IMG/VR virus record: IMGVR_UViG_2547132418_000017
Source of the DNA: a virus
Taxonomy: Duplodnaviria > Heunggongvirae > Uroviricota > Caudoviricetes
DNA: 36,714 nucleotides
Direction: 5' to 3' (one strand)
How positions within the stretch are numbered: position 1 is the stretch's first letter; every line of letters begins with the position of its first letter. This document shows positions 1 to 36,714 of the stretch, one piece after another. Both the position numbers and the translations under genes were made by a program. The notes under the pieces were generated by a model. The model searched no databases, had not been told where the DNA came from, and saw nothing but the letters and a program-made list of their open reading frames with translations.

Positions 1-54
1 TTTTTTGCGCTCAAATCTGGACGGTTTTAATCATTAATGGCAGATAATTGATCG

Positions 55-76
55 CGTTTTAAATGCTTTTAAAACG
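55..76. repeat. AT-rich palindrome CGTTTTAAA-tgct-TTTAAAACG
   Basis: Perfect 9-bp inverted repeat with 4-bp spacer read directly; a longer version of the same palindrome recurs at 17795..17819. Confidence 0.5.
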
Positions 77-172
77 GGCTTTATCCAGTACCCGTTCCCT
101 CTTCTCATTTCTTAGTTTTGATGTGGTTGTTGCTGATTAGTTAGCAGTATGCGCCCCGCCAAAACGAGGCGC

Positions 173-850
173 TCATGCTAATTTTTTGCTTACAGGCTTC
201 GTTTCTTGCTCCGGCGTGGCAACGGTCTGACCACCAGGCGACCCAGCCCGTGCACGAGATTCGATGCGTCGCAAAATCTCTTTGTCAGTTTCTTCATTAC
301 CAGCCAATGCCATGCAAATAGCGTCTTTAAGCGATTCCCTGATGTTTAGGCTTCTGATGGCAGTCTCTTGTTCGTCCAGGTCGCTGTCGGCCTGCATAGC
401 TTGCCTGGTGGGTTGTTGTAAGCGTTCCAAGACTCCTTTGATACCGATGTTGTAAAAAACATCAAGCAAAACATCTAAATCTTGAGCATTCATGCGCTGT
501 AATAGGAGATTTAATTCTGTTCTTTCGGTCGGATTTTGTTGCGGATTATTGTTTTCTGTAGCGGATTTTCCTGAAATTAACCACTCTACGGGAACATTGC
601 ATGCATGAGCCACCAAAGCTGCGCTGTCTATACCTGGGTAGATCTTCCCCTGCACGTACTTTCGTATTGTGGCTTCAGATAACCCACTCAGTTTTGACAG
701 TGTCATGTAATTTAATCCGCTGCCTTCCATAGCTGATTTAAGGCGCTCGCCGAAGCGGATTATATCCATAGCCTCAATAATCCGTTCTTTCTCGGTTTGC
801 TTGCTTGCGGTTTTATCTGCGTAACCGTTTCTTTTTAAAGAGTTTTTCAT
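173..850 (-). CDS. Prophage repressor, N-terminal HTH (XRE/CI-like), 225 aa
   Basis: Leftward ORF divergent from the early operon; N-terminal helix-turn-helix-like segment LSKLSGLSEATIRKYVQGK; not similar to the Mu c repressor sequence as I recall it. Confidence 0.7.
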   Translation of the reverse strand: MKNSLKRNGYADKTASKQTEKERIIEAMDIIRFGERLKSAMEGSGLNYMTLSKLSGLSEATIRKYVQGKIYPGIDSAALVAHACNVPVEWLISGKSATENNNPQQNPTERTELNLLLQRMNAQDLDVLLDVFYNIGIKGVLERLQQPTRQAMQADSDLDEQETAIRSLNIRESLKDAICMALAGNEETDKEILRRIESRARAGSPGGQTVATPEQETKPVSKKLA

Positions 851-864
851 ATTGCACCTGTGGC

Positions 865-917
865 ATACAAAAATCCGTCAAGACAAATACAAAAATCCGT
901 TGACAGCGGATTTTTGT
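865..917 (+). promoter_or_regulatory. Candidate operator: three copies of ACAAAAATCCG (two direct, one inverted)
   Basis: ATACAAAAATCCGT at 865..878 and 887..900; inverted copy CGGATTTTTGT at 907..917; copies 889..899 and 907..917 form a perfect 11-bp inverted repeat with 7-bp spacer. Confidence 0.55.
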
Positions 918-928
918 TTCACTAGGAT
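900..928 (+). promoter_or_regulatory. Candidate early promoter (Pe-like): -35 TTGACA 900..905, 17-bp spacer, -10 TAGGAT 923..928
   Basis: Consensus -35 hexamer sits inside the operator inverted repeat, about 60 bp upstream of the ner start. Confidence 0.5.
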
Positions 929-988
929 TTATCACATCAGATAAATGGTTTTGATTATCTGAATCGATAAATTGGAGAGGATCACACA

Positions 989-1261
989 ATGCAGTTATCG
1001 AGACAAGATCTAACTGACTTGTTTGTTCGTCGCGGACAAGACTGGTCTAGCAAAGCAATTGCAGCCGCCCTTGATAATAAAGGGGTTGATATCACTACGA
1101 TGGAGCGTGTACGCGGCTTAAAACCTGGTGCAATGCGTAACGTGTTTTATCGCCGCGTACCTGCATATGAATCAGCAATTGCAGAAGCAATTGGTGTGGA
1201 ACCGGAAGTTATCTGGCCATCACGTTATCGGAATAAAAATCCGCATAGCAACGCTGCATAG
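989..1261 (+). CDS. ner: Ner-like DNA-binding protein (Mu Ner/Nlp family), 90 aa
   Basis: First gene of early operon; C-terminal PEVIWPSRY matches the conserved Ner motif; SD GGAGAGG 974..980. Confidence 0.85.
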   Translation: MQLSRQDLTDLFVRRGQDWSSKAIAAALDNKGVDITTMERVRGLKPGAMRNVFYRRVPAYESAIAEAIGVEPEVIWPSRYRNKNPHSNAA

Positions 1262-1269
1262 GTGATGTT

Positions 1270-3312
1270 ATGTGGATTACAGCAAAAGAGTGTGCTGGCA
1301 TTGGAGGGCTACCAACACGTGAACACAATGTCAGAGCACGTCTAGATCGTGTAATTGAGAATAAACCTGAATTAAGGCGCAAGCGTGAAGGCACAAAAGC
1401 ATTCGAGTATCACATCGACTGCCTGCCCGCTGAAGCGGAGAAAGTTTTACGTAAGCGCCTGACCCATCAGGTCCTGGAAGATACGCAACTGCCCGCCGTG
1501 GTTGAGCAGAAGGCAGTTAAAAACGTTACCGTTCGCGATGAACTGGAGGTGATGGTCAAATGCCCGGAACTGGCATTACGCGAAGTTCAGGCACTGACTG
1601 ACAAGCAAAAAGCCATCGCAGATGCGCGGATATTGCTGGCTACCGAAGTGCATAAACTGCGTGAATACGCAGGAATGTCCAGGACGGCGGCGATAAAACA
1701 CATCGTTGATGGTATCCGGCAGGAGGCTTTGCCCGAGCGTGTTATTGTGGCAGGTAATACCGCCAATGCCCGACAGGGTAAGCGAACTGGCGTCAGTACA
1801 GGGAGTTTACAGGAATGGTATTCCGCCTGGCTGATGGCGCGCGGTGATGCCAATCAGTTACTGGCGTTACTGGCTCCCGGTCATCATAAGGGGACACCGT
1901 GGGAGCAGGTCTGGTGGTTGAGCGATTTCTTAATGTTCTATCGCTCATGGAAGCGCCCGACCGTTGAATATGCGTATCGCGAGTTTTCAGCCTGGTGGCA
2001 TGAAAAACACGCGAATGATGCGGGAATGCTGGCAGCACTGCCTTCAGTTCATGCAGTAAGACGGGTGTTAAGCAGCGTCCCGGTGATTGTTAAAGAGCGT
2101 TTCCGCTCCACCGGTTCAGCCTGGCGTTCGCTCAATCCCTTTGTGCGGCGCGACTGGACATCATTACCGGTTAATGCGGTATGGGTCGGGGATGGTCACT
2201 GTATGAAAATGACCGCGTTTAACCCCCTGACCGGCAATATTTTCCGGCCAGAAGTAACGCTGGTTATGGATGCGGGACAACGCTTTGTTGTGGGCTGGTC
2301 ACTGTCCCTGTCGGAGAACGTGATAGCCGTTGCTGATGCGTTACGTTACGGCATGGCGCAGCACGGGATACCGCTGGTTTATTACTCCGATAACGGGGGC
2401 GGTGAAAAAAACCGGGTGCTTGATGCCGATATTACCGGGATTCTGCCCCGGCTGGGTGTGGAACATCACACGGGGATACCAGGTAACCCGCAGGGGCGCG
2501 GGGTGATTGAAAGGCTTAATAAGGAAATTCCCCGGGATGTGGCCCTGAGTTTCCAGACGTACTGCTCAAAGGGAGCAGACAAGGAAACCGTAATGATGCA
2601 GCAACGGATTATGCAGTCAGCCATTAAGGCCACCCACAAAGGGAAAGAACTGACAAAACGGCAGGTTAAGGCGAGGGATGAAATCCCCACCTTTGAGCAG
2701 CTGATGGCAGCTATAGAGCTGGAGGTCAGACGCTATAACAACCGACCACACAGCAGCCTTCCCCGCAAAGAGGATGGCGAATATTACAGCCCGGCAGCGT
2801 ATCGCCGGAAACTGATAAAAGAGCAGAATGTTGAAATTGATTTCCTGTCGCCGGAAGAACTGCATGAAATGTTCAGACCGGAAGTGACGCGCAAAACATT
2901 TCGCGGGGAAATTCAGTTATTCAACAATATTTATTACTCGTATGAGCTGGCCGCAGAGCACGGGAATGAAGTCAGGGTCAGTTACGATATTCATGATGCA
3001 AACAGCGTCATTGTCCGGCGGGCTGATGGCTCTTATATCTGCGATGCCATCTGGAACGGTAACAAGGTTGATGCCTTCGCTAAACCAGTTATCGAACAAA
3101 AACTGGAGAAACGCGTCAGAGGCCGCATTGCACGGGCCACGCAGAAAATCGAAGAGGCTAAACGCGAGCTTACCCCGGCTATTACGCAGAAACCTGACTT
3201 TAATTTTGGATTTGGTCTGGAGCGCCCGGAGAAAAAGGATAAAGAAGAACTTTATTTATTTGCATCTGAACGCGAACGCAATTTAAAGAAAAACGGCACA
3301 AACAACCGTTAA
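1270..3312 (+). CDS. Mu-type DDE transposase A, 680 aa
   Basis: Size and position after ner; catalytic-core-like motifs VWVGDGHCM and VYYSDNGGGE. Confidence 0.9.
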   Translation: MWITAKECAGIGGLPTREHNVRARLDRVIENKPELRRKREGTKAFEYHIDCLPAEAEKVLRKRLTHQVLEDTQLPAVVEQKAVKNVTVRDELEVMVKCPELALREVQALTDKQKAIADARILLATEVHKLREYAGMSRTAAIKHIVDGIRQEALPERVIVAGNTANARQGKRTGVSTGSLQEWYSAWLMARGDANQLLALLAPGHHKGTPWEQVWWLSDFLMFYRSWKRPTVEYAYREFSAWWHEKHANDAGMLAALPSVHAVRRVLSSVPVIVKERFRSTGSAWRSLNPFVRRDWTSLPVNAVWVGDGHCMKMTAFNPLTGNIFRPEVTLVMDAGQRFVVGWSLSLSENVIAVADALRYGMAQHGIPLVYYSDNGGGEKNRVLDADITGILPRLGVEHHTGIPGNPQGRGVIERLNKEIPRDVALSFQTYCSKGADKETVMMQQRIMQSAIKATHKGKELTKRQVKARDEIPTFEQLMAAIELEVRRYNNRPHSSLPRKEDGEYYSPAAYRRKLIKEQNVEIDFLSPEELHEMFRPEVTRKTFRGEIQLFNNIYYSYELAAEHGNEVRVSYDIHDANSVIVRRADGSYICDAIWNGNKVDAFAKPVIEQKLEKRVRGRIARATQKIEEAKRELTPAITQKPDFNFGFGLERPEKKDKEELYLFASERERNLKKNGTNNR

Positions 3313-3330
3313 TTTAAAAGGTATTTAATT

Positions 3331-4224
3331 ATGAGTTTAATTACGCAATTAAATGACGTAATGGCCCGTCGCGGCTATACGCAGACCCACGTCGCCCGTG
3401 CTATTGGTCGTAGCAGCGCCGTTATCAACCAGTATTTACAGGGTAAATATCAGGGCGATATGGCTGATATTGAAGAACGCATTTCTGCCTTCGTGACCCG
3501 TGAGCGGGAAAAGGAAAACAGCCGCCGTATTAAAGCAAAGTTTGTGACCACCGGTATGGCTGCCAAAGGACTGGAGGTGCTGGCCTACGCTCACCTGGAA
3601 TGTGAAATCTGTGTGCTGTATGGCGCGGCAGGTCTTGGCAAAACAATGATTCTGCGTGAATACGCCTCCAGAAACCGGGATGCGGTCCTGATTGAGGCTG
3701 ACCCGGGCTATACAGCCAGGACACTGCTTGAGGAGTTGTGCCGCCAGCTGGGGGTAAAGGTTCGCGGCAACATTCACGAACTGATTGATGCCTGTGTGCG
3801 CGAACTGCGTGATTCCGGTCGTCTGCTGATGGTGGACGAGGCTGAACTGCTCCCCTATCGCGCACTGGAGGTTCTGCGCCGTCTGCATGACAAAGCGGGT
3901 ATCGGGGTTGTCCTGGCGGGTATGCCTCGTCTTCTGATTAATCTCAAGGGGCGTCGTGGTGAATTTGCGCAGTTATACAGCCGCGTGGCGCTGGCGCTTA
4001 ACCTGGGCGACATGCTGGCGCAGGAAGATTTTAACCAGATAGCCACCGGGCTGATGCCGGAAGCAGCAGAACGGGAAATCAGCGAGGCGCTTTACGCACG
4101 CTCGCTGGGTAATGCCCGCCGCCTGTTCAAACTGGCGCGTGGTGTGTACCGGATTTGTGATATCAGCGATGCGCCGGTCAGTGTGCAGGCCATTGATAAA
4201 TTCGCAGAAATGTTAATTCACTGA
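3331..4224 (+). CDS. Mu-type transposition ATPase B, 297 aa
   Basis: Walker A GAAGLGKT, Walker B LLMVDEAE, N-terminal HTH-like segment; immediately downstream of transposase A. Confidence 0.9.
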   Translation: MSLITQLNDVMARRGYTQTHVARAIGRSSAVINQYLQGKYQGDMADIEERISAFVTREREKENSRRIKAKFVTTGMAAKGLEVLAYAHLECEICVLYGAAGLGKTMILREYASRNRDAVLIEADPGYTARTLLEELCRQLGVKVRGNIHELIDACVRELRDSGRLLMVDEAELLPYRALEVLRRLHDKAGIGVVLAGMPRLLINLKGRRGEFAQLYSRVALALNLGDMLAQEDFNQIATGLMPEAAEREISEALYARSLGNARRLFKLARGVYRICDISDAPVSVQAIDKFAEMLIH

Positions 4225-4463
4225 TGGAGAACAAGATGATGGACAAGCAGACCATTAACGCCGTCCGTTCCCGTGCCCGTGTGGCCATCCACACCACCGG
4301 CGGTCGCGTAACTGGGCAACATCACCGTTTACCTGTGGTTTATGCCTGCCCGCCCGTGGGCGGCCCTGTATGGCCGGTAACGGAAATCATCCAGACATTC
4401 AGCGGCCTGCGCCGCGTGGTGAAAACGTCCTGTATCGACGGCTGCACCGTCGTATGGCAATAA
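4224..4463 (+). CDS. Hypothetical protein, 79 aa
   Basis: ATG overlaps the transposase B stop (TGATGG), suggesting translational coupling; no recognisable family. Confidence 0.45.
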   Translation: MENKMMDKQTINAVRSRARVAIHTTGGRVTGQHHRLPVVYACPPVGGPVWPVTEIIQTFSGLRRVVKTSCIDGCTVVWQ

Positions 4464-4475
4464 GAGGAAATCAGA

Positions 4476-4691
4476 ATGGCGGTTAAGTTAGAAGTAATTA
4501 TCTATACCGATGAAAAAGGCTGTGTTTTAACCCAGACCACGGGGAGTTATTCGAAGGACGGAGCTTCCGAAAAGGAGTTTCAGGTGGCAACAAGATTACA
4601 TGATGCTATCAAGGAAACGCTCAGAAATGACTATAACGGCGTGAATCTTTTTTCTGAAAATGTTGCGCCTCGCGCACATAACACACATTAA
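4476..4691 (+). CDS. Hypothetical protein, 71 aa
   Basis: ORF with SD AGAGGAAA upstream; no recognisable family. Confidence 0.45.
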   Translation: MAVKLEVIIYTDEKGCVLTQTTGSYSKDGASEKEFQVATRLHDAIKETLRNDYNGVNLFSENVAPRAHNTH

Positions 4692-4720
4692 TCTGTAAAT
4701 ATCACTGAGGTAATTTAATT

Positions 4721-5365
4721 ATGACTACTGAAAATAAAGTTAAGCAATACACGAAAACTCAAGCGCCTGAAGGTTACTGGGTGGATGCCCGTGGCGTAAT
4801 GACACCTGAAAGCCTTATCAAAGATATTGACCGCGACCGCGAGCAGCTGGTCGGTGAGCTTGTGGAGATGGTGATTACTGCCTCCGCCTCACTGCGGGAA
4901 CTGAAACTGCGTGCGTTTGGTGATATCCAGGCATTTATTGACCTGTCGGCAGAGAAATACGGTGCTGTGAAAGGCGGCAAAAAAGGGAATATCACGCTTT
5001 ACAGCTTTGACGGGCGTTACAAGATTCAGCGCGCCATGCAGGACCGTATCGCGTTTGATGAACGCATTCAGACCGCGAAGGCGCTGATTGACGACTGTCT
5101 GGCTGACTGGACGGAAGGTGCGCGCCCTGAAATTAAAGCCATCATCAGTGAGGCATTCAGCACGGACAAGGAAGGCAACATCAACACCGGGCGCGTTCTG
5201 GCCCTGCGTCGCCTCGAAATTGAGGACGAACGCTGGAATAACGCCATGTCGCTGATTGGTGAAGCCGTCCAGGTGATTGGCAGCAAGAGCTATATTCGTG
5301 TGTATGAGCGCGTTGGTGATTCTGATGAATACCGCGCAATCCCTCTTGATATTGCAGGGGTTTAA
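4721..5365 (+). CDS. DUF3164-like protein, 214 aa
   Basis: Resembles the DUF3164 family common in Mu-like prophages (recalled, not searched); sits where Mu carries gam. Confidence 0.6.
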   Translation: MTTENKVKQYTKTQAPEGYWVDARGVMTPESLIKDIDRDREQLVGELVEMVITASASLRELKLRAFGDIQAFIDLSAEKYGAVKGGKKGNITLYSFDGRYKIQRAMQDRIAFDERIQTAKALIDDCLADWTEGARPEIKAIISEAFSTDKEGNINTGRVLALRRLEIEDERWNNAMSLIGEAVQVIGSKSYIRVYERVGDSDEYRAIPLDIAGV

Positions 5366-5366
5366 T

Positions 5367-5600
5367 ATGCATCAGAATATCAAAGAGTACAGAGCCGGAA
5401 ATAGTTGCGCGGCGTATTCGCTGGGCGCGTCCAGAGCAGAACAACGCGGCGATTATGACGAGGCAGAAAAACTGTGGCGCAAGGCAGCGCAAAGCCCGTG
5501 TAGCACCCTGCGCCGCACCTGGGCTGAACATCGTGCGGAGTTCTGCGCTAACGCTCACCTGAAGGGATGGAGGCCACGCCATGAATGCGAAGAACTTTAA
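5367..5600 (+). CDS. Hypothetical protein, 77 aa
   Basis: ATG at 5367 one nt after the upstream stop, SD AGGGG 5356..5360; the longer form from 5277 overlaps the previous gene and is less likely. Confidence 0.4.
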   Translation: MHQNIKEYRAGNSCAAYSLGASRAEQRGDYDEAEKLWRKAAQSPCSTLRRTWAEHRAEFCANAHLKGWRPRHECEEL

Positions 5601-5772
5601 TAAGTTATATCCGCTTGGTACTCGTTTCATGCACATTGCACATCAGGCGGTGCGTGGTGGGCGGGTGGTAAAAACTGTTGCACCGGCCAGAGATTTTAAA
5701 TGTGGTTGTGTGATTGAAATTAATGTCGAGCCTTATTTCGTAAAAGTCGAAACACTGAAAGCACCGCATTAA
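5581..5772 (+). CDS. Hypothetical protein, 63 aa
   Basis: ORF overlapping the end of the previous gene; followed by the AT-rich spacer and hairpin. Confidence 0.35.
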   Translation: MNAKNFNKLYPLGTRFMHIAHQAVRGGRVVKTVAPARDFKCGCVIEINVEPYFVKVETLKAPH

Positions 5773-5803
5773 TTTAATTTGTTTTTAATTGTTATTTAAA
5801 ACA

Positions 5804-5841
5804 GGCGTAACCCCGCCGGGGCTGGCTTACGCCTGAATCTG
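5804..5841 (+). repeat. Hairpin-plus-RBS cassette, copy 1
   Basis: GGCGTAA (5804..5810) / TTACGCC (5827..5833) stem around a 16-nt GC-rich loop, then TGAATCTG and SD GGAGG; 38 nt identical to 6429..6466. Confidence 0.7.
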
Positions 5842-5853
5842 GAGGATTTGTAT

Positions 5854-6399
5854 ATGAAAGATAAAGTCTGGGATTTTATTGTTGCTCCTGAAGGTTTTGC
5901 CACCCGTTCATCTGAGAAGTTAACCAATGTAACGTTATGGGCATCATCATTGCTGGGCCATCTGGGAGCACCTGCCGATTTTATGTATGTGGTACTTGAT
6001 GCGCAGATTGCCGGAAATGCTGTGGCCAGTAATGGGGCTTATATTCAGGGGGATTTGTTCGCCATGATGGCGAATGACACAGCAGCGCTGTATATCGCCA
6101 CACGGAACATACTGACAAGAATATCCATGCTGTCTGACTGTAAGGATATGGAAGACCTCGCATACATCCTTGAAGATGATTTGCTCACTATTTCAGGTGT
6201 GCAGGAATCCCTCTCGCGTCAGTTGCGGTTTATTGAACTGATGGAGTCATATAAAGATAAGCCTGATTTTTTTCAGATTCGATTCAGCGGGATGGAACTG
6301 CTGGATAAATATTATCCGCTGGATTCGATTGCCCGTGATGTGAAGGCGTTCGTTAAGTCTGTTGGCCGCCATTACTGGAAAGCTGAACGTCGTAGTTAA
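5854..6399 (+). CDS. Hypothetical protein, 181 aa
   Basis: ATG 5854 with SD GGAGG 5841..5845; no recognisable family. Confidence 0.55.
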   Translation: MKDKVWDFIVAPEGFATRSSEKLTNVTLWASSLLGHLGAPADFMYVVLDAQIAGNAVASNGAYIQGDLFAMMANDTAALYIATRNILTRISMLSDCKDMEDLAYILEDDLLTISGVQESLSRQLRFIELMESYKDKPDFFQIRFSGMELLDKYYPLDSIARDVKAFVKSVGRHYWKAERRS

Positions 6400-6428
6400 T
6401 AAGTCTGTTTTTAATTTTATTTGTATAT

Positions 6429-6466
6429 GGCGTAACCCCGCCGGGGCTGGCTTACGCCTGAATCTG
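6429..6466 (+). repeat. Hairpin-plus-RBS cassette, copy 2
   Basis: Identical 38-nt core to 5804..5841, again directly upstream of a start codon (6478). Confidence 0.7.
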
Positions 6467-6477
6467 AGGGATTCATT

Positions 6478-7194
6478 ATGGAAAATAAAAGCAAATACAT
6501 CGCCAAAATTAAAAAGCTGTTACGCCTTGCCAGAGGAACATCAAGCCCGGAAGAAGCCGCTAACGCTATTGCAAAAGCCCAGGCTTATATGCGCCAGCAT
6601 GGCATCAGCGAAAACGACGCTGAATTGTTCGACATTCAGGAAGCTGCCAGCGCGGGTGCGCCGAGTGATGCCAGTACACCGCCGCGTTATATGCACATCC
6701 TGTGTGACCTGGTCTGTAAAGCCTTCGGTGTCGAGTGTTACATCTCCGGCGAATACCGGGCTTCTGGTTCACTCAAACGTTACGTTCGTTTTTATGGTCC
6801 TGACAGCCGCCCGGAAATTGCGGCATATGCGTTTGATGTGCTTTCCCGTCAGATGATGGCAGAGCGCAAGAAATATCAGGATAAACACTGCAAACGTTGC
6901 GGCCCGTCCACGCGGGTGGCCCGTGGCGACCAGTTCTGCGAAGGCTGGGTCTTTGGTGCCCGTGATGTCATTGCGGTGTATGACGTCTCCCCGGAAGAAA
7001 AAAGCCGCCTTGAGCTTTACAGAAAGAACCTGCACAGCACTAAGGGACTGCGCGACGGGGATATGCGCACAGCTAAAGCGTGCCGGGGTGCAGAGTTTGC
7101 CGCTACTGCCGGTTTTATCGCCGGGAAAAACGCCAGACTGCATCAGGGGGTTAATGGTCAGAGCAACAAAACGCTGGCACTGGGGAGGGTGTAA
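6478..7194 (+). CDS. DUF2786-like protein with C-terminal Cys cluster, 238 aa
   Basis: N-terminal KIKKLLRLARGTSSPEEAANAIAKAQAYMRQHGI resembles the DUF2786 family as I recall it; C-terminal HCKRCG...FCEGW. Confidence 0.55.
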   Translation: MENKSKYIAKIKKLLRLARGTSSPEEAANAIAKAQAYMRQHGISENDAELFDIQEAASAGAPSDASTPPRYMHILCDLVCKAFGVECYISGEYRASGSLKRYVRFYGPDSRPEIAAYAFDVLSRQMMAERKKYQDKHCKRCGPSTRVARGDQFCEGWVFGARDVIAVYDVSPEEKSRLELYRKNLHSTKGLRDGDMRTAKACRGAEFAATAGFIAGKNARLHQGVNGQSNKTLALGRV

Positions 7195-7196
7195 CG

Positions 7197-7424
7197 ATGG
7201 CTTTTAAACTTCTCAGTGTTACCGAAGCAATATACCAGCCGCCCGGAGAACGCCACGAATACAGGATGAATGACGGTAGCGCGGCGGTTGAGTTCCCCGG
7301 ATATCCGGGGGCTTCCCGGTGGCGGTTCTATGACAGTGCGGGACGCCGGATTATTAAAAGAATCGTGCACAACGCCATGAAAGCCGCTGTAGAACGTCAC
7401 AAAAGGAGGTTTAACTGCAAATGA
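7197..7424 (+). CDS. Hypothetical protein, 75 aa
   Basis: ORF starting 2 nt after the upstream stop. Confidence 0.4.
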   Translation: MAFKLLSVTEAIYQPPGERHEYRMNDGSAAVEFPGYPGASRWRFYDSAGRRIIKRIVHNAMKAAVERHKRRFNCK

Positions 7425-7645
7425 ATATTGAATTTTATAACTATGGGACTAAAGCAAAAATCATTGTTACCTGCTGGCTCTGGGAGTTTCGCCGCTATAA
7501 CCGGGTTGTGGATGCGGCGCTTTTTGTGGCCCCTGAAGTGCACCATCAGAGCGGTGGCGGTCTTTTAATGAGAACCGTCATCTACGGTAAGACGGTCCCG
7601 ATGTTACGGGCGTTTAAAGTGGCAAAACAGGAGGCTGCACAATGA
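7421..7645 (+). CDS. Hypothetical protein, 74 aa
   Basis: ATGA start-stop overlap with the previous gene; AT-rich. Confidence 0.4.
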   Translation: MNIEFYNYGTKAKIIVTCWLWEFRRYNRVVDAALFVAPEVHHQSGGGLLMRTVIYGKTVPMLRAFKVAKQEAAQ

Positions 7646-7833
7646 GTAACGAGCACATCCATCATTATCAGCGTGATGGGTCAATTTTCATATGCCAGCG
7701 TTGCGGCACAGCAAAGCATCGTAATGGTAAATACTGGTGGGCCGGTCGCTATTCAGAATCTGAACCACCATGTGTTGATGATGTTGTGGGGCAGGATGCG
7801 TGGTTTGAAACTGCAAAAAGCGAGGAAGGATGA
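7642..7833 (+). CDS. Hypothetical Cys-containing small protein (possible Zn ribbon), 63 aa
   Basis: ATGA overlap with upstream gene; CQRCG motif plus a further Cys. Confidence 0.4.
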   Translation: MSNEHIHHYQRDGSIFICQRCGTAKHRNGKYWWAGRYSESEPPCVDDVVGQDAWFETAKSEEG

Positions 7834-7834
7834 G

Positions 7835-8023
7835 ATGAAAAACCGTAAGGCAAGACTGCTGATAGCAAAGCCCGGGCAGTGTATCCGTATCTCAAACAGG
7901 CTTGTTATTTACTATAGATATCTGGGTTTTAGGGGGGGTTCCTCTATTCGTTTTTACGGTGTCTGGCGGAGCAGAAGCGCGGCGCAAAACCGCTGGAGGA
8001 ATCACGGAGCAACAACACGATGA
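7835..8023 (+). CDS. Hypothetical small basic protein, 62 aa
   Basis: ATG 7835 with SD GAGGAAGGA immediately upstream; this is the 3' part of six-frame ORF 7673..8023. Confidence 0.35.
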   Translation: MKNRKARLLIAKPGQCIRISNRLVIYYRYLGFRGGSSIRFYGVWRSRSAAQNRWRNHGATTR

Positions 8024-8205
8024 AAACTATCACTGTAACGGTTGAAATCGACGTTCCTGATAACGCAACGGACAATGATATTGCTGATTTTGTCGATGTC
8101 GAGTATGGGGAGTGCGGAAAAATGGCACTTGATAACCCATGCCGGACAGATGGAACGGAAATACTCGATGCCAGATGGGAACACGGACCTGATTACGCGA
8201 GGTGA
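8020..8205 (+). CDS. Hypothetical acidic protein, 61 aa
   Basis: ATGA overlap with upstream ORF. Confidence 0.4.
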   Translation: MKTITVTVEIDVPDNATDNDIADFVDVEYGECGKMALDNPCRTDGTEILDARWEHGPDYAR

Positions 8206-8208
8206 AAT

Positions 8209-8466
8209 ATGAGATTGGTTGACCTTTTTATTATCGCTCTGATTATTACGGTTATTGCGCTTTGCGTTACAACGGGCAAGGAACCTGATGTTCCTGGTGA
8301 TACGGGTGGGCATTGCGTGGTAAGGAGAAGTTTCATCAAAACCATTACGCATTGTGATGATGGAAGCGCCACCATGACCAGCGGCGATAAGTTTATATAC
8401 TGCTCTGCCGGGAAAGATGGCACGCCATCCTGTCATGAAGTGACGCTCAGTGATGGTGATAAATAA
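8209..8466 (+). CDS. Hypothetical small membrane-anchored Cys-rich protein, 85 aa
   Basis: N-terminal hydrophobic segment LVDLFIIALIITVIALCV followed by a Cys-containing soluble part; AT-rich. Confidence 0.4.
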   Translation: MRLVDLFIIALIITVIALCVTTGKEPDVPGDTGGHCVVRRSFIKTITHCDDGSATMTSGDKFIYCSAGKDGTPSCHEVTLSDGDK

Positions 8467-8492
8467 TTCATCATGTTGAGCGGATAATAATC

Positions 8493-8825
8493 ATGCGCAG
8501 ACCAAAACATATGTTTTGGTCTTCCAAAAGTGATGTTTTGGTCATTATGAAAATTGAACAAATCGGAATAGCTGCCTTCAGGCAGCAGGCTGAAAGCGGT
8601 GGTGTGGATGAGTTCGTCGTGCAGCGGTTCGGTGGTGTGTATCACCTCTTCGCTGTGAATCGCCGCGCCGGGGTGTCCTATTTTCTACAGGAACGCCGTG
8701 GCGATTACAAGACGTGGCTGTCTCTTGACCGTGCCGCCGCGTTCCTGTCGGGGATTGGTGTTTCACGTTTTACCGTGCGTTTTGAGGATAACAAACATGC
8801 TGAAAAAGATGATCGGGGCCATTAA
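8493..8825 (+). CDS. Hypothetical protein (start ambiguous: 8493, 8511 or 8547)
   Basis: ORF upstream of and overlapping the GemA-like gene by 29 nt in another frame; no strong SD at any candidate start. Confidence 0.35.
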   Translation: MRRPKHMFWSSKSDVLVIMKIEQIGIAAFRQQAESGGVDEFVVQRFGGVYHLFAVNRRAGVSYFLQERRGDYKTWLSLDRAAAFLSGIGVSRFTVRFEDNKHAEKDDRGH

Positions 8826-9192
8826 AGCCGGTCAGGCGTATCTGGGGTGGGATGATGCCCTTTATCGCCAGACGCTGGCCCGCCTGACCGGTAAAACCAG
8901 CACCACACGCTGCAATCTCGATGAACTGCGCATCATCCGGGAATACATGCACGAACAGGGATTCCCGCGCAAGGCACCCGCTGGTAAAGGTCGCCGCCCT
9001 CGTGTTGCAATGAGCAGAAAATCAGTATTATCCAAAATTGAAGCGTTGCTGGCTGATGCCGGTCGTTCCTGGGCGTATGTAGAAGGACTGGCATCTCACA
9101 TGTATAAGCAACATGTGATCGAATGGCTGACGGATGAACAGCTTTTTGGAGTGATGGTGGCGCTGGTTAAAGATTCAAGGAGACGTAAATGA
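8797..9192 (+). CDS. gemA: GemA-like protein (Mu gp16 family), 131 aa
   Basis: ATG 8797 with SD GAGG upstream; sequence recalled as resembling the Mu gp16/GemA (DUF1018) family; position just before the Mor-like gene as in Mu. Confidence 0.55.
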   Translation: MLKKMIGAIKAGQAYLGWDDALYRQTLARLTGKTSTTRCNLDELRIIREYMHEQGFPRKAPAGKGRRPRVAMSRKSVLSKIEALLADAGRSWAYVEGLASHMYKQHVIEWLTDEQLFGVMVALVKDSRRRK

Positions 9193-9527
9193 AAAAACTG
9201 TTATTACTTATTCTGACTTTATGTTTTACAGGGATATCCCATGCTTCTGATTCAGAGGAAGATTTGATCAAAAAAACATTACAGGGCGATTATCAGGCAC
9301 AACGTAATCTGGCTTATTCATACATGAATGGCTGGGATGATATTTCAAAGGATACCATCAGAGGATGCGCTCTCAGGAAGGTTATTCTCTTAACACAAGC
9401 CCAAGCTGACATTGGCGATTATGGAAATGAAGCCATAGATTGTCGAAAAGTGCATCCAACAGATAACCAGAAAGTATGGGAGTATGTCAGAGGATACCTG
9501 GTGTTGATAAACGAGAATAAAAAATAA
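9189..9527 (+). CDS. Secreted or lipoprotein-like small protein, 112 aa (moron candidate)
   Basis: N-terminal signal-peptide-like MKKLLLLILTLCFTGISHA; strongly AT-rich relative to neighbours; followed by an intrinsic terminator. Confidence 0.6.
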   Translation: MKKLLLLILTLCFTGISHASDSEEDLIKKTLQGDYQAQRNLAYSYMNGWDDISKDTIRGCALRKVILLTQAQADIGDYGNEAIDCRKVHPTDNQKVWEYVRGYLVLINENKK

Positions 9528-9537
9528 TATGAATAAC

Positions 9538-9564
9538 AACCTTCGCAAACGCGGAGGTTTTTTA
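9538..9564 (+). terminator. Rho-independent terminator
   Basis: Stem CCTTCGC/GCGGAGG (one G-U pair), loop AAAC, then TTTTTTA. Confidence 0.6.
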
Positions 9565-9591
9565 TGGTCTGTACAGGCGATCATGTATGGC

Positions 9592-9597
9592 TATAAT
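9592..9597 (+). promoter_or_regulatory. Perfect -10 hexamer TATAAT with no recognisable -35 (candidate activator-dependent promoter)
   Basis: TATAAT 30 bp upstream of the Mor-like ATG; sequence 17-18 bp upstream (CTGTAC) is a poor -35. Confidence 0.4.
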
Positions 9598-9626
9598 AAC
9601 AGTAAGTTACTAACGGAGACGCCATC

Positions 9627-10094
9627 ATGCAGACCTTCAGTGAAACAGATCTTCGCGATGCACAGGCACTGCTACCCGATTCCGTACAGCAACTGATTAG
9701 CGTGATTGGCTTCCCCGCCCTGACCCGGTTGATTTGTTCTTTTGGTGGTGTGACGTTAAGTGGTAAAACCGGCGCACACGCCGAACGCACCGGCGGTGTC
9801 CATGCCCTGTTACATGACGTGCTGACCGAAGACGAAATCAACAAACTGATCCGCTTTCTTGGCGGTGCACCGTTTTACATTCCCCGTTGCGATCATGCGT
9901 TACGTGCCCTGCGTAACACCCGTTTTATGGCTGATTTACAGCAGCATGTAAAAGGCGGATGCTCACACCGGCAGGCGCTGGCACTGCTCTGTCCCCGTTA
10001 CGGCATTTCAGACCGGTACGCATGGCAGCTGATACACCGACGACAAAAACAGACTTCGCTGAAAAGCCCCACCCAGGTGGGGCTTTTTGATTAA
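9627..10094 (+). CDS. mor: Mor/C-family transcriptional activator, 155 aa
   Basis: FYIPRCDHALRALRNTRF and C-terminal HTH-like RYGISDRYAWQLI resemble Mu Mor/C; located before the lysis and late genes. Confidence 0.75.
   Translation: MQTFSETDLRDAQALLPDSVQQLISVIGFPALTRLICSFGGVTLSGKTGAHAERTGGVHALLHDVLTEDEINKLIRFLGGAPFYIPRCDHALRALRNTRFMADLQQHVKGGCSHRQALALLCPRYGISDRYAWQLIHRRQKQTSLKSPTQVGLFD
10065..10089 (+). terminator. Rho-independent terminator overlapping the 3' end of the Mor-like gene
   Basis: AGCCCCACC / GGTGGGGCT stem followed by TTTTT; lies within the last codons of the ORF. Confidence 0.65.
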
Positions 10095-10121
10095 TGGGCC
10101 TCAGAAAAAAGGAGACACGAA

Positions 10122-10409
10122 ATGATGCGTTCTGACACCGATATCGACTATGCAGTACTCGGTGAATATACCGCATTTTCAGACAAGGCCCGGGATGCAG
10201 CCCGTCGCCGACATGCTGAAATGTGTAATTTATCCAGTTACCTGGCGAAACAGGCCCAAAGCCCGGAATCAGTAACGAATCATGATGAAGTGCTGTCAGC
10301 CGTAAACAGAATGATTGACGCAGAACGGGAAATGCGTAATGCCGTGGAAAGAGCTAACCTGCTGGCGCGGGCATGTTATAAGCCACCATTAAAACTCGCT
10401 TCTCTTTAA
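10122..10409 (+). CDS. Hypothetical protein, 95 aa
   Basis: Strong SD AAGGAG 7 nt upstream of ATG; no recognisable family. Confidence 0.5.
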   Translation: MMRSDTDIDYAVLGEYTAFSDKARDAARRRHAEMCNLSSYLAKQAQSPESVTNHDEVLSAVNRMIDAEREMRNAVERANLLARACYKPPLKLASL

Positions 10410-10596
10410 CCCATCCAGATAATCAACCTGCCGGGGGTGCTGAACTCCCCCAGCAGTACCCACCACACCAGACCGTTTACCCTGTCCACTCAGACCACAA
10501 GGCACCTTAAGGGATAGCGCCCTGCAAAAGGCTTTTGTGCCTTTGACAGGGTGTTATTTACGGGCCGTCAGTGGCTCAGATTTACAGGAGAAACTC

Positions 10597-10989
10597 ATGT
10601 CTGAACCCTTATCAGGCGGCGGAGCTGTGGCAGTCACCATCGGTGGTGCCAGTGTGTTTGGCCTTCTCACCAATACTGATTTCGGGGTCGTGGTGGGCGC
10701 GTTTGCTGGGGCGCTTTTTGTTGTCACGCAGCAGAAAGAAATCCCGGCATGGCGAATGGCTATTCACCTGCTCGTCGCGTTTGTGGTTGGCGTTCTGGGG
10801 GCTGGCGTGGCTGCGTCACTGATGCAGTGGCTGACCCACTATAACGACAAACCGCTTGATGCATTGTGTGCGGTCGGTGTCTCGGCGTTATCCATCAAGA
10901 TACTGACCTTTCTTTATCAACAGGAAATTTCATCGCTGTTCGGCCTGTTTTCCAGACTGCGCGGCGGAGGGGGTGGAAATGGAAAGTAG
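10597..10989 (+). CDS. Putative holin-like membrane protein, 130 aa
   Basis: ATG 10597 with SD CAGGAG; several hydrophobic helices, Gly-rich C-terminus; first gene of the lysis cassette. Confidence 0.5.
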   Translation: MSEPLSGGGAVAVTIGGASVFGLLTNTDFGVVVGAFAGALFVVTQQKEIPAWRMAIHLLVAFVVGVLGAGVAASLMQWLTHYNDKPLDALCAVGVSALSIKILTFLYQQEISSLFGLFSRLRGGGGGNGK

Positions 10990-11275
10990 CCTTGCCGGTA
11001 TCGTGAACGTCTGGCTGTGTCTCGCCATTGTGCTGGGGTTGTTTGTATATCGCCGACACGGTGCGGCGCATAAACCGATGATTACCTGGCTGGCGTACTG
11101 GCTGATGCTCGGCTACATCATCATCCCGTTCCGCTGGCTGTCCGGTACATACACGCACTCCAGCTGGCTGGTTGTGGCGCTGAATCTGGTTTTCTGTGCG
11201 CTTATCGTGTGGGCGCACGGGAATTTGTCAAAAATCCTTTCGTTACTGAGGCATCCACATGAAATCAAAAGATGA
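10979..11275 (+). CDS. Second small membrane protein (holin/antiholin candidate), 98 aa
   Basis: ATG 10979 overlapping the previous stop, SD GGAGGGGG; two to three predicted hydrophobic segments. Confidence 0.45.
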   Translation: MESSLAGIVNVWLCLAIVLGLFVYRRHGAAHKPMITWLAYWLMLGYIIIPFRWLSGTYTHSSWLVVALNLVFCALIVWAHGNLSKILSLLRHPHEIKR

Positions 11276-11804
11276 CATTTTTGATGAAGTCCTGGGCAAA
11301 GAAGGCGGTTACGTCAATCACCCGGACGATAAGGGCGGTCCGACCAAATGGGGCATTACGGAAAAAGTTGCCCGCGCCCACGGATACCGTGGCGATATGC
11401 GCAATTTAACCCGCGAACAGGCGCTGGACATCCTTGAAGCTGATTACTGGTATGGCCCGCGATTTGACCAGGTTGCGGCATTATCCCCTGATATTGCCGC
11501 AGAGCTGTGTGATACCGGTGTGAATATGGGGCCATCTGTGGCGTCAAGAATGCTTCAGCGCTGGCTGAATGTGTTCAATCTGCGCGGCAGGATGTATCCC
11601 GATATGGATGCAGACGGACGCATCGGGCCTCGCACCATCAGTGCATTGCGCGCCTTCCTGAATAATCGCGGTCAGGACGGTGAACGGGTGATGCTGACGG
11701 CCCTGAACTGCACGCAGGGGGACTGCTATCTGGAACTGGCAGAGAAACGCGAGGCTAACGAATCGTTTGTTTATGGCTGGCTGAAGGAGCGCGTGGCGGT
11801 ATGA
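11259..11804 (+). CDS. Endolysin, GH108-type lysozyme with peptidoglycan-binding region, 181 aa
   Basis: N-terminal GGYVNHPDDKGGPTKWGIT matches the GH108 signature as I recall it. Confidence 0.8.
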   Translation: MKSKDDIFDEVLGKEGGYVNHPDDKGGPTKWGITEKVARAHGYRGDMRNLTREQALDILEADYWYGPRFDQVAALSPDIAAELCDTGVNMGPSVASRMLQRWLNVFNLRGRMYPDMDADGRIGPRTISALRAFLNNRGQDGERVMLTALNCTQGDCYLELAEKREANESFVYGWLKERVAV

Positions 11805-11983
11805 CGCGTCAGTACTGGACCCACAGAACGCCACGTAAAGCCGCGCGCTGTGTTCTGGCCCTGTTTCTGGTGATGTTGCTTCCGGTGGGATGCACAGACA
11901 TTAACAGAGCGGGCCAGCTGTTTGACGCGGCGGCGCAGGTCTGCCGGATTATTGACGGTATCCGGCAGTGTTCGCAGAACTGA
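11801..11983 (+). CDS. Small lipoprotein-like protein (possible outer-membrane spanin), 60 aa
   Basis: ATGA overlap with endolysin stop; hydrophobic N-terminus ending LLPVGC (imperfect lipobox); no partner inner-membrane spanin identified. Confidence 0.35.
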   Translation: MTRQYWTHRTPRKAARCVLALFLVMLLPVGCTDINRAGQLFDAAAQVCRIIDGIRQCSQN

Positions 11984-12002
11984 TTTTTTGAGGTCTGACA
12001 TA

Positions 12003-12209
12003 GTGAGCATTATCAGATTTACAGAATACAGAGGTTCAGGAGGTGCTGGCGCTGTCATGGTGCTCGCTGAACGCATCACCCATTTTTACCGTCAGTACGG
12101 TACACATGATGGCACGGTCATTGAACTGGATACCGGGAAAAACGTGTATGTTCTTGAAAATCCCGACGAAGTTAAATGTCTGATTGAACAGGATCAGAAG
12201 GACACTTAA
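12003..12209 (+). CDS. Hypothetical small protein (start uncertain: GTG 12003 or ATG 12055)
   Basis: ORF between the lysis genes and small terminase; SD-like GAGG before the GTG. Confidence 0.3.
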   Translation: MSIIRFTEYRGSGGAGAVMVLAERITHFYRQYGTHDGTVIELDTGKNVYVLENPDEVKCLIEQDQKDT

Positions 12210-12709
12210 TGGCGTGGTCACAGGATATCAGGGACAAAGTCCGTAACGGGTACATCTTTGACCAGCTTCCGCTGGATATCGTCGCCATGAAGTACGCCGT
12301 GCCGCACGACACCGCGCGGCGCTGGAAAACGCAGGCAATGAAGAACGGCGACGACTGGGACAAGCTGCGGGCCGCGCACGCGCTCGCCGGTGACGGGCTG
12401 GAAAGTGTCGCCCGCACCGTGCTTATCAGTCTGGTGGTGAAGTGTCAGACGACGCTTGAGCGGCTGAACCAGACCCCGGACATCCCGCCGCAGGAGTCCG
12501 TCGAACTGCTGGCGAGTCTGTCTGACAGTCTCAGTAAGGCGGTGGCCAGCAGCAAAAAAATCCTGCCGGAAACCGACCGGCTCGCCACGGCACTGGAAGT
12601 GGTGCAGCGGCTCGGCGCGTTCATCAAGGAGCGTCACCCGGCACAGTATGCCCCGTTTCTTGAGGTGCTCGAAGGCTTCGCTAAAGAGCTTGAGGATAAT
12701 TTCAGTTAA
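12209..12709 (+). CDS. Terminase small subunit (Mu gp27-like), 166 aa
   Basis: Position immediately upstream of large terminase; resembles the Mu-like small terminase (DUF1804) family as recalled. Confidence 0.6.
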   Translation: MAWSQDIRDKVRNGYIFDQLPLDIVAMKYAVPHDTARRWKTQAMKNGDDWDKLRAAHALAGDGLESVARTVLISLVVKCQTTLERLNQTPDIPPQESVELLASLSDSLSKAVASSKKILPETDRLATALEVVQRLGAFIKERHPAQYAPFLEVLEGFAKELEDNFS

Positions 12710-12716
12710 CCACAGC

Positions 12717-12734
12717 GGCCCGGTTTTCCGGGCC
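12717..12734 (+). other. Perfect hairpin GGCCCGG-TTTT-CCGGGCC between the two terminase genes
   Basis: 7-bp perfect stem and 4-nt loop, 8 nt after the small terminase stop; followed by a weakly T-rich tract. Confidence 0.5.
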
Positions 12735-12743
12735 GTCTGATAT

Positions 12744-14402
12744 TTGTATACCAGGTGTGACGTGGCAAAACGTAAACTTTCCATTAAAGAGTTTCAGAGA
12801 AGCTTACAGGAATATATCGCCAACCTCCGCCAGACCATTGAGGCTGAATGTCTGGGGTTCGATGTTAACCCGCAGGCCACACAGGCCCGCCGGGCGGCAG
12901 TCTGCGACCCGGTGACGGGCTACGATTATTTTGTCGAAAACTATTTCCCGCACTACGTCCGCAACCCGGCAAAAAGTGAGCTGCATAAATACCTGTTCAG
13001 CCGTCTGCCACAGGTTGTGGCAAGCCCTGACCCGGAGAACGACGCCATCGCCGCGCCCCGTGGTGAAGCAAAATCCACGCTGGTGACGCAGCTGTTTACC
13101 CTGTGGACCATTATCCGGGCCATTAAACATTACCCGGTCATCATTATGGACAGTATCGACCAGGCTTATCCGATGCTGGAAGCCATCAAGGCTGAACTGG
13201 AATTTAACCCCCGTTTAAAAAACGATTTCCCGGAAGTGTGCGGTCAGGGGCGCGTCTGGCGTATGGGGACCATTGTCACGGCTAACAATATCAAGGTGAC
13301 CGTTGCCGGTAGTGGTAAAAAGCTGCGTGGTCTGCGCCACGGTCCGTACCGTCCTGACCTGGTCATCCTCGACGACATCGAGAACGACGAGATGGTGCGT
13401 AACCCGGAGCAGCGCGACAAGCTGCATGACTGGCTCACTAAAGCCGTGATGCCGCTGGGTGAGGCTGGCGGTAAAACCGATATTATTTATATCGGGACCA
13501 TCCTGCATTACGACTCCGTACTGTCGCGCACGCTGAATAACCCGATGTGGAAAACGGCCCGCTTTAAGGCAGTTATTCAGTGGCCTGCCAATATGAAGCT
13601 GTGGGACGAGTGGGAAGAACTCATCCGCAACAAACAGCCGGAAGCAGCAGAGGCACTTTACCGACAGAACGAAGCTGACATGCTCGCCGGGTCGGTGGTG
13701 TCATGGGCGGCGCGTCCCCTGCTGGCACTGATGAAAATCCGTGTCCGTGACGGTCATGACACCTTTGATTCTGAATACCAGAACGACCCGGTCAGCGGTG
13801 AAGATGCGCTGTTTGCGGGCTGCATTAAGTTCTGGGTTAACCGTCTTGATGAATGGGTGTTTTATGGTGCGGTTGACCCCAGTCTCGGGAAGAAAAACAA
13901 AAACCGTGACCCGTCGGCCATTCTCGTGGGGGGCTTTAACCGCTTTACCGGCATTCTGGATGTGGTTGAAGCCGATATCCGCCGACGACTGCCAAACAAA
14001 CTTATCGAGGACGTGATTAAGTATCAGCGGGAATATCACTGCCTGTGCTGGTCGTTTGAGTCCGTTCAGTTTCAGGAGTTTCTGCGTACCGTGCTGGTTG
14101 AGCGTTCGGCGGCGCTGGGCGTTCCGGTTCCGGCGCTGCCGGTCATCCCGCTGGAGGATAAGGCGCTGCGTATCGAATCCCTTCAGCCGCATATGGCCAA
14201 CGGCCTGATTCGTATCAGTCACACACATCAGACACTGATTGACCAGCTGCGCCACTACCCCAAAGCCGACCACGATGATGGCCCGGACTGTCTGCACATG
14301 CTGTGGACGCTGGCGGTATCGCGTAGCGCAAAATTTCAGATACACACCCCACGCAGCACCGGGCGTGACCGTGGCGGGCGTTTTGGTTCAGGAGGATGGT
14401 AA
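12744..14402 (+). CDS. Terminase large subunit (Mu gp28-like)
   Basis: Large ORF with ATPase-like PRGEAKST segment and C-terminal nuclease-like region; start is non-ATG (TTG 12744 or GTG 12762). Confidence 0.8.
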   Translation: MYTRCDVAKRKLSIKEFQRSLQEYIANLRQTIEAECLGFDVNPQATQARRAAVCDPVTGYDYFVENYFPHYVRNPAKSELHKYLFSRLPQVVASPDPENDAIAAPRGEAKSTLVTQLFTLWTIIRAIKHYPVIIMDSIDQAYPMLEAIKAELEFNPRLKNDFPEVCGQGRVWRMGTIVTANNIKVTVAGSGKKLRGLRHGPYRPDLVILDDIENDEMVRNPEQRDKLHDWLTKAVMPLGEAGGKTDIIYIGTILHYDSVLSRTLNNPMWKTARFKAVIQWPANMKLWDEWEELIRNKQPEAAEALYRQNEADMLAGSVVSWAARPLLALMKIRVRDGHDTFDSEYQNDPVSGEDALFAGCIKFWVNRLDEWVFYGAVDPSLGKKNKNRDPSAILVGGFNRFTGILDVVEADIRRRLPNKLIEDVIKYQREYHCLCWSFESVQFQEFLRTVLVERSAALGVPVPALPVIPLEDKALRIESLQPHMANGLIRISHTHQTLIDQLRHYPKADHDDGPDCLHMLWTLAVSRSAKFQIHTPRSTGRDRGGRFGSGGW

Positions 14403-14405
14403 TTA

Positions 14406-16001
14406 ATGGCACAGCTTGTTGATATTTGCGGACGCCCGCTGAAACGTGAGGCACTCAAAACCACGCAGTCGGTCAGAGTGGCGGAACGGCTGCGCATTTA
14501 TCCAGACCACCCGTCGCGTGGTCTGAACATCAGAAAACTGCCGCGCATTCTGGAAGCTGCCGAACGCGGTTATCTTCCGGCGCAGGCGATGCTGTTTGCG
14601 GATATGGAAGAGCGTGATGGTCATCTGTTCGCCGAGATGGAAAAGCGCAAAAAAGCGTTGCTGACGCTGGACTGGTCGGTGGAGCCGCCCCGCAATGCCT
14701 CGAAGGCAGAAAAGGAGCTGACTGCCGCCGTGGATGAGTGGCTGCACGGCATCCCGGACATGGAGGACATCATCCTCAACGGGATGACCAGTGTCGGTTA
14801 TGGCTTCAGTTGTCAGGAAATCAGCTGGGCGTTCGTGGATAAAACGTGGTTACCGGATGCGGTGACGCTGCGCCCGCATAACTGGTTTATTACCCTGCCG
14901 GAACACAATGACGAACTCCGGCTGGATGACGGCAACCGTGGGGAAGATGGTAAGGACGGCTCTGCACTGTGGCCGTTCGGCTGGCTGGTTCATCGTTACA
15001 ACGCCAGGTCGGGATTTCTGGGTTCATCCGGCCTGTTCCGCGTACTGGTCTGGCCGTATCTGTTTAAAAACTTCGCGCTGCGTGATATGGCGGAGTTTCT
15101 GGAGATTTACGGCCTTCCGGCGCGCATTGCGTACTATGCACAGGGCACCAGTGACGAGGACCGGGACAACATTCTTGAGGCGCTGGTCAATCTGGGTCAT
15201 GAAGCGGTGGCAGCCCTGCCGCAGGGTAACGAAATTGAGTTCAAGGAGGCCGCGTCCGGCGGACCGGAGGCGTTCATGTCGATGGTGGAATGGGCAGAGC
15301 GCACCACCTCAAAAGTGATTCTGGGCAGTACGCTGACCAGCCAGGCCGACGGTAAAACCTCCACCAACGCACTGGGTAATGTCCATAACGAGGTCAGGCA
15401 CGACATTCTGGCCGCCGATGCGCGCCAGCTGTCCGGCATGTTCAGCAGCCTGATACAGATGATGTCCAGCCTCAACGGCTGGCAGGATATCCCGCCACGC
15501 CGTCTGCCGCGACTGGTGTTTGATGTGCAGCAGGAAGCCGACATTAAGGGCGTGGCGGAAGCCGTCAGCGTGCTGGTCAACAATGTGGGAATGAAGGATA
15601 TCCCGGTGTCGTGGGTACGCAAAAAAACCGGTATCCCCACCCCGAAAGACGGCGAAGAGGTACTGGTGCCGGTGGCACAGCGTCTCCCTGTGCAGGCGGG
15701 CCTCAGCCAGTTGCGTGAGCGGCTGAATGTCGTCGCACTCAGTCAGCAGGACAACGGGGAGGACGACCCGGCACAACGCGCCATCGACCGGGCAGAACTT
15801 CCGGCAGAGGCCATCGCGCAGGGGATGAACGAACTGGTGGCCCCGCTGGTGCAGGCCATACAGGAAGGCCGGGATGCAGACGAGGCTATGAACGTACTGG
15901 CGGAAGCATGGCCGGAACTGCCGGATGAAACGCTGCGGCAGTTGCTGACACAGGCATTCTTTGTGGCGGATATCTGGGGGCGACTGAATGCCGAAAGCTG
16001 A
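14406..16001 (+). CDS. Portal protein (Mu gp29-like), 531 aa
   Basis: Size and position after large terminase; resembles the Mu-like portal family (DUF935) as recalled. Confidence 0.8.
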   Translation: MAQLVDICGRPLKREALKTTQSVRVAERLRIYPDHPSRGLNIRKLPRILEAAERGYLPAQAMLFADMEERDGHLFAEMEKRKKALLTLDWSVEPPRNASKAEKELTAAVDEWLHGIPDMEDIILNGMTSVGYGFSCQEISWAFVDKTWLPDAVTLRPHNWFITLPEHNDELRLDDGNRGEDGKDGSALWPFGWLVHRYNARSGFLGSSGLFRVLVWPYLFKNFALRDMAEFLEIYGLPARIAYYAQGTSDEDRDNILEALVNLGHEAVAALPQGNEIEFKEAASGGPEAFMSMVEWAERTTSKVILGSTLTSQADGKTSTNALGNVHNEVRHDILAADARQLSGMFSSLIQMMSSLNGWQDIPPRRLPRLVFDVQQEADIKGVAEAVSVLVNNVGMKDIPVSWVRKKTGIPTPKDGEEVLVPVAQRLPVQAGLSQLRERLNVVALSQQDNGEDDPAQRAIDRAELPAEAIAQGMNELVAPLVQAIQEGRDADEAMNVLAEAWPELPDETLRQLLTQAFFVADIWGRLNAES

Positions 16002-17154
16002 CGATGTTGACCTGGGGTATGCGTACACCCTGAAACCGGAAGAAGCGATTAAGTATTTCGAAAGCAAGGGATACGTTATCGGCTTCCGCTGGCACGATGT
16101 GAAGGACATCGCCAGTGCCCGGGCGTTCACGGTGGCGGGCGTGCTGAAACTGGATGTGCTGAAGGATATCCGTGATGGACTGACGGCGGCACTGGCTGAC
16201 GGCGGGACGTTCCGGGAGTTTGCTGCACAACTGGAACCACTGCTGGAATCAAAAGGCTGGCTGGGTAAAAAACTGATTGTGGACGAGGACACCGGCGAAC
16301 TGCATGGCAGGCAGCTGACGCCGCGCCGGTTGCGTACGCTATTCGATACCAATATTCAGTCGTCATATAACGCCGGGCGTTATCAGCAACAGATGGCGAA
16401 CGTGGCTGACCGGCCTTATTTTGAGCGCGTGGCGGTGATGGACCTTCACACGCGCCCGAAACACGCCGCCCTGAACGGTTTTACCGCCCGGGCGGATGAC
16501 CCTGTCTGGGAGTATTTCTACGCGCCGGACGGATACGGATGCCGCTGCCGTATCCGTGCGCGTTCGGCGTCTGATGTGGAGAAATACGGCCTGACGGTGC
16601 AGAGCAGCGAGGGGCGACTGGTTGAGGTTGAACAGGAATATGGCCAGCCGGGCCAGACCATCAGAACGATGGGTCTGAAGATGCCGGATGGCTCCGTGTA
16701 TACCGCCGACCCGGGCTTCGGATTTAATCCCGGTCGGGTGGCATGGCAGCCGGAACTGGAAAAATATGATTACCGTAGCGCCCGCCAGTATGTCACCGGC
16801 ACCCTGACCGGGCCGGATTTTGCCCGGGGACTGGCGAACGTCAGCAAACTGGATGCGCGCCAGCGATATCCGCTGGCCATCCGTTCACCGGAACAGGTCG
16901 CTGCCACGGGCGCTGCACGGCAGACGGTAAACCTGACGGCTGACGTCATGAAGCGCCTCAGTGCAACAGACACGCCCCCGACCGCCGCCGACTATGTGCT
17001 GATGCAGCAGACCATCGAACGGGCGGAGCATGTCACGCAGGACGGCAACGCGTGGCGGTATGCGTTACAGTCAGGCGACCGCTGGTCGGTGGTGACGGTT
17101 GAGGATGACGTGCTGACAGACTGGGTTATGCAGGACACACCGGAGGCATCATGA
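15988..17154 (+). CDS. Head morphogenesis protein (Mu F / gp30-like), 388 aa
   Basis: Position after portal with overlapping start; similar to Mu F family as recalled. Confidence 0.75.
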   Translation: MPKADDVDLGYAYTLKPEEAIKYFESKGYVIGFRWHDVKDIASARAFTVAGVLKLDVLKDIRDGLTAALADGGTFREFAAQLEPLLESKGWLGKKLIVDEDTGELHGRQLTPRRLRTLFDTNIQSSYNAGRYQQQMANVADRPYFERVAVMDLHTRPKHAALNGFTARADDPVWEYFYAPDGYGCRCRIRARSASDVEKYGLTVQSSEGRLVEVEQEYGQPGQTIRTMGLKMPDGSVYTADPGFGFNPGRVAWQPELEKYDYRSARQYVTGTLTGPDFARGLANVSKLDARQRYPLAIRSPEQVAATGAARQTVNLTADVMKRLSATDTPPTAADYVLMQQTIERAEHVTQDGNAWRYALQSGDRWSVVTVEDDVLTDWVMQDTPEAS

Positions 17155-17702
17155 GCAGCGGTAAACTGGATATTAAGATTGATTTAAGCGCGTATAACAC
17201 CACGCTGGGGAAACTGATTCGTTCCGTGAAGGACCGGCGCGACCTGATGACAGCGCTTGCGGGTTCCATGCTGGATGCGGTTGAGACTAACCTGGAACAA
17301 CAGGGTCGCCCGAAATGGATGGGCTGGAGTCCCTCCTATGCGAAGCGACGCGGCCCCGGGCAAATCCTTCAGAAGTCCGGGCGACTGGCCGCCAGTATCC
17401 GCTCTGCGGTTAACAATAACGAGGCCACGGTCGGGACAAACGTCCGTTATGCCCGTATCCACAACGAAGGCGGCGAAATCCGCCATCAGGCACGGACGCA
17501 GAACCTGTATTTTAAACAGTACAAAAACGGCAGCGTCAGCACCCGCTTTGTGAAAAAGCGCAACAGTAATTTTGTACAGAGCGCAACGGTCGGAGCGTAT
17601 ACGGTCAACATGCCCGCGCGTCCCTTCCTTCAGCTTGTGCAGGACGACATCGACGAGCTGGAGAACACCGCAAACCGCTATTTTGCGCGTGTGATTGACT
17701 GA
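17151..17702 (+). CDS. Virion morphogenesis protein (Mu G-like), 183 aa
   Basis: ATGA overlap with F-like gene; size and position as Mu G. Confidence 0.65.
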   Translation: MSSGKLDIKIDLSAYNTTLGKLIRSVKDRRDLMTALAGSMLDAVETNLEQQGRPKWMGWSPSYAKRRGPGQILQKSGRLAASIRSAVNNNEATVGTNVRYARIHNEGGEIRHQARTQNLYFKQYKNGSVSTRFVKKRNSNFVQSATVGAYTVNMPARPFLQLVQDDIDELENTANRYFARVID

Positions 17703-17794
17703 ATGGCCAGAAACGCGCTGTAATCGTCTTTGACGACATAAACGCCTCACGGATGAGGCATTACAGCACCGCACCCCATAAATGTCGTCAGAAT

Positions 17795-17819
17795 CGTTTT
17801 TAAAAGGGTTTTAAAAACG
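17795..17819. repeat. AT-rich palindrome CGTTTTTAAAA-GGG-TTTTAAAAACG
   Basis: Perfect 11-bp inverted repeat with 3-bp spacer in the 155-bp gap upstream of the protease/scaffold gene; same motif as 55..76. Confidence 0.6.
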
Positions 17820-17857
17820 GTTTTATTTCCACTTTTATCCTTTCGCGTTATGGCAGG

Positions 17858-19027
17858 GTGCTGAACACCCTCCACAGTACCCCGTGTTCCCCTTCCGTCA
17901 TCATGCCGCGTATGAAGATGAACATTGCGGCGTTAAGCCTCGAAATTACTAAAGCAACCCACAGCGAAATCCAGCTGTTTCCGGCAGGCGAGTTCAGTGC
18001 GGTGGATGGTCGCCCACATACCGATGAAGTCGAAAGCGGTAAATGGGTGCTGACTGCTGAACTGGCCGCGCAGCTTGTCGCGCAGGTGGCCGCCCGCGCC
18101 ACGCCTTTTGTCATTGATTACGAACATCAGACGCTGCGCGCCGTAAACAACGGCAAACCCGCCCCGGCGGCGGGCTGGTTCAGCCAGGTGGAATGGCGTG
18201 AAGGTGTGGGCCTGTATGCCACCGGTGTGGAGTGGACGGAGAACGCGGCGGCCATGATTGCTGCCGGTGAGTACAAATTTATTTCCCCTGTTTTTGCCTA
18301 CAACAAGCGCGGCGAAGTGCTGGAGCTGTTACATGCTGCGCTGACCAATACCCCTGCGCTGGACGGTATGGACGCGGTCATGCTGGCTGCGGCCAGCCGT
18401 CTGGCGAGTCTGTCAACTGAAACGGAGACCAAAACCGTGAACCCGGAACAATTAGCAAATTTACTCGCGCAGTTACGCTGGCTGCTGACGCTGCCGGAAA
18501 CCTCAACCGCAGAGGAAGTCTGCGCAGAGCTGCAAAAAATTATTGATGCTGTCTCTGGTGGCGAAGGAACGGCGGCAGCGTCTGTCAATCTGCTGGACCT
18601 GCTGAACCAGAAAGACGAGCAAATCGCCAGCCTGTCAGCCAGTGCCTATGACCCGACGAAGCATATCCCTCTGACGGCATATGAAGAACTTCAGGGACGT
18701 TATGCCGCACTGGCGCAACAGTCCGGTGAGGCCGAAGCCGGGGCACTGATTCAGGCGGCGCTGTCTGACGGGCGACTGCTTCCGGTGCAGGAAGACTGGG
18801 CGAAAGATTACGCCGGTCGCGATATCAACGGCTTTAAGTCCTGGCTGGAGAACGCACCAAAACTTGTTGCGCTCAGTAAGACCCAGACCGGCGGCAAAGC
18901 CCCTAAAACGCCGTCGCCTGCCCCGGCGCAGATTAAAACCGGTGATGACATCGATGTCGATATCGCCATTTGTTCAATGATGGGCGTTGATCCAGAGGAT
19001 GTCGCCCGTTACGCAGGAGACGAGTAA
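17858..19027 (+). CDS. Head protease/scaffold protein (Mu I-like)
   Basis: Position between G and the major head gene; Ala-rich scaffold-like C-terminal region; start uncertain (GTG 17858 or ATG 17903/17912/17918). Confidence 0.7.
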   Translation: MLNTLHSTPCSPSVIMPRMKMNIAALSLEITKATHSEIQLFPAGEFSAVDGRPHTDEVESGKWVLTAELAAQLVAQVAARATPFVIDYEHQTLRAVNNGKPAPAAGWFSQVEWREGVGLYATGVEWTENAAAMIAAGEYKFISPVFAYNKRGEVLELLHAALTNTPALDGMDAVMLAAASRLASLSTETETKTVNPEQLANLLAQLRWLLTLPETSTAEEVCAELQKIIDAVSGGEGTAAASVNLLDLLNQKDEQIASLSASAYDPTKHIPLTAYEELQGRYAALAQQSGEAEAGALIQAALSDGRLLPVQEDWAKDYAGRDINGFKSWLENAPKLVALSKTQTGGKAPKTPSPAPAQIKTGDDIDVDIAICSMMGVDPEDVARYAGDE

Positions 19028-19423
19028 ATGGATCGCAATACCCCCTATCGTGACGGCGAGCTGAACCCGGTGCCGGTTGCCGCTGCGACCGAAATTTTTG
19101 GCGGTCATATGGTGGCCGTTAACGCATCCGGTTATGCCGTTCCGGCCAGTGCCACGGCCTCACAGATTACGCTGGGCGTGTCTGATGGCTGGGTGGATAA
19201 CAGCAAGGGCAGCGATGGCGACGCCACCGTTCTGGTGCGTTGCGGCAAAGACTTTCTGATGGCGAATAGCACCTCAGACCCGGTCACGCAATCGCAGGTT
19301 GGTAAAGAATGCTACGTGGAAGACAGCGTGACCGTGGCGAAAACCGACAACAGCAGCGCCCGCCCTGTCGCCGGGAAAGTGATCGGCATCGGTGACGATG
19401 GCGTCTGGGTTCATTTCAGTTAA
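19028..19423 (+). CDS. Small head-associated protein (Mu Z-like position), 131 aa
   Basis: Sits between the protease/scaffold and major head genes. Confidence 0.4.
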   Translation: MDRNTPYRDGELNPVPVAAATEIFGGHMVAVNASGYAVPASATASQITLGVSDGWVDNSKGSDGDATVLVRCGKDFLMANSTSDPVTQSQVGKECYVEDSVTVAKTDNSSARPVAGKVIGIGDDGVWVHFS

Positions 19424-19433
19424 GGAGCAAAAC

Positions 19434-20342
19434 GTGTTTGTCAACGTTAAAAACGTCAAACAGATTTTTATCAATCTGAAGGCCACCTTCCAGAAAGCCT
19501 TCGACCAGTCACCAACTGACTGGCAGAAGGTGGCAATGGAAGTGCCATCAAACGGCAAGGAGAACGACTACAGCTGGTTAAGTCGTTTCCCGAAAATGCG
19601 CGAGTGGATTGGTGACAAGGTCGTCAAATCACTGGCGGCATTTAACTACACCATCCGTAACAAGGACTGGGAAGCCACGGTTGAAGTCGATCGTAACGAC
19701 ATCGAGGACGACCAGATTATGGGCTATGCCCTTCAGGCGAAAGGGGCCGGACAGTCGGCGGCAGAGCTACCGGCAGATATTGTGGCGTCCCTTATCAGTA
19801 ACGGTTTTACCAATCCATGTTACGACGGTCAGATGTTCTTTGATACCGACCACCTGGTCGCCGGTAAATCGGTGTCCAACAAAGGCATCAAAAAACTCAA
19901 AGTTGGCTCGCTTGCCGAGGCGAAAGCCTCCTACGGTGCCGCCCGTACGGCCATGCGTAGTCTGAAAGATGACGAAGGCGCATCCCTCAAAATTCGCCCG
20001 AATCTGCTGGTTGTGCCACCGGCGCTGGAGGATGACGCGAACTACCTGATGACCGCCGAGAAGTTCCCGGACGGCACACCGAACCCGTACCGCAATACCG
20101 CCGAGGTACTGGTGATGCCGGAGCTGGCGTCGGATTCTGCGTGGTTCCTGTTTGACACCACCAAACCGGTGAAACCGCTGATTTATCAGCTGCGTAAAAA
20201 GCCTGTTTTTGTGGAGCAGACGGACTACAACAGCGACAACGTGTTCAAGCGTAAGAAGTTCCTGTTTGGTGCCGAAGCGCGCTGTAACGGCGGTTACGGC
20301 TTCTGGCAGATGGCATTTGGTTCTGATGGTACGACGGAGTAA
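19434..20342 (+). CDS. Major head subunit (Mu T-like), 302 aa
   Basis: GTG 19434 with strong SD AAGGAG 19422..19427; size and position of Mu major capsid protein. Confidence 0.8.
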   Translation: MFVNVKNVKQIFINLKATFQKAFDQSPTDWQKVAMEVPSNGKENDYSWLSRFPKMREWIGDKVVKSLAAFNYTIRNKDWEATVEVDRNDIEDDQIMGYALQAKGAGQSAAELPADIVASLISNGFTNPCYDGQMFFDTDHLVAGKSVSNKGIKKLKVGSLAEAKASYGAARTAMRSLKDDEGASLKIRPNLLVVPPALEDDANYLMTAEKFPDGTPNPYRNTAEVLVMPELASDSAWFLFDTTKPVKPLIYQLRKKPVFVEQTDYNSDNVFKRKKFLFGAEARCNGGYGFWQMAFGSDGTTE

Positions 20343-20345
20343 TGC

Positions 20346-20687
20346 ATGGAAAAGGTGATTGAAATTACCCCCCGCCGTGAGGGGTTTCGCCGCTGCGGTG
20401 TGGCACACAGCGCAACCACGAAGGAATGGCCTGCGGATGCGTTCACCCCGGAACAGCTGGCGGTGCTGAAGGCTGACCCCATGCTGATTGTGGTGGAGCG
20501 CGATAAAGCGTCCGGCCAGAACGACGCGGCCCGGGGTGATGAGCTGGCCGCACAGCTGGATGCCGAGCGTCAGAAAGTCAGCGAACTGACGGCGCAACTG
20601 GAAGAAGAACGCCAGAAAGTCAGTGAACTGACCGCACAGCTGAACGCCGCACAGAAAACACAAAAAGCGGACAAAAAGGAGAAGTAA
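20346..20687 (+). CDS. Mu gp35-position protein with internal tandem repeat, 113 aa
   Basis: Position after major head gene; contains RQKVSELTAQL twice (42-bp tandem DNA repeat 20568..20651). Confidence 0.45.
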   Translation: MEKVIEITPRREGFRRCGVAHSATTKEWPADAFTPEQLAVLKADPMLIVVERDKASGQNDAARGDELAAQLDAERQKVSELTAQLEEERQKVSELTAQLNAAQKTQKADKKEK

Positions 20688-20690
20688 CCC

Positions 20691-21122
20691 ATGTCTTACG
20701 CCACACCGGAACAGTTCATCAGGGCGTTCAGTGAACGCGAGGCGCGCACACTGACGGATGAAGACATGACGGGATTCATCGACGAAGAAAAGCTGGCCTC
20801 TGCGCTTGCACGTGCCAGTGCCCAGATTGATGGCTATCTGGTGGGGCGTTACCGGACCCCGTGGCCTGACAGCCCGGGGATACTGGTGGGTTACTGCTGC
20901 GATATCGCCCGTTATCACCTGGCGACCGATTACCGTATCTGCTCAGAAGAAATTCAGATGCGCTACCGGGATGCCATCCGCTTTCTGGAGAAAGTCGCGG
21001 CAGGACAAATCAACCTCGGACGGGATACGTCCGGCAGCGTGATCCAGTCATCGTCACAGGTGCGTATCCGCTCCGGCTCCCGTCAGTTCGGGCGTGAGTC
21101 CACGCGGGGAGGTGCATTCTGA
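20691..21122 (+). CDS. Mu gp36-like head completion/connector protein, 143 aa
   Basis: Position and size; resembles the Mu gp36 family as recalled. Confidence 0.5.
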   Translation: MSYATPEQFIRAFSEREARTLTDEDMTGFIDEEKLASALARASAQIDGYLVGRYRTPWPDSPGILVGYCCDIARYHLATDYRICSEEIQMRYRDAIRFLEKVAAGQINLGRDTSGSVIQSSSQVRIRSGSRQFGRESTRGGAF

Positions 21123-21175
21123 TTACTGACATTGAACGGGCGCTGGTTGAGCGTCTGCGCTGTGGTCTGGGGCAT

Positions 21176-21757
21176 ATGATGCAGGATGTCCGCACCTATG
21201 CCGGTGAACTGGATGAAGACCCGGGCCGGATTGTTCGCAGCCTTCCGGCAGCCTGGGTGACGTTCGGCGGCATCGTGAAAACCGAACGCTATTCCACGTC
21301 ACGCCGGAAATACATTGCCACCGGACGCTTTGTGGTTGTGGTGGGTGATTACAACACCCGCAGCGAACAGAGCGCCAGACAGGGAGGCACTGTCCGGGAT
21401 GAAGTCGGGACAAACCAGCTTGTTGAATCCGTCCGTCGCCTGCTGACCGGTCAGGATTTGGGGCTGGAGATTGATTATTTCGAACCCGGGCGGGTCAGGA
21501 CGCTGTTTAACACCGGCGTGGCAGAGCGGGCAATGTCCGTGTTTGCCTGTGAGTTCGATACCCGCTGGGTGGAGCACGCGCTGGAGAACGGCAAATGGCC
21601 GGAGCGCGGCGCAGAAGCGGACCGTCTCTTCAACCGCTACCACGGCAGGCTGTCAGACCCTGACCCGGATTTACTGCGAATTGGTACGCAATACGGCGCA
21701 GATATCTGTGGTCTGGATGAATTAAGAGAGCAACAGCATGAACAAAATGAAGGTTAA
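21176..21757 (+). CDS. Mu gp37-like protein (N-terminus may extend upstream to a non-canonical start)
   Basis: Reading frame is open back to about 21119 with no ATG; position as Mu gp37. Confidence 0.45.
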   Translation: MMQDVRTYAGELDEDPGRIVRSLPAAWVTFGGIVKTERYSTSRRKYIATGRFVVVVGDYNTRSEQSARQGGTVRDEVGTNQLVESVRRLLTGQDLGLEIDYFEPGRVRTLFNTGVAERAMSVFACEFDTRWVEHALENGKWPERGAEADRLFNRYHGRLSDPDPDLLRIGTQYGADICGLDELREQQHEQNEG

Positions 21758-21980
21758 GGCGGCTCCCGGGATGAAGTTCCCGATGGAGGATAACGCCCGG
21801 AAATACATCACCACGGAAGCGGTGACCGTTGAGAACACCGCTTATTACCGGCGCGCCGTTCAGGACGGTGACCTGATTCTGGTGAAGGATGAGCCTGAAA
21901 CCACCGTGACGGCTGAACAGGACGCCGTGCAGGTAAAAGCGAAGGCGAAGAGAGAGAAACAGGTGGATTCCGATGAGTGA
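21738..21980 (+). CDS. Mu gp38-like small protein, 80 aa
   Basis: Small ORF immediately upstream of the sheath gene, overlapping starts. Confidence 0.4.
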   Translation: MNKMKVKAAPGMKFPMEDNARKYITTEAVTVENTAYYRRAVQDGDLILVKDEPETTVTAEQDAVQVKAKAKREKQVDSDE

Positions 21981-23394
21981 AATTCAGTTTGACACCATTT
22001 CGGGCGGCATCCGTAAGCCCGGTGTGCATTTTGAGTTTAATACCCGGCTGGCCGTTAACACGCTGCCGGGTAATGAACAGCGTGTTCTGGTGATTGGCCC
22101 GATGCTGTCAGGCGGCACCGCCACGCCCCTGAATGCCGTTTCCGTGTATTCCGAAGACGAAGCGGATGTGTATTTCGGGGCCGGTTCGCTGGCCGCTGCA
22201 ATGGCGCGCGCGGCCATTAATGCCAACAGCTATCTGCAACTGGATGTTATCGGTATTGCAGACAGTGGCGCAGGAAAGGCGGCAACCGGCGCAGTTACCG
22301 TCAGTGGCACGGCAACCAGCAGCGGCACGCTGTCGGTATGGGTTGCCGGTGAGCAGGTCACGGTGGATGTGGAAACCGGTGATGAACCGTCGAAAATCAT
22401 TCCGGCACTGGTGGAAGCAATGAAGCAGACGCCCTCGCTTCTGGTGACGGGGGAATACAAATCAGAAACCTCTCAGCTGACGGTGACCTCCCGGACCAAA
22501 GGAGCATGGGGGAATGACATCACCCTGTCAGCGTCCACCACGGCAGGTGGTCTGACCGTGAGCGCCACGCCGATGGCGAACGGTGAAATGGACCCGGATA
22601 TTCAGCCCGCACTGGATGCGGTCTTTGCCGCCGGTCACAACATTCTGATTTGTCCGTTCAGTACCAAGCCAGCCCTTGCCGCCCTGAAGCAGCATCTGGA
22701 GAAAACCGGGAACGCGATGGAACAGCGCGGCGCGATTGGCTGTGCAGGCTGGACGGGCAGTCTCGGAAACGGGATCACCCTGGCCGCCGGTGTGAACAGC
22801 GGGCGCGTGTCCGTCCCCTGGTATCGCGGCTCCGTGAAGCTGCCAGCGGTGCTGGCTGCCATCTACGGCGCTGTGATGGCGGGCGAGGAAGACCCGGCGC
22901 GTCCGCTGAACTCGCTGGCGCTGTCCGGGCTGGATGTGGTCGCAATGTCACAGCGTGAAAGCCGTAACGAGCAGGAAAACGCCCTGCATAACGGCCTGAC
23001 GCCGGTTGAGGTTGGCCCGGGTAACACGGTGCAGATTGTGCGTGCGGTCAGTACGTACACGGTAAACGCACAGGGCGTGACTGACGTCTCGTTACTGGAT
23101 ATCACGTCCATCAGAACGCTGGACTACACCCGCAAGGCGTGCCGCGAACGCATCAGCCTTCGCTTCCCGCGCGAAAAACTCAGCACCCGCACTATCGCAA
23201 AAGTGGATAGCGAACTGTATGACGTGCTGATCAAGCTGGAGGAAGCGGAAATTCTGGAGAACGTGGAAGCGAACAAGGCAAAGCTGCGCGTTCAGCGAAA
23301 CGGGAAAGATGCAAACCGTCTCGACTGCGTGGTTCCGGCGGATGTGGTTAACGGCCTGCATGTGTTTGCCGGTCGCATCGACATGATTTTGTAA
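21973..23394 (+). CDS. Contractile tail sheath protein (Mu L-like), 473 aa
   Basis: Size and position upstream of tube gene; sequence resembles myovirus sheath proteins. Confidence 0.85.
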   Translation: MSEIQFDTISGGIRKPGVHFEFNTRLAVNTLPGNEQRVLVIGPMLSGGTATPLNAVSVYSEDEADVYFGAGSLAAAMARAAINANSYLQLDVIGIADSGAGKAATGAVTVSGTATSSGTLSVWVAGEQVTVDVETGDEPSKIIPALVEAMKQTPSLLVTGEYKSETSQLTVTSRTKGAWGNDITLSASTTAGGLTVSATPMANGEMDPDIQPALDAVFAAGHNILICPFSTKPALAALKQHLEKTGNAMEQRGAIGCAGWTGSLGNGITLAAGVNSGRVSVPWYRGSVKLPAVLAAIYGAVMAGEEDPARPLNSLALSGLDVVAMSQRESRNEQENALHNGLTPVEVGPGNTVQIVRAVSTYTVNAQGVTDVSLLDITSIRTLDYTRKACRERISLRFPREKLSTRTIAKVDSELYDVLIKLEEAEILENVEANKAKLRVQRNGKDANRLDCVVPADVVNGLHVFAGRIDMIL

Positions 23395-23406
23395 GGAGCG
23401 CGGTAA

Positions 23407-23781
23407 ATGTCCATTAAAGAATATGTCGGCTCGATTGTGCTGGAGGTGGACAGCCAGGAAATCGAGATCACCGACTTCGATGTTCAGATCAACACCGGCC
23501 GAAAGCTGGTCAAGACCATGAACAAAACCGGCAGGGCCAAAGGCTTTGCCCGTGGCATTGCCACCTATGATATTTCTGTTTCGGCGGTTATCCCTGATAC
23601 CAACGAGCCGGACTGGGAAAATCTGGAAGGTGTGAAAATCTCAATTTATCCGCTCAGTAACAGCGGTAAGCGCACCTCTTATCTGGACTGCTTCACCGTT
23701 GAAGTGGGTGAGAAATACACCGTCGACAGTGAAGCGAAAATTGATATCAAAATGGCTGCACTCAGGAAGGTGACAGGATGA
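23407..23781 (+). CDS. Tail tube protein (Mu M-like), 124 aa
   Basis: Small ORF directly after sheath gene. Confidence 0.75.
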   Translation: MSIKEYVGSIVLEVDSQEIEITDFDVQINTGRKLVKTMNKTGRAKGFARGIATYDISVSAVIPDTNEPDWENLEGVKISIYPLSNSGKRTSYLDCFTVEVGEKYTVDSEAKIDIKMAALRKVTG

Positions 23782-24161
23782 CTTTGATTAATACACAGAC
23801 CGGCGAGCTGTCTGATGGCGTGGTGTTTAACGGCACCGTTCATAAAAACTTTGAGCTGCGTCTGCCGGTCATGCGTGATAACGGGCAGGCACTGGAAGAA
23901 ACCGAAGAACGCTTTCAGACGGTGGATGGCTTCGCGGCGGATTATTACTACCGCTGTGCGGTGATGGCGGCAACGCTGGTCCGTCTGGGGGATATTCCGC
24001 AGGAAGAACTGACGGCGGAGCTGTTACACGACAACATGACGCCGGACGATTTTAATATTCTGCTGGCATCACGCAACGTCCTGAAGGTAAAGCGGAACGG
24101 CGGGAATCCCGGCTCGCCGGACTCCGGCTCGCAGTCCTCATCCTCGGGCGCTACGGAATAA
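23778..24161 (+). CDS. Tail assembly chaperone (Mu gp41-like), possible frameshift-extended product to 24334
   Basis: Between tube and tape measure genes; -1 frame is open from 24056 to 24334 and overlaps the 3' end of this ORF. Confidence 0.55.
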   Translation: MTLINTQTGELSDGVVFNGTVHKNFELRLPVMRDNGQALEETEERFQTVDGFAADYYYRCAVMAATLVRLGDIPQEELTAELLHDNMTPDDFNILLASRNVLKVKRNGGNPGSPDSGSQSSSSGATE

Positions 24162-24323
24162 CCGAAGAACAAATCATGACCATGAGCCGTCCAGAGCTGG
24201 ACGGCTGGCTTGCCGCCGTTGACAGGCTGAACGGCGGCGGCTCAGGAAGGAAGGACACCTCACAGACCACCCGCCAGTCATTTAAATCCCTCAGAAAGAA
24301 ACGCAGAAAAGGTAAGCAGAAAA

Positions 24324-26603
24324 ATGGCCGGTAATTTCAAAGTTGGCATGACCCTGACTGCGAAGGACGAAGCCTCGCAGGTTCTGGAAAAGGGGCAAAA
24401 ACAGGTTATCAAAGCCACCGAAGGTGTAACAAAGGCGACACGGAAGGCAGGCGCAGAGCAGAAGCGTACCGAGCAGGAAAGCATTAACAGCACGAAAAAG
24501 GCCGCAAAAGAGATACAGCGTGCCGCTCGTGCCCGGGAAACGCTCGGTATTCGTGCAGAGCGTGAGATCCAGCGTGAAATTTATCTGACGGTTGCCAGTT
24601 ATAACCGTCTGGCTCGTGCCGGTTTTGAATCTGCGCAGGAGCAGGAGCGCGCCATGCAGGCCACCCGGGAAAAAGCCCGGGCACTCAAGCGCGAACTGGA
24701 TGGCGTTACTCAGGCTCAGATGAAGATGGCGAAAACGCCTGTTATCCCTGAACCGGGTCGTTTTGCCCGTGCAGCTGCATTTGGCGGGAATGCCGTGACA
24801 ATAGGTGGTGGTATTGCAGCAGGTGCTGCCATTATGGCGCAGCCGGTCAAAAAGCAGATGAGCTACGAACGCCAGCTGGCAATGATGGCCAATACCGCCT
24901 TCAGTGATGGCGGGCTGGAGGGGCGCAGGGCTGGTCTTGAGCAGATGAAAAGCAGCATCCGTAACGCGGTGACCTATGGCGGCGGTACGAAAGAAGACGC
25001 AGCCGAAACGCTGGATGCCCTGCTGAAAGACGGCATTTCATTTGAAACAGCCAACAAGTGGCTGCCCGAACTGATGAAATACGCCACTGCTTCAGGCGCA
25101 TCTGCAACAGACCTGGCCAAGGTGATGATTAAGGGCAAAAAGACCTTTGGATTCAGGGATGAAGATATTTCCACCGTTCTGAATATGGCGATTGCAGCGG
25201 GCAAAGAAGGCAGCTTTGAACTGAACGACATGGCCCGCTGGTTATCCCAGCAAATGGGCGCTGCGTCAGCTGCGGGGATGAAAGGCAAGGATGATTTCGT
25301 CAAGATTCTGGCGCTGAATGAAGCTTCCGCCATCACGGCTGGCAGTAGTGATGAAGCTGGAAATAACGTGGTTAACCTGCTGGCAAAACTGACCAGTAAG
25401 GATATTGAAACAGCGGCTGCGGGGATAAAATACAACGGTAAGGGAATCGACTTTTCCGGCACGCTGACTGAAGCACGCGAGAATGGACTTAATCCGATAG
25501 ACGCGCTGTCCAGCCTGATAGACAAAATTGTTGCCAGTGATAAACGCTATCAGGAGCTGCAAAAGAAACTGGCATCCGCCCGGGACAAAGGCGAGCAGAC
25601 GGCTGTTTATGATTCGATGGCAAAACTCCTTGAAGGCTTTGGTGTCGGAAAGCTGGTTGCAGACCGTCAGGCGTTGATGGCGTTGTTAGCCTACCGTAAC
25701 AACCCGGAATACCGGAAAAAAGTTGAAGACGCGATTAATCAGCAGCGCACCCTGCCAGAAGGTCAGCGCGCCGGGGATGTGGATTTTAAATTCATATCAG
25801 ACACGAATGATTTTAAAACCGGGCAGGCTAAAAACACGCTTGAATTTTCACAAATGGATGGTGTGAAAAAACTGGCGGATGCATCCGGTACTGTGGCCGA
25901 TGCCATAAGCTGGGCGGGTGAAAAATTTCCGGGGCTGACCACAGCAGTGGTGGGTGCCACGACCGCCATTGAAGCGATGACCGCAGCGGCTCTGACATGG
26001 GCCGGGATCAAAATCCTGACCGGAGGTAAACCCGGTGGCAAGGCTGGCGAGGTTGTCGGTGATGTAATTGAAAACACGGTCAAAAAAGGCAAAGGATTTA
26101 AATTCCCCGGTATTGCCGGTGGCCTGCTTTCTTTAGGTGGCACTGTTACGGCACTGGCCACCGCAACCAGTCCGGAAGAAGATGCCGCCGTCGAAGGAAG
26201 CGAGGAGCGCTGGAAAAATATACGGGCTAAATATCCTCAGTGGCTGATTGATGCTGCCCGTGAAAAATATCAGCCGTGGTGGCAGTTTGGCGAAGGTTAC
26301 TCAACAGAAAACGAGAAATGGATCCAGCAGTATCTTGACGAACTGAAAAAAACTGGGGTTATCGCCGGTGATTCTCTGCCGACACCAGAACAAGTCCGAC
26401 AGCAAGCCGGAATGGCAGCGTCTGAAACGGCATCAAAGCAACCCGGACGCATCACCCAGCCGGAATACCTCACGCACTGGGGACCACCTGCCAGCCCCAT
26501 TAATTTCACCACACAACTGGTGCTCGATGGTCAGGTCGTGGCGGAAGCGGTGAATAAATACAACCTTCAGGACGGCAACAGAGGCACGGGAGGAACTTAC
26601 TGA
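24324..26603 (+). CDS. Tail tape measure protein, 759 aa
   Basis: Long Ala/Gly-rich ORF downstream of tube and chaperone genes. Confidence 0.85.
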   Translation: MAGNFKVGMTLTAKDEASQVLEKGQKQVIKATEGVTKATRKAGAEQKRTEQESINSTKKAAKEIQRAARARETLGIRAEREIQREIYLTVASYNRLARAGFESAQEQERAMQATREKARALKRELDGVTQAQMKMAKTPVIPEPGRFARAAAFGGNAVTIGGGIAAGAAIMAQPVKKQMSYERQLAMMANTAFSDGGLEGRRAGLEQMKSSIRNAVTYGGGTKEDAAETLDALLKDGISFETANKWLPELMKYATASGASATDLAKVMIKGKKTFGFRDEDISTVLNMAIAAGKEGSFELNDMARWLSQQMGAASAAGMKGKDDFVKILALNEASAITAGSSDEAGNNVVNLLAKLTSKDIETAAAGIKYNGKGIDFSGTLTEARENGLNPIDALSSLIDKIVASDKRYQELQKKLASARDKGEQTAVYDSMAKLLEGFGVGKLVADRQALMALLAYRNNPEYRKKVEDAINQQRTLPEGQRAGDVDFKFISDTNDFKTGQAKNTLEFSQMDGVKKLADASGTVADAISWAGEKFPGLTTAVVGATTAIEAMTAAALTWAGIKILTGGKPGGKAGEVVGDVIENTVKKGKGFKFPGIAGGLLSLGGTVTALATATSPEEDAAVEGSEERWKNIRAKYPQWLIDAAREKYQPWWQFGEGYSTENEKWIQQYLDELKKTGVIAGDSLPTPEQVRQQAGMAASETASKQPGRITQPEYLTHWGPPASPINFTTQLVLDGQVVAEAVNKYNLQDGNRGTGGTY

Positions 26604-27952
26604 TGGGCTGGGCTGAAAACCTGCAAAACGCCTCCTTTCGTGGCGTTCAGTTTGATGTACTGAACACGGATGAACAAATCAGCCGCGACCATGCGGTCTA
26701 TGAATACCCGTTTGTTGACGGGGCGGATTTGCACGACCTCGGGCGCAAGGCGCGACCGTTCCGCATGACGGCGTTCCTGTGGGGGGAGTATTACGAATAT
26801 AAACTCGAAAAGCTGATCGCCGCCCTGGACGAAGGCGGCGATGGTGAGCTGATTCACCCGGTTTATGGCTCCGTTCCGTCGGTGATTGTGACCGGCTACA
26901 GCATTCGCCATGACGCAGAAAGCCCGGACAGCTGCACCATCGACATGAGCTTTCTGGAGAATCGCACCGGCAGCGCGTTGTTCAGCACCCCGTTACCGGA
27001 GCTGTTTGCACAGCAGTTATTTGAAGAACTGGATAAGTTACTGGCACAGTTAAGCGAATTATTTGACGCTGTTACGGCCCCTTTAAAGACCATTAACAGC
27101 GTGATTAAAAAAATCCAGACGGTGCGTGCCACGCTGGTAAATACCCTGCTGACGTTCAAAAGTGATTCATTCTCCACAGTCGATAATGTTGTGTCACTGG
27201 CCAGCGAACCCGGAAAGTTTATCGGCGGGCTGGCAGAGGTGCTGGAAATCCACACGTCAGATGTCGGGCACGCGGTGCCGGTGCTGGAACGTACTGATTC
27301 CGCCACCACGACCGGGCTGACCGGAGAAGACAGCGTCGCCAGTTCTGCGACCGTGATGACCTGCTGGAATGAGGTGATGGCAGATATGGATGAGCTGGTC
27401 GCGCTGCCGGTCGCGCTGGTCAGCGGTGATAAAACGCCGTCTGTGGCACTTCCGCCGGATGCGTCCGTGGAAGACGTGCAGGATGTGAAAGCGGCTTATG
27501 CGGTTCTGGCGGCCTCAGAGCTGGCCAGCGTGGCGACGGCGATACTGTCCGATGAGGCCCAGTCAGAACAACTTATACCGGCGGATATCGGGCGACTGGT
27601 CGGGGATGTGCGCACCCGCTTACAGGCCGCCATCACGCTGTTCCGTGAACGCTATGAAGGCGAACGCGAACGGATAACCGAAACCGCATCACCACTGGGG
27701 CTGATGTACCCGGAAATCATTCAGAGCATGAAGAACGTGGCGGCATCCGTGCAGGATGTCGGCCTGCTGGTTCTGTCACGCCGCCCACCGCTGACGCAGA
27801 AACAGGTGCAGGCGGACAGCTGTCTGCTGTTGCTGGCGTGGCAGTGGTACGGTGATTACAGCCGTGCGGCAGAGCTGCAACGTCTGAACCCGCAGCTGCG
27901 TGCCCCGAACAACATAACCGCCGGGATGGTGATTAATGCCTACGCAAAATAA
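26603..27952 (+). CDS. DNA circularisation protein (Mu N-like), 449 aa
   Basis: Position directly after tape measure with ATG overlapping its stop. Confidence 0.65.
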   Translation: MGWAENLQNASFRGVQFDVLNTDEQISRDHAVYEYPFVDGADLHDLGRKARPFRMTAFLWGEYYEYKLEKLIAALDEGGDGELIHPVYGSVPSVIVTGYSIRHDAESPDSCTIDMSFLENRTGSALFSTPLPELFAQQLFEELDKLLAQLSELFDAVTAPLKTINSVIKKIQTVRATLVNTLLTFKSDSFSTVDNVVSLASEPGKFIGGLAEVLEIHTSDVGHAVPVLERTDSATTTGLTGEDSVASSATVMTCWNEVMADMDELVALPVALVSGDKTPSVALPPDASVEDVQDVKAAYAVLAASELASVATAILSDEAQSEQLIPADIGRLVGDVRTRLQAAITLFRERYEGERERITETASPLGLMYPEIIQSMKNVAASVQDVGLLVLSRRPPLTQKQVQADSCLLLLAWQWYGDYSRAAELQRLNPQLRAPNNITAGMVINAYAK

Positions 27953-29138
27953 CGACGACAAAATCAGACTGGTCATTGCCGGAAGGTCGCATTCTGACTG
28001 GAGCAGTTATCGTATTGACAGCGATTTCCTGAAAGCCGCCGACGGCTGGCAGCTTCAGCTGGGACTGCCTGAAAAGGTGTTCCCGGCGGATATCGTCCGG
28101 GGCGCGCCGGTCCGGTTGCAGGTGGGAGACGAGACGGTGCTCAGTGGTCGCGTGGACAGCGTGCGCCGCAGTGTATCCCGTCAGAGCTGCACGCTGACCC
28201 TGTCCGGGCGTGATGATGCCGCCATCCTGGTGGACTGTGCCGCACCGGTGTTCAGCGCCAACCAGCTGACACTTGATGAGGTCATCGACAGGATAGTCAG
28301 ACCGCTGGGGATACAGCGCATCCGTATTCAGGCGTCCGGTGTGTCACGTAATGACAAGGTCGTTATAGAGCCGGGGATGCGTGCGTGGGATGCACTGGCT
28401 AAAGCTGCCGCCGGTCGCGGCTTATGGCCGTGGTTTGAGCCTGACGGGACGCTGGTTGTGGGTGGCCCTGACTACACCACCACGCCGGTGGATACACTGA
28501 TTCTGAAGCTGGATGGCACCGGGAACAACGTGATGGAGCTGGACGATACCCGGTCCATTAACGGCTGTTTCTCCGAGCTGACGGTGCTGGCCCAGAGCCA
28601 CGCCCGCCGCGCAGACAGCAAGAAACAGGTGGCCGTGGTGCCGCTGGATATCTGGAACGAGGACGGCAGCGTGCGCACGTTATCCAGGCAGGGCAGCGGT
28701 AATACAGGCAGTGGTCAGACAGGCATTCATAACATGAAAGCCGTGGCCACCGACCCCACCGTGGATTATTACCGCCCGCAGATTATCACCCAGGGCGACA
28801 CCAGTAACATGGAGCAGGTGAACTGGCGCGCAAAAAAAATGATGAGTGATGCCCGCCTGTCGGGGCTGGATATCGTCGCACTGGTTGCAGGTCATCGCAC
28901 GGCGGATGGTGTTCTGTGGCAGCCCGGCCAGCGGGTGCGGATTGTCAGCGAACTCCACGGCATTGATGCCATCTTTTTCCTGATGGGGCGTGAGTTCAGC
29001 GGAGGCCGGAACGGGCAGACAACCCGGCTTCGCTTTAAGGAGGACGGCGTGTGGATACCTGACGCCTTCCCGCGCGAGAAGAAACGCCATCGCAAAAAGA
29101 AAAAAGAGGTCGCCATTGTTAAGGTCTGGGAGAAATGA
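27936..29138 (+). CDS. Tail/baseplate hub protein (Mu P-like), 400 aa
   Basis: Position and size; basic C-terminal tail KKRHRKKKKE. Confidence 0.65.
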   Translation: MPTQNNDDKIRLVIAGRSHSDWSSYRIDSDFLKAADGWQLQLGLPEKVFPADIVRGAPVRLQVGDETVLSGRVDSVRRSVSRQSCTLTLSGRDDAAILVDCAAPVFSANQLTLDEVIDRIVRPLGIQRIRIQASGVSRNDKVVIEPGMRAWDALAKAAAGRGLWPWFEPDGTLVVGGPDYTTTPVDTLILKLDGTGNNVMELDDTRSINGCFSELTVLAQSHARRADSKKQVAVVPLDIWNEDGSVRTLSRQGSGNTGSGQTGIHNMKAVATDPTVDYYRPQIITQGDTSNMEQVNWRAKKMMSDARLSGLDIVALVAGHRTADGVLWQPGQRVRIVSELHGIDAIFFLMGREFSGGRNGQTTRLRFKEDGVWIPDAFPREKKRHRKKKKEVAIVKVWEK

Positions 29139-29788
29139 TGTGGGACAAGGTTAATCAGCGCGTACAGCAGGCACTGGCCGCCGTTCGCCAGGCATTCAGG
29201 GTGGTGACCGGTACGGTGGATAGTTCGACCAAAGTACAGCTACTTCAGCTGAGCGGGCTGGCAGGCGAACAGCTGGACGGTGCGGAGTATTTTCAGCATT
29301 ACGGCCTCACCACATCCCCGCCGCCCGGCTCAATGGGTATTGCCGTTCCGCTGAACGGTAATACCTCCCATACCGTCGTCGTGGCCACCGAGCACGGCGC
29401 ATATCGCCTGACGGAACTGAAACCCGGCGAGGTGGCCCTGTATACCGACGAAGGCGCGAAAATTGTGCTGAAGCGCGGACGGGTTATTGAGCATGAATGT
29501 GATATTTTTCGCGTGAAATGCAAACGCTATGAGGTTGAGGCAGAGGAAAGCGCCGCATTCACGACACCGTTACTGACGGCCTGCGATAAGCTGACGGTGG
29601 AAGGTAAAATCACCGGCAACGGTGGCATGGCCATCAGTGGGGGCAAGAAATACGCCGCCACCTTTGAAGGCAACATCAACCATGTGGGTGGTGTGATTAC
29701 CTCCGTTGACGTCACCATTAATGGCGTTAAAATCGGAACGCACAAACACCCGACCCCACACGGCATGTCTGACACGCCGGTTAATTAA
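29135..29788 (+). CDS. Baseplate spike protein (gpV-like, Mu gp45 position), 217 aa
   Basis: Resembles P2 gpV-type baseplate spike proteins as recalled. Confidence 0.65.
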   Translation: MMWDKVNQRVQQALAAVRQAFRVVTGTVDSSTKVQLLQLSGLAGEQLDGAEYFQHYGLTTSPPPGSMGIAVPLNGNTSHTVVVATEHGAYRLTELKPGEVALYTDEGAKIVLKRGRVIEHECDIFRVKCKRYEVEAEESAAFTTPLLTACDKLTVEGKITGNGGMAISGGKKYAATFEGNINHVGGVITSVDVTINGVKIGTHKHPTPHGMSDTPVN

Positions 29789-29841
29789 GTGCTGAACACC
29801 CTCACCTGATTCTGACCTGTCCATGCTGCCAGACTGGCGGC

Positions 29842-30192
29842 ATGGACCAGACGATTTCACCTGCAACCGGCGACTACGAACGCCGCCGGATTTATACACT
29901 CCATAACTCGGTTTATCTGCGACTGGCGACACCGCTTGGCAGTTACTGGGCGGATACGTCGCTGGGGTCACGCCTGCACGAACTGAAGCGGGAAAAAGAC
30001 GTTTCCCGTGTTCACAGGCTGGCGGCGCAGTATGCCAGCCAGGCACTTCAGCCCCTGCTTGATGACGAGCGGGCAAAATCCATTACCGTTGACACGAAAG
30101 CGGGCCAGCGCGGCTGGCTGTTGCTGTTAATCACCGTCACGGATAACGCGGGCACACCGCAGACGTTTGAACACCCTGTGAGGATTATGTAA
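29842..30192 (+). CDS. Baseplate protein (Mu gp46-like), 116 aa
   Basis: Small ORF between spike and J-like baseplate gene. Confidence 0.55.
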   Translation: MDQTISPATGDYERRRIYTLHNSVYLRLATPLGSYWADTSLGSRLHELKREKDVSRVHRLAAQYASQALQPLLDDERAKSITVDTKAGQRGWLLLLITVTDNAGTPQTFEHPVRIM

Positions 30193-31271
30193 TGCCGTTT
30201 CCTGTTCCGGGCGTTGCTGAAAACACAGAACGCCAGCTACGTGATATCGCTAACGCTCTGCCGGGAGAAACCATAGATACCAGCGCAGACAGCGATTACC
30301 GCATTCGTGCCAATGCCGTATCCGGCGTGGCTGACGGGCTTTATATGCATCAGGGGTGGATACTCCGTCAGGTGTTTCCTGACACGGCAGACCCTGAATA
30401 TCTGGAGCTGCACTGCCGCACACGCAATGTTTTTCGTAAAAAAGCAACTGCCTCATCCGGTCAGGTGGTGATTACCGGCGCACCCGGTAAGACACTGCCA
30501 GCCGGTGCGGAAATTCGTGGTGAAGGTGTCAGCGTGGCCACCACAGCAGACTGCACCATCGGTGATGAAGGCAGCGCAGAGGTGACGGTAAAAAGCACCG
30601 CCACAGGTGCACAGACGAATGCATCCACGACGCAGACGGCAATGCTGGTCAGTCCGCCGGAAGGCATCAACAGCACGGTGACGATTAAATCCCTGACCGG
30701 CGGAACGGACAGGGAAAGCGACGCCGACCTGCTGGCGCGTTATCTGGATATTCTGCGCAGGCCGCCCGCTGGCGGTAACAAATATGATTACAAACGCTGG
30801 GCGCTGGAAGTGGATGGCGTTACGTCTGCGTATGTGGAGCCGTTGCGCCGTGGTCTGGGGACGGTTGATGTGGCCATTACGTCAGCCAATGACCTTCCCT
30901 CGCAGGAACTGATTAATGCCGTGCTGGCTCATATTGAGGAAGTCCGCCCGGTGACAGCGAAGGACATGATGGTACTGGCCCCGACGAAAAAAGCCGTTGA
31001 TTTCGTTGTCCGGGTAAAAACCAGCGGCCTGACCGTTGAGCAGATAAAACCGCAGATAACTGACGTTATCACGGATTTTATGAACCGACTGGAGCCGGGG
31101 CAGGAATTAATTATTTCACAACTGGAAACCCAGATTTCATTAATTTCCGGTGTCAGTGACCGGCGAATCATTACGCCAGCAGACAACGTAAAAGCCATTA
31201 TTAACGCGTCAACGTGGGAATGGCTGCGCCCCGGAAATATTGATATTCAGCCTTTTCCGCGTGAGGGGTGA
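30192..31271 (+). CDS. Baseplate J-like protein (Mu gp47-like), 359 aa
   Basis: Size and position; resembles baseplate J family. Confidence 0.75.
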   Translation: MPFPVPGVAENTERQLRDIANALPGETIDTSADSDYRIRANAVSGVADGLYMHQGWILRQVFPDTADPEYLELHCRTRNVFRKKATASSGQVVITGAPGKTLPAGAEIRGEGVSVATTADCTIGDEGSAEVTVKSTATGAQTNASTTQTAMLVSPPEGINSTVTIKSLTGGTDRESDADLLARYLDILRRPPAGGNKYDYKRWALEVDGVTSAYVEPLRRGLGTVDVAITSANDLPSQELINAVLAHIEEVRPVTAKDMMVLAPTKKAVDFVVRVKTSGLTVEQIKPQITDVITDFMNRLEPGQELIISQLETQISLISGVSDRRIITPADNVKAIINASTWEWLRPGNIDIQPFPREG

Positions 31272-31274
31272 TTC

Positions 31275-31847
31275 ATGAATATGGTCGATTTATTTCGCGC
31301 CATGCTGCCACCTGTCAGTTATGACCCGAACGGGAAATATATTTCCGCAGAACTGACCGCCGAGGCTGACGTCATGGAGGCCGTGAAGGCCTCAGCGGCG
31401 CGCGTTCTGGCACAAATCACCCCGTTGCAGGCATCGATGACGCTGTCCGACTGGGAGCGCGTGTACGGTGTTGTCCCCCGTGAAGGGGCAACACAACAGG
31501 AGCGGCGGCAGAATATTCTGGTAAAAATGGCAGCCACGGGCGGGCTGTCAATCCCTTACTTTAAGAGCCTTGCCGCCAGTCTGGGCTATACCATCACCAT
31601 TACGGAGCCGCGACCGTTCCGGGTGGGGATAAACCGCTGTGGTGACCATCTGCTGATACCGGAAATCCGCTGGGCGTGGCAGGTCAACGTTATCGGGACA
31701 AAAACACCGGTCTACCGGTTCAGAACGGGTGCATCGGCAACCGGTGAACCGCTGACGGCCTTCGGGGAATCCATTTTAGAAAACACGTTTAAAGACCTTA
31801 AACCGGCTTTTACAGACTGTTATTTCACGTATGAGGTGGAGGAATAA
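31275..31847 (+). CDS. Baseplate/tail protein (Mu gp48-like), 190 aa
   Basis: Position between J-like gene and tail fibre. Confidence 0.6.
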   Translation: MNMVDLFRAMLPPVSYDPNGKYISAELTAEADVMEAVKASAARVLAQITPLQASMTLSDWERVYGVVPREGATQQERRQNILVKMAATGGLSIPYFKSLAASLGYTITITEPRPFRVGINRCGDHLLIPEIRWAWQVNVIGTKTPVYRFRTGASATGEPLTAFGESILENTFKDLKPAFTDCYFTYEVEE

Positions 31848-32650
31848 TGCGGAATTTAATGCTCCCGGTGAATACGCCGGATAAGTTATTTCATGACGGT
31901 GACCCGACTCAGGGAATTGAGGGAACCATCGTTACTGCTGAATTTATGAATAATCATCAGGCGGCAACGCGTGATTTGCAGCAGGAGGTGATTAACGTCC
32001 TTAAAGAGGCCGGCGTCACCCCTGACCCGGAAAAACAAAACCAGCTGGTTGAGGCGCTGACCTCGTTTATTGGTCAGAAAGTCCCGGATGCATCACTGAC
32101 GCAAAAAGGCGTGGTGCAGCTTAACAGTGCTGTTAACAGTGAATCAGAAACAGAAGCAGCTACGCCAAAAGCGGTCAAGATTGCGATGGATAACGCAAAC
32201 GCCAGACTGGCAAAAGACCGTAACGGCGCAGACATCCCGAATAAACAATTGTTTCTGGATAACATCGGCGGTGCGCCGAAAACGCGCAAAATTAACAATA
32301 TGCCCCTGACGTCGGATATCACCATCAACAACATCGGCGGCAACGCCGGAACGGCAACCCGACTTCAGACGGCCCGCAGGATTAACAATGTGCTGTTTGA
32401 TGGCACCAGGGATATCACCATCAGTACCACCGATTCCGGCGCGGTGCGTAATTTTCAGTACACCAATGAGGTGTTTCACAACCCGGGTGGTAACGAAATC
32501 ACCTGGACGTTCCGCGCGCCTTCAGGCTGTCAGTTGTCGGGAATTTATGTCCAGGATACAGGAAGAGGTTCTGCGGATAACATCGGAGGTGTGTATTACA
32601 AACAAGCCCAGATTTATATCAATGGCGGATGGCGCGCGGTATCCGGCTAA
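31847..32650 (+). CDS. Tail fibre protein 1, 267 aa
   Basis: Contains the tail-fibre motif TQKGVVQLNSAVNSESETEAATPKAVK; followed by a tail fibre assembly gene. Confidence 0.75.
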   Translation: MRNLMLPVNTPDKLFHDGDPTQGIEGTIVTAEFMNNHQAATRDLQQEVINVLKEAGVTPDPEKQNQLVEALTSFIGQKVPDASLTQKGVVQLNSAVNSESETEAATPKAVKIAMDNANARLAKDRNGADIPNKQLFLDNIGGAPKTRKINNMPLTSDITINNIGGNAGTATRLQTARRINNVLFDGTRDITISTTDSGAVRNFQYTNEVFHNPGGNEITWTFRAPSGCQLSGIYVQDTGRGSADNIGGVYYKQAQIYINGGWRAVSG

Positions 32651-32664
32651 TTAAGGAGAAAATA

Positions 32665-33189
32665 ATGGAACTCAGAAACGTTTCGCGTTATTACCCGGAA
32701 GAGATGCCTTATGGTGAAAACATTCAGTATTTTCGCAGTGAAGACGGACAGGATTTTTATGAATCACTGGATAAATTCACGAAGAAATACAAATTGTGTA
32801 TTCACCCTGAAAGCGGCGTGATTTATTCAATGGCGGAAGACGTGTCCCGTCTTTATCCGGCTGGCTTCACCATTGTGGAAGTGGATGAACTGCCGGAAGA
32901 TTTTGGCATTGAAGCCAGCTGGTATTACAAAGACGGCGAAGTGCTGCCGGTTCCTGTTGATTACTCGCGACTGGCAGAAAAAAAACGCCAGAGCCTGCTG
33001 AATGAAGCGAAGGACATCACCTCAGACTGGAAAACCGAGCTGGAGCTGGGCACCATCAGCGACGATTACAAAGCCCGTCTTACGCAGTGGATGGCATATA
33101 TCAAAGCGGTAAAGGCGCTGGATTTAAGTCAGGTCAGTGACGAATCCTCCTTTTATTTAATTCAGTGGCCTGAAAAACCTGACGTGTAA
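32665..33189 (+). CDS. Tail fibre assembly chaperone 1 (Tfa/U-like), 174 aa
   Basis: ATG 32665 with SD AAGGAG; C-terminal LTQWMAYIKAVKALDLSQV...IQWPEKP typical of Tfa proteins. Confidence 0.8.
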   Translation: MELRNVSRYYPEEMPYGENIQYFRSEDGQDFYESLDKFTKKYKLCIHPESGVIYSMAEDVSRLYPAGFTIVEVDELPEDFGIEASWYYKDGEVLPVPVDYSRLAEKKRQSLLNEAKDITSDWKTELELGTISDDYKARLTQWMAYIKAVKALDLSQVSDESSFYLIQWPEKPDV

Positions 33190-33196
33190 AACAATA

Positions 33197-33222
33197 ACGG
33201 TCGCTGTCTGGCGACCGTTTTC
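33197..33222 (+). terminator. Rho-independent terminator between fibre module 1 and fibre module 2
   Basis: Stem ACGGTCGC / GCGACCGT (8 bp), loop TGTCTG, followed by TTTT. Confidence 0.6.
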
Positions 33223-33236
33223 AGTTCAGAGGCTTT

Positions 33237-36200
33237 ATGTCTGTATTAATTTCAGGTGCGCTGATTAATGGCGCTGGCGTTCCGATGGCGGAATGCAAAA
33301 TTTATTTAGATGCACTGGTTAATACCAGTGAAGTGGTTATTGAATCATTTGCGGTTATTGAAACCGATGCGGCGGGACAGTATGCCTTTGAAGCACAAAA
33401 AGGCAAATACACCGTACACATCAAGCAAAAGAACGGCCCTAAGTGCTGTGTGGGTGACATTTCGGTTTACGAAGATTCAAAGCCCGGCACGCTGAACGAC
33501 TTTCTGACTGCCCTTGATGAAGGCGATTTAAAGCCGGATGTAGTGAAACGCTTTGAGGAAATGGTGGCGCAGGCGCAGCAGAGCGCGGAAGCGGCAGCGA
33601 AAAGCGAACAACTGGCCGGGCAACACGTCGCTGATGCGCAGAAGATAAAGGCAGACTGTCAGACGCTGGCGGATAACGTAGCGCAGAACGCAGAAGACGT
33701 TGCTGAAGACAAAAAGCAGGTGGCGCTGCTGGCATCATCTGCCACACAGGATGCGGCCCGCGCAGAGCAGGCGGTCAAAGATGCCGACACGATAGTCCAG
33801 AAAGCGGTCGATAAACTCGGTGAAGCCGCAACGCTGAGCGGCGAGGCAAAGGCCAGTGCAGAAGCGGCAGCAAAAAGCGAGCAGGGCGCAAAACAGCACA
33901 GGGACGAGGCGCAACGGATAGTTGATGACCTGAAGGGAAGCAGTGCTTCCACGACAGAAAAAGGCCTGGTGCAACTCTGTAGTGATACGGACAACGACAG
34001 CGAAGAACTGGCAGCCACACCGAAGGCCGTCAAAACCGTCATGGACGAGACGAAAACAAAAGCGCCGCTGGACAGCCCGGCATTCACCGGCACGCCCACC
34101 ACACCAACCCCACCGGACGATGCTGCCGGTCTGGAAACAGCGAACGCGGCATTTGTCCGCAAACTGCTCGCTGCACTGGTTGACTCGTCACCGGAGGCCC
34201 TGGACACGCTGAACGAGCTGGCAGCGGCGCTGGGAAATGACCCGAATTTTGCGACGACAGTCACCAAAGCACTGGCAGGTAAACAGCCACTCAGTGACGT
34301 GTTAACCGCAATCAGTAATCTGGAAGAACGGGCAGATAATCTTCTGTGCTTTAATCAGGACGGAAATGCTTCACTGTCTCCACTGTCAGAAAAAGCCCGG
34401 TCACTGCTGGCACAGGCCACAGTGGAAGCTATGCGCAATGAGCTTGAGCTGAAAAGCGCAGCGGTAATGGATATTCAGACAGACATTCACGACAGCACGA
34501 AAGGCCGCATTGCGCTTCCCGGTGCGTATGGTTACGGAATGACGGACGCCGGAGCGCGTTCAATTATTGCCAGCGATATGGCGACTGTAGCCAGAACCGC
34601 TCACAACCTGCACCCGGGACGCTATTACACCTTTGCCACACGAACGGAAGAAACAACCGGGATAACAGAAATTATCTGGCTGGATAATGGCCGGGCCGAC
34701 AAAACCAGCCAGACAGCAACAAAGCTGGTTCTGTTTTTTGGAAAAGACGGACGGATTCTTATGACCGTTCGTGGCGATAATATCTCCGCCCCGGTCACCT
34801 GGACGAATCTGACGCCACAACTTGGCAATGCAGCACAGAAGGATGCGCAGGAGAATATTTACGACCGCACCGAAGGCCGTCTGGCGATTCCCGGCATGTT
34901 TGGATTCGGGAAAGTATTTTTCATCGGCGACAGGACCGAGTTTAAAACAGAGGCCGATTTTCTCCGCTGGGTAAAAACGGCAAATCCCGGACGCTATGCC
35001 GTTTATGCAGATACAAATGCGGTAATACAGGGCGTGCTGTTCAAGGGTACCGTTGAAATTATCTGGCCGGAACCTCAAATCAGCCATGATACGGCATATG
35101 TGGCCAAAATCATTATTTTTTACGGTATTAACGGCCATATTTATTACAATCGCTACTGGACTACCGGAGATGGTTATCTGGTTGGCTGGGAAAACCTGAA
35201 GGTTGATGAGGCTTCACTCCGGGCACTGATTGAAACCCGCGCGCCACTGAACAGCCCGGCACTGACCGGAACGCCGTCCACGCCAACACCACAGGATGAT
35301 GCAGCAGGCACTGAAATAGCCAATGCGGCGTTTGTCCGCAAACTGCTCGCCACGCTGGTTGGCTCATCACCGGAAGCCCTGGACACGCTGAACGAGCTGG
35401 CAGCGGCACTGGGCAATGACCCGAACTTTGCGACAACCGTCACTAATGCACTGGCAGGTAAACAGCCGCTTAATGACGTGTTAACGGCTGTCAGCAAGAT
35501 AACACCGGAAGAAAACACACTGCCCTATTTCAGTGCAGATGGCAGGATTTTACTGGCGCAGTTGTCAGAAAAAGCCCGCGCATTACTGGCACTGGACACA
35601 CCTGAAGCCATGCGCACGGAGCTTGAACTGAAAGCGGCTGCGACGATGGAACCCCAGAGCGATATCCGTGACCGCACACCGGGCAGACTGGCGCTGTCCG
35701 GCATGCATGGCTTTGGTCAGGCATTCAGCAGTGCCGACGCTCTGACATTTAACGGGCAGGCCGATTTTGTTGAATGGCTGAAAAAGGCCGCCCCGGGGCG
35801 TTATGCGGTCAGTATTGCGGACTCTTCCATGCTGCTGGTTGGCACCAAGAAATTTAACGGCACCATTGATGTGATGTGGTCGCCCTTTGATAACGATGAG
35901 TCGGACACAATACGAAAATTCAAAACACTGCTGTGTTTTAACCAGTATTACGAAGGTGAGCATAGTATTCATTTCCTGACTTACCGCTTTAGTGGAAACA
36001 ACTGGAATGCAACAGTAAGCCCTGTCATTTACGACGGCGATTCGCTGGCGTTCTTACTGTCCCGGACAGCAGGCTCAGGCTCATATTTCAAATACCCGGC
36101 AGTGGGTGTTCCAGTGCTGGCTGTTTATCGCGGAACAACTTTCGGGGATAAAGAAATCAATATTGGCCTGGGTGATGTGGTGCAGGGGTCACAACTGGGC

Positions 36201-36371
36201 GGAGTTAATCTTTCGTGCTTAATATCTTCTGCTGGGGTTGGCTCCTACAATTCCGCACCGAGTGCAGGAGCTACAGGGTACACTTTCCCGGGGCGTTATA
36301 TGGCGCTATCCGGGGTCAGGGACTCTAAAGGAATAACCGGTCGTATCTGCCTGTTTGTGCGCATCGAGTAA
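33237..36371 (+). CDS. Large side-tail-fibre-like protein with internally duplicated Stf-like module, 1044 aa
   Basis: Two copies of ...SPA(F/L)TGTP(T/S)TPTP.DDAAG.E.ANAAFVRKLLA...SPEALDTLNELAAALGNDPNFATTVT.ALAGKQP..., resembling the conserved region of lambda Stf; N-terminal Ala/Lys-rich region. Confidence 0.85.
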   Translation: MSVLISGALINGAGVPMAECKIYLDALVNTSEVVIESFAVIETDAAGQYAFEAQKGKYTVHIKQKNGPKCCVGDISVYEDSKPGTLNDFLTALDEGDLKPDVVKRFEEMVAQAQQSAEAAAKSEQLAGQHVADAQKIKADCQTLADNVAQNAEDVAEDKKQVALLASSATQDAARAEQAVKDADTIVQKAVDKLGEAATLSGEAKASAEAAAKSEQGAKQHRDEAQRIVDDLKGSSASTTEKGLVQLCSDTDNDSEELAATPKAVKTVMDETKTKAPLDSPAFTGTPTTPTPPDDAAGLETANAAFVRKLLAALVDSSPEALDTLNELAAALGNDPNFATTVTKALAGKQPLSDVLTAISNLEERADNLLCFNQDGNASLSPLSEKARSLLAQATVEAMRNELELKSAAVMDIQTDIHDSTKGRIALPGAYGYGMTDAGARSIIASDMATVARTAHNLHPGRYYTFATRTEETTGITEIIWLDNGRADKTSQTATKLVLFFGKDGRILMTVRGDNISAPVTWTNLTPQLGNAAQKDAQENIYDRTEGRLAIPGMFGFGKVFFIGDRTEFKTEADFLRWVKTANPGRYAVYADTNAVIQGVLFKGTVEIIWPEPQISHDTAYVAKIIIFYGINGHIYYNRYWTTGDGYLVGWENLKVDEASLRALIETRAPLNSPALTGTPSTPTPQDDAAGTEIANAAFVRKLLATLVGSSPEALDTLNELAAALGNDPNFATTVTNALAGKQPLNDVLTAVSKITPEENTLPYFSADGRILLAQLSEKARALLALDTPEAMRTELELKAAATMEPQSDIRDRTPGRLALSGMHGFGQAFSSADALTFNGQADFVEWLKKAAPGRYAVSIADSSMLLVGTKKFNGTIDVMWSPFDNDESDTIRKFKTLLCFNQYYEGEHSIHFLTYRFSGNNWNATVSPVIYDGDSLAFLLSRTAGSGSYFKYPAVGVPVLAVYRGTTFGDKEINIGLGDVVQGSQLGGVNLSCLISSAGVGSYNSAPSAGATGYTFPGRYMALSGVRDSKGITGRICLFVRIE

Positions 36372-36384
36372 CGGGGAATAAAAC

Positions 36385-36714
36385 ATGAAAATCAGAGCGG
36401 TAAAGGGCATCAGAAACGCCCATTATCTTGAAAATGGTGCGGTTGACTGCGAGGTGTTATTTGAAGGTGAAACGGAATTCGTCCCGTATACCGCCATGCA
36501 GGATGATACCGCACCGACAGGCCAGCGCATCTGGGAAGAGTTGCAGAACGGCAAATGGGGCGAAATCGCCCCTTTCACTGTCACGCCGGAACTTATCGCC
36601 GCGGCGAAGGATGCCAAAAAGCAGGAAATCGAGGCATGGCGCACAGAACAGGAAGCACTGCCGTTCACCTTTGAATGGAACGGTCGCACCTGGAACGCTG
36701 GCCCCGACTCAATG
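36385..36714 (+). CDS. Partial ORF downstream of fibre 2, probable fibre accessory/assembly protein (runs off window end)
   Basis: ATG 36385 after SD-like GGGG; open to the last base of the window (110 codons); not clearly lambda-Tfa-like. Confidence 0.4.
   Translation, partial: MKIRAVKGIRNAHYLENGAVDCEVLFEGETEFVPYTAMQDDTAPTGQRIWEELQNGKWGEIAPFTVTPELIAAAKDAKKQEIEAWRTEQEALPFTFEWNGRTWNAGPDSM

Follow-up and report, generated by a model that had tools for sequence, protein, structure and literature searches.

What is the role of two copies of an AT-rich palindrome in a Mu-like prophage, one near its left end and the other near its centre? Both lie in a 36,714-nucleotide stretch of DNA (the window) and were compared here with their counterparts in related prophages and in Mu. 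A preliminary description had regarded them as a binding site shared by one dimeric factor, possibly the Mor/C activator or a host nucleoid protein. The pair of palindromes was confirmed as an observation, and its interpretation in terms of a binding factor was partly supported. The reading that we favour, at slightly better than even probability, is that of two separate architectural elements: the central copy (site 2) as part of a strong gyrase site (SGS) and the left-end copy (site 1) as a phased bend. What was shown are position, conservation, homology to the Mu SGS, helical phasing and the presence of a distinct activator box; gyrase action at site 2 and bending at site 1 are predictions. 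The features are listed in Table 1.

Table 1. Coordinates of the dyads and neighbouring features in the window
Feature	Position	Strand	Remarks
Innermost (L3-like) transposase end-binding repeat	7..32	+	core TCTGGAC 16-22
Extended site 1 element	49..87		GATC 50-53, two T/A blocks, third T block
Site 1 dyad, CGTTTTAAA-TGCT-TTTAAAACG	55..76		position-locked across 24 left ends
CI-type (HTH_3) repressor gene	173..850	-	
Mor-family activator gene	9627..10094	+	only one among the ORFs scanned
Second late-promoter box	10435..10461	+	upstream of holin/lysis genes; without AT dyad upstream
G-like virion morphogenesis gene (Phage_tail_S)	17151..17702	+	left neighbour of the G-I gap
Predicted gyrase G-segment	17742..17777		cleavage-site matrix, alignment with Mu
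Predicted right arm, to wrap round a GyrA C-terminal domain	17778..17840		phased AT blocks
Site 2 dyad, CGTTTTTAAAA-GGG-TTTTAAAAACG	17795..17819		alignment of 7 lineages and IMG/VR loci
Late-promoter box, GGGTGCTGAACACCCTCCACAGTACCC	17856..17882	+	37 bp downstream of site 2
Mu I-like protease/scaffold gene	17912..19027	+	right neighbour of the G-I gap; start per RefSeq of relatives
Third, partial box, GTGCTGAACACCCTC	29789..29803	+	54-bp gap before gp46-like baseplate gene

Position and distinctness of the two dyads

The letters of both dyads were exactly as first noted. Site 1 lies beyond the 3' end of the repressor gene, as described, 97 nt past the stop codon. Its placement near the prophage left end holds in that it falls at approximately +185 to +206; the true end (TGTGGGG...) is absent from the window, which begins about 130 bp inside the prophage. 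Site 2 had been assigned to a 155-bp gap before an I gene starting at 17858. According to the RefSeq annotation of relatives, the most likely I start is ATG 17912 rather than GTG 17858, so that the gap between the G-like and I-like genes (G-I gap) measures 209 bp. The cores of the two sites are alike, as had been observed; T4A4 being its own reverse complement, however, little can be learned from their inverted orientation, and the blocks of both sites can equally be described as direct repeats with a spacing of 10-12 bp. The likeness reaches past the dyads (TTTTAAAACGGGCTTTATCC at site 1 and TTTTAAAAACGGTTTTATTTCC at site 2).

Motif counts showed two matches to CGTTTTAAA (0.29 expected) and four to TTTTAAAA (0.54 expected). 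Exactly two pairs of T3+A3+ blocks separated by at most 14 nt were present in the 36.7 kb, at 57/67 and 17797/17809, and none of 300 dinucleotide-preserving shuffles, which served as the null, contained two or more. The same two block pairs, and no further ones, were present in the complete relative prophage of E. coli AH19B041 (37,529 bp). The window's lineage was present in 55 of 5,426 E. coli genomes, E2348/69 among them. No close DNA relatives of the window were found in the phage collection, and an Rfam search of the window gave no matches. The two dyads occupy conserved, functionally meaningful non-coding positions, in line with the preliminary description.

Site 2 and the strong gyrase site of Mu

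Site 2 lies in the G-I gap near the prophage midpoint, the position of a central SGS. In AH19B041, where halves of tkt lie on both sides of the prophage, the start of the dyad is 34 bp away from the exact centre of the 37,529 bp and the predicted cut (pos0 18762) falls 3 bp from the midpoint at 18765; for comparison, the Mu gyrase cut is at 48.7% of the Mu genome. A 32-nt site 2 sequence was identical in all 20 E. coli-type IMG/VR loci, and the block was kept between G and I in Buttiauxella, Intestinirhabdus, Trabulsiella, Photorhabdus, Xenorhabdus and Klebsiella-phage relatives, despite I protein identities of only 46-66%. Alignment of seven lineages, including Mu, revealed the columns TTTTTAAA..GG..TT.A....G.T to be invariant in all seven.

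In the Mu GenBank record, the mapped gyrase cut falls within the G-I gap at 17879/80, and downstream of it come a terminator and then the late promoter PI. The G-I gap of the window has matching neighbour genes and is likewise central in a transposable prophage, with a late promoter downstream, as had been anticipated for this gap. [quoted passage not shown] The CCGCAC core aligned between the two, within CAGC(A)CCGCAC in the window and CAGCCGCAC in Mu, and both right arms carry TTTTTAAA-type blocks, the main one lying some 40 bp away from the cleavage dyad. The sites differ in that the first AT block of Mu, TTTTTTAAAA at +19, is replaced by a weaker ATAAAT in the window, and in that the two adjacent blocks of the window form a perfect dyad, whereas those of Mu are 21 and 12 bp apart and non-palindromic; gyrase cleavage is mapped in Mu and predicted in the window. 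In a Mu-related lineage (TUM9757) the equivalent arm is the direct repeat CGTTTTTGAAGGGGTTTTGAAGGGGG, which shows that phasing is conserved, not palindromy. At the DNA level, the G-I gap of the window's lineage had no detectable similarity to the Mu-type gap, itself found in a separate search of 44 genomes.

The right arm of the SGS is described in the literature as essential and as carrying phased bending signals. According to a review, the centre of at least one Mu-like prophage (E. coli O157:H7 Sakai) contains an SGS able to replace that of Mu. SGS sequences of Mu-like prophages such as Sp18 of Sakai are the subject of Oram & Pato (2004, J Bacteriol 186:4575); as that review describes it, the principle of a central gyrase site in Mu relatives is the same, and the window's lineage seems not to be covered by that work.

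Predicted gyrase binding and cleavage at site 2

Cleavage positions were predicted with a matrix that we built from 197 experimental E. coli cleavage sites and the W3110 sequence; S/W-only and mixed versions performed worse. Within the Mu gap, the matrix found the true cut (position 17876) exactly. In the window gap, its sole local maximum above 5, at pos0 17759, gave about 17759-17762 (4-bp stagger) as the likeliest cut, 41 bp left of the T5A4 block. The matrix dyad lay 39-41 bp left of the T5A3-4 block in the window and in the relative loci L007, L008, L009, L010 and L014, and 40 bp left of it in Mu. Next to the predicted stagger, CAGCACCGCAC (17764-17774) is similar to Mu CAGCCGCAC, whose first base is the last one of the Mu AATC stagger (17876-17879). 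Genome-wide, the Mu SGS ranked only as peak 55 and the window site as peak 123; the ranking being too noisy at this scale, the matrix was used for the local register only, and it supports the register, not site strength.

The general 130-bp gyrase motif has arms that alternate AT and GC at approximately 10.75 bp, with AT blocks near +19, +40, +51 and +62 (Sutormin et al. 2019, PMC6379681), and the gyrase literature gives an AT/GC periodicity of 10.75 bp and a 49-bp wrap. In the predicted right arm of the window, AT blocks fall at about +20 (ATAAAT), +41, +52, +64 and +76 from the predicted dyad with one TpA step per 11-12 bp, a block period that differs from the ~10.75 bp of the motif. Pattern matching was performed by GC-normalised correlation with the published 133-bp gyrase consensus, a proxy distinct from the published matrix. 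The window G-I gap was the second-best match in the 36.7 kb, and the true Mu SGS was likewise peak 2 (of 36.6k positions); among 6-kb relative loci, the gaps of L007-L010 ranked as peaks 1-2 and that of L014 as peak 4. The gap of Klebsiella phage ST405-OXA48phi1.1 scored poorly in both the pattern correlation and the matrix. The two proxies differ in register, with the dyad at 17742.5 by W/S pattern correlation and at 17760.5 by the matrix. A raw dot-product scan with the S/W gyrase consensus pattern was dropped after failing the Mu positive control, because GC content dominated.

On the favoured reading, host DNA gyrase would bind the site 2 region, with the cleaved G-segment centred near 17760, and the DNA from about 17778 to 17840, palindrome included, would wrap round a GyrA C-terminal domain with its AT blocks facing inward. 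Processive supercoiling from the centre would then draw the ~37.5-kb prophage into a plectonemic loop, and this loop may join the left and right ends for transpososome assembly, as proposed for Mu. Gyrase binding and cleavage at site 2, and their effect on replication, are predictions from sequence. The earlier suggestion of a host nucleoid protein holds here in part, since the best candidate for site 2 is DNA gyrase, a DNA-binding protein of the host though not a classical nucleoid protein.

Alternatively, site 2 could serve primarily to end the upstream late (lysis-to-G) transcript as an intrinsic terminator that resembles site 1 only incidentally; we consider this unlikely. The RNA of site 2 forms an AU-rich hairpin followed by GGUUUUAUUU, with a fold of -12.2 kcal/mol (z -4.3; none of 200 shuffles as good) and a U-rich tail, but its stem has only two G-C pairs, and a scan for terminators called neither dyad. 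[quoted passage not shown] Against this, Buttiauxella has the palindrome without a U tail plus a canonical terminator upstream, and Intestinirhabdus, Trabulsiella, Photorhabdus and Xenorhabdus keep the block without the hairpin (z approximately -0.2 to -0.4). As the hairpin or U tail is missing in these relatives, termination could be a secondary, lineage-specific use and not the conserved function.

Site 1 at the prophage left end

Two T4A3-4 blocks, whose TpA steps are separated by 10 bp, make up site 1. Across 24 divergent left ends, TTTAAA occurred 31 times at +171 to +200 and only twice elsewhere in the first 300 bp, and the core was kept while the flanking 25 bp diverged. Two registers, one helical turn apart, were found among these left ends: the TpA steps lie either 30 and 41 or 41 and 51 bp from the L3 core, those of the window being at approximately 41 and 51 bp, on the same helical face. 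In the extended element, GATC corresponds to the frequent TGATCGCG prefix in relatives, and the third T block, CTTTATCC, follows 12 bp further on. ATTCTGG(A/G)C repeats were present in attL and attR of relatives, and no transposase end repeat of this type occurs within the dyads. The attR of the one relative examined (AH19B041) contained no T/A pair and nothing equivalent to site 1.

On the favoured reading, site 1 is a pair or triplet of TTTAAA-type blocks at fixed distance and helical phase from the innermost left-end transposase repeat, and most likely serves to bend or wrap the DNA in a set direction within the left-end nucleoprotein complex. Both sites are built from one kind of unit, T3-5A3-5 blocks with flexible TpA steps about once per helical turn. 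Hagerman is said to have found in 1986 that phased T4A4 is not intrinsically curved, in which case a bend at site 1 must be protein-induced. The putative bending role resembles that of the HU-bent L1-L2 spacer and the accessory bends of the Mu left end, in that an attL segment other than a transposase site is concerned and keeps its position and helical phase with respect to the end-binding repeats. It differs in that site 1 is internal to L3 instead of lying between L1 and L2, and in that its sequence (TTTAAA twice) is conserved, whereas HU binding is not sequence-specific. At the analogous place, Mu has phased A-tracts (cttcAAAAAAcgttcAAAAccg, 203-226), for which we know of no described function; none was found for the left-end TTTAAA pair either.

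Other roles for site 1 were considered and rejected. As a second gyrase cleavage site it was a poor candidate: the best matrix positions in 15 left ends were scattered and low, and the window-type left end scored only 0.3. As a terminator of the repressor gene it was rejected because the hairpins were weak (no better than shuffles, z about -0.9) and unconserved. Beside site 1, CAGTACCC (86-93) had three matches against 0.69 expected; as a half-site of the late box it was discarded, being absent from E. coli relatives and wrongly spaced.

Candidate links between the two sites

The proposal that one dimeric protein serves both sites would have it read a CG-clamped dyad, CGTTT(T)AAA-N3-5-TTTAAACG, at the two positions and so link the left end to the centre. 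Candidates would be a phage protein, such as the N-terminal enhancer-binding (I-alpha-type) domain of the transposase, or some host factor. The window has CG-clamped half-sites at both positions; they were also found in L077, L082, L091 and L097 (site 1) and in L008/L127, L053, L126 and L128 (site 2). Perfect CG-clamped dyads recurred in the window, Buttiauxella and a Klebsiella phage for site 2 and in several lineages for site 1, a symmetry that gyrase wrapping alone does not need and that counts against the two-element reading. Photorhabdus-type gaps contained CGTTTAAATCGTTTTTAAACG, which resembles a site-1-type dyad. The transposase has an HTH_Tnp_Mu_1 domain at residues 6-141, the repressor being of a different (HTH_3) type, and the I-alpha/repressor sites of Mu (CTTTTYAGTAA) also consist of a T-run followed by an A-rich part. 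However, the spacer length is not constant (3, 4 or 5 nt), many lineages have a degenerate right arm (TTTAACAGGGG, TTTAAATGGGG), the clamps are missing from site 1 of E. coli relatives (CCTTTTAAAAGATTTTAAAACC), and the Mu-related TUM9757 lineage has direct TTTTGAAGGGG repeats as the equivalent blocks. The motif is too low in complexity for covariation between the sites to be tested, and the homologous Mu region is a demonstrated gyrase site. With the geometry of the Mu SGS at site 2 and not at site 1, we assign a common dimeric factor a low probability.

We regard as rather improbable a further reading, in which the left-end and central dyads are two ends of one architectural system handled by the same wrapping or bridging machinery. 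That machinery could be a sequence-specific phage factor, for instance the enhancer-binding domain of the transposase, or gyrase itself, wrapping the DNA without cleaving it. If so, the left end would be anchored to the central gyrase site as the prophage domain forms, which would give a sequence-level reason why, in Mu, the domain forms only with the SGS and the L end, whereas the R end is not needed.

Late-promoter boxes and the activator

The three late-promoter gaps of the window share a GC-rich box, GTGCTGAACNCCCYC, that is distinct from the AT dyads and is probably the Mor/C-type activator site. It takes the form GTGCTGAAC(A/T)CCC(T/C)C at 10437-10451, 17858-17872 and 29789-29803; the 27-nt box pattern had two matches against 0 expected, and conservation of CTGAACCCC upstream of I extended to Aquitalea and Pseudomonas relatives. 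One Mor-family gene together with three promoter-like gaps sharing a conserved box parallels the Mor/C sites of Mu, the difference being that the GC-rich box is separate from the AT dyads.

It is very unlikely that the dyads bind the Mor/C-type late activator, as had been proposed, or IHF or Fis aiding the I promoter and acting at the left end, even though both are conserved and AT-rich and a late promoter lies downstream of site 2. The GC-rich box is common to all three late-promoter gaps, two of which have no dyad (none lies upstream of the third box), so a dyad precedes the box in one of three gaps; in relatives, palindrome and box are separated by anything between about 41 and about 95 nt, and site 1 adjoins no late promoter. 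No match to the IHF (at most one mismatch), Fis or DnaA consensus (WATCAANNNNTTR, GNNYRNNWNNYRNNC, TTWTNCACA) was found in 1-130 or 17740-17870, which speaks against the IHF/Fis suggestion at either site, and a sigma-70 promoter scan gave no call at either dyad. That both dyads are functionless chance products of AT-rich intergenic DNA, conceivable insofar as the motif is low in complexity and self-complementary T(n)A(n) readily yields palindromes, is effectively refuted by the conservation data, with both sites kept at fixed positions across lineages with diverged flanks, and is opposed by the two block pairs observed against 0.02 expected.

Implications

Strong central gyrase sites are among the features that make transposable phages efficient, and the Mu SGS is a standard substrate for studies of gyrase mechanism and structure. 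The two-element reading would extend the SGS, by sequence, to an enterobacterial Mu-like prophage lineage only distantly related to Mu, with hosts including E. coli (EPEC E2348/69 among them), Buttiauxella, Trabulsiella, Photorhabdus and Xenorhabdus, and with Klebsiella phages as further members. It offers a compact conserved signature, CGTTTTTAAA(A/C)GGG(G)TTTAA, located some 40 bp away from the predicted dyad, which could be used for annotating such sites and for testing which arm features gyrase reads. Within attL, the TTTAAA pair is sharply locked in position and provides a small, directly testable lead on left-end architecture. For annotation, AT dyads of this kind should not be labelled activator sites, the likely activator box being the different motif defined here.

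Prophage organization and ends

The window is a Mu-like transposable prophage, the features of which are listed in the table below. Close relatives were found in approximately 55 of 5,426 complete E. coli genomes, E2348/69 among them. Alignment with four independently inserted relatives placed the true left end (TGTGGGGTAGTGATCAATTCTGGAC...) approximately 130 bp to the left of position 1; thus, the dyad near the left end (site 1) lies approximately 185–206 bp inside the prophage, just inside a third transposase-type repeat, ATTCTGG(A/G)C, at positions 16–22. AH19B041, a complete E. coli relative prophage, is 37,529 bp long and flanked by two halves of tkt. The window itself stops short of both prophage ends: the left side is without approximately 130 bp of attL, carrying the L1 and L2 repeats, and the right end (36714) falls within a tail-fibre-assembly gene, with attR outside the window.

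Features of the prophage, in listed order, with the two dyads and the late-promoter box copies
Feature	Position	Strand	Sequence or placement
CI-type repressor	173–850	minus	
Ner-like gene			next after the CI-type repressor
Transposase with Mu-type N- and C-terminal domains, then B-like ATPase			after the Ner-like gene
GemA, then single Mor-family gene	Mor-family 9627–10094		
Holin, terminase, portal			after the Mor-family gene
F-, G- and I-like genes, then head and tail genes			after the portal
Site 1 (left-end dyad)	55–76		CGTTTTAAA-TGCT-TTTAAAACG
Site 2 (dyad in the gap between G- and I-like genes)	17795–17819		CGTTTTTAAAA-GGG-TTTTAAAAACG
Late-promoter box copy, gap before lysis genes	10435–10461		GGGTGCTGAACTCCCCCAGCAGTACCC
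Late-promoter box copy, gap before I	17856–17882		GGGTGCTGAACACCCTCCACAGTACCC
Late-promoter box copy, gap before baseplate gene	29789–29803		GTGCTGAACACCCTC

Between terL and the DUF1804 (small terminase-like) gene, E. coli relatives have a 741-bp gene for a DNA methyltransferase (14249–14989 in relative locus L005), and at this position the window has only a 34-bp gap (12709–12744). The early control region (866–917) contains three copies of ACAAAAATCCGT, two direct and the third inverted, which are likely operators; the −35 hexamer of the sole sigma-70-like promoter called (900–928) is surrounded by the 11-bp inverted repeat that the third copy forms.

Two dyads with shared T/A blocks

Both dyads were read from the window sequence exactly where the preliminary description had located them. 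A motif search of the window returned two matches to CGTTTTAAA (0.29 expected) and four to TTTTAAAA (0.54 expected). Pairs of T3+A3+ blocks separated by at most 14 nt occurred exactly twice, at sites 1 and 2, against an expectation of 0.02, and none of 300 dinucleotide-preserving shuffles contained two; chance in AT-rich sequence does not account for the dyads. The two sites had been described as sharing one core in inverted orientation: the shared T/A blocks stand, whereas the inversion adds nothing because T4A4 is its own reverse complement, and the blocks of both dyads are equally describable as direct repeats with a spacing of 10–12 bp. Comparison of the left ends and G-I gaps (the intergenic DNA between the G-like and I-like genes) of related prophages showed that both elements are conserved.

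Site 2 and the strong gyrase site of Mu

In the Mu GenBank record, the G-I gap contains a gyrase cut at 17879/80, beyond which come a predicted terminator and the promoter PI; the sequence to the right of the cut is cagccgcacagATTTTTTAAAACGcgccacgggATTTTTAAACCggTATTTAACgg. According to reviews and recent structural work, the right arm of this strong gyrase site (SGS) is essential, contains phased bending signals and wraps around a GyrA C-terminal domain, and one review states that the central site of the Mu-like prophage of E. coli O157:H7 Sakai is able to replace the Mu SGS.

Alignment of the gap from G-stop to I-start in the window, five enterobacterial relatives and Mu revealed one invariant block, TTTTTAAA..GG..TT.A....G.T, corresponding to window 17797–17821 and Mu 17913–17937, with I protein identity to that of the window at 53–66% in the relatives and approximately 31% in Mu. 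The same alignment pairs the Mu core CAGCCGCAC with CAGCACCGCAC in the window (17764–17774), and the local alignment score between Mu and the window was equalled by 5 of 1000 shuffles. A Klebsiella phage also has the block, as do 31 IMG/VR gaps; all 20 of its E. coli-type copies share the same 32 nt. In E. coli E2348/69, the G-I gap (NC_011601.1, around 2,735,049–2,735,279) is 94% identical to that of the window. A Mu-related E. coli lineage has the direct repeat CGTTTTTGAAGGGGTTTTGAAGGGGG in its place, so what is conserved is the phased T-run/GGG pattern and not the palindrome. In AH19B041, the site 2 dyad starts 34 bp from the exact prophage midpoint. Judged by its central position in the G-I gap, its sequence homology and its predicted geometry, site 2 belongs most naturally with the Mu-type central strong gyrase sites, as a putative member of a type defined biochemically by preferential cleavage and genetically by a need for the site in replication; for the most part, the analysis recovers an already known type of element from a new lineage.

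Two proxies for the gyrase motif were applied, each with Mu as positive control. The first measured GC-normalised correlation with the 133-bp consensus of Sutormin et al. (2019, PMC6379681), taken as an AT/GC pattern; with their own matrix, these authors report a top or near-top rank (score 14.3) for the Mu site. The correlation ranked the true Mu site as peak 2 of 36.6k positions and the G-I gap of the window also as peak 2 (dyad at 17742.5); the gaps of five 6-kb relative loci ranked 1, 2, 1, 1 and 4, and the Klebsiella phage gap failed. For the second, a symmetrised matrix was derived from 197 E. coli W3110 sites of quinolone-induced cleavage; 159 of these have G at position 0 and 153 have C at position 3, which confirmed the matrix register. 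Genome-wide, the matrix was too noisy to carry any claim on site strength, with the Mu control at peak 55 and the window site at peak 123. Within the Mu gap it found the true cut exactly (position 0 = 17876, score 7.6), and in the G-I gap of the window it gave a single maximum at position 0 = 17759, with a score of 7.2. In all seven lineages, the distance from the matrix dyad rightward to the TpA step in the T5A3–4 block was 39–41 bp, and the cut predicted in AH19B041 was 3 bp from the prophage midpoint. Since the two proxies disagree on register by approximately two helical turns (17742.5 by pattern correlation, 17760.5 by the matrix), the exact cut in the window is a prediction.

In the E. 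coli lineage, which has an insertion interrupting the terminator just past G, site 2 may serve secondarily as a terminator. In the window, its RNA fold (−12.2 kcal/mol, z −4.3) is followed by a U-rich stretch, and in Mu a hairpin with a similar tail also overlaps the right arm of the SGS. Three findings speak against termination being the conserved role: Buttiauxella retains the palindrome but lacks the U tail, and a canonical terminator follows its G gene immediately; in four other relatives the block persists and no hairpin forms; and the terminator scan called none at site 2. One specific factor might also bind both dyads, in keeping with the recurrence of CG-clamped dyads and with a transposase domain of enhancer-binding type that has no assigned sites; this reading is less economical than assigning site 2 to gyrase.

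In relatives, G is followed immediately by a simple terminator (AAACGCGCTG...CAGCGCGTTTTT). At 17712–17772, adjoining the predicted gyrase cleavage site, the window has a compound stem, CTGTAAT...ATTACAG, without a T-run, around two small hairpins (one being GCCTCA-cgga-TGAGGC, 17744–17759), which looks like an insertion into the old post-G terminator.

A separate late-promoter box

A GC-rich box is common to three gaps that precede late operons, ahead of the lysis genes, I and a baseplate gene, with the core GTGCTGAAC(A/T)CCC(T/C)C. The 27-nt box pattern matched twice in the window against 0 expected; both extended copies end in CAGTACCC, which forms an imperfect dyad with GGGTGCTG within the box, and CTGAACCCC is retained upstream of I as far as Aquitalea and Pseudomonas relatives. 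The single Mor-family activator probably binds this box, which would define three late promoters. The AT-rich dyad occurs in only one of these gaps, that before I, and its distance from the box ranges from 41 to approximately 95 nt in relatives; the suggestion that the dyad is a Mor/C site is therefore not upheld.

Another copy of CAGTACCC at 86–93, to the right of site 1 (three window matches, 0.69 expected), was dropped as a late-box half; it is not conserved in E. coli relatives, has no box 5' half and is probably coincidental. For the I-like gene, the longest ORF opens with GTG 17858, within the box, and the ATG equivalent to 17912, the start in RefSeq relatives, appears more plausible.

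The left-end element

Among close relatives, the site 1 core GTTTTAAAtgcTTTTAAAA is retained, and the 25 bp on each side have diverged. The CG clamps are not kept, relatives having TG... or CCTTTTAAAAGATTTTAAAACC. An IMG/VR scan for the terminal motif yielded 30 left ends, 24 of which diverge from one another. Within the first 300 bp of the 24, TTTAAA occurred 31 times at +171 to +200 and only twice elsewhere; 21 had at least one TTTAA at +171 to +200, and 15 had two copies 9–13 nt apart. The TTTAAA copies fall in two registers one helical turn apart (+175/+186 and +186/+196), with TpA steps 30/41 or 41/51 bp from the core of L3, the innermost transposase end-binding repeat; a frequent form in these ends is TGATCGCG-TTTAAAC-N3–4-TTTTAAACG. 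Mu has phased A-tracts at the analogous place. In one relative, AH19B041, attR showed no site 1 equivalent.

As RNA, site 1 folds no better than shuffles, and the promoter scan called none there. The proposal of a host nucleoid protein was not supported at site 1, which has no consensus match for IHF, Fis or DnaA. Gyrase matrix scores were scattered and low over 15 left ends (0.3 for the window-type end). With the hairpin, IHF/Fis/DnaA, promoter and cleavage readings having failed, we read site 1 as a putative bend or wrap point, induced by a protein and phased with the transposase sites of the left end. No named counterpart was found, and the element is a modest new lead.

A GATC (Dam site) at 50–53 stands immediately ahead of the first T/A block in site 1 and is similarly placed in many lineages (L076, L091, L096 and L100 among the relative loci), often inside TGATCGCG; a methylation-sensitive role is conceivable. 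In attL of E. coli 160-11H1 (L003; alignment A1, columns 240–281), the site 1 region is tandemly duplicated over 21 bp (TTTTAAAAGATTTTAAAACTCGTTTAAAAGATTCTAAAG), which creates two extra T/A blocks, in phase. Klebsiella phage Kp4852-3 (L058) has an extra perfect TTTTTAAAAA at 121–130, between the L2- and L3-like repeats, as well as a site 1-type pair at 185–201.

Follow-up and report, generated by a model that had tools for sequence, protein, structure and literature searches.

The question raised by this locus is which protein reads an 11-bp word that is repeated three times around the early promoter of a Mu-like prophage. The window, that is, the whole stretch of 36,714 nucleotides that was analysed, has the Mu early layout in its left 4.2 kb. 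An immunity repressor gene (173..850, minus strand, 225 aa, Pfam HTH_3 on residues 38-91, phrog_3037) points leftward and is followed on the plus strand by a ner-like early gene (989..1261, 90 aa, Pfam HTH_35 with E-value 2.6e-19, phrog_769), a Mu-type transposase gene (1270-3312, PF02316 and Mu-transpos_C) and a MuB-like ATPase gene (3331-4224). The intergenic region between the repressor and ner genes measures 138 bp. Near-identical elements (93-95%) are found in unrelated places in E. coli chromosomes and in a plasmid, as expected of a transposable prophage. According to a left-end alignment of relatives, about 87 bp of the prophage precede the window on the left, which places the early promoter region about 990 bp from the prophage left end, as in Mu. 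The relatives L001-L009 reach leftward to a common TG..AGCCTTGAGTGG... terminus, beyond window positions 1-172. On the other side, the right edge of the window falls inside a gene, and the window is therefore not a complete prophage.

Distant relatives were taken from Klebsiella phage Kp4866-3, species-representative genomes, contigs encoding repressor homologues and IMG/VR contigs. Loci with relatives were obtained from Kp4866-3, Leminorella, Izhakiella, Pluralibacter, Edwardsiella, Sodalis, Salmonella, E. coli and IMG/VR contigs. The phage collection searched was without a close relative (one 190-bp match at 70% identity in Kp4866-3, one 167-bp match elsewhere), and the literature search returned no study on the operators of this repressor family and no characterised close relative among the papers searched.

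The word ACAAAAATCCG is present on the plus strand at 867-877 (site S1) and 889-899 (S2), and as its reverse complement CGGATTTTTGT at 907-917 (S3); S1 and S2 thus read CGGATTTTTGT on the minus strand. S2 and S3 are the arms of a perfect inverted repeat, and the 7-bp spacer between them (900-906, TTGACAG) contains the hexamer TTGACA at 900-905, which is followed after 17 bp by TAGGAT at 923-928. All these positions had been given correctly in the preliminary description. A promoter scan of positions 1-1500 returned a single sigma-70-like site, namely these two hexamers, which match 10 of 12 consensus positions. We call this plus-strand promoter (900..928) Pe. S2 abuts its -35 hexamer, S3 lies within the spacer between -35 and -10 (20.0 bits with the weight matrix described below), and S1 is an exact copy at a distance of 41 bp from S3 (19.1 bits). 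As observed, the units are 11-14 bp long and non-palindromic, with two direct copies and one inverted copy.

The three copies at 867-917 are the only exact ones in the 36.7-kb window, while about 0.02 would be expected by chance for a given 11-mer in 2 x 36.7 kb. With up to two mismatches, 25 matches were counted versus 12.3 +/- 3.4 in shuffled sequences (none of 100 shuffles reached 25), and 8 of the 25 fall in the interval 530-1243. The shuffle counts, together with the clustering of sites in the weight-matrix scan, rule out a chance origin of the motif. Very probably, judging from their sequence and arrangement, the three copies around Pe are binding sites of the immunity repressor. For the best explanation of the data as a whole, in which the three ACAAAAATCCG copies serve as operator units of the prophage's immunity repressor, we would put the probability at roughly 0.8.

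Comparison with related Mu-like prophages, a check proposed in the preliminary description, revealed a common layout of the immunity region in about 30 of them (Enterobacterales and IMG/VR contigs). In a comparison of four E. coli prophages with 93-95% identity, substitutions concentrate at 852-866 and 878-884. Both Pe hexamers are unchanged, and the three motif copies are nearly untouched, with small changes only at the edge of the leftmost copy. Relatives from several genera have a TTGACA-like hexamer, a spacer of 17 bp (counted by eye) and TAnnnT at the same place. In every Mu-like relative, one site begins 1-2 nt past the -35 hexamer and one or two sites of opposite orientation lie upstream, so that S3 corresponds to the most constant element of the switch. 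The outermost site is 41 bp from the promoter site in 11 of the 11 ATCCG-class loci scanned (classes are named by motif core, see below). The promoter is thus real and conserved, and the repeats behave as the operators overlapping an early promoter that they had been proposed to be.

The inner site is less regular, being 19 bp from the promoter site in the lineage of the window and 28-29 bp in most other relatives. The arrangement is therefore a flexible one, of which the perfect 11-bp inverted repeat with its 7-bp spacer is the form seen in one lineage. It had been suggested that a dimer on this inverted repeat is the functional unit. This view is not supported, because the left arm either abuts the -35 hexamer or lies about one helical turn farther away, and because an intragenic pair of sites (below) has the opposite polarity. 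The element is instead the 11-bp unit itself. Half-site centres 19-29 bp apart are unusual for a simple XRE dimer, a point against the reading as repressor operators.

Two loci with repressor homologues, L012 (Pectobacterium betavasculorum) and L013 (Brenneria sp.), have an operator-like layout ACAAAAATTCG ... TTGATA ... CTTTTTGTTCG, followed by the remnant GAG(G/A)ATCACACAATAC and then no ner reading frame. They may be degraded or domesticated prophage remnants.

The switch had also been described as compact, which proved too narrow, as the repressor gene and the ner-like gene contain at least four more class-specific sites. The whole window was scanned with a weight matrix derived from the promoter-proximal sites of relatives only. 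Seven sites reached at least 13 bits in 36.7 kb, and six of the seven lie in 541-1244. Relative to the promoter site, the intragenic sites are found at about -135 (repressor codons 23-32), about -365 (repressor linker) and about +325 bp (ner).

The sites in repressor codons 23-32 form an inverted pair at 755..784, with GCGGATTATAT at 755-765 and TCAATAATCCG at 774-784, which encodes R-I-I ... I-I-R-F. These codons carry the locus's own operator core in 16 of 16 loci, always 21 nt apart. RII and IIRF are encoded by CGGATT...AATCCG, RT(I/F) and IVRF by CGTACT...AGTACG, and RFL and INRF by CGGTTT...AAACCG; in L045, IMRF is encoded by AATGCG. Residue x of the I-x-R-F sequence follows the DNA core, being I, N, V, T or M for ATC, AAC, GTA, ACC or ATG, respectively.

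The distal left site (541..554, plus strand, GCGGATTATTGTTT, 19.3 bits) occupies codons of the repressor linker, 365 bp from S3. It has class-specific counterparts in L024 (GCGTACTTTTC) and L030 (CCAAAGTACGA), is missing from L020-23, and is weakened in L003 by a change of one core base. Weaker copies at 530-540 and 561-574 were also considered as sites, but are unsupported, since their core bases change in L002-4. The distal right site (1231..1244, minus strand, GAATAAAAATCCGC on the plus strand, 18.6 bits) occupies ner codons 81-85, 325 bp from S3 and 26 bp ahead of the transposase start. Each of the 11 ATCCG-class loci scanned has it, at +324 to +338. In L024, these codons read CAAAAGTACGA and encode NKSTR in place of NKNPH. 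Loci in which the C-terminus of Ner differs (L011, L014-16, L025-26) lack the ner site.

Some relatives exceed the window in intragenic sites: L015 (Izhakiella, codons 5-25), L018 and L045 have three or four operator-like units within the first ~30 repressor codons, and in L015 a TTGACA lies between such units. The only strong operator-like match of the window outside the immunity region is at 19460-19473 (ACAGATTTTTATCA, 14.6 bits), probably by chance.

The motif core varies together with the DNA-binding domain of the repressor, and the cores ATCCG, AACCG, GTACG and ATGCG were found, although this covariation is based on few independent lineage events. The ATCCG core accompanies the repressor sequence SGLSE(A/T)TIRKY, and CGGATT(A/T)TTGT goes with the window-type HTH. 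A GTACG core, (G)CGTACTTTTG, is present in five loci of another HTH subgroup (L024-26, L029, L030) with the N-termini RT(I/F)...IVRF, L045 has an ATGCG core (TGCGCATTTTT), and Klebsiella phage Kp4866-3 has TCGGTTTTTTGT. Operator words unrelated to these accompany the repressors with a 186-CI-type domain (L006-9) and the one with a Mu c-type DNA-binding domain (L005, TTTAAACA repeats). The repressor domains with their own operator words amount to a ready-made specificity table for XRE domains.

Two pairs of loci separate the repressor from the other candidate readers. Within the pairs L020/L023 and L031/L034, the Ner proteins and the transposase N-termini are identical, and the repressor domain and the outer positions within the sites differ, which indicates that the sites track the repressor. 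Conversely, L020 and L024 have nearly identical Ner proteins and yet differ in motif, which indicates that Ner is not what the sites follow. Taken together, these comparisons make the repressor the best candidate reader and exclude Ner.

The possibility that the ACAAAAATCCG repeats are bound by the Ner-like protein, as an analogue of Cro, had to be considered as Ner-type proteins of Mu and D108 act in the corresponding repressor/ner intergenic region. In addition to the identical or nearly identical Ner proteins of L020, L023 and L024 combined with a different motif in L024, a separate palindrome with an invariant GATTATC accompanies the Ner type, and we regard binding of the repeats by Ner as very improbable. 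The palindrome is a second inverted repeat at 927..972, with the arms ATTTATCACATCAGATAA (927-944) and TTATCTGAATCGATAAAT (955-972) and the motifs GATAA and TTATC, and it spans the Pe start region. GATTATC is found in every relative with this Ner type and is invariant across genera. By its sequence and position, 927-972 is the probable operator of the Ner-like protein. In L006-9, which have a different Ner type, GGATAAC repeats are found at the same place. Conservation of the adjoining ribosome-binding region of ner (973-991, GAGAGGATCACA(C/T)AATG) far exceeds that of its surroundings, with almost no variation from Escherichia to Sodalis and Izhakiella.

For the repressor gene, a minus-strand promoter scan gave no convincing consensus promoter. 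The conserved GATTATC contains a candidate -10 hexamer, GATAAT (954..959, minus strand), which is without a consensus -35 and was not called by the scan. By analogy with Mu, our guess would be that it belongs to a leftward repressor promoter face-to-face with Pe.

Even less credible than binding by Ner is a role of the inverted repeat 889-917 at the RNA level, as a hairpin that would act as an intrinsic terminator, possibly in both directions, or as some other RNA structure. A terminator scan does flag 889-917 on the minus strand, and RNA of the repeat folds at -14.3 and -15.3 kcal/mol (z scores -4.4 and -4.6). However, the repeat is upstream of both divergent genes, not at the 3' end of a transcription unit, and its loop contains a consensus -35. 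G-C pairs make up only 4 of the 11 stem pairs, whereas an intrinsic terminator has a G+C-rich stem followed by a U-run. The 7-nt loop is 15-17 nt long in relatives, in which the arms can also be unequal (AACCG versus CGGATT in L014-16), which breaks the pairing. A hairpin would also leave the third, direct copy and the intragenic copies unexplained. Given this context and the loss of the stem in relatives, we reject the terminator or hairpin.

A rival of more substance comes from the transposase, since its N-terminus covaries with the motif class as well, so that on sequence grounds the repressor is not the sole candidate reader. The PF02316 match covers transposase residues 6-141. Codons 1-42 (1270..1395, plus strand), the recognition part of the winged-helix subdomain I-alpha, vary with the immunity and operator class: residues 1 to ~42 differ by immunity type, whereas the remainder is 86-95% identical. 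Transposases of the GTACG class have FP(A/S)AEKN where those of the ATCCG class have LPTRE(H/Q)N, and two distinct transposase backgrounds show this split by class. The transposase N-terminus of L005 is similar to the Mu-type repressor of the same locus. In Mu, the operator region is also the transposition enhancer (hence the label O/E; PMC3820752), and subdomain I-alpha is what binds it (PMC3362531); the site cluster of the window lies at about the same distance from the left end as in Mu. These data suggest that the transposase reads something class-specific in the region, possibly the same units. Alternatively, the transposase N-terminus and the motif may covary by hitch-hiking within one recombination block.

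It could then be argued that the units are bound mainly or only by transposase subdomain I-alpha, as an enhancer, and are not operators. We consider this unlikely, though less so than binding by Ner or a hairpin. The constant site within the -35/-10 spacer is needed by a repressor, but not by an enhancer. L020 versus L023 and L031 versus L034 show that the repressor domain and the outer positions within the sites can change while the transposase N-terminus remains identical. Moreover, the prophage needs repressor sites at Pe, and the 138-bp intergenic region holds no other repeated candidate. Since the first ~40 transposase codons vary with the operator class, the operator sites may double as transposition enhancer. 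A more specific version, in which the XRE repressor (using the units as operators) and transposase I-alpha (using them as enhancer) would both read the 11-bp units, and the operator class would dictate residue x in codons 23-32, is tentative and in our estimate rather doubtful. If it were true, the Mu-type competition of repressor and transposase at one set of sites would have survived the replacement of the repressor DNA-binding domain, and the residue in I-x-R-F set by operator class would be a clear example of a protein sequence constrained by a regulatory code. The locus offers a means of testing whether a transposase of the Mu type still depends on an operator-coincident enhancer once the repressor is not its paralogue.

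The repressor protein was analysed by domain searches and structure prediction. HTH_3 (E-value 3.2e-6, 27.5 bits versus a Pfam curated cut-off of 23) and HTH_31 were the only Pfam matches, and the protein matches phrog_3037 ("transcriptional repressor") with an E-value of 6.9e-67. The AF2 model has a confident HTH domain (residues ~20-98), followed by a linker that is disordered (99-110). The C-terminal domain (111-202) is helical and modelled with moderate confidence, and the tail, which ends KKLA, is again disordered. In a Foldseek search of the model against the PDB, the HTH domain alone was matched (C.AhdI, P22 c2, 434, lambda repressor N-domain), with TM-scores normalised by target length of ~0.9 to C.AhdI, P22 c2 and 434 Cro. 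Nothing informative was found for the C-terminal half, and a sequence search of the PDB gave weak HTH matches only. The DNA-binding domain is thus of the XRE/HTH_3 type and not the winged helix of Mu c, in agreement with the earlier suggestion of an XRE/CI-like rather than Mu c-like repressor.

The same description had gone further and spoken of a lambdoid-type repressor, a label that does not fit the remainder of the protein. The C-terminal 117 residues have no Pfam match even at an E-value of 10, no S24/LexA-like domain was detected in them, and the C-terminal half is common to sister proteins with a Mu c-type DNA-binding domain (L005, P0043). Pfam searches also found neither Phage_CI_repr (PF07022) nor the C-terminal wheel domain of 186 CI in the window repressor. 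Residues 90-185 of Mu c match positions 89-184, that is, the C-terminal part, of phrog_3037 with an E-value of 1.1e-4. Weaker signals came from the family HMM against Mu c (E-value 0.004) and from hhalign (P 0.02, collinear), and the P0043-P0133 alignment extends through the C-terminal half. The homology of the C-terminal half to that of Mu c is a signal from profile methods only, as pairwise BLASTP of the repressor or its C-terminal half versus Mu c or a Mu c relative gave nothing significant.

One C-terminal scaffold (window 173-445, L005-L009) stands behind three unrelated N-terminal domains, namely HTH_3, Phage_CI_repr and the Mu-type PF02316. The Mu c-like C-terminal half, together with the sisters that have other N-domains, points to an exchanged DNA-binding domain and not to a lambdoid CI. 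Judged from sequence comparison, the repressor is best described as a Mu c-type protein in which the DNA-binding domain was replaced by an XRE domain. Absence of the S24 self-cleaving domain makes RecA-driven induction unlikely. With at least three unrelated repressor DNA-binding domains on one Enterobacterales Mu-like backbone, each accompanied by an operator word of its own at the same positions, some of them within coding sequence, the family represents a natural experiment.

The recombination joint of the N-domain exchange lies in the linker. The tail of the repressor family ends KK(L/S/Q)A, and Mu c ends with KKAV. The C-terminal tail of Mu c has been linked to ClpXP control.

How the parts might work together can be outlined from the sequence anatomy, the conservation and the covariation. 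Repressor on S3, S2 and S1 would block Pe, since repressor bound in the Pe spacer and next to the -35 hexamer would exclude RNA polymerase. The block would keep ner, the transposase genes A and B and, with them, the lytic cascade silent. We propose that XRE-type domains bind the units while tethered by a flexible linker to an oligomerising, Mu c-like C-terminal domain. The linker is disordered and varies in length, which fits such tethering, and flexible tethering would explain function in either orientation and with spacings that differ by about one helical turn. The units at 755-784, 541-554 and 1231-1244 would most likely raise the occupancy of Pe via DNA looping. In addition, the intragenic units may allow the repressor to limit its own synthesis and to prevent transcription from running on into the transposase gene. 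The second regulator would be the Ner-like protein, on the GATAA palindrome 927-972. Binding, promoter start sites, looping and oligomeric state are all predicted here, and a looping function of operators that lie within genes can be put to the test at this locus.

Among known systems, Mu and D108 are similar in most respects. They too have a leftward repressor gene and, in the opposite direction, ner, A and B, in a transposable prophage and at a distance of about 1 kb from its left end. The early promoter is overlapped by several short repressor sites, some in each orientation, with a Ner operator next to them (sites and operator are predicted in our case). As between Mu and D108, the swappable immunity module extends from the repressor N-terminus to transposase codon ~40. 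In its C-terminal half, the repressor is related to Mu c, and both proteins have a disordered basic tail. The difference is in the DNA-binding domain, which is XRE/HTH_3 in the window and a winged helix (PF02316) in Mu. Hence the homology between repressor and transposase domains that explains the identity of operator and enhancer in Mu is absent from the window, whereas the sister L005 has it, its repressor domain being homologous to transposase subdomain I-alpha. Also unlike Mu, the intergenic region of the window is short, part of the site set lies within coding sequence, and neither an IHF site nor a Pc promoter was identified in the window.

The CI switch of phage 186 is similar in having three sites at the lytic promoter and distal sites about 300 bp on either side. 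In 186, the distal FL and FR sites strengthen repression by looping onto one repressor oligomer (PMC3675496). The window counterparts at -365 and +325 (19.3 and 18.6 bits) match this arrangement at the sequence level, and the sister repressors L006-L009 carry the 186-type Phage_CI_repr domain. The window protein, however, lacks this domain, and its C-terminal half matches no Pfam family, whereas the wheel oligomer is a feature of 186. Moreover, the window element is a transposable phage and 186 a P2-like integrating phage.

With the lambdoid phages lambda, 434 and P22, the window shares the XRE-type (HTH_3) fold of the repressor N-terminal domain and the presence of three sites between divergent repressor and early genes that overlap the early promoter. 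In contrast to the lambdoid repressors with their S24/LexA-like self-cleaving dimerisation domain, the C-terminal half is all-helical in the AF2 model. The units are 11 bp long, direct and inverted, and variably spaced, unlike the three palindromic lambdoid operators of 14-18 bp (~17 bp, each with one dimer), and the second regulator is of the Ner type (HTH_35), not Cro.

An immunity switch of this sort is expected in a temperate phage and not a surprise in itself; the feature belongs to a known kind of switch, of which it is an uncharacterised variant. Pseudomonas Mu-like phages of the D3112/B3 type combine Mu-type transposition genes with a lambda-CI-like repressor, and the combination of Mu early genes with an XRE-type repressor is therefore not new in itself either. 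The window family keeps a Mu c-like C-terminal half and has three alternative N-domains on one scaffold.

Follow-up and report, generated by a model that had tools for sequence, protein, structure and literature searches.

Backbone genes and exchangeable cassettes between transposase B and mor in a Mu-like prophage

In phage Mu, a semi-essential early region (kil...gam...gemA) of small, tightly packed genes lies between the gene for transposase B and mor, on the same strand. Kil is linked to cell killing and a block of division, whilst GemA affects both the expression of host genes and the supercoiling of DNA. The Pseudomonas B3-type phages (B3, JBD25) share the skeleton A-B-...-DUF3164-DUF2786-...-GemA-...-Mor. 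The genomes of P. aeruginosa Mu-like phages have been divided into a core and regions of genomic plasticity, in which small, low-GC, strain-specific ORFs, most of them in the left arm, occupy fixed sites between conserved genes (Cazares et al. 2014, PMC4378225).

The window, the whole 36,714-nucleotide stretch of viral DNA analysed here, encodes homologues of Mu Ner, A and B, with Mor downstream; A and B of Mu are 22% and 32% identical to those of the window. As originally predicted, the block at 4224-9527 lies between transposase B and Mor, the site of Mu's semi-essential early genes. A Kil relative comes first and GemA is near the end, but these two are all that is common to both, and no other PHROG is shared. 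The block has no Gam, carrying DUF3164 and DUF2786/DUF7168 proteins instead, and whereas mor of Mu directly overlaps the end of gemA, here it is preceded by a terminator and has a promoter-like site of its own. The B3/JBD25 skeleton is the same, with a DUF3164 gene about 67% identical at the DNA level, although those phages have no annotated relatives of ANR, Kil, g05 or g08, carry unrelated small genes in between and infect a different host. The resemblance to the P. aeruginosa plasticity regions is one of layout, the phage lineage and gene families being different. It is likely that a Mu/B3-type prophage family common in E. coli and its relatives has here the distal, semi-essential portion of its early operon, with cassettes that are host-interaction genes. 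Its unexplained cassettes apart, the block is mostly an ordinary example of a region already known.

Gene content and transcription signals

The block contains 16 ORFs, all on the + strand, with a coding fraction of 0.94, in good agreement with the chain of about 15 small ORFs first noted there. The genes and the signals that follow them are listed below; counts out of 22 compare the window with 21 close relatives.

4236..4463, +: g01, Kil-family, 75 aa; phrog_2679 'Kil' (E 1e-38), cross-match to phrog_2743
4476..4691, +: g02, backbone, 71 aa; phrog_7438 (E 1e-52), 22/22
4721..5365, +: g03, DUF3164 protein, 214 aa; Pfam E 2.5e-81
5367..5600, +: g04, Rnr, ANR-family (AraC negative regulator), 77 aa; NCBIfam NF033650
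5581..5772, +: g05, backbone, 63 aa; phrog_5591 (E 2e-41), 20-nt overlap with g04
5854..6399, +: g06, cassette, 181 aa, lineage-restricted orphan; 8/22
6478..7194, +: g07, DUF2786 and DUF7168 protein, 238 aa; Pfam E 5e-13 and 2e-29
7197..7424, +: g08, backbone, 75 aa, basic; phrog_9400 (E 2e-40)
7421..7645, +: g09, backbone, 74 aa; phrog_1001 (E 2.5e-36), 22/22, ATGA overlap with g08
7642..7833, +: g10, cassette, 63 aa, one CxxC; phrog_7369, 3/22, GC3 0.39
7835..8023, +: g11, near-backbone, 62 aa, pI 12; phrog_1380 (E 2.6e-8), 21/22, sometimes duplicated
8020..8205, +: g12, cassette, 61 aa, acidic, pI 4.05; phrog_8773, 7/22
8209..8466, +: g13, cassette, 85 aa, N-terminal membrane helix and four-Cys C-terminal domain; phrog_8391, 9/22
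8547..8825, +: g14, backbone, 92 aa; phrog_7844 (E 4e-76), alternative start at 8493
8797..9192, +: g15, GemA/gp16-family, 131 aa; Pfam PF06252 (E 7e-18), 22/22
9189..9527, +: g16, cassette, 112 aa, signal peptide and weak Sel1-like repeat; phrog_5882, 7/22
9538..9565, +: intrinsic terminator, 9-bp stem and T run, closing the block
9570..9597, +: promoter-like site TGTACA-N16-TATAAT, 10/12 consensus match, upstream of mor

These ORFs are real genes. The view that some are reading frames arisen by chance within regulatory DNA rich in spacers could draw on the length of several of them (just 61-63 codons) and on the lack of a clear Shine-Dalgarno sequence before g14. It is nevertheless extremely improbable given that every ORF has PHROG relatives over approximately its full length (E 1e-36 to 1e-127; weaker, at 2.6e-8, for g11), that RefSeq annotates the same frames in relatives, and that ribosome-binding sites and ATGA overlaps are found across a densely coding single strand. 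Moreover, the 15 genes with enough variation among the 22 related prophages have pN/pS values of 0.06-0.59 and are under purifying selection; g10 offered zero differences to score. Every ORF therefore has a place in an existing phage protein family, yet most of the products have no known function, so that their description as small and uncharacterised still applies.

There are 17 gene junctions between B and mor, and at ten of them the genes overlap or are separated by no more than 3 nt. Six overlap (four ATGA, one of 20 nt and one of 29 nt), and the others comprise four gaps of 1-3 nt, three of 11-29 nt and four of 78-99 nt; three of the longest gaps contain conserved hairpins and one the terminator. 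A hairpin and T run occupy the terminator position in all 22 relatives, with two unrelated stem sequences, and the TGTACA and TATAAT hexamers upstream of mor are likewise retained in all 22. Internal promoters do not exceed chance in the block (9 promoter-like sites against 8.2 expected). After de-repression, one long early mRNA, ner-A-B-g01...g16, would probably be made and would end at the terminator, just upstream of the separately promoted mor, while the tight or overlapping junctions would couple translation of adjacent genes.

The conserved backbone

It had been proposed that the whole 5 kb block is accessory and that no Mu gene in it is recognisable except GemA. Neither view was supported. 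A fixed backbone accounts for eleven of the 16 genes: the Kil-like g01, g02, DUF3164, ANR, g05, DUF2786/DUF7168, g08, g09, g14 and GemA are present in 22/22, and g11 in 21/22, leaving g06, g10, g12, g13 and g16 as exchangeable cassettes. Mosaic copies occur in 82 E. coli genomes at 92-95% identity. Genes of the host-takeover type that had been anticipated are present, namely g01 as a relative of Kil, Rnr as an antagonist of H-NS and AraC, and GemA. The backbone probably re-tunes the host for transposition-replication.

The Kil relative, which the first reading missed, lies directly 3' of B, as Kil does in Mu, and an alternative start at 4224 overlaps the B stop. On sequence comparison, Mu Kil belongs to phrog_2743, which cross-matches phrog_2679 at 9e-5, and g01 is 34% identical to it over 44 aa (blastp). 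The gene is present in 22/22 with a pN/pS of 0.06. The GemA-like gene was correctly recognised; both g15 and Mu GemA fall in phrog_286. At about 31-34% local identity, the roles of Kil and GemA in Mu might carry over to these proteins.

The DUF3164 protein, also correctly identified, is the most conserved early protein, above the transposase, and is present in 82 of 82 loci. Gam was not detectable in 103 loci nor in JBD25, where DUF3164 is present. A comparison of DUF3164 with the Mu Gam profile gave a probability of 0.6%, the predicted fold had no match among solved structures, and a Ku-like fold was not found for it. By position and mutual exclusion alone, DUF3164 may stand in place of Gam; it sits at the point from which Gam is missing in such phages, and would probably serve the transposing DNA.

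The product of g04 is the published virulence regulator Rnr, and hence is not uncharacterised. It scores 57.5 bits against NF033650 (cut-off 32) and is 90% identical to Rnr of EPEC E2348/69 and 96% to WP_012904653.1; the published pRnr primers fall on 5367-5399 with one mismatch and on 5568-5600 with none. Residues 11-42 are similar to the consensus TPR. In EPEC E2348/69, rnr has the identical DUF3164-rnr-g05 context, and in at least nine other genera there are Mu-like prophages with an ANR gene directly 3' of DUF3164. The ANR family includes Aar of EAEC and Rnr of C. rodentium and EPEC; what differs here is that g04 belongs to the backbone of the early operon in a transposable phage, where its role is putative. 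Rnr binds H-NS and Ler and counters AraC-type activators (PMC4038620, PMC5570504, PMC10148876). The Mu early promoter is repressed by H-NS, and other phages encode H-NS antagonists (PMC8501957). Here Rnr may relieve phage and host genes of silencing by H-NS. Deletion of rnr has phenotypes in uninduced EPEC lysogens (PMC10148876), implying production of Rnr at a stage when the early operon ought to be silent; this counts against the single-mRNA reading and requires an internal promoter or leaky expression.

No role is proposed for the other backbone members: the DUF2786/DUF7168 protein, g02, g05, g08, g09, g11 and g14. The predicted DUF2786 membership of g07 was upheld, with DUF7168 in addition, while its 'C-terminal Cys cluster' was not: CKRC...FC lies mid-protein, and the Cys of FCEGW alone is conserved among 49 homologues. 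g02 has a pN/pS of 0.59, with high non-synonymous divergence among relatives (pN 0.19). Among close relatives g05 occurs in 22/22, and among distant loci in 25/82, mostly directly 3' of DUF3164 or ANR. Both g08 and g14 are present in 22/22 (pN/pS 0.14 and 0.10), the latter overlapping GemA by 29 nt. For the g11 stretch, the sole close match among isolated phages is to Escherichia phage HEMP4 (93.5%).

Exchangeable cassettes and associated hairpins

The prophage family has four fixed plasticity slots, three of which are filled in the window by g06, g10, g12, g13 and g16; the B-g02 slot holds no extra cassette. Cassette GC is lower than that of the window. g06 (GC 0.45; pN/pS 0.43) is represented in only 21 clusters, with E. 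coli as every named source and none below 82% identity, and by one full-length representative cluster among 1.84 billion. The suggestion that g10 is a Zn-ribbon protein keeps its single CxxC, but the Prok-RING_1 match is below cut-off (E 0.007, 16.7 vs 29.1 bits). g13 is, as predicted, a small membrane-anchored Cys-rich protein, with an N-terminal hydrophobic helix (maximum 2.86, residues 3-21) and the same four C-terminal Cys in the sequences read; its pN/pS is 0.46. g16 has weak Sel1 matches (PDB E 0.0013, Pfam E 0.026).

Small, lower-GC, lineage-restricted cassettes of an early operon, in hypervariable slots at fixed positions, might form an anti-defence island in which at least one protein, most plausibly g06, g10 or g12, inhibits restriction, CRISPR or abortive infection. 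g12 is strongly acidic (15 acidic vs 5 basic residues), like DNA-mimic inhibitors, and one plasticity region of the Pseudomonas Mu-like phages carries anti-CRISPR genes (PMC4378225). That region, however, is in the late arm, unlike here, acidity alone is weak evidence, and many phage early accessory genes (nin, ea, SE regions) have other roles. No PHROG match carries an anti-defence annotation, there is no relevant Pfam or NCBIfam match, and no ORF matches the PADLOC defence models, apart from one faint sub-threshold match for g08. The idea, raised by the first reading, is unlikely, and could apply only to the five variable cassettes.

Somewhat less doubtful, though still tentative, is that g13 and g16 are lysogenic-conversion or superinfection-exclusion genes, made in the lysogen and acting at the envelope to block other phages or alter surface traits of the host. 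The membrane helix and conserved Cys of g13 and the signal peptide and Sel1-like repeat of g16 are consistent with this, as are the GC of g16, at 0.38 the lowest, and the slot after GemA, which is either empty or occupied by proteins whose N-termini resemble signal peptides (g16, x08, x23) and by no others. Yet the start of g16 lies inside the GemA stop (ATGA), which suggests translation together with an early gene; the terminator that follows occurs with or without a cassette there; a cassette-specific promoter was not found; and there is no homology to known exclusion proteins. Under the preferred reading, the lower-GC cassettes would be strain-specific host-interaction genes of the early operon, with g13 and g16 most likely acting at the envelope, for instance by excluding other phages.

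Two kinds of inverted repeat accompany the slots.

5783..5848, +: hairpin element copy 1, a 66-nt direct repeat with core GGCGTAACCCCGCCGGGGCTGGCTTACGCC, immediately 5' of the following RBS
6408..6473, +: hairpin element copy 2, 85% identical to copy 1
8500..8543, +: palindromes GACCAAAACATATGTTTTGGTC and CCAAAAGTGATGTTTTGG in tandem, at the right-hand boundary of the variable slot; RNA fold z -4.7

The hairpin element contains an exact 30-mer found twice in the window against 0 expected. Copy 1 lies 3' of g05 in 22/22 relatives, and the second copy is always 3' of g06 where g06 is present (8/22). The duplicated hairpin bounds one slot; in the Pseudomonas phages, by contrast, no flanking sequence common to the sites was observed (PMC4378225). 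The element was not found in phage records; it occurs in 43 E. coli genomes at one or two places each and, among the matches listed, at the prophage locus. The palindrome arms are conserved in 22/22 whichever cassette lies upstream, variation falling mostly at the centres. Against a single early mRNA, attenuation or processing of the transcript could occur at the hairpins at 5802-5835, 6429-6460 and 8500-8543.

Gene content and layout of the early region

The window carries a Mu-like transposable prophage, since its Ner, A and B proteins are distant homologues of those of Mu (34%, 22% and 32% identical, respectively). There is no close isolated phage, and the sole megablast match is to a 167-bp stretch of phage HEMP4. 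In E. coli, 82 complete genomes carry the block between transposase B and mor as mosaic copies with 92-95% identity, and 18 further close relatives are present in IMG/VR. The features of the region are as follows.

3331-4224, +, transposase B, 32% identical to Mu B
4236-4463, +, g01, Kil relative
4476-4691, +, g02
4721-5365, +, g03, DUF3164 protein
5367-5600, +, g04, Rnr (ANR family)
5581-5772, +, g05
5783-5848 and 6408-6473, 66-nt hairpin repeat bracketing g06; one copy follows g05 in 22/22 relatives
5854-6399, +, g06
6478-7194, +, g07, DUF2786/DUF7168 protein
7197-7424, +, g08
7421-7645, +, g09
7642-7833, +, g10
7835-8023, +, g11
8020-8205, +, g12
8209-8466, +, g13
8500-8543, two tandem palindromes (CCAAAAC..GTTTTGG type) upstream of g14
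8547-8825, +, g14
8797-9192, +, g15, GemA
9189-9527, +, g16
9538-9565, +, intrinsic terminator (hairpin and T run)
9538-9597, the terminator together with a TGTACA-N16-TATAAT promoter-like site that precedes mor
9627-10094, +, Mor-family activator (Pfam Mor, phrog_836)

The interval from B to Mor holds 16 ORFs, all on the + strand, at a coding density of 94%. Six of its junctions overlap (four through ATGA, the other two by 20 nt and 29 nt), four are separated by 1-3 nt, and only four by more than 30 nt. These figures bear out the original prediction of a tightly coupled chain of some 15 small genes. All 16 ORFs have PHROG family matches spanning nearly their full length, the same frames are annotated by RefSeq in related E. 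coli prophages, and pN/pS lies between 0.06 and 0.59 in each gene that varies enough among 22 close relatives (the window included). By these measures the ORFs are genuine genes. g02 is present in all relatives, yet it diverges strongly among them at non-synonymous sites (pN 0.19, pN/pS 0.59), unlike its neighbours. Beyond mor, at 10122-10409, there is a conserved ORF of 95 aa (phrog_7152), which shows 98-100% identity in both of the E. coli relatives that were checked.

The block occupies the position of the semi-essential early region of Mu, between B and Mor and on the early-gene strand; regions of the Mu type are read from the early promoter and are not needed for plaque formation. As in Mu, where kil lies immediately 3' of B and gemA lies upstream of mor, the interval opens with a Kil relative and has a GemA gene towards its end. 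g01 matches phrog_2679 ('Kil') with an E-value of 1e-38; Mu Kil itself falls in phrog_2743, a sister family, each protein cross-matches the family of the other, and blastp aligns the two at 34% identity over the C-terminal 44 aa. This gene had been overlooked when it was stated that nothing in the block, apart from a GemA-like gene, was a recognisable Mu gene. The exception itself stands, as g15 matches Pfam GemA (E 7e-18), shares phrog_286 with Mu GemA and is assigned by sequence to the GemA/gp16 family. By analogy with their characterised relatives, Kil, Rnr and GemA are expected, with moderate confidence, to perform the corresponding functions in the phage. The Mu region includes gam, encoding a Ku-like inhibitor of host nucleases, whereas the window has no detectable gam homologue; and in Mu gemA continues straight into mor, whereas here a terminator precedes mor. 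Pseudomonas B3-type phages, JBD25 among them, have the same skeleton as the block, A-B-...-DUF3164-DUF2786-...-GemA-...-Mor.

Conserved backbone, exchangeable cassettes and non-coding elements

The interval from B to Mor was delimited in the window and 21 relatives, and its ORFs were chosen by interval scheduling and then clustered. Ten families are present in all 22 (Kil-like, g02, DUF3164, ANR, g05, DUF2786/DUF7168, g08, g09, g14 and GemA) and g11 is present in 21. The remaining 28 families are variable, five of them occurring in the window and 23 elsewhere, and all are confined to four fixed slots, which lie between B and g02, g05 and g07, g09 and g14, and GemA and mor. The cassettes of the window are found in 8 (g06), 3 (g10), 7 (g12), 9 (g13) and 7 (g16) of the 22 relatives; the GC content of these five genes ranges from 0.38 to 0.47, below the 0.54 of the window as a whole, and slot contents in relatives include Ead/Ea22-like, DUF4752 and DUF7448 proteins. 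Because diversity is limited to these slots, about two thirds of the block is conserved backbone. The description of the block as accessory thus holds for five exchangeable genes and fails for the remainder, and the search for novelty narrows from 16 genes to five cassettes. A layout of core genes and regions of genomic plasticity has been described for Pseudomonas Mu-like phages (PMC4378225), in which non-homologous small ORFs occupy fixed sites between conserved genes, and the block matches it. We regard with high confidence the architecture as that of a distal early operon composed of a backbone and plasticity slots. The HEMP4 match covers g11 (window 7831-7997, 93.5% identical to Escherichia phage HEMP4), and this is the only stretch of the block closely matched in any isolated phage; g11 is duplicated in some relatives.

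The 66-nt hairpin element is doubled exactly when g06 is present (8/8). In E. coli it occurs in 43 genomes at one or two places each, the matches listed lying at the prophage locus, and it is absent from phage records; this distribution does not fit a genome-wide REP-like element. Its role may be to mark the joint at which the slot between g05 and g07 recombines, or to act on the mRNA. The palindromes at 8500-8543 close the slot between g09 and g14 in 22/22 relatives. Their arms are conserved in all 22, whatever lies upstream, with variation found mostly at the centres, and the RNA fold has a z-score of -4.7. They could constitute an operator, or an element for mRNA processing or translational control. 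g14 has no clear Shine-Dalgarno sequence.

All 22 relatives have a hairpin and T run at the position of 9538-9565, built on one or other of two unrelated stems, and this persistence despite unrelated stems argues strongly for a real terminator. The block therefore ends on the right at a transcript end. The hexamers of the promoter-like site that follows are kept in 22/22. No prominent terminator was found before 9538 among the scan hits, the number of internal promoter-like sites equalled the shuffle expectation, and an Rfam search of 4000-10200 gave only sub-threshold chance matches.

Rnr as a gene of the prophage early operon

g04 encodes a protein of 77 aa that scores 57.5 bits against the NCBIfam ANR model NF033650, covering 50 of its 54 positions; the family comprises small proteins of 39-80 aa scoring above the curated cut-off, here 32. 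Primers used for the cloning of pRnr (PMC10148876) match the window at 5367-5399 with one mismatch and at 5568-5600 exactly. The lambda-Red primers for deletion of rnr in EPEC E2348/69 contain sequence from the 3' terminus of the DUF3164 gene and from the beginning of g05, and are 100% identical to the prophage copy in eutC of that strain. The g04 protein shares 90% identity with EPEC Rnr, which has the same gene context, and 96% with WP_012904653.1. Judged by sequence, g04 is the ortholog of the experimentally studied Rnr, and the label 'uncharacterised', given to the genes of the block, does not apply to it. The E2348/69 prophage copy (locus L104, NC_011601.1 2714779-2727956) interrupts eutC, a gene annotated as truncated, and the published rnr sits within the early operon of this copy.

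[quoted passage not shown] The DUF3164 gene is immediately followed by an ANR gene in Mu-like prophages of Xenorhabdus, Photorhabdus, Mixta, Phytobacter, Pantoea, Trabulsiella, Kosakonia, Morganella and Erwinia. This adjacency in nine genera marks the ANR gene as an old backbone gene and not a recent passenger. A published virulence regulator is thereby placed among the backbone genes of a transposable prophage's early operon, beside DUF3164 across many Enterobacterales, a setting which is not discussed in the ANR literature cited here.

The placement suggests a testable role for Rnr on the phage side. The Mu early promoter is repressed by H-NS, and H-NS antagonists are encoded by T7, T4 and LUZ24 (PMC8501957). 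The most economical reading, we infer, is that Rnr would serve the phage as a counter-silencer of H-NS. Published rnr phenotypes were obtained in uninduced lysogens (PMC10148876), which implies that Rnr is made under conditions in which repression of the early operon is expected; a promoter scan compared with shuffled sequence revealed no sites above chance from which it might be expressed in lysogens. The phenotypes attributed to rnr may hinge on the state of the prophage.

DUF3164, DUF2786 and the cassette products

g03 is a full-length member of the DUF3164 family, as had been proposed (PF11363, E 2.5e-81, 193 of 194 positions). In a set of 82 loci, 80 of them from Proteobacteria sampled at one genome per species and two from E. 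coli relatives (L001 and L002), DUF3164 was detected in every locus with a median identity of 61.5%, whereas transposases A and B were found in 54 and 43 of them, at identities of 31% and 32%, respectively. By both detection and identity, DUF3164 is the most constrained early protein. Its predicted fold has no solved relative, and it occurs where Gam is absent: neither the window nor JBD25 nor any of 103 loci with DUF3164 has a detectable Mu Gam homologue. The absence of Gam beside DUF3164 fits functional replacement as a correlation only. Homology between the two was not recovered by profile comparison with Mu Gam (probability 0.6%), and we propose DUF3164 as a Gam substitute with low to moderate confidence.

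g07 accounts for the predicted DUF2786-like protein, having an N-terminal DUF2786 hairpin (PF10979, E 5e-13) and a DUF7168 body (PF23771, E 2e-29). Its structure is predicted confidently (pLDDT 86, pTM 0.76), and the model has no PDB neighbours except helical hairpins. The Cys cluster ascribed to it is not a conserved feature, as among 49 homologues only the cysteine of FCEGW is nearly invariant, and distant ones have RKNIK or similar sequences in place of CKRC. Owing to this lack of conservation, a zinc site is unlikely. The literature contains only passing mentions of DUF3164 and DUF2786, and no functional study of either.

As it stands, the block is an ordinary example of a Mu-like early region, from a common prophage family that is already catalogued and that RefSeq annotates in dozens of E. 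coli genomes; none of its contents yet qualifies as a new kind of system. No PHROG match of its ORFs is annotated as anti-defence; PADLOC models identified no defence family among its products, the lone match being a faint one of g08 to E2 (E 0.0046); and PDB sequence searches with ten products returned nothing beyond a resemblance of g04 to a consensus TPR and a weak match of g16 to Sel1. In the boldest reading, DUF3164 might be a new Gam-replacing protector of DNA ends or transposition intermediates, at least one of g06, g10, g12 and g13 an undescribed anti-defence or exclusion protein, and Rnr primarily an early anti-H-NS factor of the phage whose virulence effects are a side effect of lysogeny; we think it improbable that all of this holds at once. 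The block is a legitimate place to seek new phage-host functions.

Among the cassettes, g06 is an orphan found only in E. coli copies of this prophage, and no remote homologues were found outside E. coli. The suggestion of a Zn-ribbon protein concerns g10, where one CxxC motif was observed and the RING-like match is sub-threshold. g12 is strongly acidic (pI 4.05). An anti-defence role is conceivable for all three. The small membrane-anchored Cys-rich protein is g13, in which a membrane helix and four cysteines were observed, the latter being kept in the homologue compared. g16 combines a signal peptide with a weak Sel1-like repeat, and action at the envelope is conceivable for it and for g13. 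A moron would be a self-contained insert equipped with a promoter and terminator and deviating in GC. The g16 gene has a GC of 0.38, its start overlaps the stop of GemA, no promoter specific to it was detected, and the downstream terminator does not depend on the presence of a cassette. Across the window (9189-9527) and the comparison loci L085, L088, L095-L098 and L102, the slot from GemA to mor is either empty or occupied by one of three unrelated families, all with signal-peptide-like N-termini.

Follow-up and report, generated by a model that had tools for sequence, protein, structure and literature searches.

The early region of this phage raises the question of why one short sequence should stand, letter for letter, in front of two adjacent genes, and of what it may do there. 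The window, by which we mean the whole stretch of 36,714 nucleotides that was analysed, is a complete Mu-type prophage.

Two copies of element E and the genes around them

An exact search with GGCGTAACCCCGCCGGGGCTGGCTTACGCCTGAATCTG returned two matches in the window, both on the + strand (5804-5841 and 6429-6466), which bears out the 38-nt duplication given in a preliminary description of this DNA. No third copy was found in the window with up to three mismatches allowed, and 100 shuffles gave none. The same description had called the two intergenic spacers otherwise unrelated, and this proved wrong: positions 5783-5848 and 6408-6473 aligned over 66 nt with 85% identity, a likeness that reaches past the 38-mer, so the homology covers each spacer in its entirety. 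The 38-mer forms the core of a longer spacer (~79 nt), here termed element E, which runs from a stop codon through an A/T-rich tract, a 30-nt GC-rich hairpin and a Shine-Dalgarno (SD) sequence to a start codon. A covariance model built from relatives and run on the window recovered these two copies alone (69.7 and 68.1 bits), and the next-best match on the + strand had an E-value of 0.79.

Copy 1 follows p63, a conserved early gene of 63 aa (5581..5772, + strand; phrog_5591; stop codon TAA at 5770-5772) and the final conserved gene ahead of a variable slot. Its A/T-rich spacer (5773..5803, + strand) holds three phased TTTAA blocks at 5773, 5784 and 5796. In the hairpin (5804..5833, + strand), the outer stem pairs 5804-5810 with 5827-5833 and encloses a G/C-rich interior, in which a short inner helix (GC/GC) closes a CGGG loop. 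The post-hairpin block (5834..5853, + strand) consists of TGAATC and the SD GGAGG (5841-5845) and extends up to the start codon of p181, an inserted cargo gene of 181 aa (5854..6399, + strand; phrog_7741). The ORF lister began this gene at TTG 5848, and the annotation in relatives begins at the ATG (5854).

Copy 2 has the same layout. Its A/T-rich spacer (6400..6428, + strand) ends in a degenerate last block (TTTGTATAT), its hairpin (6429..6458, + strand; stem 6429-6435/6452-6458) equals that of copy 1, a private C at hairpin position 8 included, and its post-hairpin block (6459..6477, + strand) again joins TGAATC to an SD (GAGGG, 6466-6470). The next gene encodes a DUF2786/DUF7168 protein (6478..7194, + strand) and, in relatives without the cargo, lies directly 3' of the sole E copy. 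Further features named in the preliminary description were recovered as well, namely an A/T-rich stretch before each copy (with TGTTTTTAATT at 5780-5790 and at 6406-6416), a 7-bp stem GGCGTAA/TTACGCC (-15.1 kcal/mol for the 38-mer), and downstream starts at 5854 and 6478, both ATG and each preceded by its SD. In an alignment of relatives, the TTTAA(A) blocks showed a column conservation of 0.8-0.9, and in the post-hairpin block the A at +3 was invariant and the T at +5 reached at least 90%.

The p181 gene is an E. coli-restricted ORFan that is missing from many close relatives. Pfam and PADLOC searches gave no match for p63 or p181, the predicted structure of p63 was a generic small beta-barrel (pLDDT 68), and the p181 model was unusable (pLDDT 46); thus, neither gene points to a trans-acting partner or a cargo function.

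Distribution of E and the variable slot that it borders

We searched for E in viral and bacterial sequences. The exact 30-mer of the window had zero matches in viral_contigs and genome_contigs, which reflects a private A-to-C variant of the window and not the uniqueness of the element; degenerate and anchored searches returned hundreds of E copies. The preliminary description had considered that the motif might turn out to be a host REP-type repeat scattered over the chromosome. The results showed that E occurs in 59 of 5,426 E. coli genomes (~1%), at 1-4 places in each, that every inspected context was the early region of a Mu-like prophage, and that, in an unanchored hairpin search of viral contigs, Mu markers were present on all 76 of the 76 contigs carrying the hairpin. 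This distribution, which is not one of tens to hundreds of chromosome-scattered copies, ruled out REP/BIME or MITE identity.

E sits at one fixed position with 1-3 copies per prophage; of 101 loci, 91 had one copy, seven had two and three had three. It ranges over Enterobacterales phages and is absent from the Mu-like phages of Pseudomonas, Neisseriaceae and Burkholderiales. The hairpin variants follow phage lineages (Photorhabdus, Xenorhabdus, Pantoea/Mixta, Yersinia and Mu types), suggesting vertical inheritance under selection and not rampant homogenisation. Rfam gave nothing at gathering score for the window or for the P2-type loci described below, and a permissive search reached only chance-level matches (best E-value 0.17; best over the hairpin 0.24). 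By-eye resemblances of E to ops, boxA and a 16S rRNA segment were too weak and were dropped. We found no description of E in the literature on Mu-like early regions, the 186/P2 early operon, Mu transcriptomics or the core sequence.

At its fixed position, E separates the conserved early genes from a hypervariable accessory slot. The ORF upstream, ending 25-45 nt before E, belonged to a p63-dominated cluster for 98 of 114 copies (a single-linkage cluster that also drew in 17 ORFs lying downstream of E). The downstream genes fell into at least 15 unrelated families or clusters, and the spacer from hairpin to start was mostly 16-22 nt. The check proposed in the preliminary description, whether the motif always flanks variable cargo in related prophages, was therefore positive, with E always at the entrance of the hypervariable slot.

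Among close relatives, accessory ORFs were present, absent, duplicated or combined, and the joints lay within the hairpin. Presence or absence of DUF7448, p181 and orf60 occurred in seven of the eight possible combinations in the E. coli group. Cargo ORFs bring their own 3' hairpin copy: every p181 had E behind it, and behind DUF7448 lay a variant hairpin, E' (GGCGCAG...CTGCGCC). Three loci lacked p181 (L003, L096 and L097) and there E stood directly 5' of DUF2786; the sole copy of L003 had the left flank of copy 1 and the right flank of copy 2, and locus L089 carried a tandem p181 module. In SfMu and O157 prophages, an inserted gene had no second E after it, and E is thus not on both sides of every insertion. 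The two copies of the window, where most relatives have one, are explained by insertion of p181 with its own E copy. The joints inside the hairpin lend support to the earlier suggestion of a linker that mediates cassette exchange; the simplest account of such exchange would be homologous recombination of the ordinary kind within a conserved stretch.

The private variant GTAACCCC was found in both window copies and in no other copy examined among the fetched loci; the closest relative of the same architecture had A at this site in both copies, and the copy-1 spacer had no identical match among E. coli complete genomes. An A-to-C change common to both copies points to gene conversion, in which sequence was exchanged between them.

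Homologues of E were also detected after gam in Mu (38.8 bits, E-value 2e-8), D108 and SfMu, all unannotated. The next gene differs among these phages (gp11, DUF5420 or a 180-aa ORF), and the Mu homologue occupies 6368-6397, between gam and gp11. In addition, P2/186-like prophages, present in 25% of E. coli genomes, contain a related and apparently new cassette 5' of orf79/DUF2732. The two cassettes have in common a 19-20-nt core ATGGCGTAAACCCGCCGGG and a AAATTCAGGAG block, arranged as AAATTCAGGAG-N7-ATG, and an 18-mer of the P2/186 cassette was invariant in 102 of 105 unique upstream regions despite a differing pairing partner. Like E, this cassette is intergenic in an early lytic operon, has the same orientation to transcription and lies at the junction of a conserved gene with a variable neighbour. 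Unlike E, it has the conserved gene downstream and the variable gene upstream, lacks the 3' arm TTACGCC and carries a tandem pair of short hairpins, of which one is GGCG[UAAACC]CGCC and the other, GGGCA...UGCCC, is variable. Carriers of E or of its P2-type relative include EPEC E2348/69 (NC_011601, at 2,721,817-2,721,887), O157 strains with Mu-like prophages, and Salmonella LT2 in Fels-2 (NC_010463, at 29,723-29,766). Homology between the P2-like flanking genes and the Mu-like neighbours was tested, and none was found.

Hairpin conservation and candidate functions

Across 58 distant loci we compared the hairpin with its flanking genes. Measured against the window, nucleotide identity was 88% for the hairpin, 70% for the DUF3164 gene and 63% for the p63 gene, showing, at the level of sequence, that the hairpin is the locally best-conserved segment and is under strong purifying selection. 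Pairing was assessed against slid partners and shuffles. In 41 unique hairpins, 93.5% of cells were paired compared to 23-42% in the slid controls, and double-change cells numbered 26 compared to 6.8 +/- 2.1 in shuffles (0/500). The compensated stem pairs comprised UA>CG (nine times), AU>GC (five times and twice) and GC>UA (eight times). These results show that, in the aligned hairpins, pairing is maintained through compensatory changes. For the inner helix, two models tied at 95.1% on the first alignment; Mu-lineage variants favoured GC/GC, equivalent to GUC/GAC.

A further control, a ddG strand test, showed that the + strand fold tolerated 24 of 33 natural variants better, with seven the reverse (mean ddG difference -2.4 kcal/mol, Wilcoxon p=0.001, for variants that are not phylogenetically independent). 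The first search pattern had allowed G.T and not A.C, and the G.U evidence was re-examined with protein-anchored loci and the covariance model: outer-stem wobbles of loci L028, L121 and L130 pair on the + strand alone, and in one lineage (L111-L113) the innermost pair of the stem is A.C, which would pair on the minus strand alone. Compensatory stem changes, conservation above the flanking genes and strand asymmetry together support the functional RNA element put forward in the preliminary description. Its statement that no U-tract trails the hairpin was also confirmed for the + strand, where the 8 nt after the hairpin contained 2-3 U in 76 of 84 variants and the terminator scan made no call; an intrinsic terminator on this strand was therefore rejected.

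On balance, E is probably a cis-acting mRNA hairpin joined to a translation-start cassette, whose conservation would also provide homology for cassette shuffling. In form, E is a composite intercistronic cassette of ~80 nt in the long early (transposition/semi-essential) operon of enterobacterial Mu-type transposable phages, in which the upstream stop codon is followed by a ~30-nt A/U-rich tract with phased UUUAA(A) blocks and by a 30-nt GC-rich stem-loop predicted to fold in the mRNA-sense strand, 16-22 nt before the next gene's start and with the SD block 6-8 nt on. This architecture suggests a cis-acting role for the hairpin in the polycistronic early message, where it may be a processing or stability determinant, with RNase E-type cleavage in the A/U tract leaving a 5' stem-loop on the downstream message, and/or a barrier that shields the upstream core-gene mRNA from 3' decay, and with the SD block it would form a context-independent translation start for any downstream ORF. 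The patch is nearly invariant between otherwise diverged phages and so could offer co-resident phages the homology needed to take up, drop or trade accessory ORFs by ordinary homologous recombination; the duplication in the window would be the footprint of one such event, in which the p181 ORF came in with its E copy.

It is improbable, in our judgement, that E instead works as a leftward (minus-strand) intrinsic terminator or insulator, stopping antisense transcription from leftward morons before the transposition genes and the repressor. Such a role fits the minus strand in several respects: 65 of the 84 variants have 4-5 U in the first 8 nt past the hairpin (e.g. AUUUUUAAAA), the tail of window copy 1 (UGUUUUAA) has 5 U of 8, the 91-nt region folds with z-scores of -3.5/-3.3 (minus strand) vs -1.2/-0.3 (plus strand), the consensus hairpin reaches -18.2 vs -13.9 kcal/mol, and the slot of some relatives holds a leftward 72-aa gene with its 3' end toward an E copy. 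However, natural variants weaken the minus-strand fold far more (24 vs 7, ddG up to +11 kcal/mol), G.U variants of the outer stem pair on the plus strand alone, and copy 2 and all other second copies combine a poor tail (AUAUACAA, 2 U of 8) with a hairpin that is still intact. A leftward terminator does not need the SD block or the set spacing to the next start codon, both of which are conserved; in most loci the slot contains no leftward gene; and the simple scan made no call, although, with loops restricted to 3-8 nt, it would overlook this hairpin.

A second alternative, to which we likewise give little weight, is that E is recognised in a sequence-specific manner, either by a host factor conserved in enterobacteria or by a conserved phage protein, which would act on the transcript or on the non-template strand of the DNA; E might be nut/put/ops-like, modifying RNA polymerase or blocking Rho ahead of accessory genes that are foreign and poorly translated, or be the site of a translational regulator. 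The near-invariance of the element covers the loop and the unpaired positions as well as the stem, exceeding the needs of a generic stability hairpin, and hints at a specific binding partner. Phages whose flanking proteins are ~50% identical have an identical 30-mer in common, the ATGGCGTAAACCCGCCGGG core and AAATTCAGGAG recur in the otherwise different cassette of the unrelated P2/186-like phages, E is restricted to Enterobacterales phages, and the predicted structure of the adjoining p63 is a small beta-barrel, a type of fold often seen in nucleic-acid-binding proteins. Somewhat more doubtful still is the proposal that the invariant core (A)UGGCGUAAACCCGC(C)GGGG is a sequence-specific recognition element for a conserved enterobacterial factor, placed by two unrelated families of temperate phages (Mu-type and P2/186-type) each at the gateway of the accessory slot in the early operon; putative candidates for the factor are an elongation or anti-polarity factor, an RNase and a translational regulator.

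We consider it quite unlikely that E is purely a DNA-level recombination linker or selfish boundary with no RNA function, kept through viable recombinants or gene conversion. The joints of presence/absence polymorphisms inside the hairpin, the concerted change in the two window copies, the tandem p181 module of L089 and the core in common with P2-like phages, between unrelated genes, would all agree with a linker, but it leaves unexplained the compensatory stem changes, the wobble asymmetry and a + strand folding energy held near -14 kcal/mol across lineages. The variants moreover track phage lineages, as expected of vertical inheritance under selection, and a single copy in 91 of the 101 loci means that there is usually no partner in cis. 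Least credible is a classical moron or a cassette of the promoter-early stem-loop (PeSL) type known from T4-type phages (Arbiol et al. 2010, PMC2839356; Comeau et al. 2014, PMC4122927), in which the A/T tract would be a promoter for independent transcription of the cargo, e.g. in the lysogen, and the hairpin a 5' leader or a terminator of upstream transcription: the architecture (stop in A/T tract, G/C-tract stem-loop, SD, start) matches PeSLs (PMC2839356) and phased A/T blocks could bend DNA as UP-like regions do, but in 83 of 84 variants no sigma-70 match within or upstream of the hairpin exceeded 8/12, the position of the best match was not conserved, a promoter/terminator scan of the window made no call at either copy, and the + strand lacks a U-tract.

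Significance and comparison with known systems

It has long been asked by what means accessory genes such as morons, ORFans and anti-defence genes enter phage genomes and pass between them. A study of Mu-like phages of Pseudomonas explicitly reported that their variable regions had no common flanking sequences (PMC4378225). The enterobacterial Mu-type slot is marked by a defined, structured 80-nt cassette that is duplicated with cargo insertion; its copies carry direct evidence of exchange, and it has a relative in the P2-like prophages of a quarter of E. coli genomes. E is also a practical annotation landmark for the accessory-gene slots of Mu-like prophages. The unannotated homologue in Mu itself makes the effect of the hairpin on the early transcript, and the exchange of cassettes, directly testable in classical genetics. 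If the (A)UGGCGUAAACCCGC(C)GGGG recognition element were real, it would be a new class of phage cis-regulatory signal, comparable to nut, put and ops, and one that licenses the expression of newly acquired foreign genes.

Integron attC cassettes resemble E in forming ORF-plus-hairpin modules in series at one slot, with structure conserved beyond what is expected of a spacer. The attC core sites RYYYAAC and GTTRRRY are missing from E, whose arms in direct reading are GGCGTAA(A/C) and TTACGCC, and attC identity was ruled out on this ground. An attC site has 57-141 nt of cassette-specific sequence, whereas the E hairpin has 30 nt and is nearly invariant; no integron integrase was annotated in the gene lists of the inspected Mu-like regions.

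Intercistronic elements for mRNA stability or processing include the REP hairpins of malE-malF, the RNase E processing of papBA, the ompA 5' stem-loops and the T7 RNase III sites. Like E, they place a stable hairpin in the intercistronic spacer of a polycistronic message, with A/U-rich single-stranded RNA beside it, and theirs is the mechanism proposed above for E. REPs are host repeats with hundreds of copies, whereas E is phage-specific and positional, and with a stem of 7 bp + 2-3 bp it falls short of the length of a classical RNase III site.

Morons and conserved module-boundary sequences of lambdoid phages were reportedly described by Juhala and Hendrix in 2000, by Clark et al. in 2001 and by Susskind and Botstein in 1978. 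Like a lambdoid moron, p181 is an additional gene that separates two neighbours of the related phages, and the boundary sequences are, as is E, short, conserved, intergenic and proposed sites of homologous exchange. Unlike E, they have to our knowledge not been reported to be structured or to covary. A moron (also summarised in PMC4378225) has its own promoter and factor-independent terminator, whereas neither was called for p181, which is embedded in the early operon.

PeSLs differ from E in being defined by a consensus sigma-70 early promoter, for which E has no consistent counterpart (at most 8/12 in 83 of 84 variants), and in having a stem-loop that is a terminator, whereas E has no + strand U-tract. 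They number ~50 per genome with varying sequence and belong to virulent T4-like phages, whereas E is nearly invariant, occurs in 1-3 copies at one position and belongs to temperate Mu-type phages, with a relative in P2-type phages. PeSL and E are alike as small intergenic composites in which an upstream stop in an A/T-rich tract is followed by a stem-loop with G/C runs, an SD and a start. Both adjoin ORFans in hyperplastic regions, and both bound indels or replacements between close relatives, where recombination between copies would shuffle genes.

Structure of the duplicated intercistronic cassette

The window is a complete Mu-type transposable prophage. According to its annotation and that of its relatives, a leftward helix-turn-helix repressor gene (173-850) is followed by ner (989-1261), transposase A (1270-3312), AAA ATPase B (3331-4224), kil (4224-4463; phrog_2679), a DUF3164 gene (4721-5365), an ANR-family gene (5367-5600), a 63-aa gene (p63; 5581-5772), a 181-aa gene (p181; 5854-6399), a DUF2786/DUF7168 gene (6478-7194) and Mor (9627-10094), with the late genes beyond. 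The 38-mer GGCGTAACCCCGCCGGGGCTGGCTTACGCCTGAATCTG occurs exactly twice on the + strand, after p63 (5804-5841) and after p181 (6429-6466), as the preliminary description had reported, and the gene order places both copies inside the long rightward early operon. No further match with up to three mismatches was found in the window, and none in shuffled sequence. That description had called the spacers otherwise unrelated, which proved wrong: aligned from upstream stop codon to downstream start codon, they are homologous units of about 79 nt (hereafter E), with 85% identity between the 66-nt stretches 5783-5848 and 6408-6473. Each unit consists of the preceding gene's stop codon, an A/T-rich tract with TGTTTTTAATT, a hairpin whose outer stem (GGCGTAA/TTACGCC; 7 bp) encloses a G/C-rich interior, TGAATC, a Shine-Dalgarno (SD) sequence and a start codon (ATG at 5854 in copy 1 and 6478 in copy 2). 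The stem itself and the lack of a U-tract 3' of it on the + strand were likewise confirmed, the 38-mer folding at -15.1 kcal/mol. Simple scans of the window called no promoter or terminator at either copy, and a covariance model built from the E family detected two copies only. In copy 2, GAAUC-UGAGG-GAUUC (6459-6475) could form a mini-hairpin displaying the SD in its loop; its pairing is weaker in copy 1, and relatives do not keep it.

Elsewhere in the window, a terminator-like hairpin (AACCTTCGCAAACGCGGAGGTT, then TTTTAT) stands directly upstream of a promoter-like site, TGTACA-16-TATAAT, just before the Mor gene (both within 9538-9597); the pair may mark where the early transcript ends and where mor has a promoter of its own. 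A 42-nt unit is repeated three times in tandem and in frame (20541-20666) inside ORF 20346-20687, encoding a repeated 14-residue segment; units 2 and 3 are 74% and 62% identical to unit 1. The 1044-aa ORF at 33237-36371 contains a 257-nt direct repeat (34062-34318 and 35241-35497, 84% identity) and is probably a tail-fibre gene with an internal duplication.

Distribution of E and its position at the accessory slot

Sensitive BLAST located the 79-nt spacer in 59 of 5,426 complete E. coli genomes, at one to four places each; in every context inspected, it lay in a Mu-like prophage's early region. Among viral contigs, an unanchored pattern search yielded 79 loci, with Mu-type marker genes in 76 of the 76 newly fetched. 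A host REP-type repeat, the alternative raised by the preliminary description, is ruled out by this Mu-confined distribution and by the presence of only two copies in the window. We then gathered 160 Mu-like early regions, anchored on the neighbouring DUF3164 protein. The hairpin was present in about 105, all from Enterobacterales (Escherichia, Photorhabdus, Xenorhabdus, Yersinia, Serratia, Pantoea, Mixta, Kosakonia, Trabulsiella, Buttiauxella, Lonsdalea, Erwinia and Morganella) plus Pseudomonas phage VW-6B; among the 160 regions, it was absent from the other Mu-likes of Pseudomonas and from those of Neisseriaceae, Burkholderiales and others. VW-6B (L168; MF975721), a sequenced isolate reported on Pseudomonas fluorescens, carries E at 5118-5163. 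This copy is of the type seen in a Serratia sp. PL17 prophage (L029), with one nucleotide difference in the hairpin, and the p63 proteins of the two are 85% identical. Since other Pseudomonas Mu-likes lack E, it is worth asking whether the host was correctly attributed or the phage has recently changed hosts.

The ORF ending 25-45 nt upstream of E fell into one p63-dominated single-linkage cluster in 98 of 114 copies, a cluster that also took in 17 ORFs from downstream of E. The gene 3' of E belonged to at least 15 unrelated clusters and mostly started 16-22 nt past the hairpin. Because the upstream cluster is constant and the downstream gene varies, E marks the border between the conserved early genes and a hypervariable accessory slot; the flanking of variable cargo, proposed earlier as a check, is thus found in relatives. 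One copy was present in 91 loci, two in 7 and three in 3, so a single E is the normal state.

The covariance model also matched phage Mu at 6356-6411 (38.8 bits; E-value, 2e-8), in the gam/gp11 spacer, where an A/T-rich tract precedes GGCGCGA-UACGUCAGGAGAUUGC-UCGCGCC, UGAAAC...GAGGA and ATG. Homologues occur in D108, SfMu and several gam-type E. coli prophages. Mu and D108 have gp11 as the next gene, whereas SfMu and some Yersinia phages have a DUF5420 gene there and O157 prophages yet another ORF, of 180 aa; the rule that E precedes a variable gene holds in gam-type phages too, and in these cases no second E follows the insert. E is annotated in no Mu record, and literature searches, one of them for the core sequence as a literal string, returned no description of it.

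Cargo insertion and exchange between copies

Among close E. coli relatives, whole ORFs are present or absent in the slot. The arrangements were p63-E-DUF2786 (L003), p63-E-orf60-DUF2786 (L002; orf60 is a 60-aa ORF), p63-E-p181-E-DUF2786 (window and L447), p63-E-p181-E-orf60 (L001), p63-E-DUF7448-E'-DUF2786 (L099), p63-E-DUF7448-E'-p181-E-DUF2786 (L005) and this last array plus orf60 (L004, L088, L104), with seven of the eight possible ORF combinations seen. Each cargo ORF has its own 3' hairpin, p181 always being followed by E and DUF7448 by the variant E' (GGCGCAG-N10-CTGCGCC). On its left flank the single E of L003 matches window copy 1, on its right flank window copy 2; the joints therefore lie within the shared hairpin. 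At hairpin position 8, both window copies carry a private C (GTAACCCC), whereas all other copies examined in the fetched loci have A or, rarely, T. In E. coli tcmA_3, at 95.8% identity the closest relative with this architecture, both copies have A. The common C is direct evidence that the two window copies have exchanged sequence, through gene conversion or recent copying. E doubles when cargo with its own copy inserts, and copies exchange sequence. The joints, the combinations and the exchange all speak for the earlier suggestion that E could be a linker in cassette exchange.

On a 4.1-kb viral contig (L089, 2729-3371), the p181 module stands twice in tandem with an E copy before each; E copies may have crossed over unequally, or the assembly may be at fault. 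p181 is an E. coli-restricted ORFan (phrog_7741) without Pfam or PADLOC matches, and its structure model was unusable. The Mu-like prophage of E. coli RM9088 (L005) is disabled, because two IS1 copies (297-994 and 3070-3767) lie in its transposase/early region, yet it retains the E-DUF7448-E'-p181-E array. orf60 (L002, 6081-6263), which the annotation of many E. coli Mu-like prophages places behind E, runs antisense to the 3'-terminal two-thirds of a 72-aa leftward gene; only L004 (6214-6432, - strand) has that gene intact. Since a deletion of ~165 bp in L002 took out the start and promoter of that gene, orf60 may be a remnant region and not a real gene.

Hairpin structure, a P2-type counterpart and known systems

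Across 58 distant loci, whose flanking proteins are about 40-55% identical, the hairpin had a mean nucleotide identity to the window of 88%, compared with 70% for the DUF3164 gene and 63% for the p63 gene. Judging from the alignments, the hairpin is under selection as a structure, and RNAalifold recovered it. When 41 unique hairpins, drawn from all lineages, were aligned without redundancy, standard pairs occupied 93.5% of cells, compared with 23-42% when partners were slid by 1-3 columns, and both sides had changed in 26 cells versus 6.8 ± 2.1 in shuffles (0/500 reached 26). Four positions were fully compensated (UA>CG x9, AU>GC x5, AU>GC x2 and GC>UA x8), and independent stem variants were GGCGTGA/TCACGCC in Pantoea, GGCGCGA/TCGCGCC in Mu, D108 and SfMu, GGCGCG/CGCGCC in Erwinia tracheiphila and GGCGCAG/CTGCGCC in E'. 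Pairing is well supported only in the outer stem (7 bp) and in an apical helix of 2-3 bp that closes an NGGR loop, the remaining interior being ambiguous. No Rfam family matched, even at permissive thresholds, and no attC core sites were found.

For a strand test, variants were derived via protein anchors and the covariance model. Outer-stem wobbles in L028 and L121 (TTACGUC) and L130 (GGUGUAA) pair on the + strand only; in the single lineage L111-L113 the innermost pair is A.C. Among 33 natural variants, which are not phylogenetically independent, + strand folding energy stayed near the consensus and minus-strand energy shifted by -4.3 to +11 kcal/mol; 24 variants favoured the + strand and 7 the minus strand (Wilcoxon p=0.001). 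Because energy holds on the + strand and swings on the minus strand, the comparison favours an mRNA-sense RNA element.

A weak BLAST match led to Fels-2 (L169, 2492-2547), PSP3 and Klebsiella P2-likes, in which the P2/186-like early lytic operon contains AAUGGCGUAAACCCGCC-GGGCAUUCUUUUGCCC-AAAUUCAGGAG-N7-AUG. This apparently undescribed cassette shares 19-20 nt at the 5' side and the SD block with E; it lacks the 3' arm and has two short tandem hairpins instead. It was present in more than 120 viral contigs (Mu marker in 0 of 80 newly fetched) and in 1,348 of 5,426 complete E. coli genomes (25%). The 18-mer GGCGTAAACCCGCCGGGC was invariant in 102 of 105 unique upstream regions, the second hairpin being variable. 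In 118 of 120 loci the downstream gene belongs to the 186 orf79/DUF2732 family, the upstream gene is variable, and the flanking genes showed no homology to the Mu-like neighbours. Chance cannot explain why two unrelated phage families have 31 identical non-coding nt in one order and orientation; the agreement indicates that either the cassette was transferred from family to family or a host partner shared by both has selected it. The hairpin 5' arm overlaps a minimal ORF, ATG-GCG-TAA (Met-Ala-stop), at window 6426-6434, as it does in most E copies and in P2-type cassettes; the ORF is probably incidental, because window copy 1 (ACAGGCGTAA) and a few P2-type variants (AAAGGCGTAA) lack it.

At the entrance to the accessory slot of enterobacterial Mu-type early operons, E forms a structured intercistronic cassette that is fixed in position and under strong constraint. 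The compensated positions and the strand test support the earlier suggestion of a functional RNA, and as to its role we lean, by a modest degree, towards one in which E would be a cis-acting stability or processing determinant of the early polycistronic mRNA and would supply a context-independent translation start, its conservation making it the patch of homology at which accessory genes are shuffled as modules. A rival still to be reckoned with, though of low probability, is a leftward terminator or insulator: on the minus strand, 65 of 84 variants have 4-5 U within the 8 nt past the hairpin, although second copies such as window copy 2 lack the U tail and natural variants prefer the + strand fold. 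We give similarly little credence to specific recognition of E by a host or phage factor, and rather less to a purely DNA-level linker. A promoter-early stem-loop (PeSL)-like promoter or moron is very unlikely, as no consistent sigma-70 site was found (best score <=8/12 in 83 of 84 variants).

In Pseudomonas Mu-like phages, common sequences flanking variable regions were sought and none found (PMC4378225). The closest described system to E is the PeSL cassette of T4-type phages (PMC2839356, PMC4122927), with which E shares the layout and the same tie to ORFans and to indels between close relatives. However, E lacks the defining promoter and the copy number of a PeSL, and its phages are temperate; E therefore works like a PeSL but is not one. 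E lacks annotation even in a model phage, has covariation in its favour and is shared across phage families, and it makes an old question about phage mosaicism open to experiment.

What the first reader, a model, noticed from the sequence alone, without database searches (positions are those of the whole stretch)
9189..9564. AT-rich gene for a secreted or lipoprotein-like small protein with its own terminator (moron candidate)
The 112-aa ORF has a signal-peptide-like N-terminus (MKKLLLLILTLCFTGISHA) and is visibly more AT-rich than its neighbours. It is followed by a clean intrinsic terminator (9538..9564) and sits between the GemA-like and Mor-like regulators. Acquired cargo like this often encodes superinfection exclusion or host-fitness factors.
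Basis: partly seen in the sequence, partly recalled or inferred. Interest (0 to 1): 0.5.

Follow-up and report, generated by a model that had tools for sequence, protein, structure and literature searches.

The report
Exported mini-Sel1 cargo gene, Mu-like prophage
This is a real, optional "cargo" gene of a Mu-like prophage that makes a small protein exported to the space between the bacterial membranes; it belongs to an unstudied family tied to transposable phages, sits in a slot that related phages leave empty or fill with other exported proteins, and probably works by binding a cell-envelope target, though that target is unknown.

Summary
ORF 9189..9527 (112 aa) lies between GemA and Mor genes. 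It is the lowest-GC stretch of the 36.7-kb window (0.378 against 0.54) and is followed by a hairpin plus U-run at 9538..9565.

- The protein has an SPase-I-type signal peptide but no lipobox.
- The mature 93 residues fold confidently as a five-helix Sel1-like repeat (SLR) module, with two invariant cysteines placed to form a disulfide.
- It belongs to phrog_5882 (function unknown). No Pfam, NCBIfam or PADLOC family matched.
- It is true cargo. Of 58 E. coli genomes with this gemA-mor region, 13 carry it, about 22 and 5 carry two unrelated exported proteins, and 18 have an empty slot.
- It is not a classical moron. Its ATG overlaps the gemA stop codon (ATGA) and no promoter was found. Its terminator takes the place of the early-operon terminator that the empty allele also has.

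In other transposable phages, homologues sit as the last cistron after GemA, Mor or the repressor, usually just upstream of the lysis genes.

The most likely mechanism, which is inferred, is a periplasmic protein-binding blocker, for example of superinfection or of an incoming hydrolase. Function is untested.

The parts
8797..9192 (+). gemA (gp16-family) gene. Its stop codon TGA (9190..9192) overlaps the start codon of the cargo gene. Its last codons differ between slot alleles.
   Evidence: Pfam GemA E 3.8e-18. Sequence. Allele comparison.
9180..9564 (+). The exchangeable cassette, comprising the ribosome-binding region, the ORF and the terminator. The flanks are 96-98% identical to other E. 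coli Mu-like prophages. This segment is replaced by unrelated sequence or is absent.
   Evidence: Pairwise alignment with E2348/69 shows identity up to ...GATTCAAG (9179) and again from TGGTCTGTACAGG (9565). E. coli genome survey. Empty allele L096.
9179..9182 (+). Shine-Dalgarno GGAG, 6 nt upstream of the ATG and inside the gemA coding sequence.
   Evidence: Read from the sequence.
9189..9527 (+). Cargo ORF of 112 aa, a member of phrog_5882 (function unknown).
   Evidence: ORF list. phrog_5882 E 9.9e-58 over the full length. dN/dS 0.22. The exact protein is indexed in 583 blocks of the public assembly collection.
9189..9245 (+). Predicted Sec signal peptide (aa 1-19, MKKLLLLILTLCFTGISHA), with cleavage predicted after SHA.
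   Evidence: Hydropathy and the -3/-1 rule. pLDDT below 50 for residues 1-19 only. Signal-peptide character is family-wide. Not run through SignalP.
9246..9524 (+). Mature 93-aa domain (pI 5.3, 10.7 kDa). It has five helices: one canonical Sel1-like repeat (GDYQAQRNLAYSYMNGW...) plus a C-terminal capping hairpin and helix.
9366..9368 (+). Codon for Cys60, invariant in the family and near the start of helix 3.
   Evidence: Invariant column. Helix limits.
9441..9443 (+). Codon for Cys85, invariant in the family and at the end of helix 4. It is the presumed disulfide partner of Cys60.
   Evidence: Invariant column. The antiparallel helix 3 / helix 4 hairpin. The disulfide itself is inferred.
9538..9565 (+). 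Intrinsic terminator (stem AACCUUCGC/GCGGAGGUU, loop AAAC, then a U-run). It is specific to the cassette but occupies the place of the early-operon terminator.
   Evidence: Consensus scan. Fold of -13.2 kcal/mol, z -3.0. A different terminator occupies the same place in the other alleles.
9570..9597 (+). Context: a sigma-70-like site, TGTACA-16 nt-TATAAT, upstream of mor. It is conserved in all slot alleles and is not part of the cassette.
   Evidence: Scan. Identical in L003, L095 and L096.
9627..10094 (+). Context: a Mor-family activator gene, whose 3' end carries a second terminator (about 10061..10092).
   Evidence: Pfam Mor and phrog_836. Fold of -21.2 kcal/mol.

Best explanation
The gene is an optional cargo cassette (RBS + ORF + terminator) inserted at the very end of the early operon of a Mu-like transposable prophage, between the gemA stop codon and the point where early transcription terminates. 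It has no promoter of its own and is translationally coupled to gemA. It is therefore made whenever the early operon is transcribed, that is on infection or induction, plus whatever escapes repression.

The product is exported by the Sec pathway and cut by signal peptidase I. It folds in the periplasm into a 93-residue, five-helix mini Sel1-like-repeat module, locked by a Cys60-Cys85 disulfide. Like other SLR proteins it has no catalytic features and most likely acts by binding another protein in the cell envelope.

The role I commit to is a periplasmic blocker that protects the infected or lysogenic cell. It would sequester an envelope component, or an incoming periplasm-acting enzyme such as a phage-borne or host cell-wall hydrolase. 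The effect would resemble superinfection exclusion, as with T4 Spackle.

Shown: the gene, its composition, cassette exchange, coupling to gemA, the terminator, the fold, the conserved cysteines, family-wide signal peptides, and linkage to transposable phages.

Inferred: export and cleavage, the disulfide, timing of expression, binding function, and the exclusion or protection role.
For: Cargo status. Among 58 E. coli complete genomes with at least 95% identical flanks, the slot holds one of the following: this gene (13 genomes); an unrelated 158-aa protein with a signal peptide (about 22, checked in E2348/69); an unrelated 174-aa protein with a signal peptide (5, checked in strain M8); or nothing but a terminator (18, checked in strain tcmA_3). 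Phage Mu has no gene here.

Composition. The ORF is the GC minimum of the window. Family-wide, the gene is more than 3 GC points below its 6-kb flanks in 42 of 62 loci and never more than 3 points above them.

Coupling. The ATGA overlap, the GGAG 6 nt upstream, and the absence of a promoter-like site in the 700 nt upstream.

Fold and sequence relationship. pLDDT is 85 overall and above 90 for the mature part. The best structural matches are all SLR proteins. The family profile hits solved SLR proteins. A sub-threshold Pfam Sel1 match covers aa 36-59.

Export. 73 of 82 family members have a strongly hydrophobic N-terminus, and about 19 have a lipobox instead.

Conserved residues. Y35, R39, C60, D77 and C85 are invariant across 40 diverse members.

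Real gene. dN/dS is 0.22.

Link to transposable phages and to regulatory operon ends. Homologues lie -4 to +34 nt after Mor in 12 loci. They lie -4 to +32 nt after the S24/HTH repressor in 7 loci, one with an ATGA overlap. They lie -4 nt after GemA in E. coli and Citrobacter types, and are usually followed by holin or endolysin genes. Operonic linkage to the repressor in some lineages implies expression in lysogens there, which suits a protective function.

Precedents. T4 Spackle is an early, periplasmic, 75-aa helical protein with a disulfide that blocks the gp5 tail lysozyme (PMC7677548). [quoted passage not shown] An SLR T6SS immunity protein, PA5087 (5jkp), appears in the fold hits.
Against: - No experimental or annotated function exists for any member. 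phrog_5882 is 'unknown function', and there are no PADLOC, NCBIfam or Pfam family hits.
- No fold similarity to Spackle or to other known exclusion proteins was seen among the top hits.
- Without a promoter, this copy may not be expressed in a repressed lysogen, which weakens a lysogen-protection role for this phage.
- Signal peptide cleavage and the disulfide are predicted by inspection and topology only.
- The binding partner is unknown.
- SLR modules are generic adaptors, so many other roles are possible.
- The family sits next to several different endolysin and holin types, so context does not identify a target.
Confidence: 0.5

Rival explanations
1. It is a classical lysogenic-conversion moron. 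It would be expressed from the repressed prophage and act on the bacterium's environment or animal host, for example as an adhesion or immune-modulating SLR factor like EsiB, LpnE or the Helicobacter Hcp proteins, and not against phages.
For: - The composition is AT-rich and foreign-looking.
- The gene is present in clinical, poultry and STEC isolates.
- In seven other lineages the gene is operonic with the prophage repressor, so it is expressed in lysogens there.
Against: - No promoter of its own; the ATG overlaps the gemA stop codon.
- A Sec signal alone delivers the protein only to the periplasm, and no secretion system is linked.
- Relatives occur in prophages of free-living bacteria with no animal host, such as Methylobacterium, Mariprofundus, Dechloromonas and Chitinimonas.
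- The common denominator of the family is the transposable phage, not the host niche.
Confidence: 0.17
2. It is a lysis accessory: a periplasmic regulator of the phage's own holin, endolysin or spanin. It would resemble the T4 RI antiholin, or a periplasmic endolysin inhibitor that sets lysis timing.
For: - In at least 20 related loci the gene lies directly upstream of the holin or endolysin genes (Holin_2-3, Phage_holin_8, GH19, SLT, VanY, Phage_lysozyme).
- It is small, helical and periplasmic like RI (comparison from general knowledge).
- An SLR precedent for inhibiting a lytic transglycosylase exists (EnhC; PMC5608400).
Against: - In this window it is separated from the lysis cassette by a terminator, mor, a second terminator and another ORF.
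- E. coli prophages with essentially the same holin and GH108 cassette have the slot empty or filled with unrelated proteins.
- The adjacent lysis enzymes belong to at least five unrelated classes (GH108, Amidase_2, GH19, SLT, VanY). That argues against a specific partner.
Confidence: 0.13
3. It is a lipoprotein anchored in a membrane, the first reader's alternative, acting like the T5 Llp or Cor receptor-blocking lipoproteins.
For: - A Cys at position 12 lies within the hydrophobic N-terminus.
- About 19 of 82 distant family members carry a plausible lipobox such as LSGC or LTGC.
Against: - In this protein the context is L-T-L-C. Position -1 is Leu where the lipobox requires G, A or S.
- The Cys would leave only an 11-residue signal.
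- Cys12 is not conserved, even among close relatives.
- A good SPase I site (S-H-A|S) follows.
Confidence: 0.05
4. It is a non-functional remnant or a chance ORF in AT-rich filler DNA.
For: - The family has no known function.
- It evolves faster than its neighbours, with dN/dS 0.22 against 0.07-0.08.
Against: - Full-length conservation across Enterobacteriaceae, Pasteurellaceae and beta- and alpha-proteobacterial phages, with invariant residues.
- A confident fold.
- dN/dS well below 1.
- A good Shine-Dalgarno sequence and start-stop coupling.
Confidence: 0.02

Closest known systems
Sel1-like repeat (SLR) proteins: E. coli EsiB/c5321 (PDB 4bwr), Legionella LpnE (6deh) and LceB (8sxq), AlgK (3e4b), the Vibrio SflA periplasmic domain (6if6). 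From general knowledge, also the disulfide-bridged Helicobacter Hcp proteins.
   Same: - The family profile hits SLR chains by sequence (E 1.4e-5).
- The GD-x-AQ-x-NL-A/G-x-x-Y-x-x-G motif.
- Exported location.
- A cysteine pair bridging a helix hairpin, as in Hcp proteins (the Hcp comparison is from memory).
   Different: - Only one canonical repeat plus a capping module (93 residues), where SLR proteins have 3 to more than 20 repeats.
- Below the Pfam Sel1 gathering score (15.5 against 30.7 bits).
- Family-specific invariant residues Y35, R39, D77 and N80.
- Phage-borne and tied to transposable phages.
Bacteriophage T4 Spackle (Sp), a superinfection exclusion protein
   Same: A small periplasmic protein with a cleaved signal, a compact all-helical fold with one disulfide, made from an early phage transcript. 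It acts purely by binding, to the gp5 lysozyme (PMC7677548).
   Different: No sequence or fold match was detected. The target for the present protein is unknown. Mu-like phages are not known to me to carry a gp5-type tail lysozyme. The resemblance is one of design only.
Legionella EnhC and the Pseudomonas PA5087-type T6SS immunity proteins (periplasmic SLR inhibitors)
   Same: SLR proteins that work in the periplasm by binding and neutralising an enzyme: SltL lytic transglycosylase for EnhC (PMC5608400), and a T6SS phospholipase effector for PA5087 (function from general knowledge; 5jkp is in the fold hits).
   Different: Those are large multi-repeat chromosomal proteins. No effector or hydrolase gene is consistently paired with the present family.
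Morons of temperate phages (Hendrix/Juhala concept; e.g. lambda bor and lom, HK97 gene 15)
   Same: An extra gene present in some but not other close relatives, with atypical base composition, ending in its own terminator and inserted between conserved genes.
   Different: No promoter of its own. The start codon overlaps the preceding gene's stop codon, so it is an operon-terminal cassette and not an autonomous transcription unit.
phrog_5882 (PHROGs v4)
   Same: Full-length match, E 9.9e-58. Relatives from Burkholderia, Aquitalea, Methylobacterium and Pasteurellaceae phages match the same family.
   Different: The family carries no functional annotation, so membership names the gene but does not explain it.

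Membership tests
Moron (autonomous accessory transcription unit in a temperate phage) | Present in some and absent from other closely related phages at the same position | tested here: met
   13 of 58 E. coli genomes carry it, 18 have an empty slot and the rest hold other genes. It is absent in phage Mu.
Moron (autonomous accessory transcription unit in a temperate phage) | Nucleotide composition unlike the surrounding phage genome | tested here: met
   GC is 0.378 against 0.54, the lowest 0.05% of windows. The deficit is family-wide.
Moron (autonomous accessory transcription unit in a temperate phage) | Own terminator downstream | tested here: met
   A hairpin plus U-run at 9538..9565, z -3.0. 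However, a terminator exists at this place in every allele, including the empty one.
Moron (autonomous accessory transcription unit in a temperate phage) | Own promoter upstream | tested here: not met
   The ATG overlaps the gemA stop codon. No sigma-70-like site lies on the + strand between 8467 and 9570. This was a consensus scan only, so weak or non-sigma-70 promoters are not excluded.
Moron (autonomous accessory transcription unit in a temperate phage) | Expression from the repressed prophage | not testable with these tools
   Needs RNA-seq or RT-PCR of an uninduced lysogen.
Sel1-like repeat family (Pfam PF08238) | Pfam Sel1 HMM match above the gathering score | tested here: not met
   15.5 bits against a cut-off of 30.7, E 0.026, aa 36-59. 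Only 9 of 40 relatives give even weak hits.
Sel1-like repeat family (Pfam PF08238) | Alpha/alpha hairpin repeat fold superimposable on solved SLR proteins | tested here: met
   [not shown]
Sel1-like repeat family (Pfam PF08238) | Several tandem repeats forming a superhelix | tested here: not met
   Five helices in 93 residues: one canonical repeat plus a cap.
Sec / signal peptidase I secreted protein | Positively charged n-region, hydrophobic h-region and small residues at -3/-1 | tested here: met
   MKK / LLLLILTLCFTGI / S-H-A|S. Residues 1-19 are disordered in the model. The feature is conserved in 73 of 82 members. Judged by rule-based inspection, not by SignalP.
Bacterial lipoprotein (signal peptidase II) | Lipobox [LVI][ASTVI][GAS]C at the end of the signal peptide | tested here: not met
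   The context is LTLC (Leu at -1), and Cys12 is not conserved. Some distant members do have lipoboxes.
Known superinfection-exclusion or anti-phage defence proteins | Sequence or fold similarity to a described exclusion or defence protein | tested here: not met
   No hit in PADLOC. No significant hit in BFVD. Spackle, Llp and Cor are not among the PDB fold hits.
Known superinfection-exclusion or anti-phage defence proteins | Reduces infection by a challenging phage | not testable with these tools
   Needs plating and adsorption/injection assays.
phrog_5882 | Full-length HMM match | tested here: met
   E 9.9e-58, residues 1-112 against profile positions 1-114 of 114.

The most novel reading that the evidence does not exclude
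phrog_5882 would be a previously unrecognised class of minimal, disulfide-locked single-repeat SLR proteins that transposable (Mu-like) phages across Proteobacteria deploy in the periplasm as binding-only blockers. It would be a Spackle-like exclusion or anti-hydrolase function built on a different fold. In that reading, the end of the early operon in the E. coli lineage is a dedicated exchange point for interchangeable periplasmic 'armour' genes: three unrelated exported proteins plus an empty allele.
Probability: 0.3. Interest if true: 0.6.

Novelty: new variant of a known kind. Interest (0 to 1): 0.4.

Why it matters
Periplasm-acting phage accessory proteins are among the least understood prophage cargo, and very few have known mechanisms (Spackle, Llp and Cor are examples).

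This work gives an uncharacterised family a fold, a cellular location, conserved candidate contact residues (Y35, R39, D77, N80) and a disulfide.

It also provides a natural allelic series in E. coli: this gene, two other exported proteins and an empty slot, all in otherwise near-identical prophages. That series makes the function directly testable with isogenic lysogens.

The work further shows that 'moron-like' cargo can be plugged into the last position of an operon without a promoter. This matters for predicting when such genes are expressed.

If the protein turns out to be an ordinary adaptor with a minor effect, the finding stays a routine annotation improvement.

Tried and rejected
**Searches that found nothing useful**
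- Megablast of 8700..10100 against 50,697 phage records: no match. This prophage lineage is not among the deposited phages.
- tblastn against phages: only Mannheimia phage 3927AP2 (38% identity). With more distant queries, also Rhizobium phage RR1-A. Both are annotated as hypothetical.
- Pfam, NCBIfam and PADLOC: no family hit, only a sub-threshold Sel1 match.
- BFVD viral structure library: nothing significant.
- The afdb50 library was not available.
- Rfam on 8600..10600: only sub-threshold, terminator-like hits and no RNA family.
- Literature searches for SLR + prophage + periplasm, for GemA/Mor/moron, and for Mu-like + exclusion + signal peptide found no paper on this family. The Mannheimia phage paper does not discuss the gene.

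**Ideas rejected**
- Lipoprotein: rejected on the lipobox test.
- Specific partner of the endolysin or holin: the neighbouring lysis enzymes belong to at least five classes, and the gene is dispensable in phages with the same lysis cassette.
- Immunity protein paired with a toxin: the upstream genes in non-Mu contexts are heterogeneous (tape measure, MmeI-type RM enzyme, CobW, hydrolase, S24 repressor) and show no recurrent effector.
- Recent acquisition: the Citrobacter-type copy is about as diverged as its flanks (88% against 87-88% nucleotide identity). The cassette is therefore an old resident despite its low GC.

**Procedural**
It was rerun without that sequence.
Full report

Yes. The window is a complete Mu-like transposable prophage. 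It has a repressor at 173..850 (-), a Mu-type transposase at 1270..3312, a B-like ATPase at 3331..4224, then GemA, Mor, holins, a GH108 endolysin, Mu-type portal and F proteins and so on.

- The ORF at 9189..9527 encodes 112 aa.
- It lies between a GemA gene (Pfam E 3.8e-18) and a Mor-family gene (Pfam E 1e-6; phrog_836 E 1.5e-42).
- Its GC content is 0.378 (GC3 0.354). The window as a whole is 0.54 and its two neighbours are 0.52-0.54. It is the GC minimum of the 36.7 kb, since only 0.05% of equally long windows are as low.
- Ten bases after the stop codon there is a 9-bp G+C-rich hairpin followed by UUUUAU (9538..9565). It folds at -13.2 kcal/mol, z -3.0 against shuffles.
- The N-terminus has the three regions of a Sec signal peptide.

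**2. What the protein is**

No curated family claims it. Pfam gives only a sub-threshold Sel1 hit (15.5 bits against 30.7; aa 36-59). NCBIfam and PADLOC give nothing. It is a full-length member of phrog_5882, annotated 'unknown function'.

An AlphaFold2 model built on ten homologues is confident. pLDDT is 85 overall and above 90 for residues 20-110. Only residues 1-19, the predicted signal peptide, fall below 50. The model shows five helices.

The structural neighbours are Sel1-like repeat (SLR) proteins:
- Foldseek: 4bwr with probability 1.00, TM 0.65 and 1.5 A over 82 columns, followed by AlgK, LceB and SEL1L.
- A profile of 40 diverse family members hits solved SLR proteins by sequence (8sxq, E 1.4e-5). 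Its C-terminal half aligns with the C-terminal cap of EsiB.

The mature protein (93 aa, pI 5.3) is therefore one canonical SLR unit (GDYQAQRNLAYSYMNGW...) plus a capping module.

Across the family, Y35, R39, C60, D77 and C85 are invariant. C60 lies near the start of helix 3 and C85 at the end of the antiparallel helix 4. I infer a disulfide between them; it is not shown.

The lipoprotein alternative fails. The only early cysteine sits in LTLC, with Leu at -1, and is not conserved. S-H-A|S is a good signal peptidase I site.

Export looks like a family property. 73 of 82 members with the core motif have a strongly hydrophobic N-terminus, and about 19 have a lipobox instead.

The gene is under purifying selection, though less tightly than its neighbours. 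dN/dS is 0.22, against 0.07 for gemA and 0.08 for mor, in the comparison with a Citrobacter-type copy.

**3. Is it cargo?**

Yes, and the detail is informative. The 1.4-kb gemA-to-mor region occurs at 96-98% identity in 58 of 5,426 complete E. coli genomes. I classified the alleles by span length and by the annotated features under the match, and I read one representative of each class.

| Slot content | Genomes | Representative read |
|---|---|---|
| This 112-aa gene | 13 | the window itself; L002 |
| Unrelated 158-aa protein, MMKKWLFCLVGVIFSCSVLA\|Q... | about 22 | E2348/69, L003 |
| Unrelated 174-aa protein, VKSKIINSIIIGSLLLSTPVFA\|D..., phrog_19473 | 5 | strain M8, L095 |
| Empty: gemA stop codon, a terminator (AGCCCCTGCCTTGCAGGGGCTTTTTT), then the shared TGTACA-16-TATAAT site and mor | 18 | strain tcmA_3, L096 |

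All three alternative cargoes carry signal peptides. Phage Mu itself has gemA overlapping mor, with nothing between them.

The exchanged segment in the window runs from about 9180 to 9564. Three points correct the 'moron with its own terminator' picture:
- The start codon overlaps the gemA stop codon (ATGA).
- A GGAG lies 6 nt upstream, inside gemA.
- No promoter-like site lies between 8467 and 9570 on the + strand.

The gene is thus built as the last cistron of the early operon. A terminator is present at this point in every allele. Only its sequence is specific to this cassette, so it functions as the early-operon terminator. The C-terminal residues of GemA also differ with the allele.

**4. 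The family elsewhere**

A word-index search found only nine clusters. The exhaustive HMMER search found 98 representatives at E <= 1e-3, a few of which are ordinary multi-repeat Sel1 proteins.

Genome and viral-contig scans gave 83 loci, 62 of them distinct, in gamma-, beta- and alpha-proteobacteria and some metagenome-assembled genomes. At least 47 of the 83 have recognisable transposable-phage neighbours. Three arrangements recur:
- (i) GemA-X-Mor-lysis, in E. coli, Citrobacter and Pasteurellaceae, including Mannheimia phage 3927AP2.
- (ii) GemA-Mor-X-holin/endolysin.
- (iii) In BcepMu-like layouts with a divergent transposase operon, repressor-X followed by holin and an SLT endolysin, or by the prophage end.

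X follows the upstream regulator closely. The gap is -4 to +34 nt after Mor in 12 loci and -4 to +32 nt after the S24/HTH repressor in 7 loci. One of those repressor loci, in Methylobacterium, has an ATGA overlap. In some lineages X is therefore operonic with the repressor and so presumably expressed in lysogens.

In Pasteurellaceae a terminator sits directly upstream of X, with only about 12 nt before the ATG, and another sits downstream.

The low-GC signature is family-wide. X is more than 3 points below its flanks in 42 of 62 loci and never more than 3 points above them.

Contexts outside Mu-like phages are heterogeneous: a tape-measure-like gene, an MmeI-type RM enzyme, another S24 repressor and metabolic genes.

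**5. How it most likely works**

Shown: an optional cassette at the end of a regulatory operon, encoding a small SLR-fold protein with a signal peptide and two invariant cysteines, strongly linked to transposable phages.

Inferred: Sec export, SPase I cleavage after residue 19, a DsbA-made disulfide, and action by binding a partner in the envelope. SLR modules are protein-protein adaptors with no catalytic site.

I commit to a protective or blocking role in the periplasm. This would be exclusion of superinfecting phage at a post-adsorption step, or neutralisation of a periplasm-acting hydrolase. The reasons are:
- (a) The design matches T4 Spackle, an early-expressed, 75-aa, helical, disulfide-bonded periplasmic protein that inhibits the gp5 lysozyme (PMC7677548).
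- (b) Periplasmic SLR proteins are known to neutralise enzymes. EnhC inhibits SltL (PMC5608400). An SLR T6SS immunity protein, PA5087, appears among the fold hits.
- (c) The gene is expressed with different regulators in different lineages: repressor, Mor or the early operon. That fits a function useful both in lysogens and during lytic growth.
- (d) The slot in E. coli accepts only exported proteins.

This role is an analogy and no result here demonstrates it. I put about 0.5 on the whole statement. The anatomical part is much more certain than the biological role.

**6. Rivals**

- A host-directed lysogenic-conversion factor is possible, because the fold neighbours are host-interaction SLR proteins and some relatives are linked to the repressor. 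It is disfavoured by the lack of a promoter, by delivery to the periplasm only, and by relatives in prophages of free-living bacteria.
- A lysis regulator is suggested by the frequent position just upstream of holin and endolysin genes. However, the adjacent lysis enzymes belong to at least five unrelated classes. In this window the gene is insulated from the lysis cassette by two terminators and mor. Phages with the same lysis cassette also do without it.
- The lipoprotein and non-functional-ORF readings are rejected on the lipobox test and on conservation, selection and fold.

**7. Novelty and verdict**

The general kind of thing, accessory phage cargo encoding an exported protein with an SLR fold, is known. 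The specific family is uncharacterised and falls below the Pfam Sel1 threshold. It is an unusually minimal, disulfide-locked, single-repeat form, and I found no paper on it.

The four-allele slot in E. coli offers a ready-made experiment. Interest is moderate (0.4): useful and testable, but not surprising in kind.

Noticed in passing
window 9570..9597 (also L003, L095, L096): A sigma-70-like site, TGTACA-16 nt-TATAAT, lies between the early-operon terminator and mor. It is identical in all four slot alleles. This suggests that mor in this phage lineage has its own promoter downstream of a terminator, unlike phage Mu, where mor overlaps gemA.
   Followed up: partly
window 10061..10092: A strong hairpin plus U-run (AAAAGCCCCACCCAGGUGGGGCUUUUU, -21.2 kcal/mol, z -2.3) overlaps the last codons of mor. 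The consensus terminator scan did not list it. mor therefore appears to be bracketed by two terminators.
   Followed up: partly
L003 3493..3969 (E2348/69) and L095 842..1366 (E. coli M8): The same slot in related E. coli Mu-like prophages holds two other unrelated proteins, of 158 aa and 174 aa. Both have signal peptides and unknown function; the 174-aa one is phrog_19473. Both are followed by the AGCCCCTGCC(A/G)TGCAGGGGCTTTTTT terminator, the same hairpin that the empty allele carries with T at the variable position.
   Followed up: partly
window 9166..9192 versus L003, L095, L096: The C-terminal residues of GemA change with the slot allele: ...VKDSRRRK, ...VKDSRRRNQ, ...VKDARKRNRAK and ...TKDARKRARAARKQ. 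The left recombination junction therefore lies inside the gemA coding sequence.
   Followed up: no
L004 3963..4000 and L001 3882..3955 (Pasteurellaceae Mu-like phages): In these relatives an intrinsic terminator lies between gemA and the homologue. In L004 only about 12 nt separate the U-run from the ATG. The gene therefore sits between two terminators with no room for a promoter, so expression there would need terminator read-through.
   Followed up: no
window 173..850 (-), especially 611..1180: The repressor gene region is the second lowest-GC part of the window (down to 0.386). The repressor has an HTH_3 domain but no Pfam S24 peptidase hit, unlike the repressors next to homologues in several other lineages.
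   Followed up: no
window 10122..10409: A 95-aa ORF between mor and the holins belongs to phrog_7152 (function unknown). Related prophages carry a 92-aa variant at this position, so this may be another variable position.
   Followed up: no
L097-L102: The identical 112-aa protein is indexed in 583 blocks of the public assembly collection. In the six loci examined it always lies in the same prophage slot, while the prophage sits next to different chromosomal genes (for example a MoCoBD_2-domain gene in L098 and a histidine-biosynthesis gene, PRA-CH/PRA-PH, in L101). That is as expected for random transpositional integration. The semi-essential early region upstream (Ead/Ea22, DUF4752 and small ORFs) is mosaic between copies.
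   Followed up: no
L038 1336..4938: In a Hydrogenophaga genome a family member lies directly downstream of an MmeI-type restriction-modification enzyme, a defence gene. It is a single case and its context was not explored.
   Followed up: no

Follow-up and report, generated by a model that had tools for sequence, protein, structure and literature searches.

Our analysis suggests that the late genes of this Mu-like prophage are probably switched on by a two-tier cascade (early to late), in which an insulated cassette with a single activator replaces the three tiers of phage Mu. In the 36,714-nucleotide stretch of DNA analyzed here, referred to as the window, the early operon and a variable gene for an exported cargo protein would end at the 9538..9565 terminator. 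The activator gene, which would not form the final cistron of this operon, would be transcribed from its own conserved sigma-70-type promoter (9569..9597), whose -10 is perfect and whose -35 is partial and which has no Mor-type box. Its product, the sole activator and a member of the clade of C-position proteins, would turn on three late promoters that have the geometry of Mu Pm and the Mu late promoters, and a terminator within the last nine codons of the gene would keep the activator transcript out of the lysis genes. From the sequence, we infer a functional -10 at 9592, termination at both hairpins and protein binding at the boxes of the late promoters. An earlier note on this DNA had offered two alternatives, namely that the middle and late cascades are collapsed into one activator or that a second activator has diverged beyond recognition; the first is the better of the two, and no hidden second homologue was found in the window. 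The coordinates of the features are collected in Table 1.

The gene content identifies the window as a slice of a Mu-like transposable prophage of E. coli. The gene order begins with an Xre-type repressor on the minus strand, followed by a Ner-like winged-helix protein, a Mu-type transposase A, the AAA+ protein B, a series of small early genes, GemA and the activator region. Past this region lie two holins and a GH108 endolysin, and after these lysis genes come terminase, portal, Mu F-like and G-like proteins, protease I, the major head protein, and the tail and baseplate genes. The GemA-family gene is the final conserved gene in the early operon; its true start is likely the ATG at 8797, which gives a protein of 131 aa, and GemA is 97.7% identical to that of an E. 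coli relative (L001). Among 5,426 complete E. coli genomes, 87 match the segment 8000..12000, and for 58 of these the identity is 95-99%. Fifty-eight genomes, that of E2348/69 among them, contain the activator cassette (9528..10121) with 96-98% identity, and the cassette thus evidently tolerates stable lysogeny. An Rfam search of the window returned zero matches.

Table 1. Positions of the genes, predicted signals and motifs discussed in the text.
Feature	Position	Strand	Description
GemA-family gene	8698..9192	+	Pfam GemA PF06252, E=7e-18
ORF112, exported Sel1-like cargo ('moron')	9189..9527	+	signal-peptide-like N-terminus; weak Sel1 matches
Upstream intrinsic terminator (predicted)	9538..9565	+	9-bp stem AACCTTCGC/GCGGAGGTT, loop AAAC, then TTTTTT; predicted end of early operon or cargo
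Activator promoter (predicted)	9569..9597	+	predicted +1 ~9604; 10/12 matches in scan, spacer 16
-35-like element	9569..9575	+	CTGTACA
Dam site in spacer	9579..9583	+	GATCA
TG element	9588..9589	+	TG
-10 element	9592..9597	+	TATAAT
Mor/C-family late activator gene	9627..10094	+	155 aa; RBS GGAG at 9615..9618
Internal intrinsic terminator (predicted)	10061..10088	+	within last nine codons of activator gene
QVGLF codons (C-terminal beta-clamp-binding motif)	10074..10088	+	consensus QL[SD]LF; read from sequence
ORF95 (phrog_7152)	10122..10409	+	unassigned function; homologues adjoin Mor-family genes in several layouts
Late promoter 1, Plys analogue (predicted)	10439..10483	+	dyad GCTGAACTCCCCCAGC 10439..10454 (-51..-36); -10 TACCCT 10478..10483; 22.6 bits
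Late promoter 2, PI analogue (predicted)	17860..17904	+	dyad GCTGAACACCCTCCAC 17860..17875; -10 CATCAT 17899..17904; 21.8 bits
Late promoter 3, tail/baseplate (predicted)	29791..29835	+	dyad GCTGAACACCCTCACC 29791..29806; -10 CAGACT 29830..29835; 29.9 bits, window's best

On sequence grounds, the 155-aa product of the ORF at 9627..10094 is a member of the Mor/C family. It scored 29.1 bits against Pfam Mor (PF08765; gathering cut-off 24.9) and matched phrog_836, "late transcriptional activator," at E=1.5e-42. A profile built from its close homologues found Mu C (PDB 9l0x) at E=9e-4 over residues 68-152 and Mor (1rr7) at E=0.78. The G-x4-Y-I-P motif of the beta-strand linker, which marks the junction of the dimerisation and DNA-binding domains, is common to the protein, Mu Mor and Mu C; in the alignment with the two Mu proteins, no substitution occurs at G79, Y84 or P86, and I85 is at least 90% conserved. 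A search of the PDB with an AlphaFold model of the activator (pLDDT 81.8) did not recover Mor or C. At the C-terminus, QVGLF aligns with QPDLF of Mu C, and Q-x-x-L-F terminates every family member examined. Clamp-binding motifs have been defined as C-terminal QPDLF-like and/or N-terminal Qx[DE][LM]F sequences, and the C-terminal QPDLF of MuC is required for clamp binding, toxicity and late transcription, overproduction of MuC being toxic via clamp titration (PMC12867686). The N-terminal motif is absent from the 155-aa activator, whose N-terminus reads MQTFSE.

Searches for a second activator returned none. All 680 six-frame pieces of 30 aa or longer from the whole window were searched, with filters off, using a profile that included Mu Mor and C; 9627..10094 was the sole hit, and the next candidate had E=0.86. 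Similarly, when 36 gene-like ORFs were compared with the Mor/C alignment by hhalign, all except the activator received a probability of at most 2.3%. By both methods, therefore, the window holds one Mor/C protein and not the two paralogues of the Mu type. The profile search of small ORFs is the one that the earlier note had proposed as a check, and it bears out the single recognisable Mor/C protein described there. The same note had regarded the ORF at 8493..8825 (ORF110) as a weak candidate for the second activator; it drops out as a diverged Mor, with an hhalign probability of 2.2% over 9 columns and, in NCBIfam, merely a weak sub-threshold ParC-like match.

Two neighbors of the activator gene were also considered and rejected. 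ORF112 overlaps the gemA stop codon (ATGA; gemA end 9192), which is the exact position of mor in Mu. Its N-terminus (MKKLLLLILTLCFTGISHA/SD) resembles a signal peptide, its hhalign probability against Mor/C is 0.1%, and it behaves as variable cargo: in phages whose activator is 92-99% identical to that of the window, the slot is empty, holds ORF112, or holds unrelated exported proteins of 158-159 aa or 167 aa, and in two relatives (L032 and L033) the ORF112 homologue lies downstream of the activator gene. ORF95, on the other side of the activator gene, likewise gave an hhalign probability of 0.1% as a Mor/C relative and has no relative in the PDB; as judged from the layout, its expression would require read-through of the predicted internal terminator.

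Both hairpins of the cassette are predicted to be intrinsic terminators, each consisting of a G+C-rich stem-loop followed by a U-tract on the transcribed strand. The upstream hairpin was detected by the terminator scan (-13.2 kcal/mol, z=-3.2). In relatives, a hairpin likewise occupies this position, but its sequence differs (AGCCCCTGC..GCAGGGGCT; ACCCTCGCA..TGCGGGGGT), so that the structure is kept while the sequence is not, which argues for an RNA terminator and against a protein site. The internal hairpin has a 12-bp stem (G10061-C10072 with G10077-U10088) and a 4-nt loop, with a folding energy of -20.6 kcal/mol (z=-4.4) that was equaled in 0 of 200 shuffles. Its T-run occupies 10084..10088, the U-tract after the stem is UUUUUGAUU, and the sequence that follows the hairpin, TTTTTGATTAA, includes the TAA at 10092..10094 that serves as the stop codon, 9-11 nt past the last G-C pair (10083). 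The T-run of 10061..10088 is taken up by the A/T extension of the stem, and a simple terminator scan therefore missed this hairpin. The strong terminator that had been noted at 10065..10089, overlapping the last codons, was nevertheless placed essentially correctly.

The internal terminator is restricted to four cassette-type lineages, among which GGGGCTTTTTGATTAA is invariant; in relatives with the other two layouts (types A and B, described below), a hairpin follows the stop codon or there is no hairpin. In one of the four lineages (L053), an A-U pair of the internal hairpin is replaced by a compensatory G-C pair at the cost of a Thr-to-Ala and a Val-to-Ala substitution. This covariation amounts to one pair in four sequences, was equaled by 134 of 500 shuffles and is statistically not decisive. 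The 3' arm and T-tract of the internal terminator encode the QVGLF motif. Intrinsic termination typically occurs 7-9 nt beyond the stem, a rule that would put RNA release at ~10090..10092, before the UAA is complete. The terminated activator RNAs would thus probably lack a stop codon. There is a precedent for regulated trans-translation in LacI (PMC3985003).

Upstream of the activator gene, the promoter scanner pairs the TATAAT with TGTACA at 9570..9575. This TATAAT is the sole copy on the + strand, and the window holds 2 on both strands compared with 8.2 expected. Promoter-like matches as a class occur near chance frequency in the region (6 vs 4.7 expected), and support for the site therefore comes from its conservation and not from the scan. 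The block CTGTACA-N3-GATCA-N4-TG-N2-TATAAT is invariant at 20 of 29 positions across four lineages: the window group (W), L020, the Salmonella-like L022, and L053/L072 from Edwardsiella hoshinae, the last three encoding activators 92%, 66% and 54% identical to that of the window. The hairpin upstream of the block and the leader downstream of it are unalignable across the four lineages, and the persistence of the block between such flanks indicates that it is under constraint, including the GATCA and TG in its spacer. When viral contigs were scanned for the block, just contigs already known were found; among genome contigs, just Edwardsiella hoshinae was found.

No Mor-type box accompanies this promoter, since the best score of the late-promoter matrix within 9481..9640 is -7 bits. 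In the earlier note, the promoter had been described as a perfect TATAAT that lacks a recognisable -35 and depends on an activator. The TATAAT stands, and the description as -35-less is only partly right, given that TGTACA lies at a 16-bp spacing and is conserved in four lineages. A Mor-type activator-dependent promoter at 9592 is not supported, with -7 bits found there compared with 22-30 bits for the three late promoters.

With its perfect -10 and a -35 that agrees at 4/6 positions, the promoter might fire in the lysogen. Such activity would be lethal, and some control of the promoter therefore has to exist. The signal must come from the host, from the state of the DNA (its copy number or Dam methylation), from one of the conserved early proteins, or from the early promoter by leak-through. 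The immunity repressor was rejected as the controller: its operator half-site ACAAAAATCCG, which occurs three times in 867..917, is not found near 9528..9626 even when 2 mismatches are allowed, and the promoter and operator regions have zero common k-mers of 7 or more. In addition, L001, the E. coli relative mentioned above, combines the same promoter and an activator of 99% identity with c and ner genes of only 49% and 46% identity and with different operators; because this heteroimmune phage keeps the same promoter, both the immunity repressor and Ner are excluded as controllers.

Binding sites of the host were compared with the promoter by eye. A LexA box is unlikely, as the window and L020 have CTG-N10-CAT (L022 and L053 have CTG-N10-CAG), the centre is G+C-rich, and the conserved GA would go unexplained. 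A CRP-like TGT-N8-TCA has 8/16 matches and is centred at ~-26.5, a non-activating position, and nothing matching the IHF and sigma-54 consensus sequences was seen at the promoter. Sites of the LexA, CRP, IHF and sigma-54 types thus do not fit it. In a co-occurrence comparison, no early gene was specific to the cassette-type phages, and those that they share are generic Mu-like early genes. GATC is avoided in this genome, with 26 copies vs 140-148 expected (~5.5-fold), zero in 1345..8811 and zero after 26815, and the GATC in the promoter is the cassette's sole GATC conserved across all four lineages. A conserved promoter GATC in a GATC-depleted genome offers a lead on how the switch is operated.

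The targets of the activator were sought with a matrix built from the lysis promoters of twelve relatives alone, using columns for the box and the -10. The matrix ranks the three late sites of Table 1 first, followed by a site at 11.1 bits; across 50 shuffles, the maximum score never exceeded 15.6, and its median was 5.8. The late box is a 16-bp imperfect dyad, GCTGA-N6-TCANN, centred 31.5 nt 5' of the -10 (measured to its first base). The dyads therefore occupy -51..-36 (centre -43.5), with no -35 and a weak -10 of the TAnnnT type. The dyad bound by Mor at Mu Pm likewise spans -51 to -36 (PMC4287176; also PMC4390567). In the relatives, an identical box lies between the activator and the lysis genes, and a TACACT/TATACT-like hexamer follows 40 nt after the T of TGCTGAAC.

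The GTGCTGAACNCCC box occurs in exactly three copies in the window, all on the + strand and all intergenic, and the extended form GTGCTGAAC[A/T]CCC is also found exactly three times, at 10437, 17858 and 29789. GCTGAAC alone is over-represented (28 vs 5.6 expected), mostly in coding sequence, which is presumably a codon effect, so that only the longer box is diagnostic. Late promoter 1, the box of which is an exact GTGCTGAACNCCC, precedes the two holins and the GH108 endolysin; late promoter 2 is directly 5' of the Mu-like protease I gene (Pfam Mu-like_Pro, E=3e-100); and late promoter 3 lies between the gp45-like and gp46-like genes. Two gaps had been proposed earlier as places for activator-dependent promoters (10410..10596 and 17703..17857), and they do hold promoters of the activator type, with boxes at 10439..10454 and 17860..17875, the latter just beyond the gap edge; the box at 29791..29806 is additional to these. 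The three late promoters would, we infer, all respond to the single activator.

A survey of 50 IMG/VR loci retrieved with the family alignment distinguished three layouts. In type A, found in most relatives, a single activator gene overlaps the end of gemA, and neither a promoter nor a terminator separates the two. Type B (L025, L028-L031, L034-L036 and L038-L041) is Mu-like, with two paralogues ~0.5-1 kb apart. Type C, that of the window, consists of the terminator, the promoter block, the activator gene and the internal terminator. In a neighbour-joining tree, the window protein groups with the downstream (B2, C-position) copies and some type A singles, and the upstream (B1) copies fall together with the singles of the Klebsiella type. 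The downstream copy of type B has a Mor-type box and an AATACT -10, its predicted start falling within the 5' arm of a terminator hairpin; this hairpin is located just before the ribosome-binding site and resembles the upstream terminator of the window. These arrangements suggest that type C may have arisen from a type B-like ancestor by loss of the upstream paralogue and the box and gain of the sigma-70-type block.

Three other explanations of the cassette were weighed against the two-tier cascade. The promoter at 9592 could be effectively -35-less and need an activator not recognisable as a Mor/C protein, for instance a conserved early protein, in which case three tiers would persist. The -35-like hexamer does lack the TTG core and stands at a 16-bp spacing, the GATCA and TG that are invariant in four lineages are unexplained by sigma-70 alone, the promoter must be off in lysogens, and the conserved early genes supply candidates (GemA, DUF2786/DUF7168, an ANR-family protein and several small ORFs). 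However, no candidate is outstanding: ORF112, ORF110 and ORF95 are excluded as Mor-like, ORF112 being in addition dispensable cargo, and c and Ner are excluded by a promoter that is common to heteroimmune phages. The conserved elements, moreover, lie within the core promoter (-35 to -15) and not upstream, where activators usually bind, and we consider this explanation unlikely. It is also rather doubtful, in our judgment, that the activator, after induction, comes mainly from read-through of the early terminator, with 9569..9597 serving as an auxiliary promoter of low strength or as an operator for autoregulation. CTGTACA..GATCA, centred near -27.5, where a bound protein would repress, is similar to the activator half-sites. 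CTGTACA has one mismatch to the left half of the late box, CTGAACA, but this mismatch is a T at the fourth base, where A is invariant in the late boxes examined except that of L049 (GACGAAC, which aligns poorly). The L053 promoter has GCTGT-N8-TCAGT where the late box has GCTGA-N6-TCAGT, and the core of the L022 promoter equals a late box with two single-base insertions; yet the half-sites are spaced by 8 instead of 6, and so short a resemblance (a 7-mer with one mismatch in this interval) has a chance probability of roughly 10%. Negative feedback would be sensible in view of the toxicity of overproduced MuC via clamp titration (PMC12867686), and the upstream hairpin of the window contains a G-U pair and has a modest -13.2 kcal/mol. 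The perfect TATAAT, correctly spaced from the start codon and kept in all four lineages, nevertheless points to a real promoter.

That the layout has no regulatory meaning at all, the hairpins and TATAAT being incidental and the gene being co-transcribed with the early operon, appears highly improbable. Such co-transcription would agree with the majority of relatives, where the activator overlaps the end of gemA with neither promoter nor terminator between, and with the chance frequency of promoter-like matches in the region. It is opposed by the retention of the three-part layout in four lineages despite their differing upstream hairpin sequences, by the compensatory change that keeps the internal hairpin at the price of two amino-acid substitutions, and by a TATAAT that is depleted in the window and unique on its + strand. 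The two-tier cascade with an insulated activator cassette is the reading that we prefer.

A more speculative extension, which we regard as distinctly improbable, would make the cassette a replication- and translation-coupled timer that replaces Mor, combining a gate based on GATC methylation or copy number with a non-stop gate. Promoter output would depend on the Dam-methylation state or the copy number of the replicating phage DNA. Release at ~10090..10092 would yield a non-stop mRNA, whose product would be tagged by tmRNA and degraded, with its clamp-binding C-terminus masked, and stable activator would come solely from read-through transcripts, favored by tight coupling of transcription and translation. 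If this were true, a toxic activator that triggers lysis could be held at zero in the lysogen and could produce a sharp late switch without a second activator.

The Mor-to-C relay of Mu is the textbook model, and the layouts surveyed indicate that it is evolutionarily flexible: one activator in the early operon, two in series, or one that is insulated, all three sharing the same late-promoter geometry. The cassette raises the question of how a lysis-triggering activator with an ordinary-looking promoter stays silent in the lysogen without a dedicated activator or an immunity operator. The overlap of the terminator with the newly described clamp-binding motif also offers a ready-made construct with which the effects of the C-terminus and of transcript 3' ends on the activator level could be examined. 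The practical gain is modest, consisting of a late-promoter motif for annotating enterobacterial Mu-like prophages, which are found in ~1% of complete E. coli genomes, and the locus is a modest variant of the well-known Mu regulatory scheme and not a new kind of system.

Among other phages, the small activators P2 Ogr, 186 B and P4 Delta each switch on all late operons from -35-less dyad promoters, and ogr of P2 has its own promoter outside the early operon. These are zinc-finger proteins unrelated to Mor/C, with a differently positioned binding site, and the window cassette is likened to them by its mode of action only, its protein not belonging to that family. A single Mor next to gemA, the core GemA-Mor pair, is the annotated norm in Pseudomonas Mu-like phages (PMC4378225). 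In our comparison, Pseudomonas D3112/B3-like, Klebsiella, Mannheimia 3927AP2 and Haemophilus SuMu phages have one Mor/C gene beside gemA, encoding proteins with 30-41% identity to the window protein. A lone Mor/C gene is thus not unusual but the common state in Mu-like phages of these four genera. In those single-Mor phages, the gene overlaps or abuts gemA within the early operon, whereas in the window a terminator and a dedicated promoter intervene.

The two-paralogue relatives are closer. Their downstream paralogue is 44-57% identical to the window protein, belongs to the same clade and is associated with the same late box, and a homologous-looking hairpin (AACACCTTCCGC..GGAGGTGTT, compared with AACCTTCGC..GCGGAGGTT in the window) lies just 5' of the gene. 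They differ from the window in retaining the upstream paralogue right behind gemA and in having a downstream copy without the sigma-70-type promoter.

The window departs from Mu itself in several respects. Mu has two activators and the window has one, which is monocistronic, whereas C is the fourth gene of the Mu middle operon. The activator promoter of the window has no Mor-type dyad, and its -35-like element is 11 bp further from the hairpin than in Mu Pm. The activator does not have the N-terminal clamp-binding motif of MuC; the terminator that overlaps the C stop codon in Mu is placed wholly inside the ORF in the window; no analogue of Mu Pmom was found in the window; and late promoter 3, which is analogous to Mu PP, is located two genes further downstream. 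Other features are shared. The activators are of the same family, with the G-x4-YIP linker and the C-terminal QxxLF in both, and the genes follow the same order from gemA to the activator to the lysis genes. In Mu, as in the window, an early-operon terminator is directly 5' of the promoter of the late activator (in Mu, L003 1677..1701), and late promoters with a 16-bp dyad at -51..-36, no -35 and a weak -10 are situated 5' of the lysis genes and of gene I.

Members of the ORF95 family (phrog_7152), named after the reading frame directly 3' of the window's activator gene, accompany Mor-family genes in all three layouts found among the relatives, lying either 3' of the activator or between two paralogues. 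The family is helical by prediction, and its protein might act together with the activator or modulate it. In the two-activator relatives, a terminator hairpin is located just 5' of the ribosome-binding site of the downstream paralogue, and the predicted start of that paralogue's Mor-type promoter falls inside the 5' arm of the hairpin. Under this prediction, upstream read-through would stop at the hairpin, and transcripts from the downstream paralogue's own promoter would not. Another strong hairpin, near the large terminase gene of the window, is without a good T-tract.

Coordinates of the features discussed (window positions unless a relative's locus, L, is named)
Feature	Position	Details
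ORF95-family members	window 10122..10409; L022 4475..4783; L024 4416..4748; L036 2337..2744; L040 3555..3881	
ANR-family small regulator gene	5277..5600	early gene; NCBIfam NF033650
Early promoter	-35 within the operator at 867..917	TTGACA-17-TAGGAT
Promoter-start/hairpin overlap	~3900..3990 (L025, L029-L031, L035, L038, L040)	
Strong hairpin	12713..12735	-22.3 kcal/mol, z=-5.2; between DUF1804 gene and large terminase gene
First in-frame ATG, protease I	17912	coincides with predicted +1 of late promoter 2
First in-frame ATG, gp46-like gene	29842	coincides with predicted +1 of late promoter 3
Shared tract pattern	50..84 and 17792..17826	ATCG..TTTTAAA..TTTTAAAA..GG.TTTAT

At late promoters 2 and 3, two of the three in the window (segments 17899..17914 and 29830..29844), the predicted +1, placed 7-8 nt past the -10 hexamer, falls on the A of the first in-frame ATG. 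Neither the protease I ATG nor the gp46-like one has a Shine-Dalgarno sequence in front of it; the two mRNAs may be leaderless, or else their start codons may be mis-assigned. In the lysis operon, the predicted leader forms a long stable hairpin (~10512..10559), followed 3' by the U-rich stretch UUAUUUAC, and the segment 10490..10600 has a folding energy of -43.9 kcal/mol (z=-4.1). Lying past the late promoter and ahead of the first holin, this hairpin may act as an attenuator or a stabiliser.

We also observed that a cargo slot bounded by gemA and the early terminator (window 9189..9527; L001 and L004-L023 among the relatives) varies in content: it is either empty or occupied by a Sel1-like exported protein of 112 aa or by unrelated exported proteins, 158-159 aa or 167 aa long. 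Every version carries its own terminator hairpin, and the promoter downstream of the slot is identical throughout.

The early operator (867..917) comprises three copies of ACAAAAATCCG, two of which form a perfect 11-bp inverted repeat flanking the -35 TTGACA of the early promoter. The operators of L001, an E. coli relative, are of the GGATAACAC type and unrelated to those of the window, which points to mosaicism of the immunity regions among these phages. The product of the ANR-family gene scores 56.4 bits with NF033650, for which the cut-off is 32, the domain spans residues 45-94, and the gene is kept in the Salmonella-like and Edwardsiella relatives.

Across the window (1..36714), GATC is depleted about 5.5-fold (26 sites, with 140-148 expected); there are no sites within 1346..8810 or beyond 26815, and 8811..9891 holds seven of the 26. 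CTAG is nearly missing, with three sites.

Finally, a 34-nt stretch of phased A/T tracts occurs both at the window's left end and in the gap that separates the G-like gene from gene I, where the tracts are just 5' of late promoter 2; the two segments align with a score of 28, compared with a top shuffle score of 22. This gap is at the position of the central strong gyrase site of Mu.

Follow-up and report, generated by a model that had tools for sequence, protein, structure and literature searches.

The closest described systems are the tail assembly chaperones of phages lambda and P2, in which the products G/GT and E/E+E' are related by a -1 ribosomal frameshift (Levin et al. 1993; Xu, Hendrix & Duda 2004, 2013, 2014; as summarised in PMC5009743); in lambda, the ratio of G to GT is about 30:1 (PMC5009743). 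Phage Mu shifts its gp41 chaperone by -2, into the +1 frame, at CGG_GGG_CGA (Xu et al. 2004; as related in PMC5009743 and PMC2628397), and PRFect reports annotated frameshift cases with no known motif, so that a canonical heptamer is usual and not obligatory in the G/GT family. The most shift-prone tetramer in E. coli is A_AAG, whose shift rate can be as high as 5.6% if a 3' stimulator is present and stays near background without one (PMC4066793), and sites of the NNA_AAG type are used by IS1222 and are present in the cdd gene of B. subtilis (PMC5009743). What we describe here is a probable new, unannotated example of the known tail-chaperone frameshift: to judge from its sequence, a Mu-like prophage very probably makes a longer form of its tail chaperone by -1 ribosomal frameshifting at a weak GUA_AAG site, perhaps with the help of a predicted downstream hairpin.

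The 36,714 nt of DNA analysed (hereafter the window) make up an entire transposable prophage of E. coli of the Mu-like type, carrying MuA, MuB, Mor, Portal_Mu, gpT and gpP, and its tail genes follow the order sheath, tube, chaperone and tape measure, with Mu-type DNA-circulation and gpP hub proteins also encoded nearby. The features that matter for what follows are these:

21973-23394: tail sheath gene
23407..23781, + strand: tail tube gene, from the ORF list (phrog_185, tail tube protein, E 3e-35)
23778..24161, + strand: tail assembly chaperone, 0-frame product ('G'; phrog_508)
24056..24334, + strand: -1-frame open stretch noted in the first-pass annotation, 92 codons plus stop
24086..24092, + strand: inferred slip site G_GUA_AAG, with the shift-prone core A_AAG (24089-24092) inside the hexanucleotide GUA_AAG (24087-24092)
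24092..24334, + strand: -1-frame extension ('T' part), 80 aa (24092-24331) plus TAA, pI 11.5
24098..24119, + strand: predicted 3' stimulatory hairpin (MFE fold), 7-bp GC stem
24176..24334, + strand: 52-aa 'hypothetical protein' ORF called by PGAP in E. coli genomes (WP_000178828.1)
24324..26603, + strand: tape measure gene (PF10145, E 6e-21)

The first-pass annotation had placed the chaperone gene at 23778..24161 and had noted a -1 frame open from 24056 to 24334 and ending just inside the tape measure gene, and all of these coordinates hold. The tube stop overlaps the chaperone start (ATGA), while the -1 frame opens after a TAA at 24053-24055, overlaps the chaperone gene for 106 nt and runs to the TAA at 24332-24334, a stop that lies 11 nt into the tape measure gene and is overlapped by the start of that gene (ATG 24324; ATGGCCGGTAA). 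A scan for promoters and terminators found nothing relevant.

This locus resembles those of lambda and P2 in several respects: (i) by its profile matches the gene lies, as in G/GT-type loci, between the tube (major tail) and tape measure genes, and its 0-frame product is short and acidic (ATG 23778 to TAA 24159-24161; 127 aa, 13.9 kDa, pI 4.6), matching the tail assembly chaperone family phrog_508 over residues 2-126 (E 1e-40). (ii) The -1 ORF overlaps the 3' end of the gene and stops at the start of the tape measure gene, an arrangement that is conserved in relatives. (iii) The shift would fall near the C-terminus of the folded domain: in the predicted structure this domain is closed by a last helix (residues 89-106), the putative slip site coincides with the end of that helix, and residues 113-127 behind it are predicted to be disordered. 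(iv) The 0-frame product may have the tail assembly chaperone fold: among solved structures, its predicted fold best matches the HK97 tail assembly chaperone, the top matches being tail assembly chaperones. Unlike lambda and P2, however, the window has no X_XXY_YYZ heptamer, and GUA_AAG would let only one tRNA re-pair; no sequence similarity of the window proteins to lambda or P2 proteins was detected. With Mu it shares the type of virus and the gene order sheath-tube-chaperone-tape measure, but the shift would be -1 at GUA_AAG, and the T parts are unrelated in sequence. Neither Pfam nor NCBIfam has a family for the chaperone or for the T part, and the window chaperone matched none of the Pfam tail-chaperone families, including Gp41_Mu (PF23746) and Phage_TAC_7 (PF10109), even at E <= 10, in a search in which the control, Mu gp41, matched at E 9e-35. 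One relative (L040) showed only sub-threshold matches to these two families (E 8e-4 and 0.023), hhalign against Mu gp41 gave a probability of only 8.9%, and a PDB sequence search returned nothing meaningful.

In a dense genome the geometry of the -1 ORF is no better than chance, since a -1 ORF 92 or more codons long runs across the stop of 11 of the 36 + strand genes in the window and is in most cases the next gene; it is conservation that lifts the case above chance, and the frameshift interpretation is supported by the comparison with relatives and not by the geometry. Relatives were collected by protein search. Searching the phage collection with the region by megablast gave no matches, a metagenome scan returned near-identical copies only, a genome scan gave three loci, and the mixed-clade alignment was too diverged for seeding a locus search. 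Across about 60 related loci (30-100% chaperone identity) the -1 ORF across the chaperone stop is kept in all except L038 and L086: it is present in 33/33 loci of a first set whose identity goes down to 38%, and in 27/28 loci of two further, more distant clades. The +1 ORF is not conserved across the first set, being nine codons long in one member (L006). The proposal of the first-pass annotation, a lambda G/GT-type -1 frameshift for which the -1 ORF should be conserved in related phages, is supported by the conservation of the ORF and its peptide, and by a switch in synonymous-site conservation that occurs at a single point. Pairwise identity at third codon positions is 0.33-0.56 in the body of the gene and rises to about 0.9 exactly from AAG-GTA-AAG (24084-24092) on.

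This switch bears directly on another reading, in which there is no frameshift and ATG 24176 opens a separate small gene of 52 aa, its overlap with the 3' end of the chaperone gene being incidental. That is how public records treat it: RefSeq annotates the hypothetical protein WP_000178828.1, which starts at an internal Met and covers two-thirds of the T part, those at its 3' end, the record of Klebsiella phage ST405-OXA48phi1.1 has the 3' ORF as a separate CDS, and in the three records that we inspected (two PGAP RefSeq genomes and the Klebsiella phage) the recoded gene appears as two unrelated 'hypothetical proteins'. The Met at 24176 is conserved, phrog_3114 ('unknown function'), which the T part matches at E 9e-19, begins there, and alternate-frame ORFs across stops are common in this genome. 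The -1 peptide, however, is conserved for about 28 codons 5' of that ATG (LAGLRLAVLILGRYGITEEQI in the window, LAGLRIAVLALGRCGLSEERV in L030 and LSGLRRATLILGRFGIS in L003), and this includes L030 and L031, two near-identical loci of one lineage, in which the 0 frame has already ended within the conserved stretch, leaving -1 as the only frame, and in which no ATG or GTG precedes that stretch. Suppression of synonymous changes likewise starts 84 nt (28 codons) before the ATG, exactly at the NNA_AAG motif; some relatives carry a canonical A_AAA_AAG directly preceded by the opening of the -1 frame; and there is no good Shine-Dalgarno sequence upstream of ATG 24176. A separate gene is therefore quite improbable as the full account, although independent initiation at the conserved Met may be an additional route. 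When the T part was used as a query to look for G-T fusions that occur naturally in one frame, only fragments and the products of error-ridden assemblies came up. Across clades the T peptide shares a core, L-x-L-G-R-x-G-I-(T/S)-E-x-x-I-x-x-M-(S/T)-R-x-E-L-D, plus a basic tail.

Where would the ribosome slip? The first-pass annotation had found no X_XXY_YYZ heptamer in the overlap and had left the slip site open; a scan of every 0-frame codon of the overlap agrees, and the alignment of homologues now places the site, which is G_GUA_AAG here and A_AAA_AAG or G_GGA_AAG in relatives. In other words, the heptamer was not found because the window has G_GUA_AAG where relatives have the canonical one, and the weak GUA_AAG in place of a textbook seven-base site is also why the site escaped both the first pass and the genome annotators. 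The homologous Lys codon always stands in NNA_AAG, in all clades. The dnaX-type A_AAA_AAG occurs in three distant ones (Klebsiella phage ST405-OXA48phi1.1, Ralstonia phage YO374_1 and a gut-phage clade of 25 loci), G_GGA_AAG occupies the homologous position in one relative (L028), and the enterobacterial clade of the window has G_GUA, G_GCA, A_GCA or G_GAA before AAG. Identity at positions 1, 2 and 3 of the P-site codon is 1.00, 0.36 and 1.00: it encodes five different amino acids across the relatives and ends in A every time, whereas the fractions of A-ending codons in the prophage multiply to 0.001, and GTA accounts for just 8% of Val codons. Over 10,380 codons, 46 in-frame A_AAG tetramers were counted. 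The site is also bracketed from both sides, since in L003 and L030 a -1-frame stop stands immediately 5' of it, and the 0 frame of L030 stops 12 codons after it; L030 and L031 together restrict it to about 24087-24128. From the conservation of NNA_AAG and the onset of synonymous conservation at the same place, we infer that the slip site is G_GUA_AAG, which places it with the hexanucleotide A_AAG sites of IS3 and IS1222.

Two other ways of reaching a fusion product were weighed against this assignment. One is that the shift occurs elsewhere in the overlap, at G_GGC (24146-24149), the only Z_ZZN tetramer there besides A_AAG (24089-24092), or as a +1 or -2 event, given that Mu uses a -2 shift (PMC5009743) and that L038, a relative of 30% identity, has a T-like ORF in the +1 frame. 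This is highly improbable: relatives do not keep G_GGC (they carry TCG GAC, TCG GAA or TTG GCC), it lies beyond the point where the 0 frame of L030 and L031 has ended and it is absent from the tetramers that shift in E. coli (PMC4066793), and the +1 frame of the window closes at 24222 without a conserved peptide. The other is slippage of the RNA polymerase instead of the ribosome. Long runs of A can cause such slippage, and some relatives have six to eight A at the site, but in the window and its whole clade there are only three consecutive A (GTAAAG, GCAAAG), far too short a run, and the feature common to all clades is the 0-frame A_AAG, which is a ribosomal signal; we regard this explanation as scarcely credible.

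With ribosomal slippage at G_GUA_AAG as the preferred reading, most ribosomes would stop at TAA 24159 and yield the 127-aa acidic chaperone, while a minority would slip by -1 at 24086-24092. The tRNA-Lys on AAG (24090-24092) would re-pair with AAA (24089-24091), and the tRNA on GUA would re-pair poorly, the P-site tRNA-Val being unable to move from GUA to GGU, so that the slip would be of the single-tRNA, hexanucleotide NNA_AAG type. From GCG (24092-24094) onward the -1 frame would be read as far as TAA 24332-24334, giving a predicted fusion of 185 aa (20.9 kDa) that joins the folded chaperone domain (residues 1-105) to the 80-aa basic T domain through the junction peptide LLHDNMTPDDFNILLASRNVLKVKAE (...NVLKVK-AERRE...). 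If the two parts act as in lambda G/GT, binding of the tape measure protein would fall to G and recruitment of the tube/sheath initiator to T, and tail assembly would need a fixed low ratio of the two products; since in lambda that ratio is about 30:1, a weak site would be adequate.

The same logic is found in IS3, IS1222 (G_CGA_AAG) and B. subtilis cdd (A_CGA_AAG), which have in common with the window a 0-frame A_AAG core, an NNA codon 5' of it whose tRNA cannot re-pair, and an open -1 frame, and for which low intrinsic efficiency and dependence on a 3' structure, 5-8 nt away, are expected. The window differs from the IS3 elements in its context, a structural-assembly chaperone and not a transposase, and in its putative stimulator, a simple 7-bp hairpin where IS3 has a pseudoknot. 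With E. coli dnaX the link runs through the distant relatives, which carry the exact A_AAA_AAG at the homologous codon; in the window, GUA stands in place of AAA, so that the first half of the heptamer is lost, and unlike dnaX there is no Shine-Dalgarno-like element at a distance of 10-14 nt. An SD-like AAGG does lie just 5' of the site; we rejected it as a stimulator because -1 stimulation by such an element needs a spacing of about 10-14 nt. Rfam gave a chance sub-threshold match only, and no dnaX or IS frameshift element.

Because A_AAG alone barely exceeds background in E. coli reporters, slipping at GUA_AAG would depend on a stimulator, for which a plausible candidate is a GC-rich hairpin (24098-24119) that begins 5 nt downstream of the AAG codon (spacer 24093-24097) and probably pauses the ribosome, raising the efficiency of the weak site. 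Its stem pairs CGGCGGG (24098-24104) with CUCGCCG (24113-24119) around the loop AAUCCCGG; over 18 distinct relatives, 98% of its cells are paired, with sequence changes falling in the loop (L030, L051 and L056) and one compensatory change, from G-C to A-U (L059). The covariation is weak, resting on that one sequence, and 34 of 500 shuffles reach the observed score; by folding energy the hairpin does no better than shuffled sequence (z 0.16 and -0.19, not significant), and dual coding alone could account for the invariance of the stem. The MFE fold also has an outer stem (24093-24096 with 24123-24126), which we discarded because relatives break its pairing (87% paired, no covariation). Elsewhere in the family, the gut-phage clade has a comparable conserved GC hairpin 3' of A_AAA_AAG, single-sequence folding places a GC hairpin a few nucleotides downstream of the site in the Ralstonia phage, and the Klebsiella clade shows no evident GC hairpin close to the site.

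The lack of statistical support for the hairpin leaves room for a variant in which the same A_AAG is used, but the P-site tRNA-Lys slips while the A site waits on a 'hungry' codon, CGG (24093-24095), the hairpin being secondary or irrelevant. CGG is decoded by a low-abundance tRNA in E. coli. It is a minor Arg codon in the prophage (16%), and it stands directly after AAG in the window as well as in the clades of the Klebsiella and Ralstonia phages; in several relatives, however, its place is taken by CTC or by CGC, which is the commonest Arg codon, and dual coding (K-R in frame 0, K-A in frame -1) is enough to account for a conserved CGG, with no need of a kinetic role. We consider this variant unlikely, although sequence data do not separate it from the hairpin version, because the product is identical.

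Recognition of the frameshift corrects the annotation of this locus to a G-T fusion of 185 aa (105 + 80 aa) and would give PHROG 3114 a function. It leaves the general picture of tail assembly unchanged, and it means that tail-chaperone frameshifts on A_AAG hexanucleotide sites will escape any motif-based finder for which a heptamer is required. The prophage family was found in 56 of 5,426 complete E. coli genomes, and also in Citrobacter, Yersinia, Enterobacter and others. Tentatively, and as a possibility that we would not yet favour, one chaperone family may display a series of slip sites at a single codon pair, from A_AAA_AAG through G_GGA_AAG to G_GAA, G_GCA or G_GUA_AAG, in which the enterobacterial clade would have dropped P-site re-pairing and would compensate with an invariant GC hairpin, perhaps together with CGG, that holds the G:GT ratio. 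If this is true, the family would be a ready system for studying the co-evolution of slip-site and stimulator strength, and would be suited to asking whether the G:GT ratio is tuned or regulated in Mu-like prophages.

The window (1-36714) is occupied by what looks like a complete Mu-like transposable prophage, about the size of Mu itself, with a Mu-like gene set that includes MuA, MuB, Mor, Portal_Mu, Mu F and gpT. Its main features are:

173-850, minus strand: HTH repressor-like gene
1270-3312: MuA transposase
3331-4224: MuB-like AAA ATPase
9627-10094: Mor
14406-16001: Portal_Mu
15988-17154: Mu F
19392-20342: gpT major head protein
21973-23394: sheath, a neighbour in the tail module
23407-23781: tube (phrog_185)
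23778 (ATG) to 24159-24161 (TAA), plus strand: tail assembly chaperone ORF, 127 aa (phrog_508, E 1e-40)
24056 to 24332-24334 (TAA), plus strand: -1-frame ORF, 92 codons, preceded by TAA 24053-24055
from 24324 (ATG), plus strand: tape measure (PF10145)
30192-31271: Baseplate_J
33237-36371: tail fibre, 1044 aa, with a lambda-type phage_tail_N domain

The genes around the chaperone are a contractile tail module of the Mu/FluMu type, which also encodes a DNA-circulation protein and a gpP-like hub. Gene junctions are tight: the tube stop and the chaperone start overlap as ATGA (23778-23781), and the stop of the -1-frame extension (the T part) overlaps the tape measure start (24324-24334, ATGGCCGGTAA), an overlap kept in nearly all relatives. 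Rfam gave one weak hit, to the Bacteroides sRNA BTnc231 (24184-24304, minus strand; 21.6 bits vs a gathering score of 80.4, E 0.035), which was judged to be chance.

The first-pass annotation had placed a -1-frame ORF across the end of the chaperone gene and had seen no classical heptamer in the overlap. The ORF list and the raw sequence bear out its coordinates, and a codon-by-codon scan of the overlap likewise gave zero X_XXY_YYZ motifs (underscores mark 0-frame codons) and two Z_ZZN tetramers, A_AAG (24089-24092) and G_GGC (24146-24149). In-frame A_AAG is found 46 times among 10,380 codons of the prophage. Such ORF geometry alone is not unusual, a -1 ORF of at least 92 codons crossing the stop codon in 11 of the 36 plus-strand genes of the window, and the case therefore depends on the comparison with relatives.

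Of 5,426 complete E. coli genomes, 56 carry the region at 90-99% identity, and no close match to it, or to the whole window, was found among deposited phages. Distant relatives were gathered by protein searches, locus scans and contigs encoding diverged homologues; a gut phage and Ralstonia phage YO374_1 served as seeds for two extra clades. As the first-pass reading anticipated, the -1 ORF is conserved: it spans the chaperone stop in all 33 first-set loci and in 27 of 28 loci of the two further clades, and no +1 ORF is conserved across that stop in the first set (9 codons in locus L006). The exception, L086 of the gut-phage clade, has 10 codons in the -1 frame and 123 in the 0 frame, probably through an indel or assembly error.

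Conservation of the -1 peptide reaches far upstream of the Met that annotators take as its start (ATG 24176), reading SRLAGLRLAVLILGRYGITEEQIMTMSRPELDGW in the window and SSLAGLRIAVLALGRCGLSEERVMNMTRTELDGF in the related locus L030; in Klebsiella phage ST405-OXA48phi1.1 (38% chaperone identity) the conserved -1 peptide is GLSGLRRATLILGRFGISGDRIEGMTVSELTSW. In the E. coli genomes, PGAP calls two separate ORFs, one of 127 aa and one of 52 aa (the latter equivalent to 24176-24334), both as "hypothetical protein", and frameshift annotation is absent from the two RefSeq genomes inspected and from the related Klebsiella phage record. An independent start of the T ORF at that Met is hard to reconcile with L030 and L031, which are near-identical and count as effectively one lineage: there the 0 frame stops 12 codons past the proposed slip site, so that IAVLALGRCGLSEERV is coded in a single frame, and neither ATG nor GTG lies upstream of it. 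The comparison thus argues that the -1 ORF is translated from upstream of its ATG.

Aligning homologous chaperones, as the first-pass annotation had suggested, pointed to a conserved slip site on which three lines of evidence agree: (i) In the related loci L030 and L003 a -1-frame stop codon sits directly 5' of the counterpart of GTA-AAG, and the 0-frame stop of L030 corresponds to 24126-24128, which places the site within about 24087-24128. (ii) When 19 distinct members of the window's clade are aligned by codon, each 9-codon window of the gene body shows a third-position pairwise identity of 0.33-0.56, and the value climbs to ~0.9 beginning at AAG-GTA-AAG; positions 1, 2 and 3 of the GTA codon have identities of 1.00, 0.36 and 1.00, the amino acid varying and the final A never. 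(iii) NNA_AAG is the homologous codon pair in every clade:

A_AAA_AAG: Klebsiella, Ralstonia and gut-phage clades (in the last, 25 of the 26 loci that the L040 query retrieved)
G_GGA_AAG: L028
G_GAA_AAG: L056 and L060
G_GCA_AAG or A_GCA_AAG: many members of the window's clade
G_GUA_AAG: the window

The first codon of the pair specifies five amino acids (K, G, E, A and V) and ends in A every time; the A-ending fractions in the prophage's own codon usage multiply to 0.001, a rough figure that ignores relatedness, and GTA makes up only 8% of the prophage's Val codons. Bracketing, synonymous sites and motif therefore converge on G_GUA_AAG (24086-24092), and it is likely that the shift occurs at A_AAG (24089-24092). 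G_GGC was rejected as slip site, being unconserved and outside the bracket. An SD-like AAGG (24084-24087), largely conserved (CGGG in two relatives), abuts the slip site on its 5' side; it lies too near to serve as a dnaX-like upstream stimulator, and its conservation may reflect E-site codon context or two-frame coding constraints.

That a -1 frameshift fusing the chaperone and the T part operates in this prophage is, on these comparative grounds, very probable. In the proposed mechanism tRNA-Lys would re-pair onto AAA (24089-24091), the first codon read after the slip would be GCG (24092-24094), and the predicted fusion would join chaperone residues 1-105 to 80 -1-frame residues (185 aa, 20.9 kDa). 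With a pI of 11.5, against 4.6 for the chaperone, the T part is strongly basic. In E. coli no other tetramer shifts nearly as readily as A_AAG, whose efficiency is 0.26-5.6% with the IS3 pseudoknot and near background without a stimulator (PMC4066793). NNA_AAG is used by IS1222 (G_CGA_AAG) and is also present in B. subtilis cdd, with an efficiency that depends on how the tRNA reading NNA behaves at the wobble position (PMC5009743). Since lambda requires only about one GT per 30 G (PMC5009743), a weak slip site would be compatible with function. Some public assemblies carry indels in the region, namely those encoding the homologues P0049 and P0040 (an E. coli contig of 518,716 bases) and P0032 and P0046 (a contig of 1,037,283 bases), and in P0049 (NVLKVKAERRESRLAGLRLAVLIL) the two parts are fused in frame precisely where the junction is predicted. 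Because neighbouring genes are broken too, these are more likely homopolymer sequencing errors than natural fusions.

Downstream of the slip site lies one candidate stimulator:

24098-24104 (CGGCGGG) with 24113-24119 (CUCGCCG): hairpin stem, loop AAUCCCGG, 5-nt spacer after the site

Across 18 distinct relatives, 98% of cells have the stem paired, substitutions lie in the loop (L030, L051 and L056), and in L059 a compensatory stem change from G-C to A-U retains the -1-frame Arg (CGG to AGA). Against the hairpin, 34 of 500 shuffles scored as high in covariation, the native sequence folds no more stably than shuffled versions, and full dual coding could be the source of the stem invariance. Stimulation by this hairpin is plausible, and the sequence leaves the question evenly balanced; a pause on the CGG codon after AAG might act instead or in addition. 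In the gut-phage clade (L061-L085 and L040), an invariant GCCGC-loop-GCGGC hairpin, whose loop varies (CUGAA, CCGAG, CAGAG and others), stands about 6-7 nt 3' of A_AAA_AAG; it follows a canonical heptamer in the same layout as the stimulator proposed for the window. The Klebsiella clade shows a hairpin less clearly.

AlphaFold modelling of the 0-frame protein from 20 aligned sequences (mean pLDDT 79) puts the slip codon at the end of the last helix (89-106) and predicts disorder for residues 113-127; the shift would therefore swap a disordered tail for the T part and keep the folded domain, as lambda G/GT likewise does. Only PHROGs give family membership (chaperone, 508; T part, 3114, "unknown function"); the window protein matches neither Gp41_Mu nor Phage_TAC_7 of Pfam, and one relative matches weakly. 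A profile comparison with Mu gp41 (hhalign) gave a probability of only 8.9%. In lambda, the T part brings the tube protein to the complex of chaperone and tape measure, and by analogy the T part of this prophage would do the same.

Judged from its sequence, the element is a Mu-like prophage's version of the conserved tail-chaperone frameshift that Xu, Hendrix and Duda described, and the original likening to the lambda G/GT and P2 frameshifts is supported by the conserved -1 ORF and peptide and by the located site. However, lambda and P2 have a heptamer and this overlap has none; precedent for its slip-site type comes from IS elements, and the PRFect authors note that some annotated chaperone frameshifts carry no recognised motif. 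Mu itself makes a -2 shift at CGG_GGG_CGA into the +1 frame, whereas the window would shift by -1. In L038 (1781-1951), a relative with a 30%-identical chaperone, the T-like peptide LLKLGFSYTEALAMPWSEAFAYLD lies in the +1 frame and not the -1. Reaching it would take a slip of -2 or +1, resembling that of phage Mu, and shift direction seems to have switched among members of the chaperone family. The value of these findings lies in better annotation and in a natural series of slip sites inside one family.
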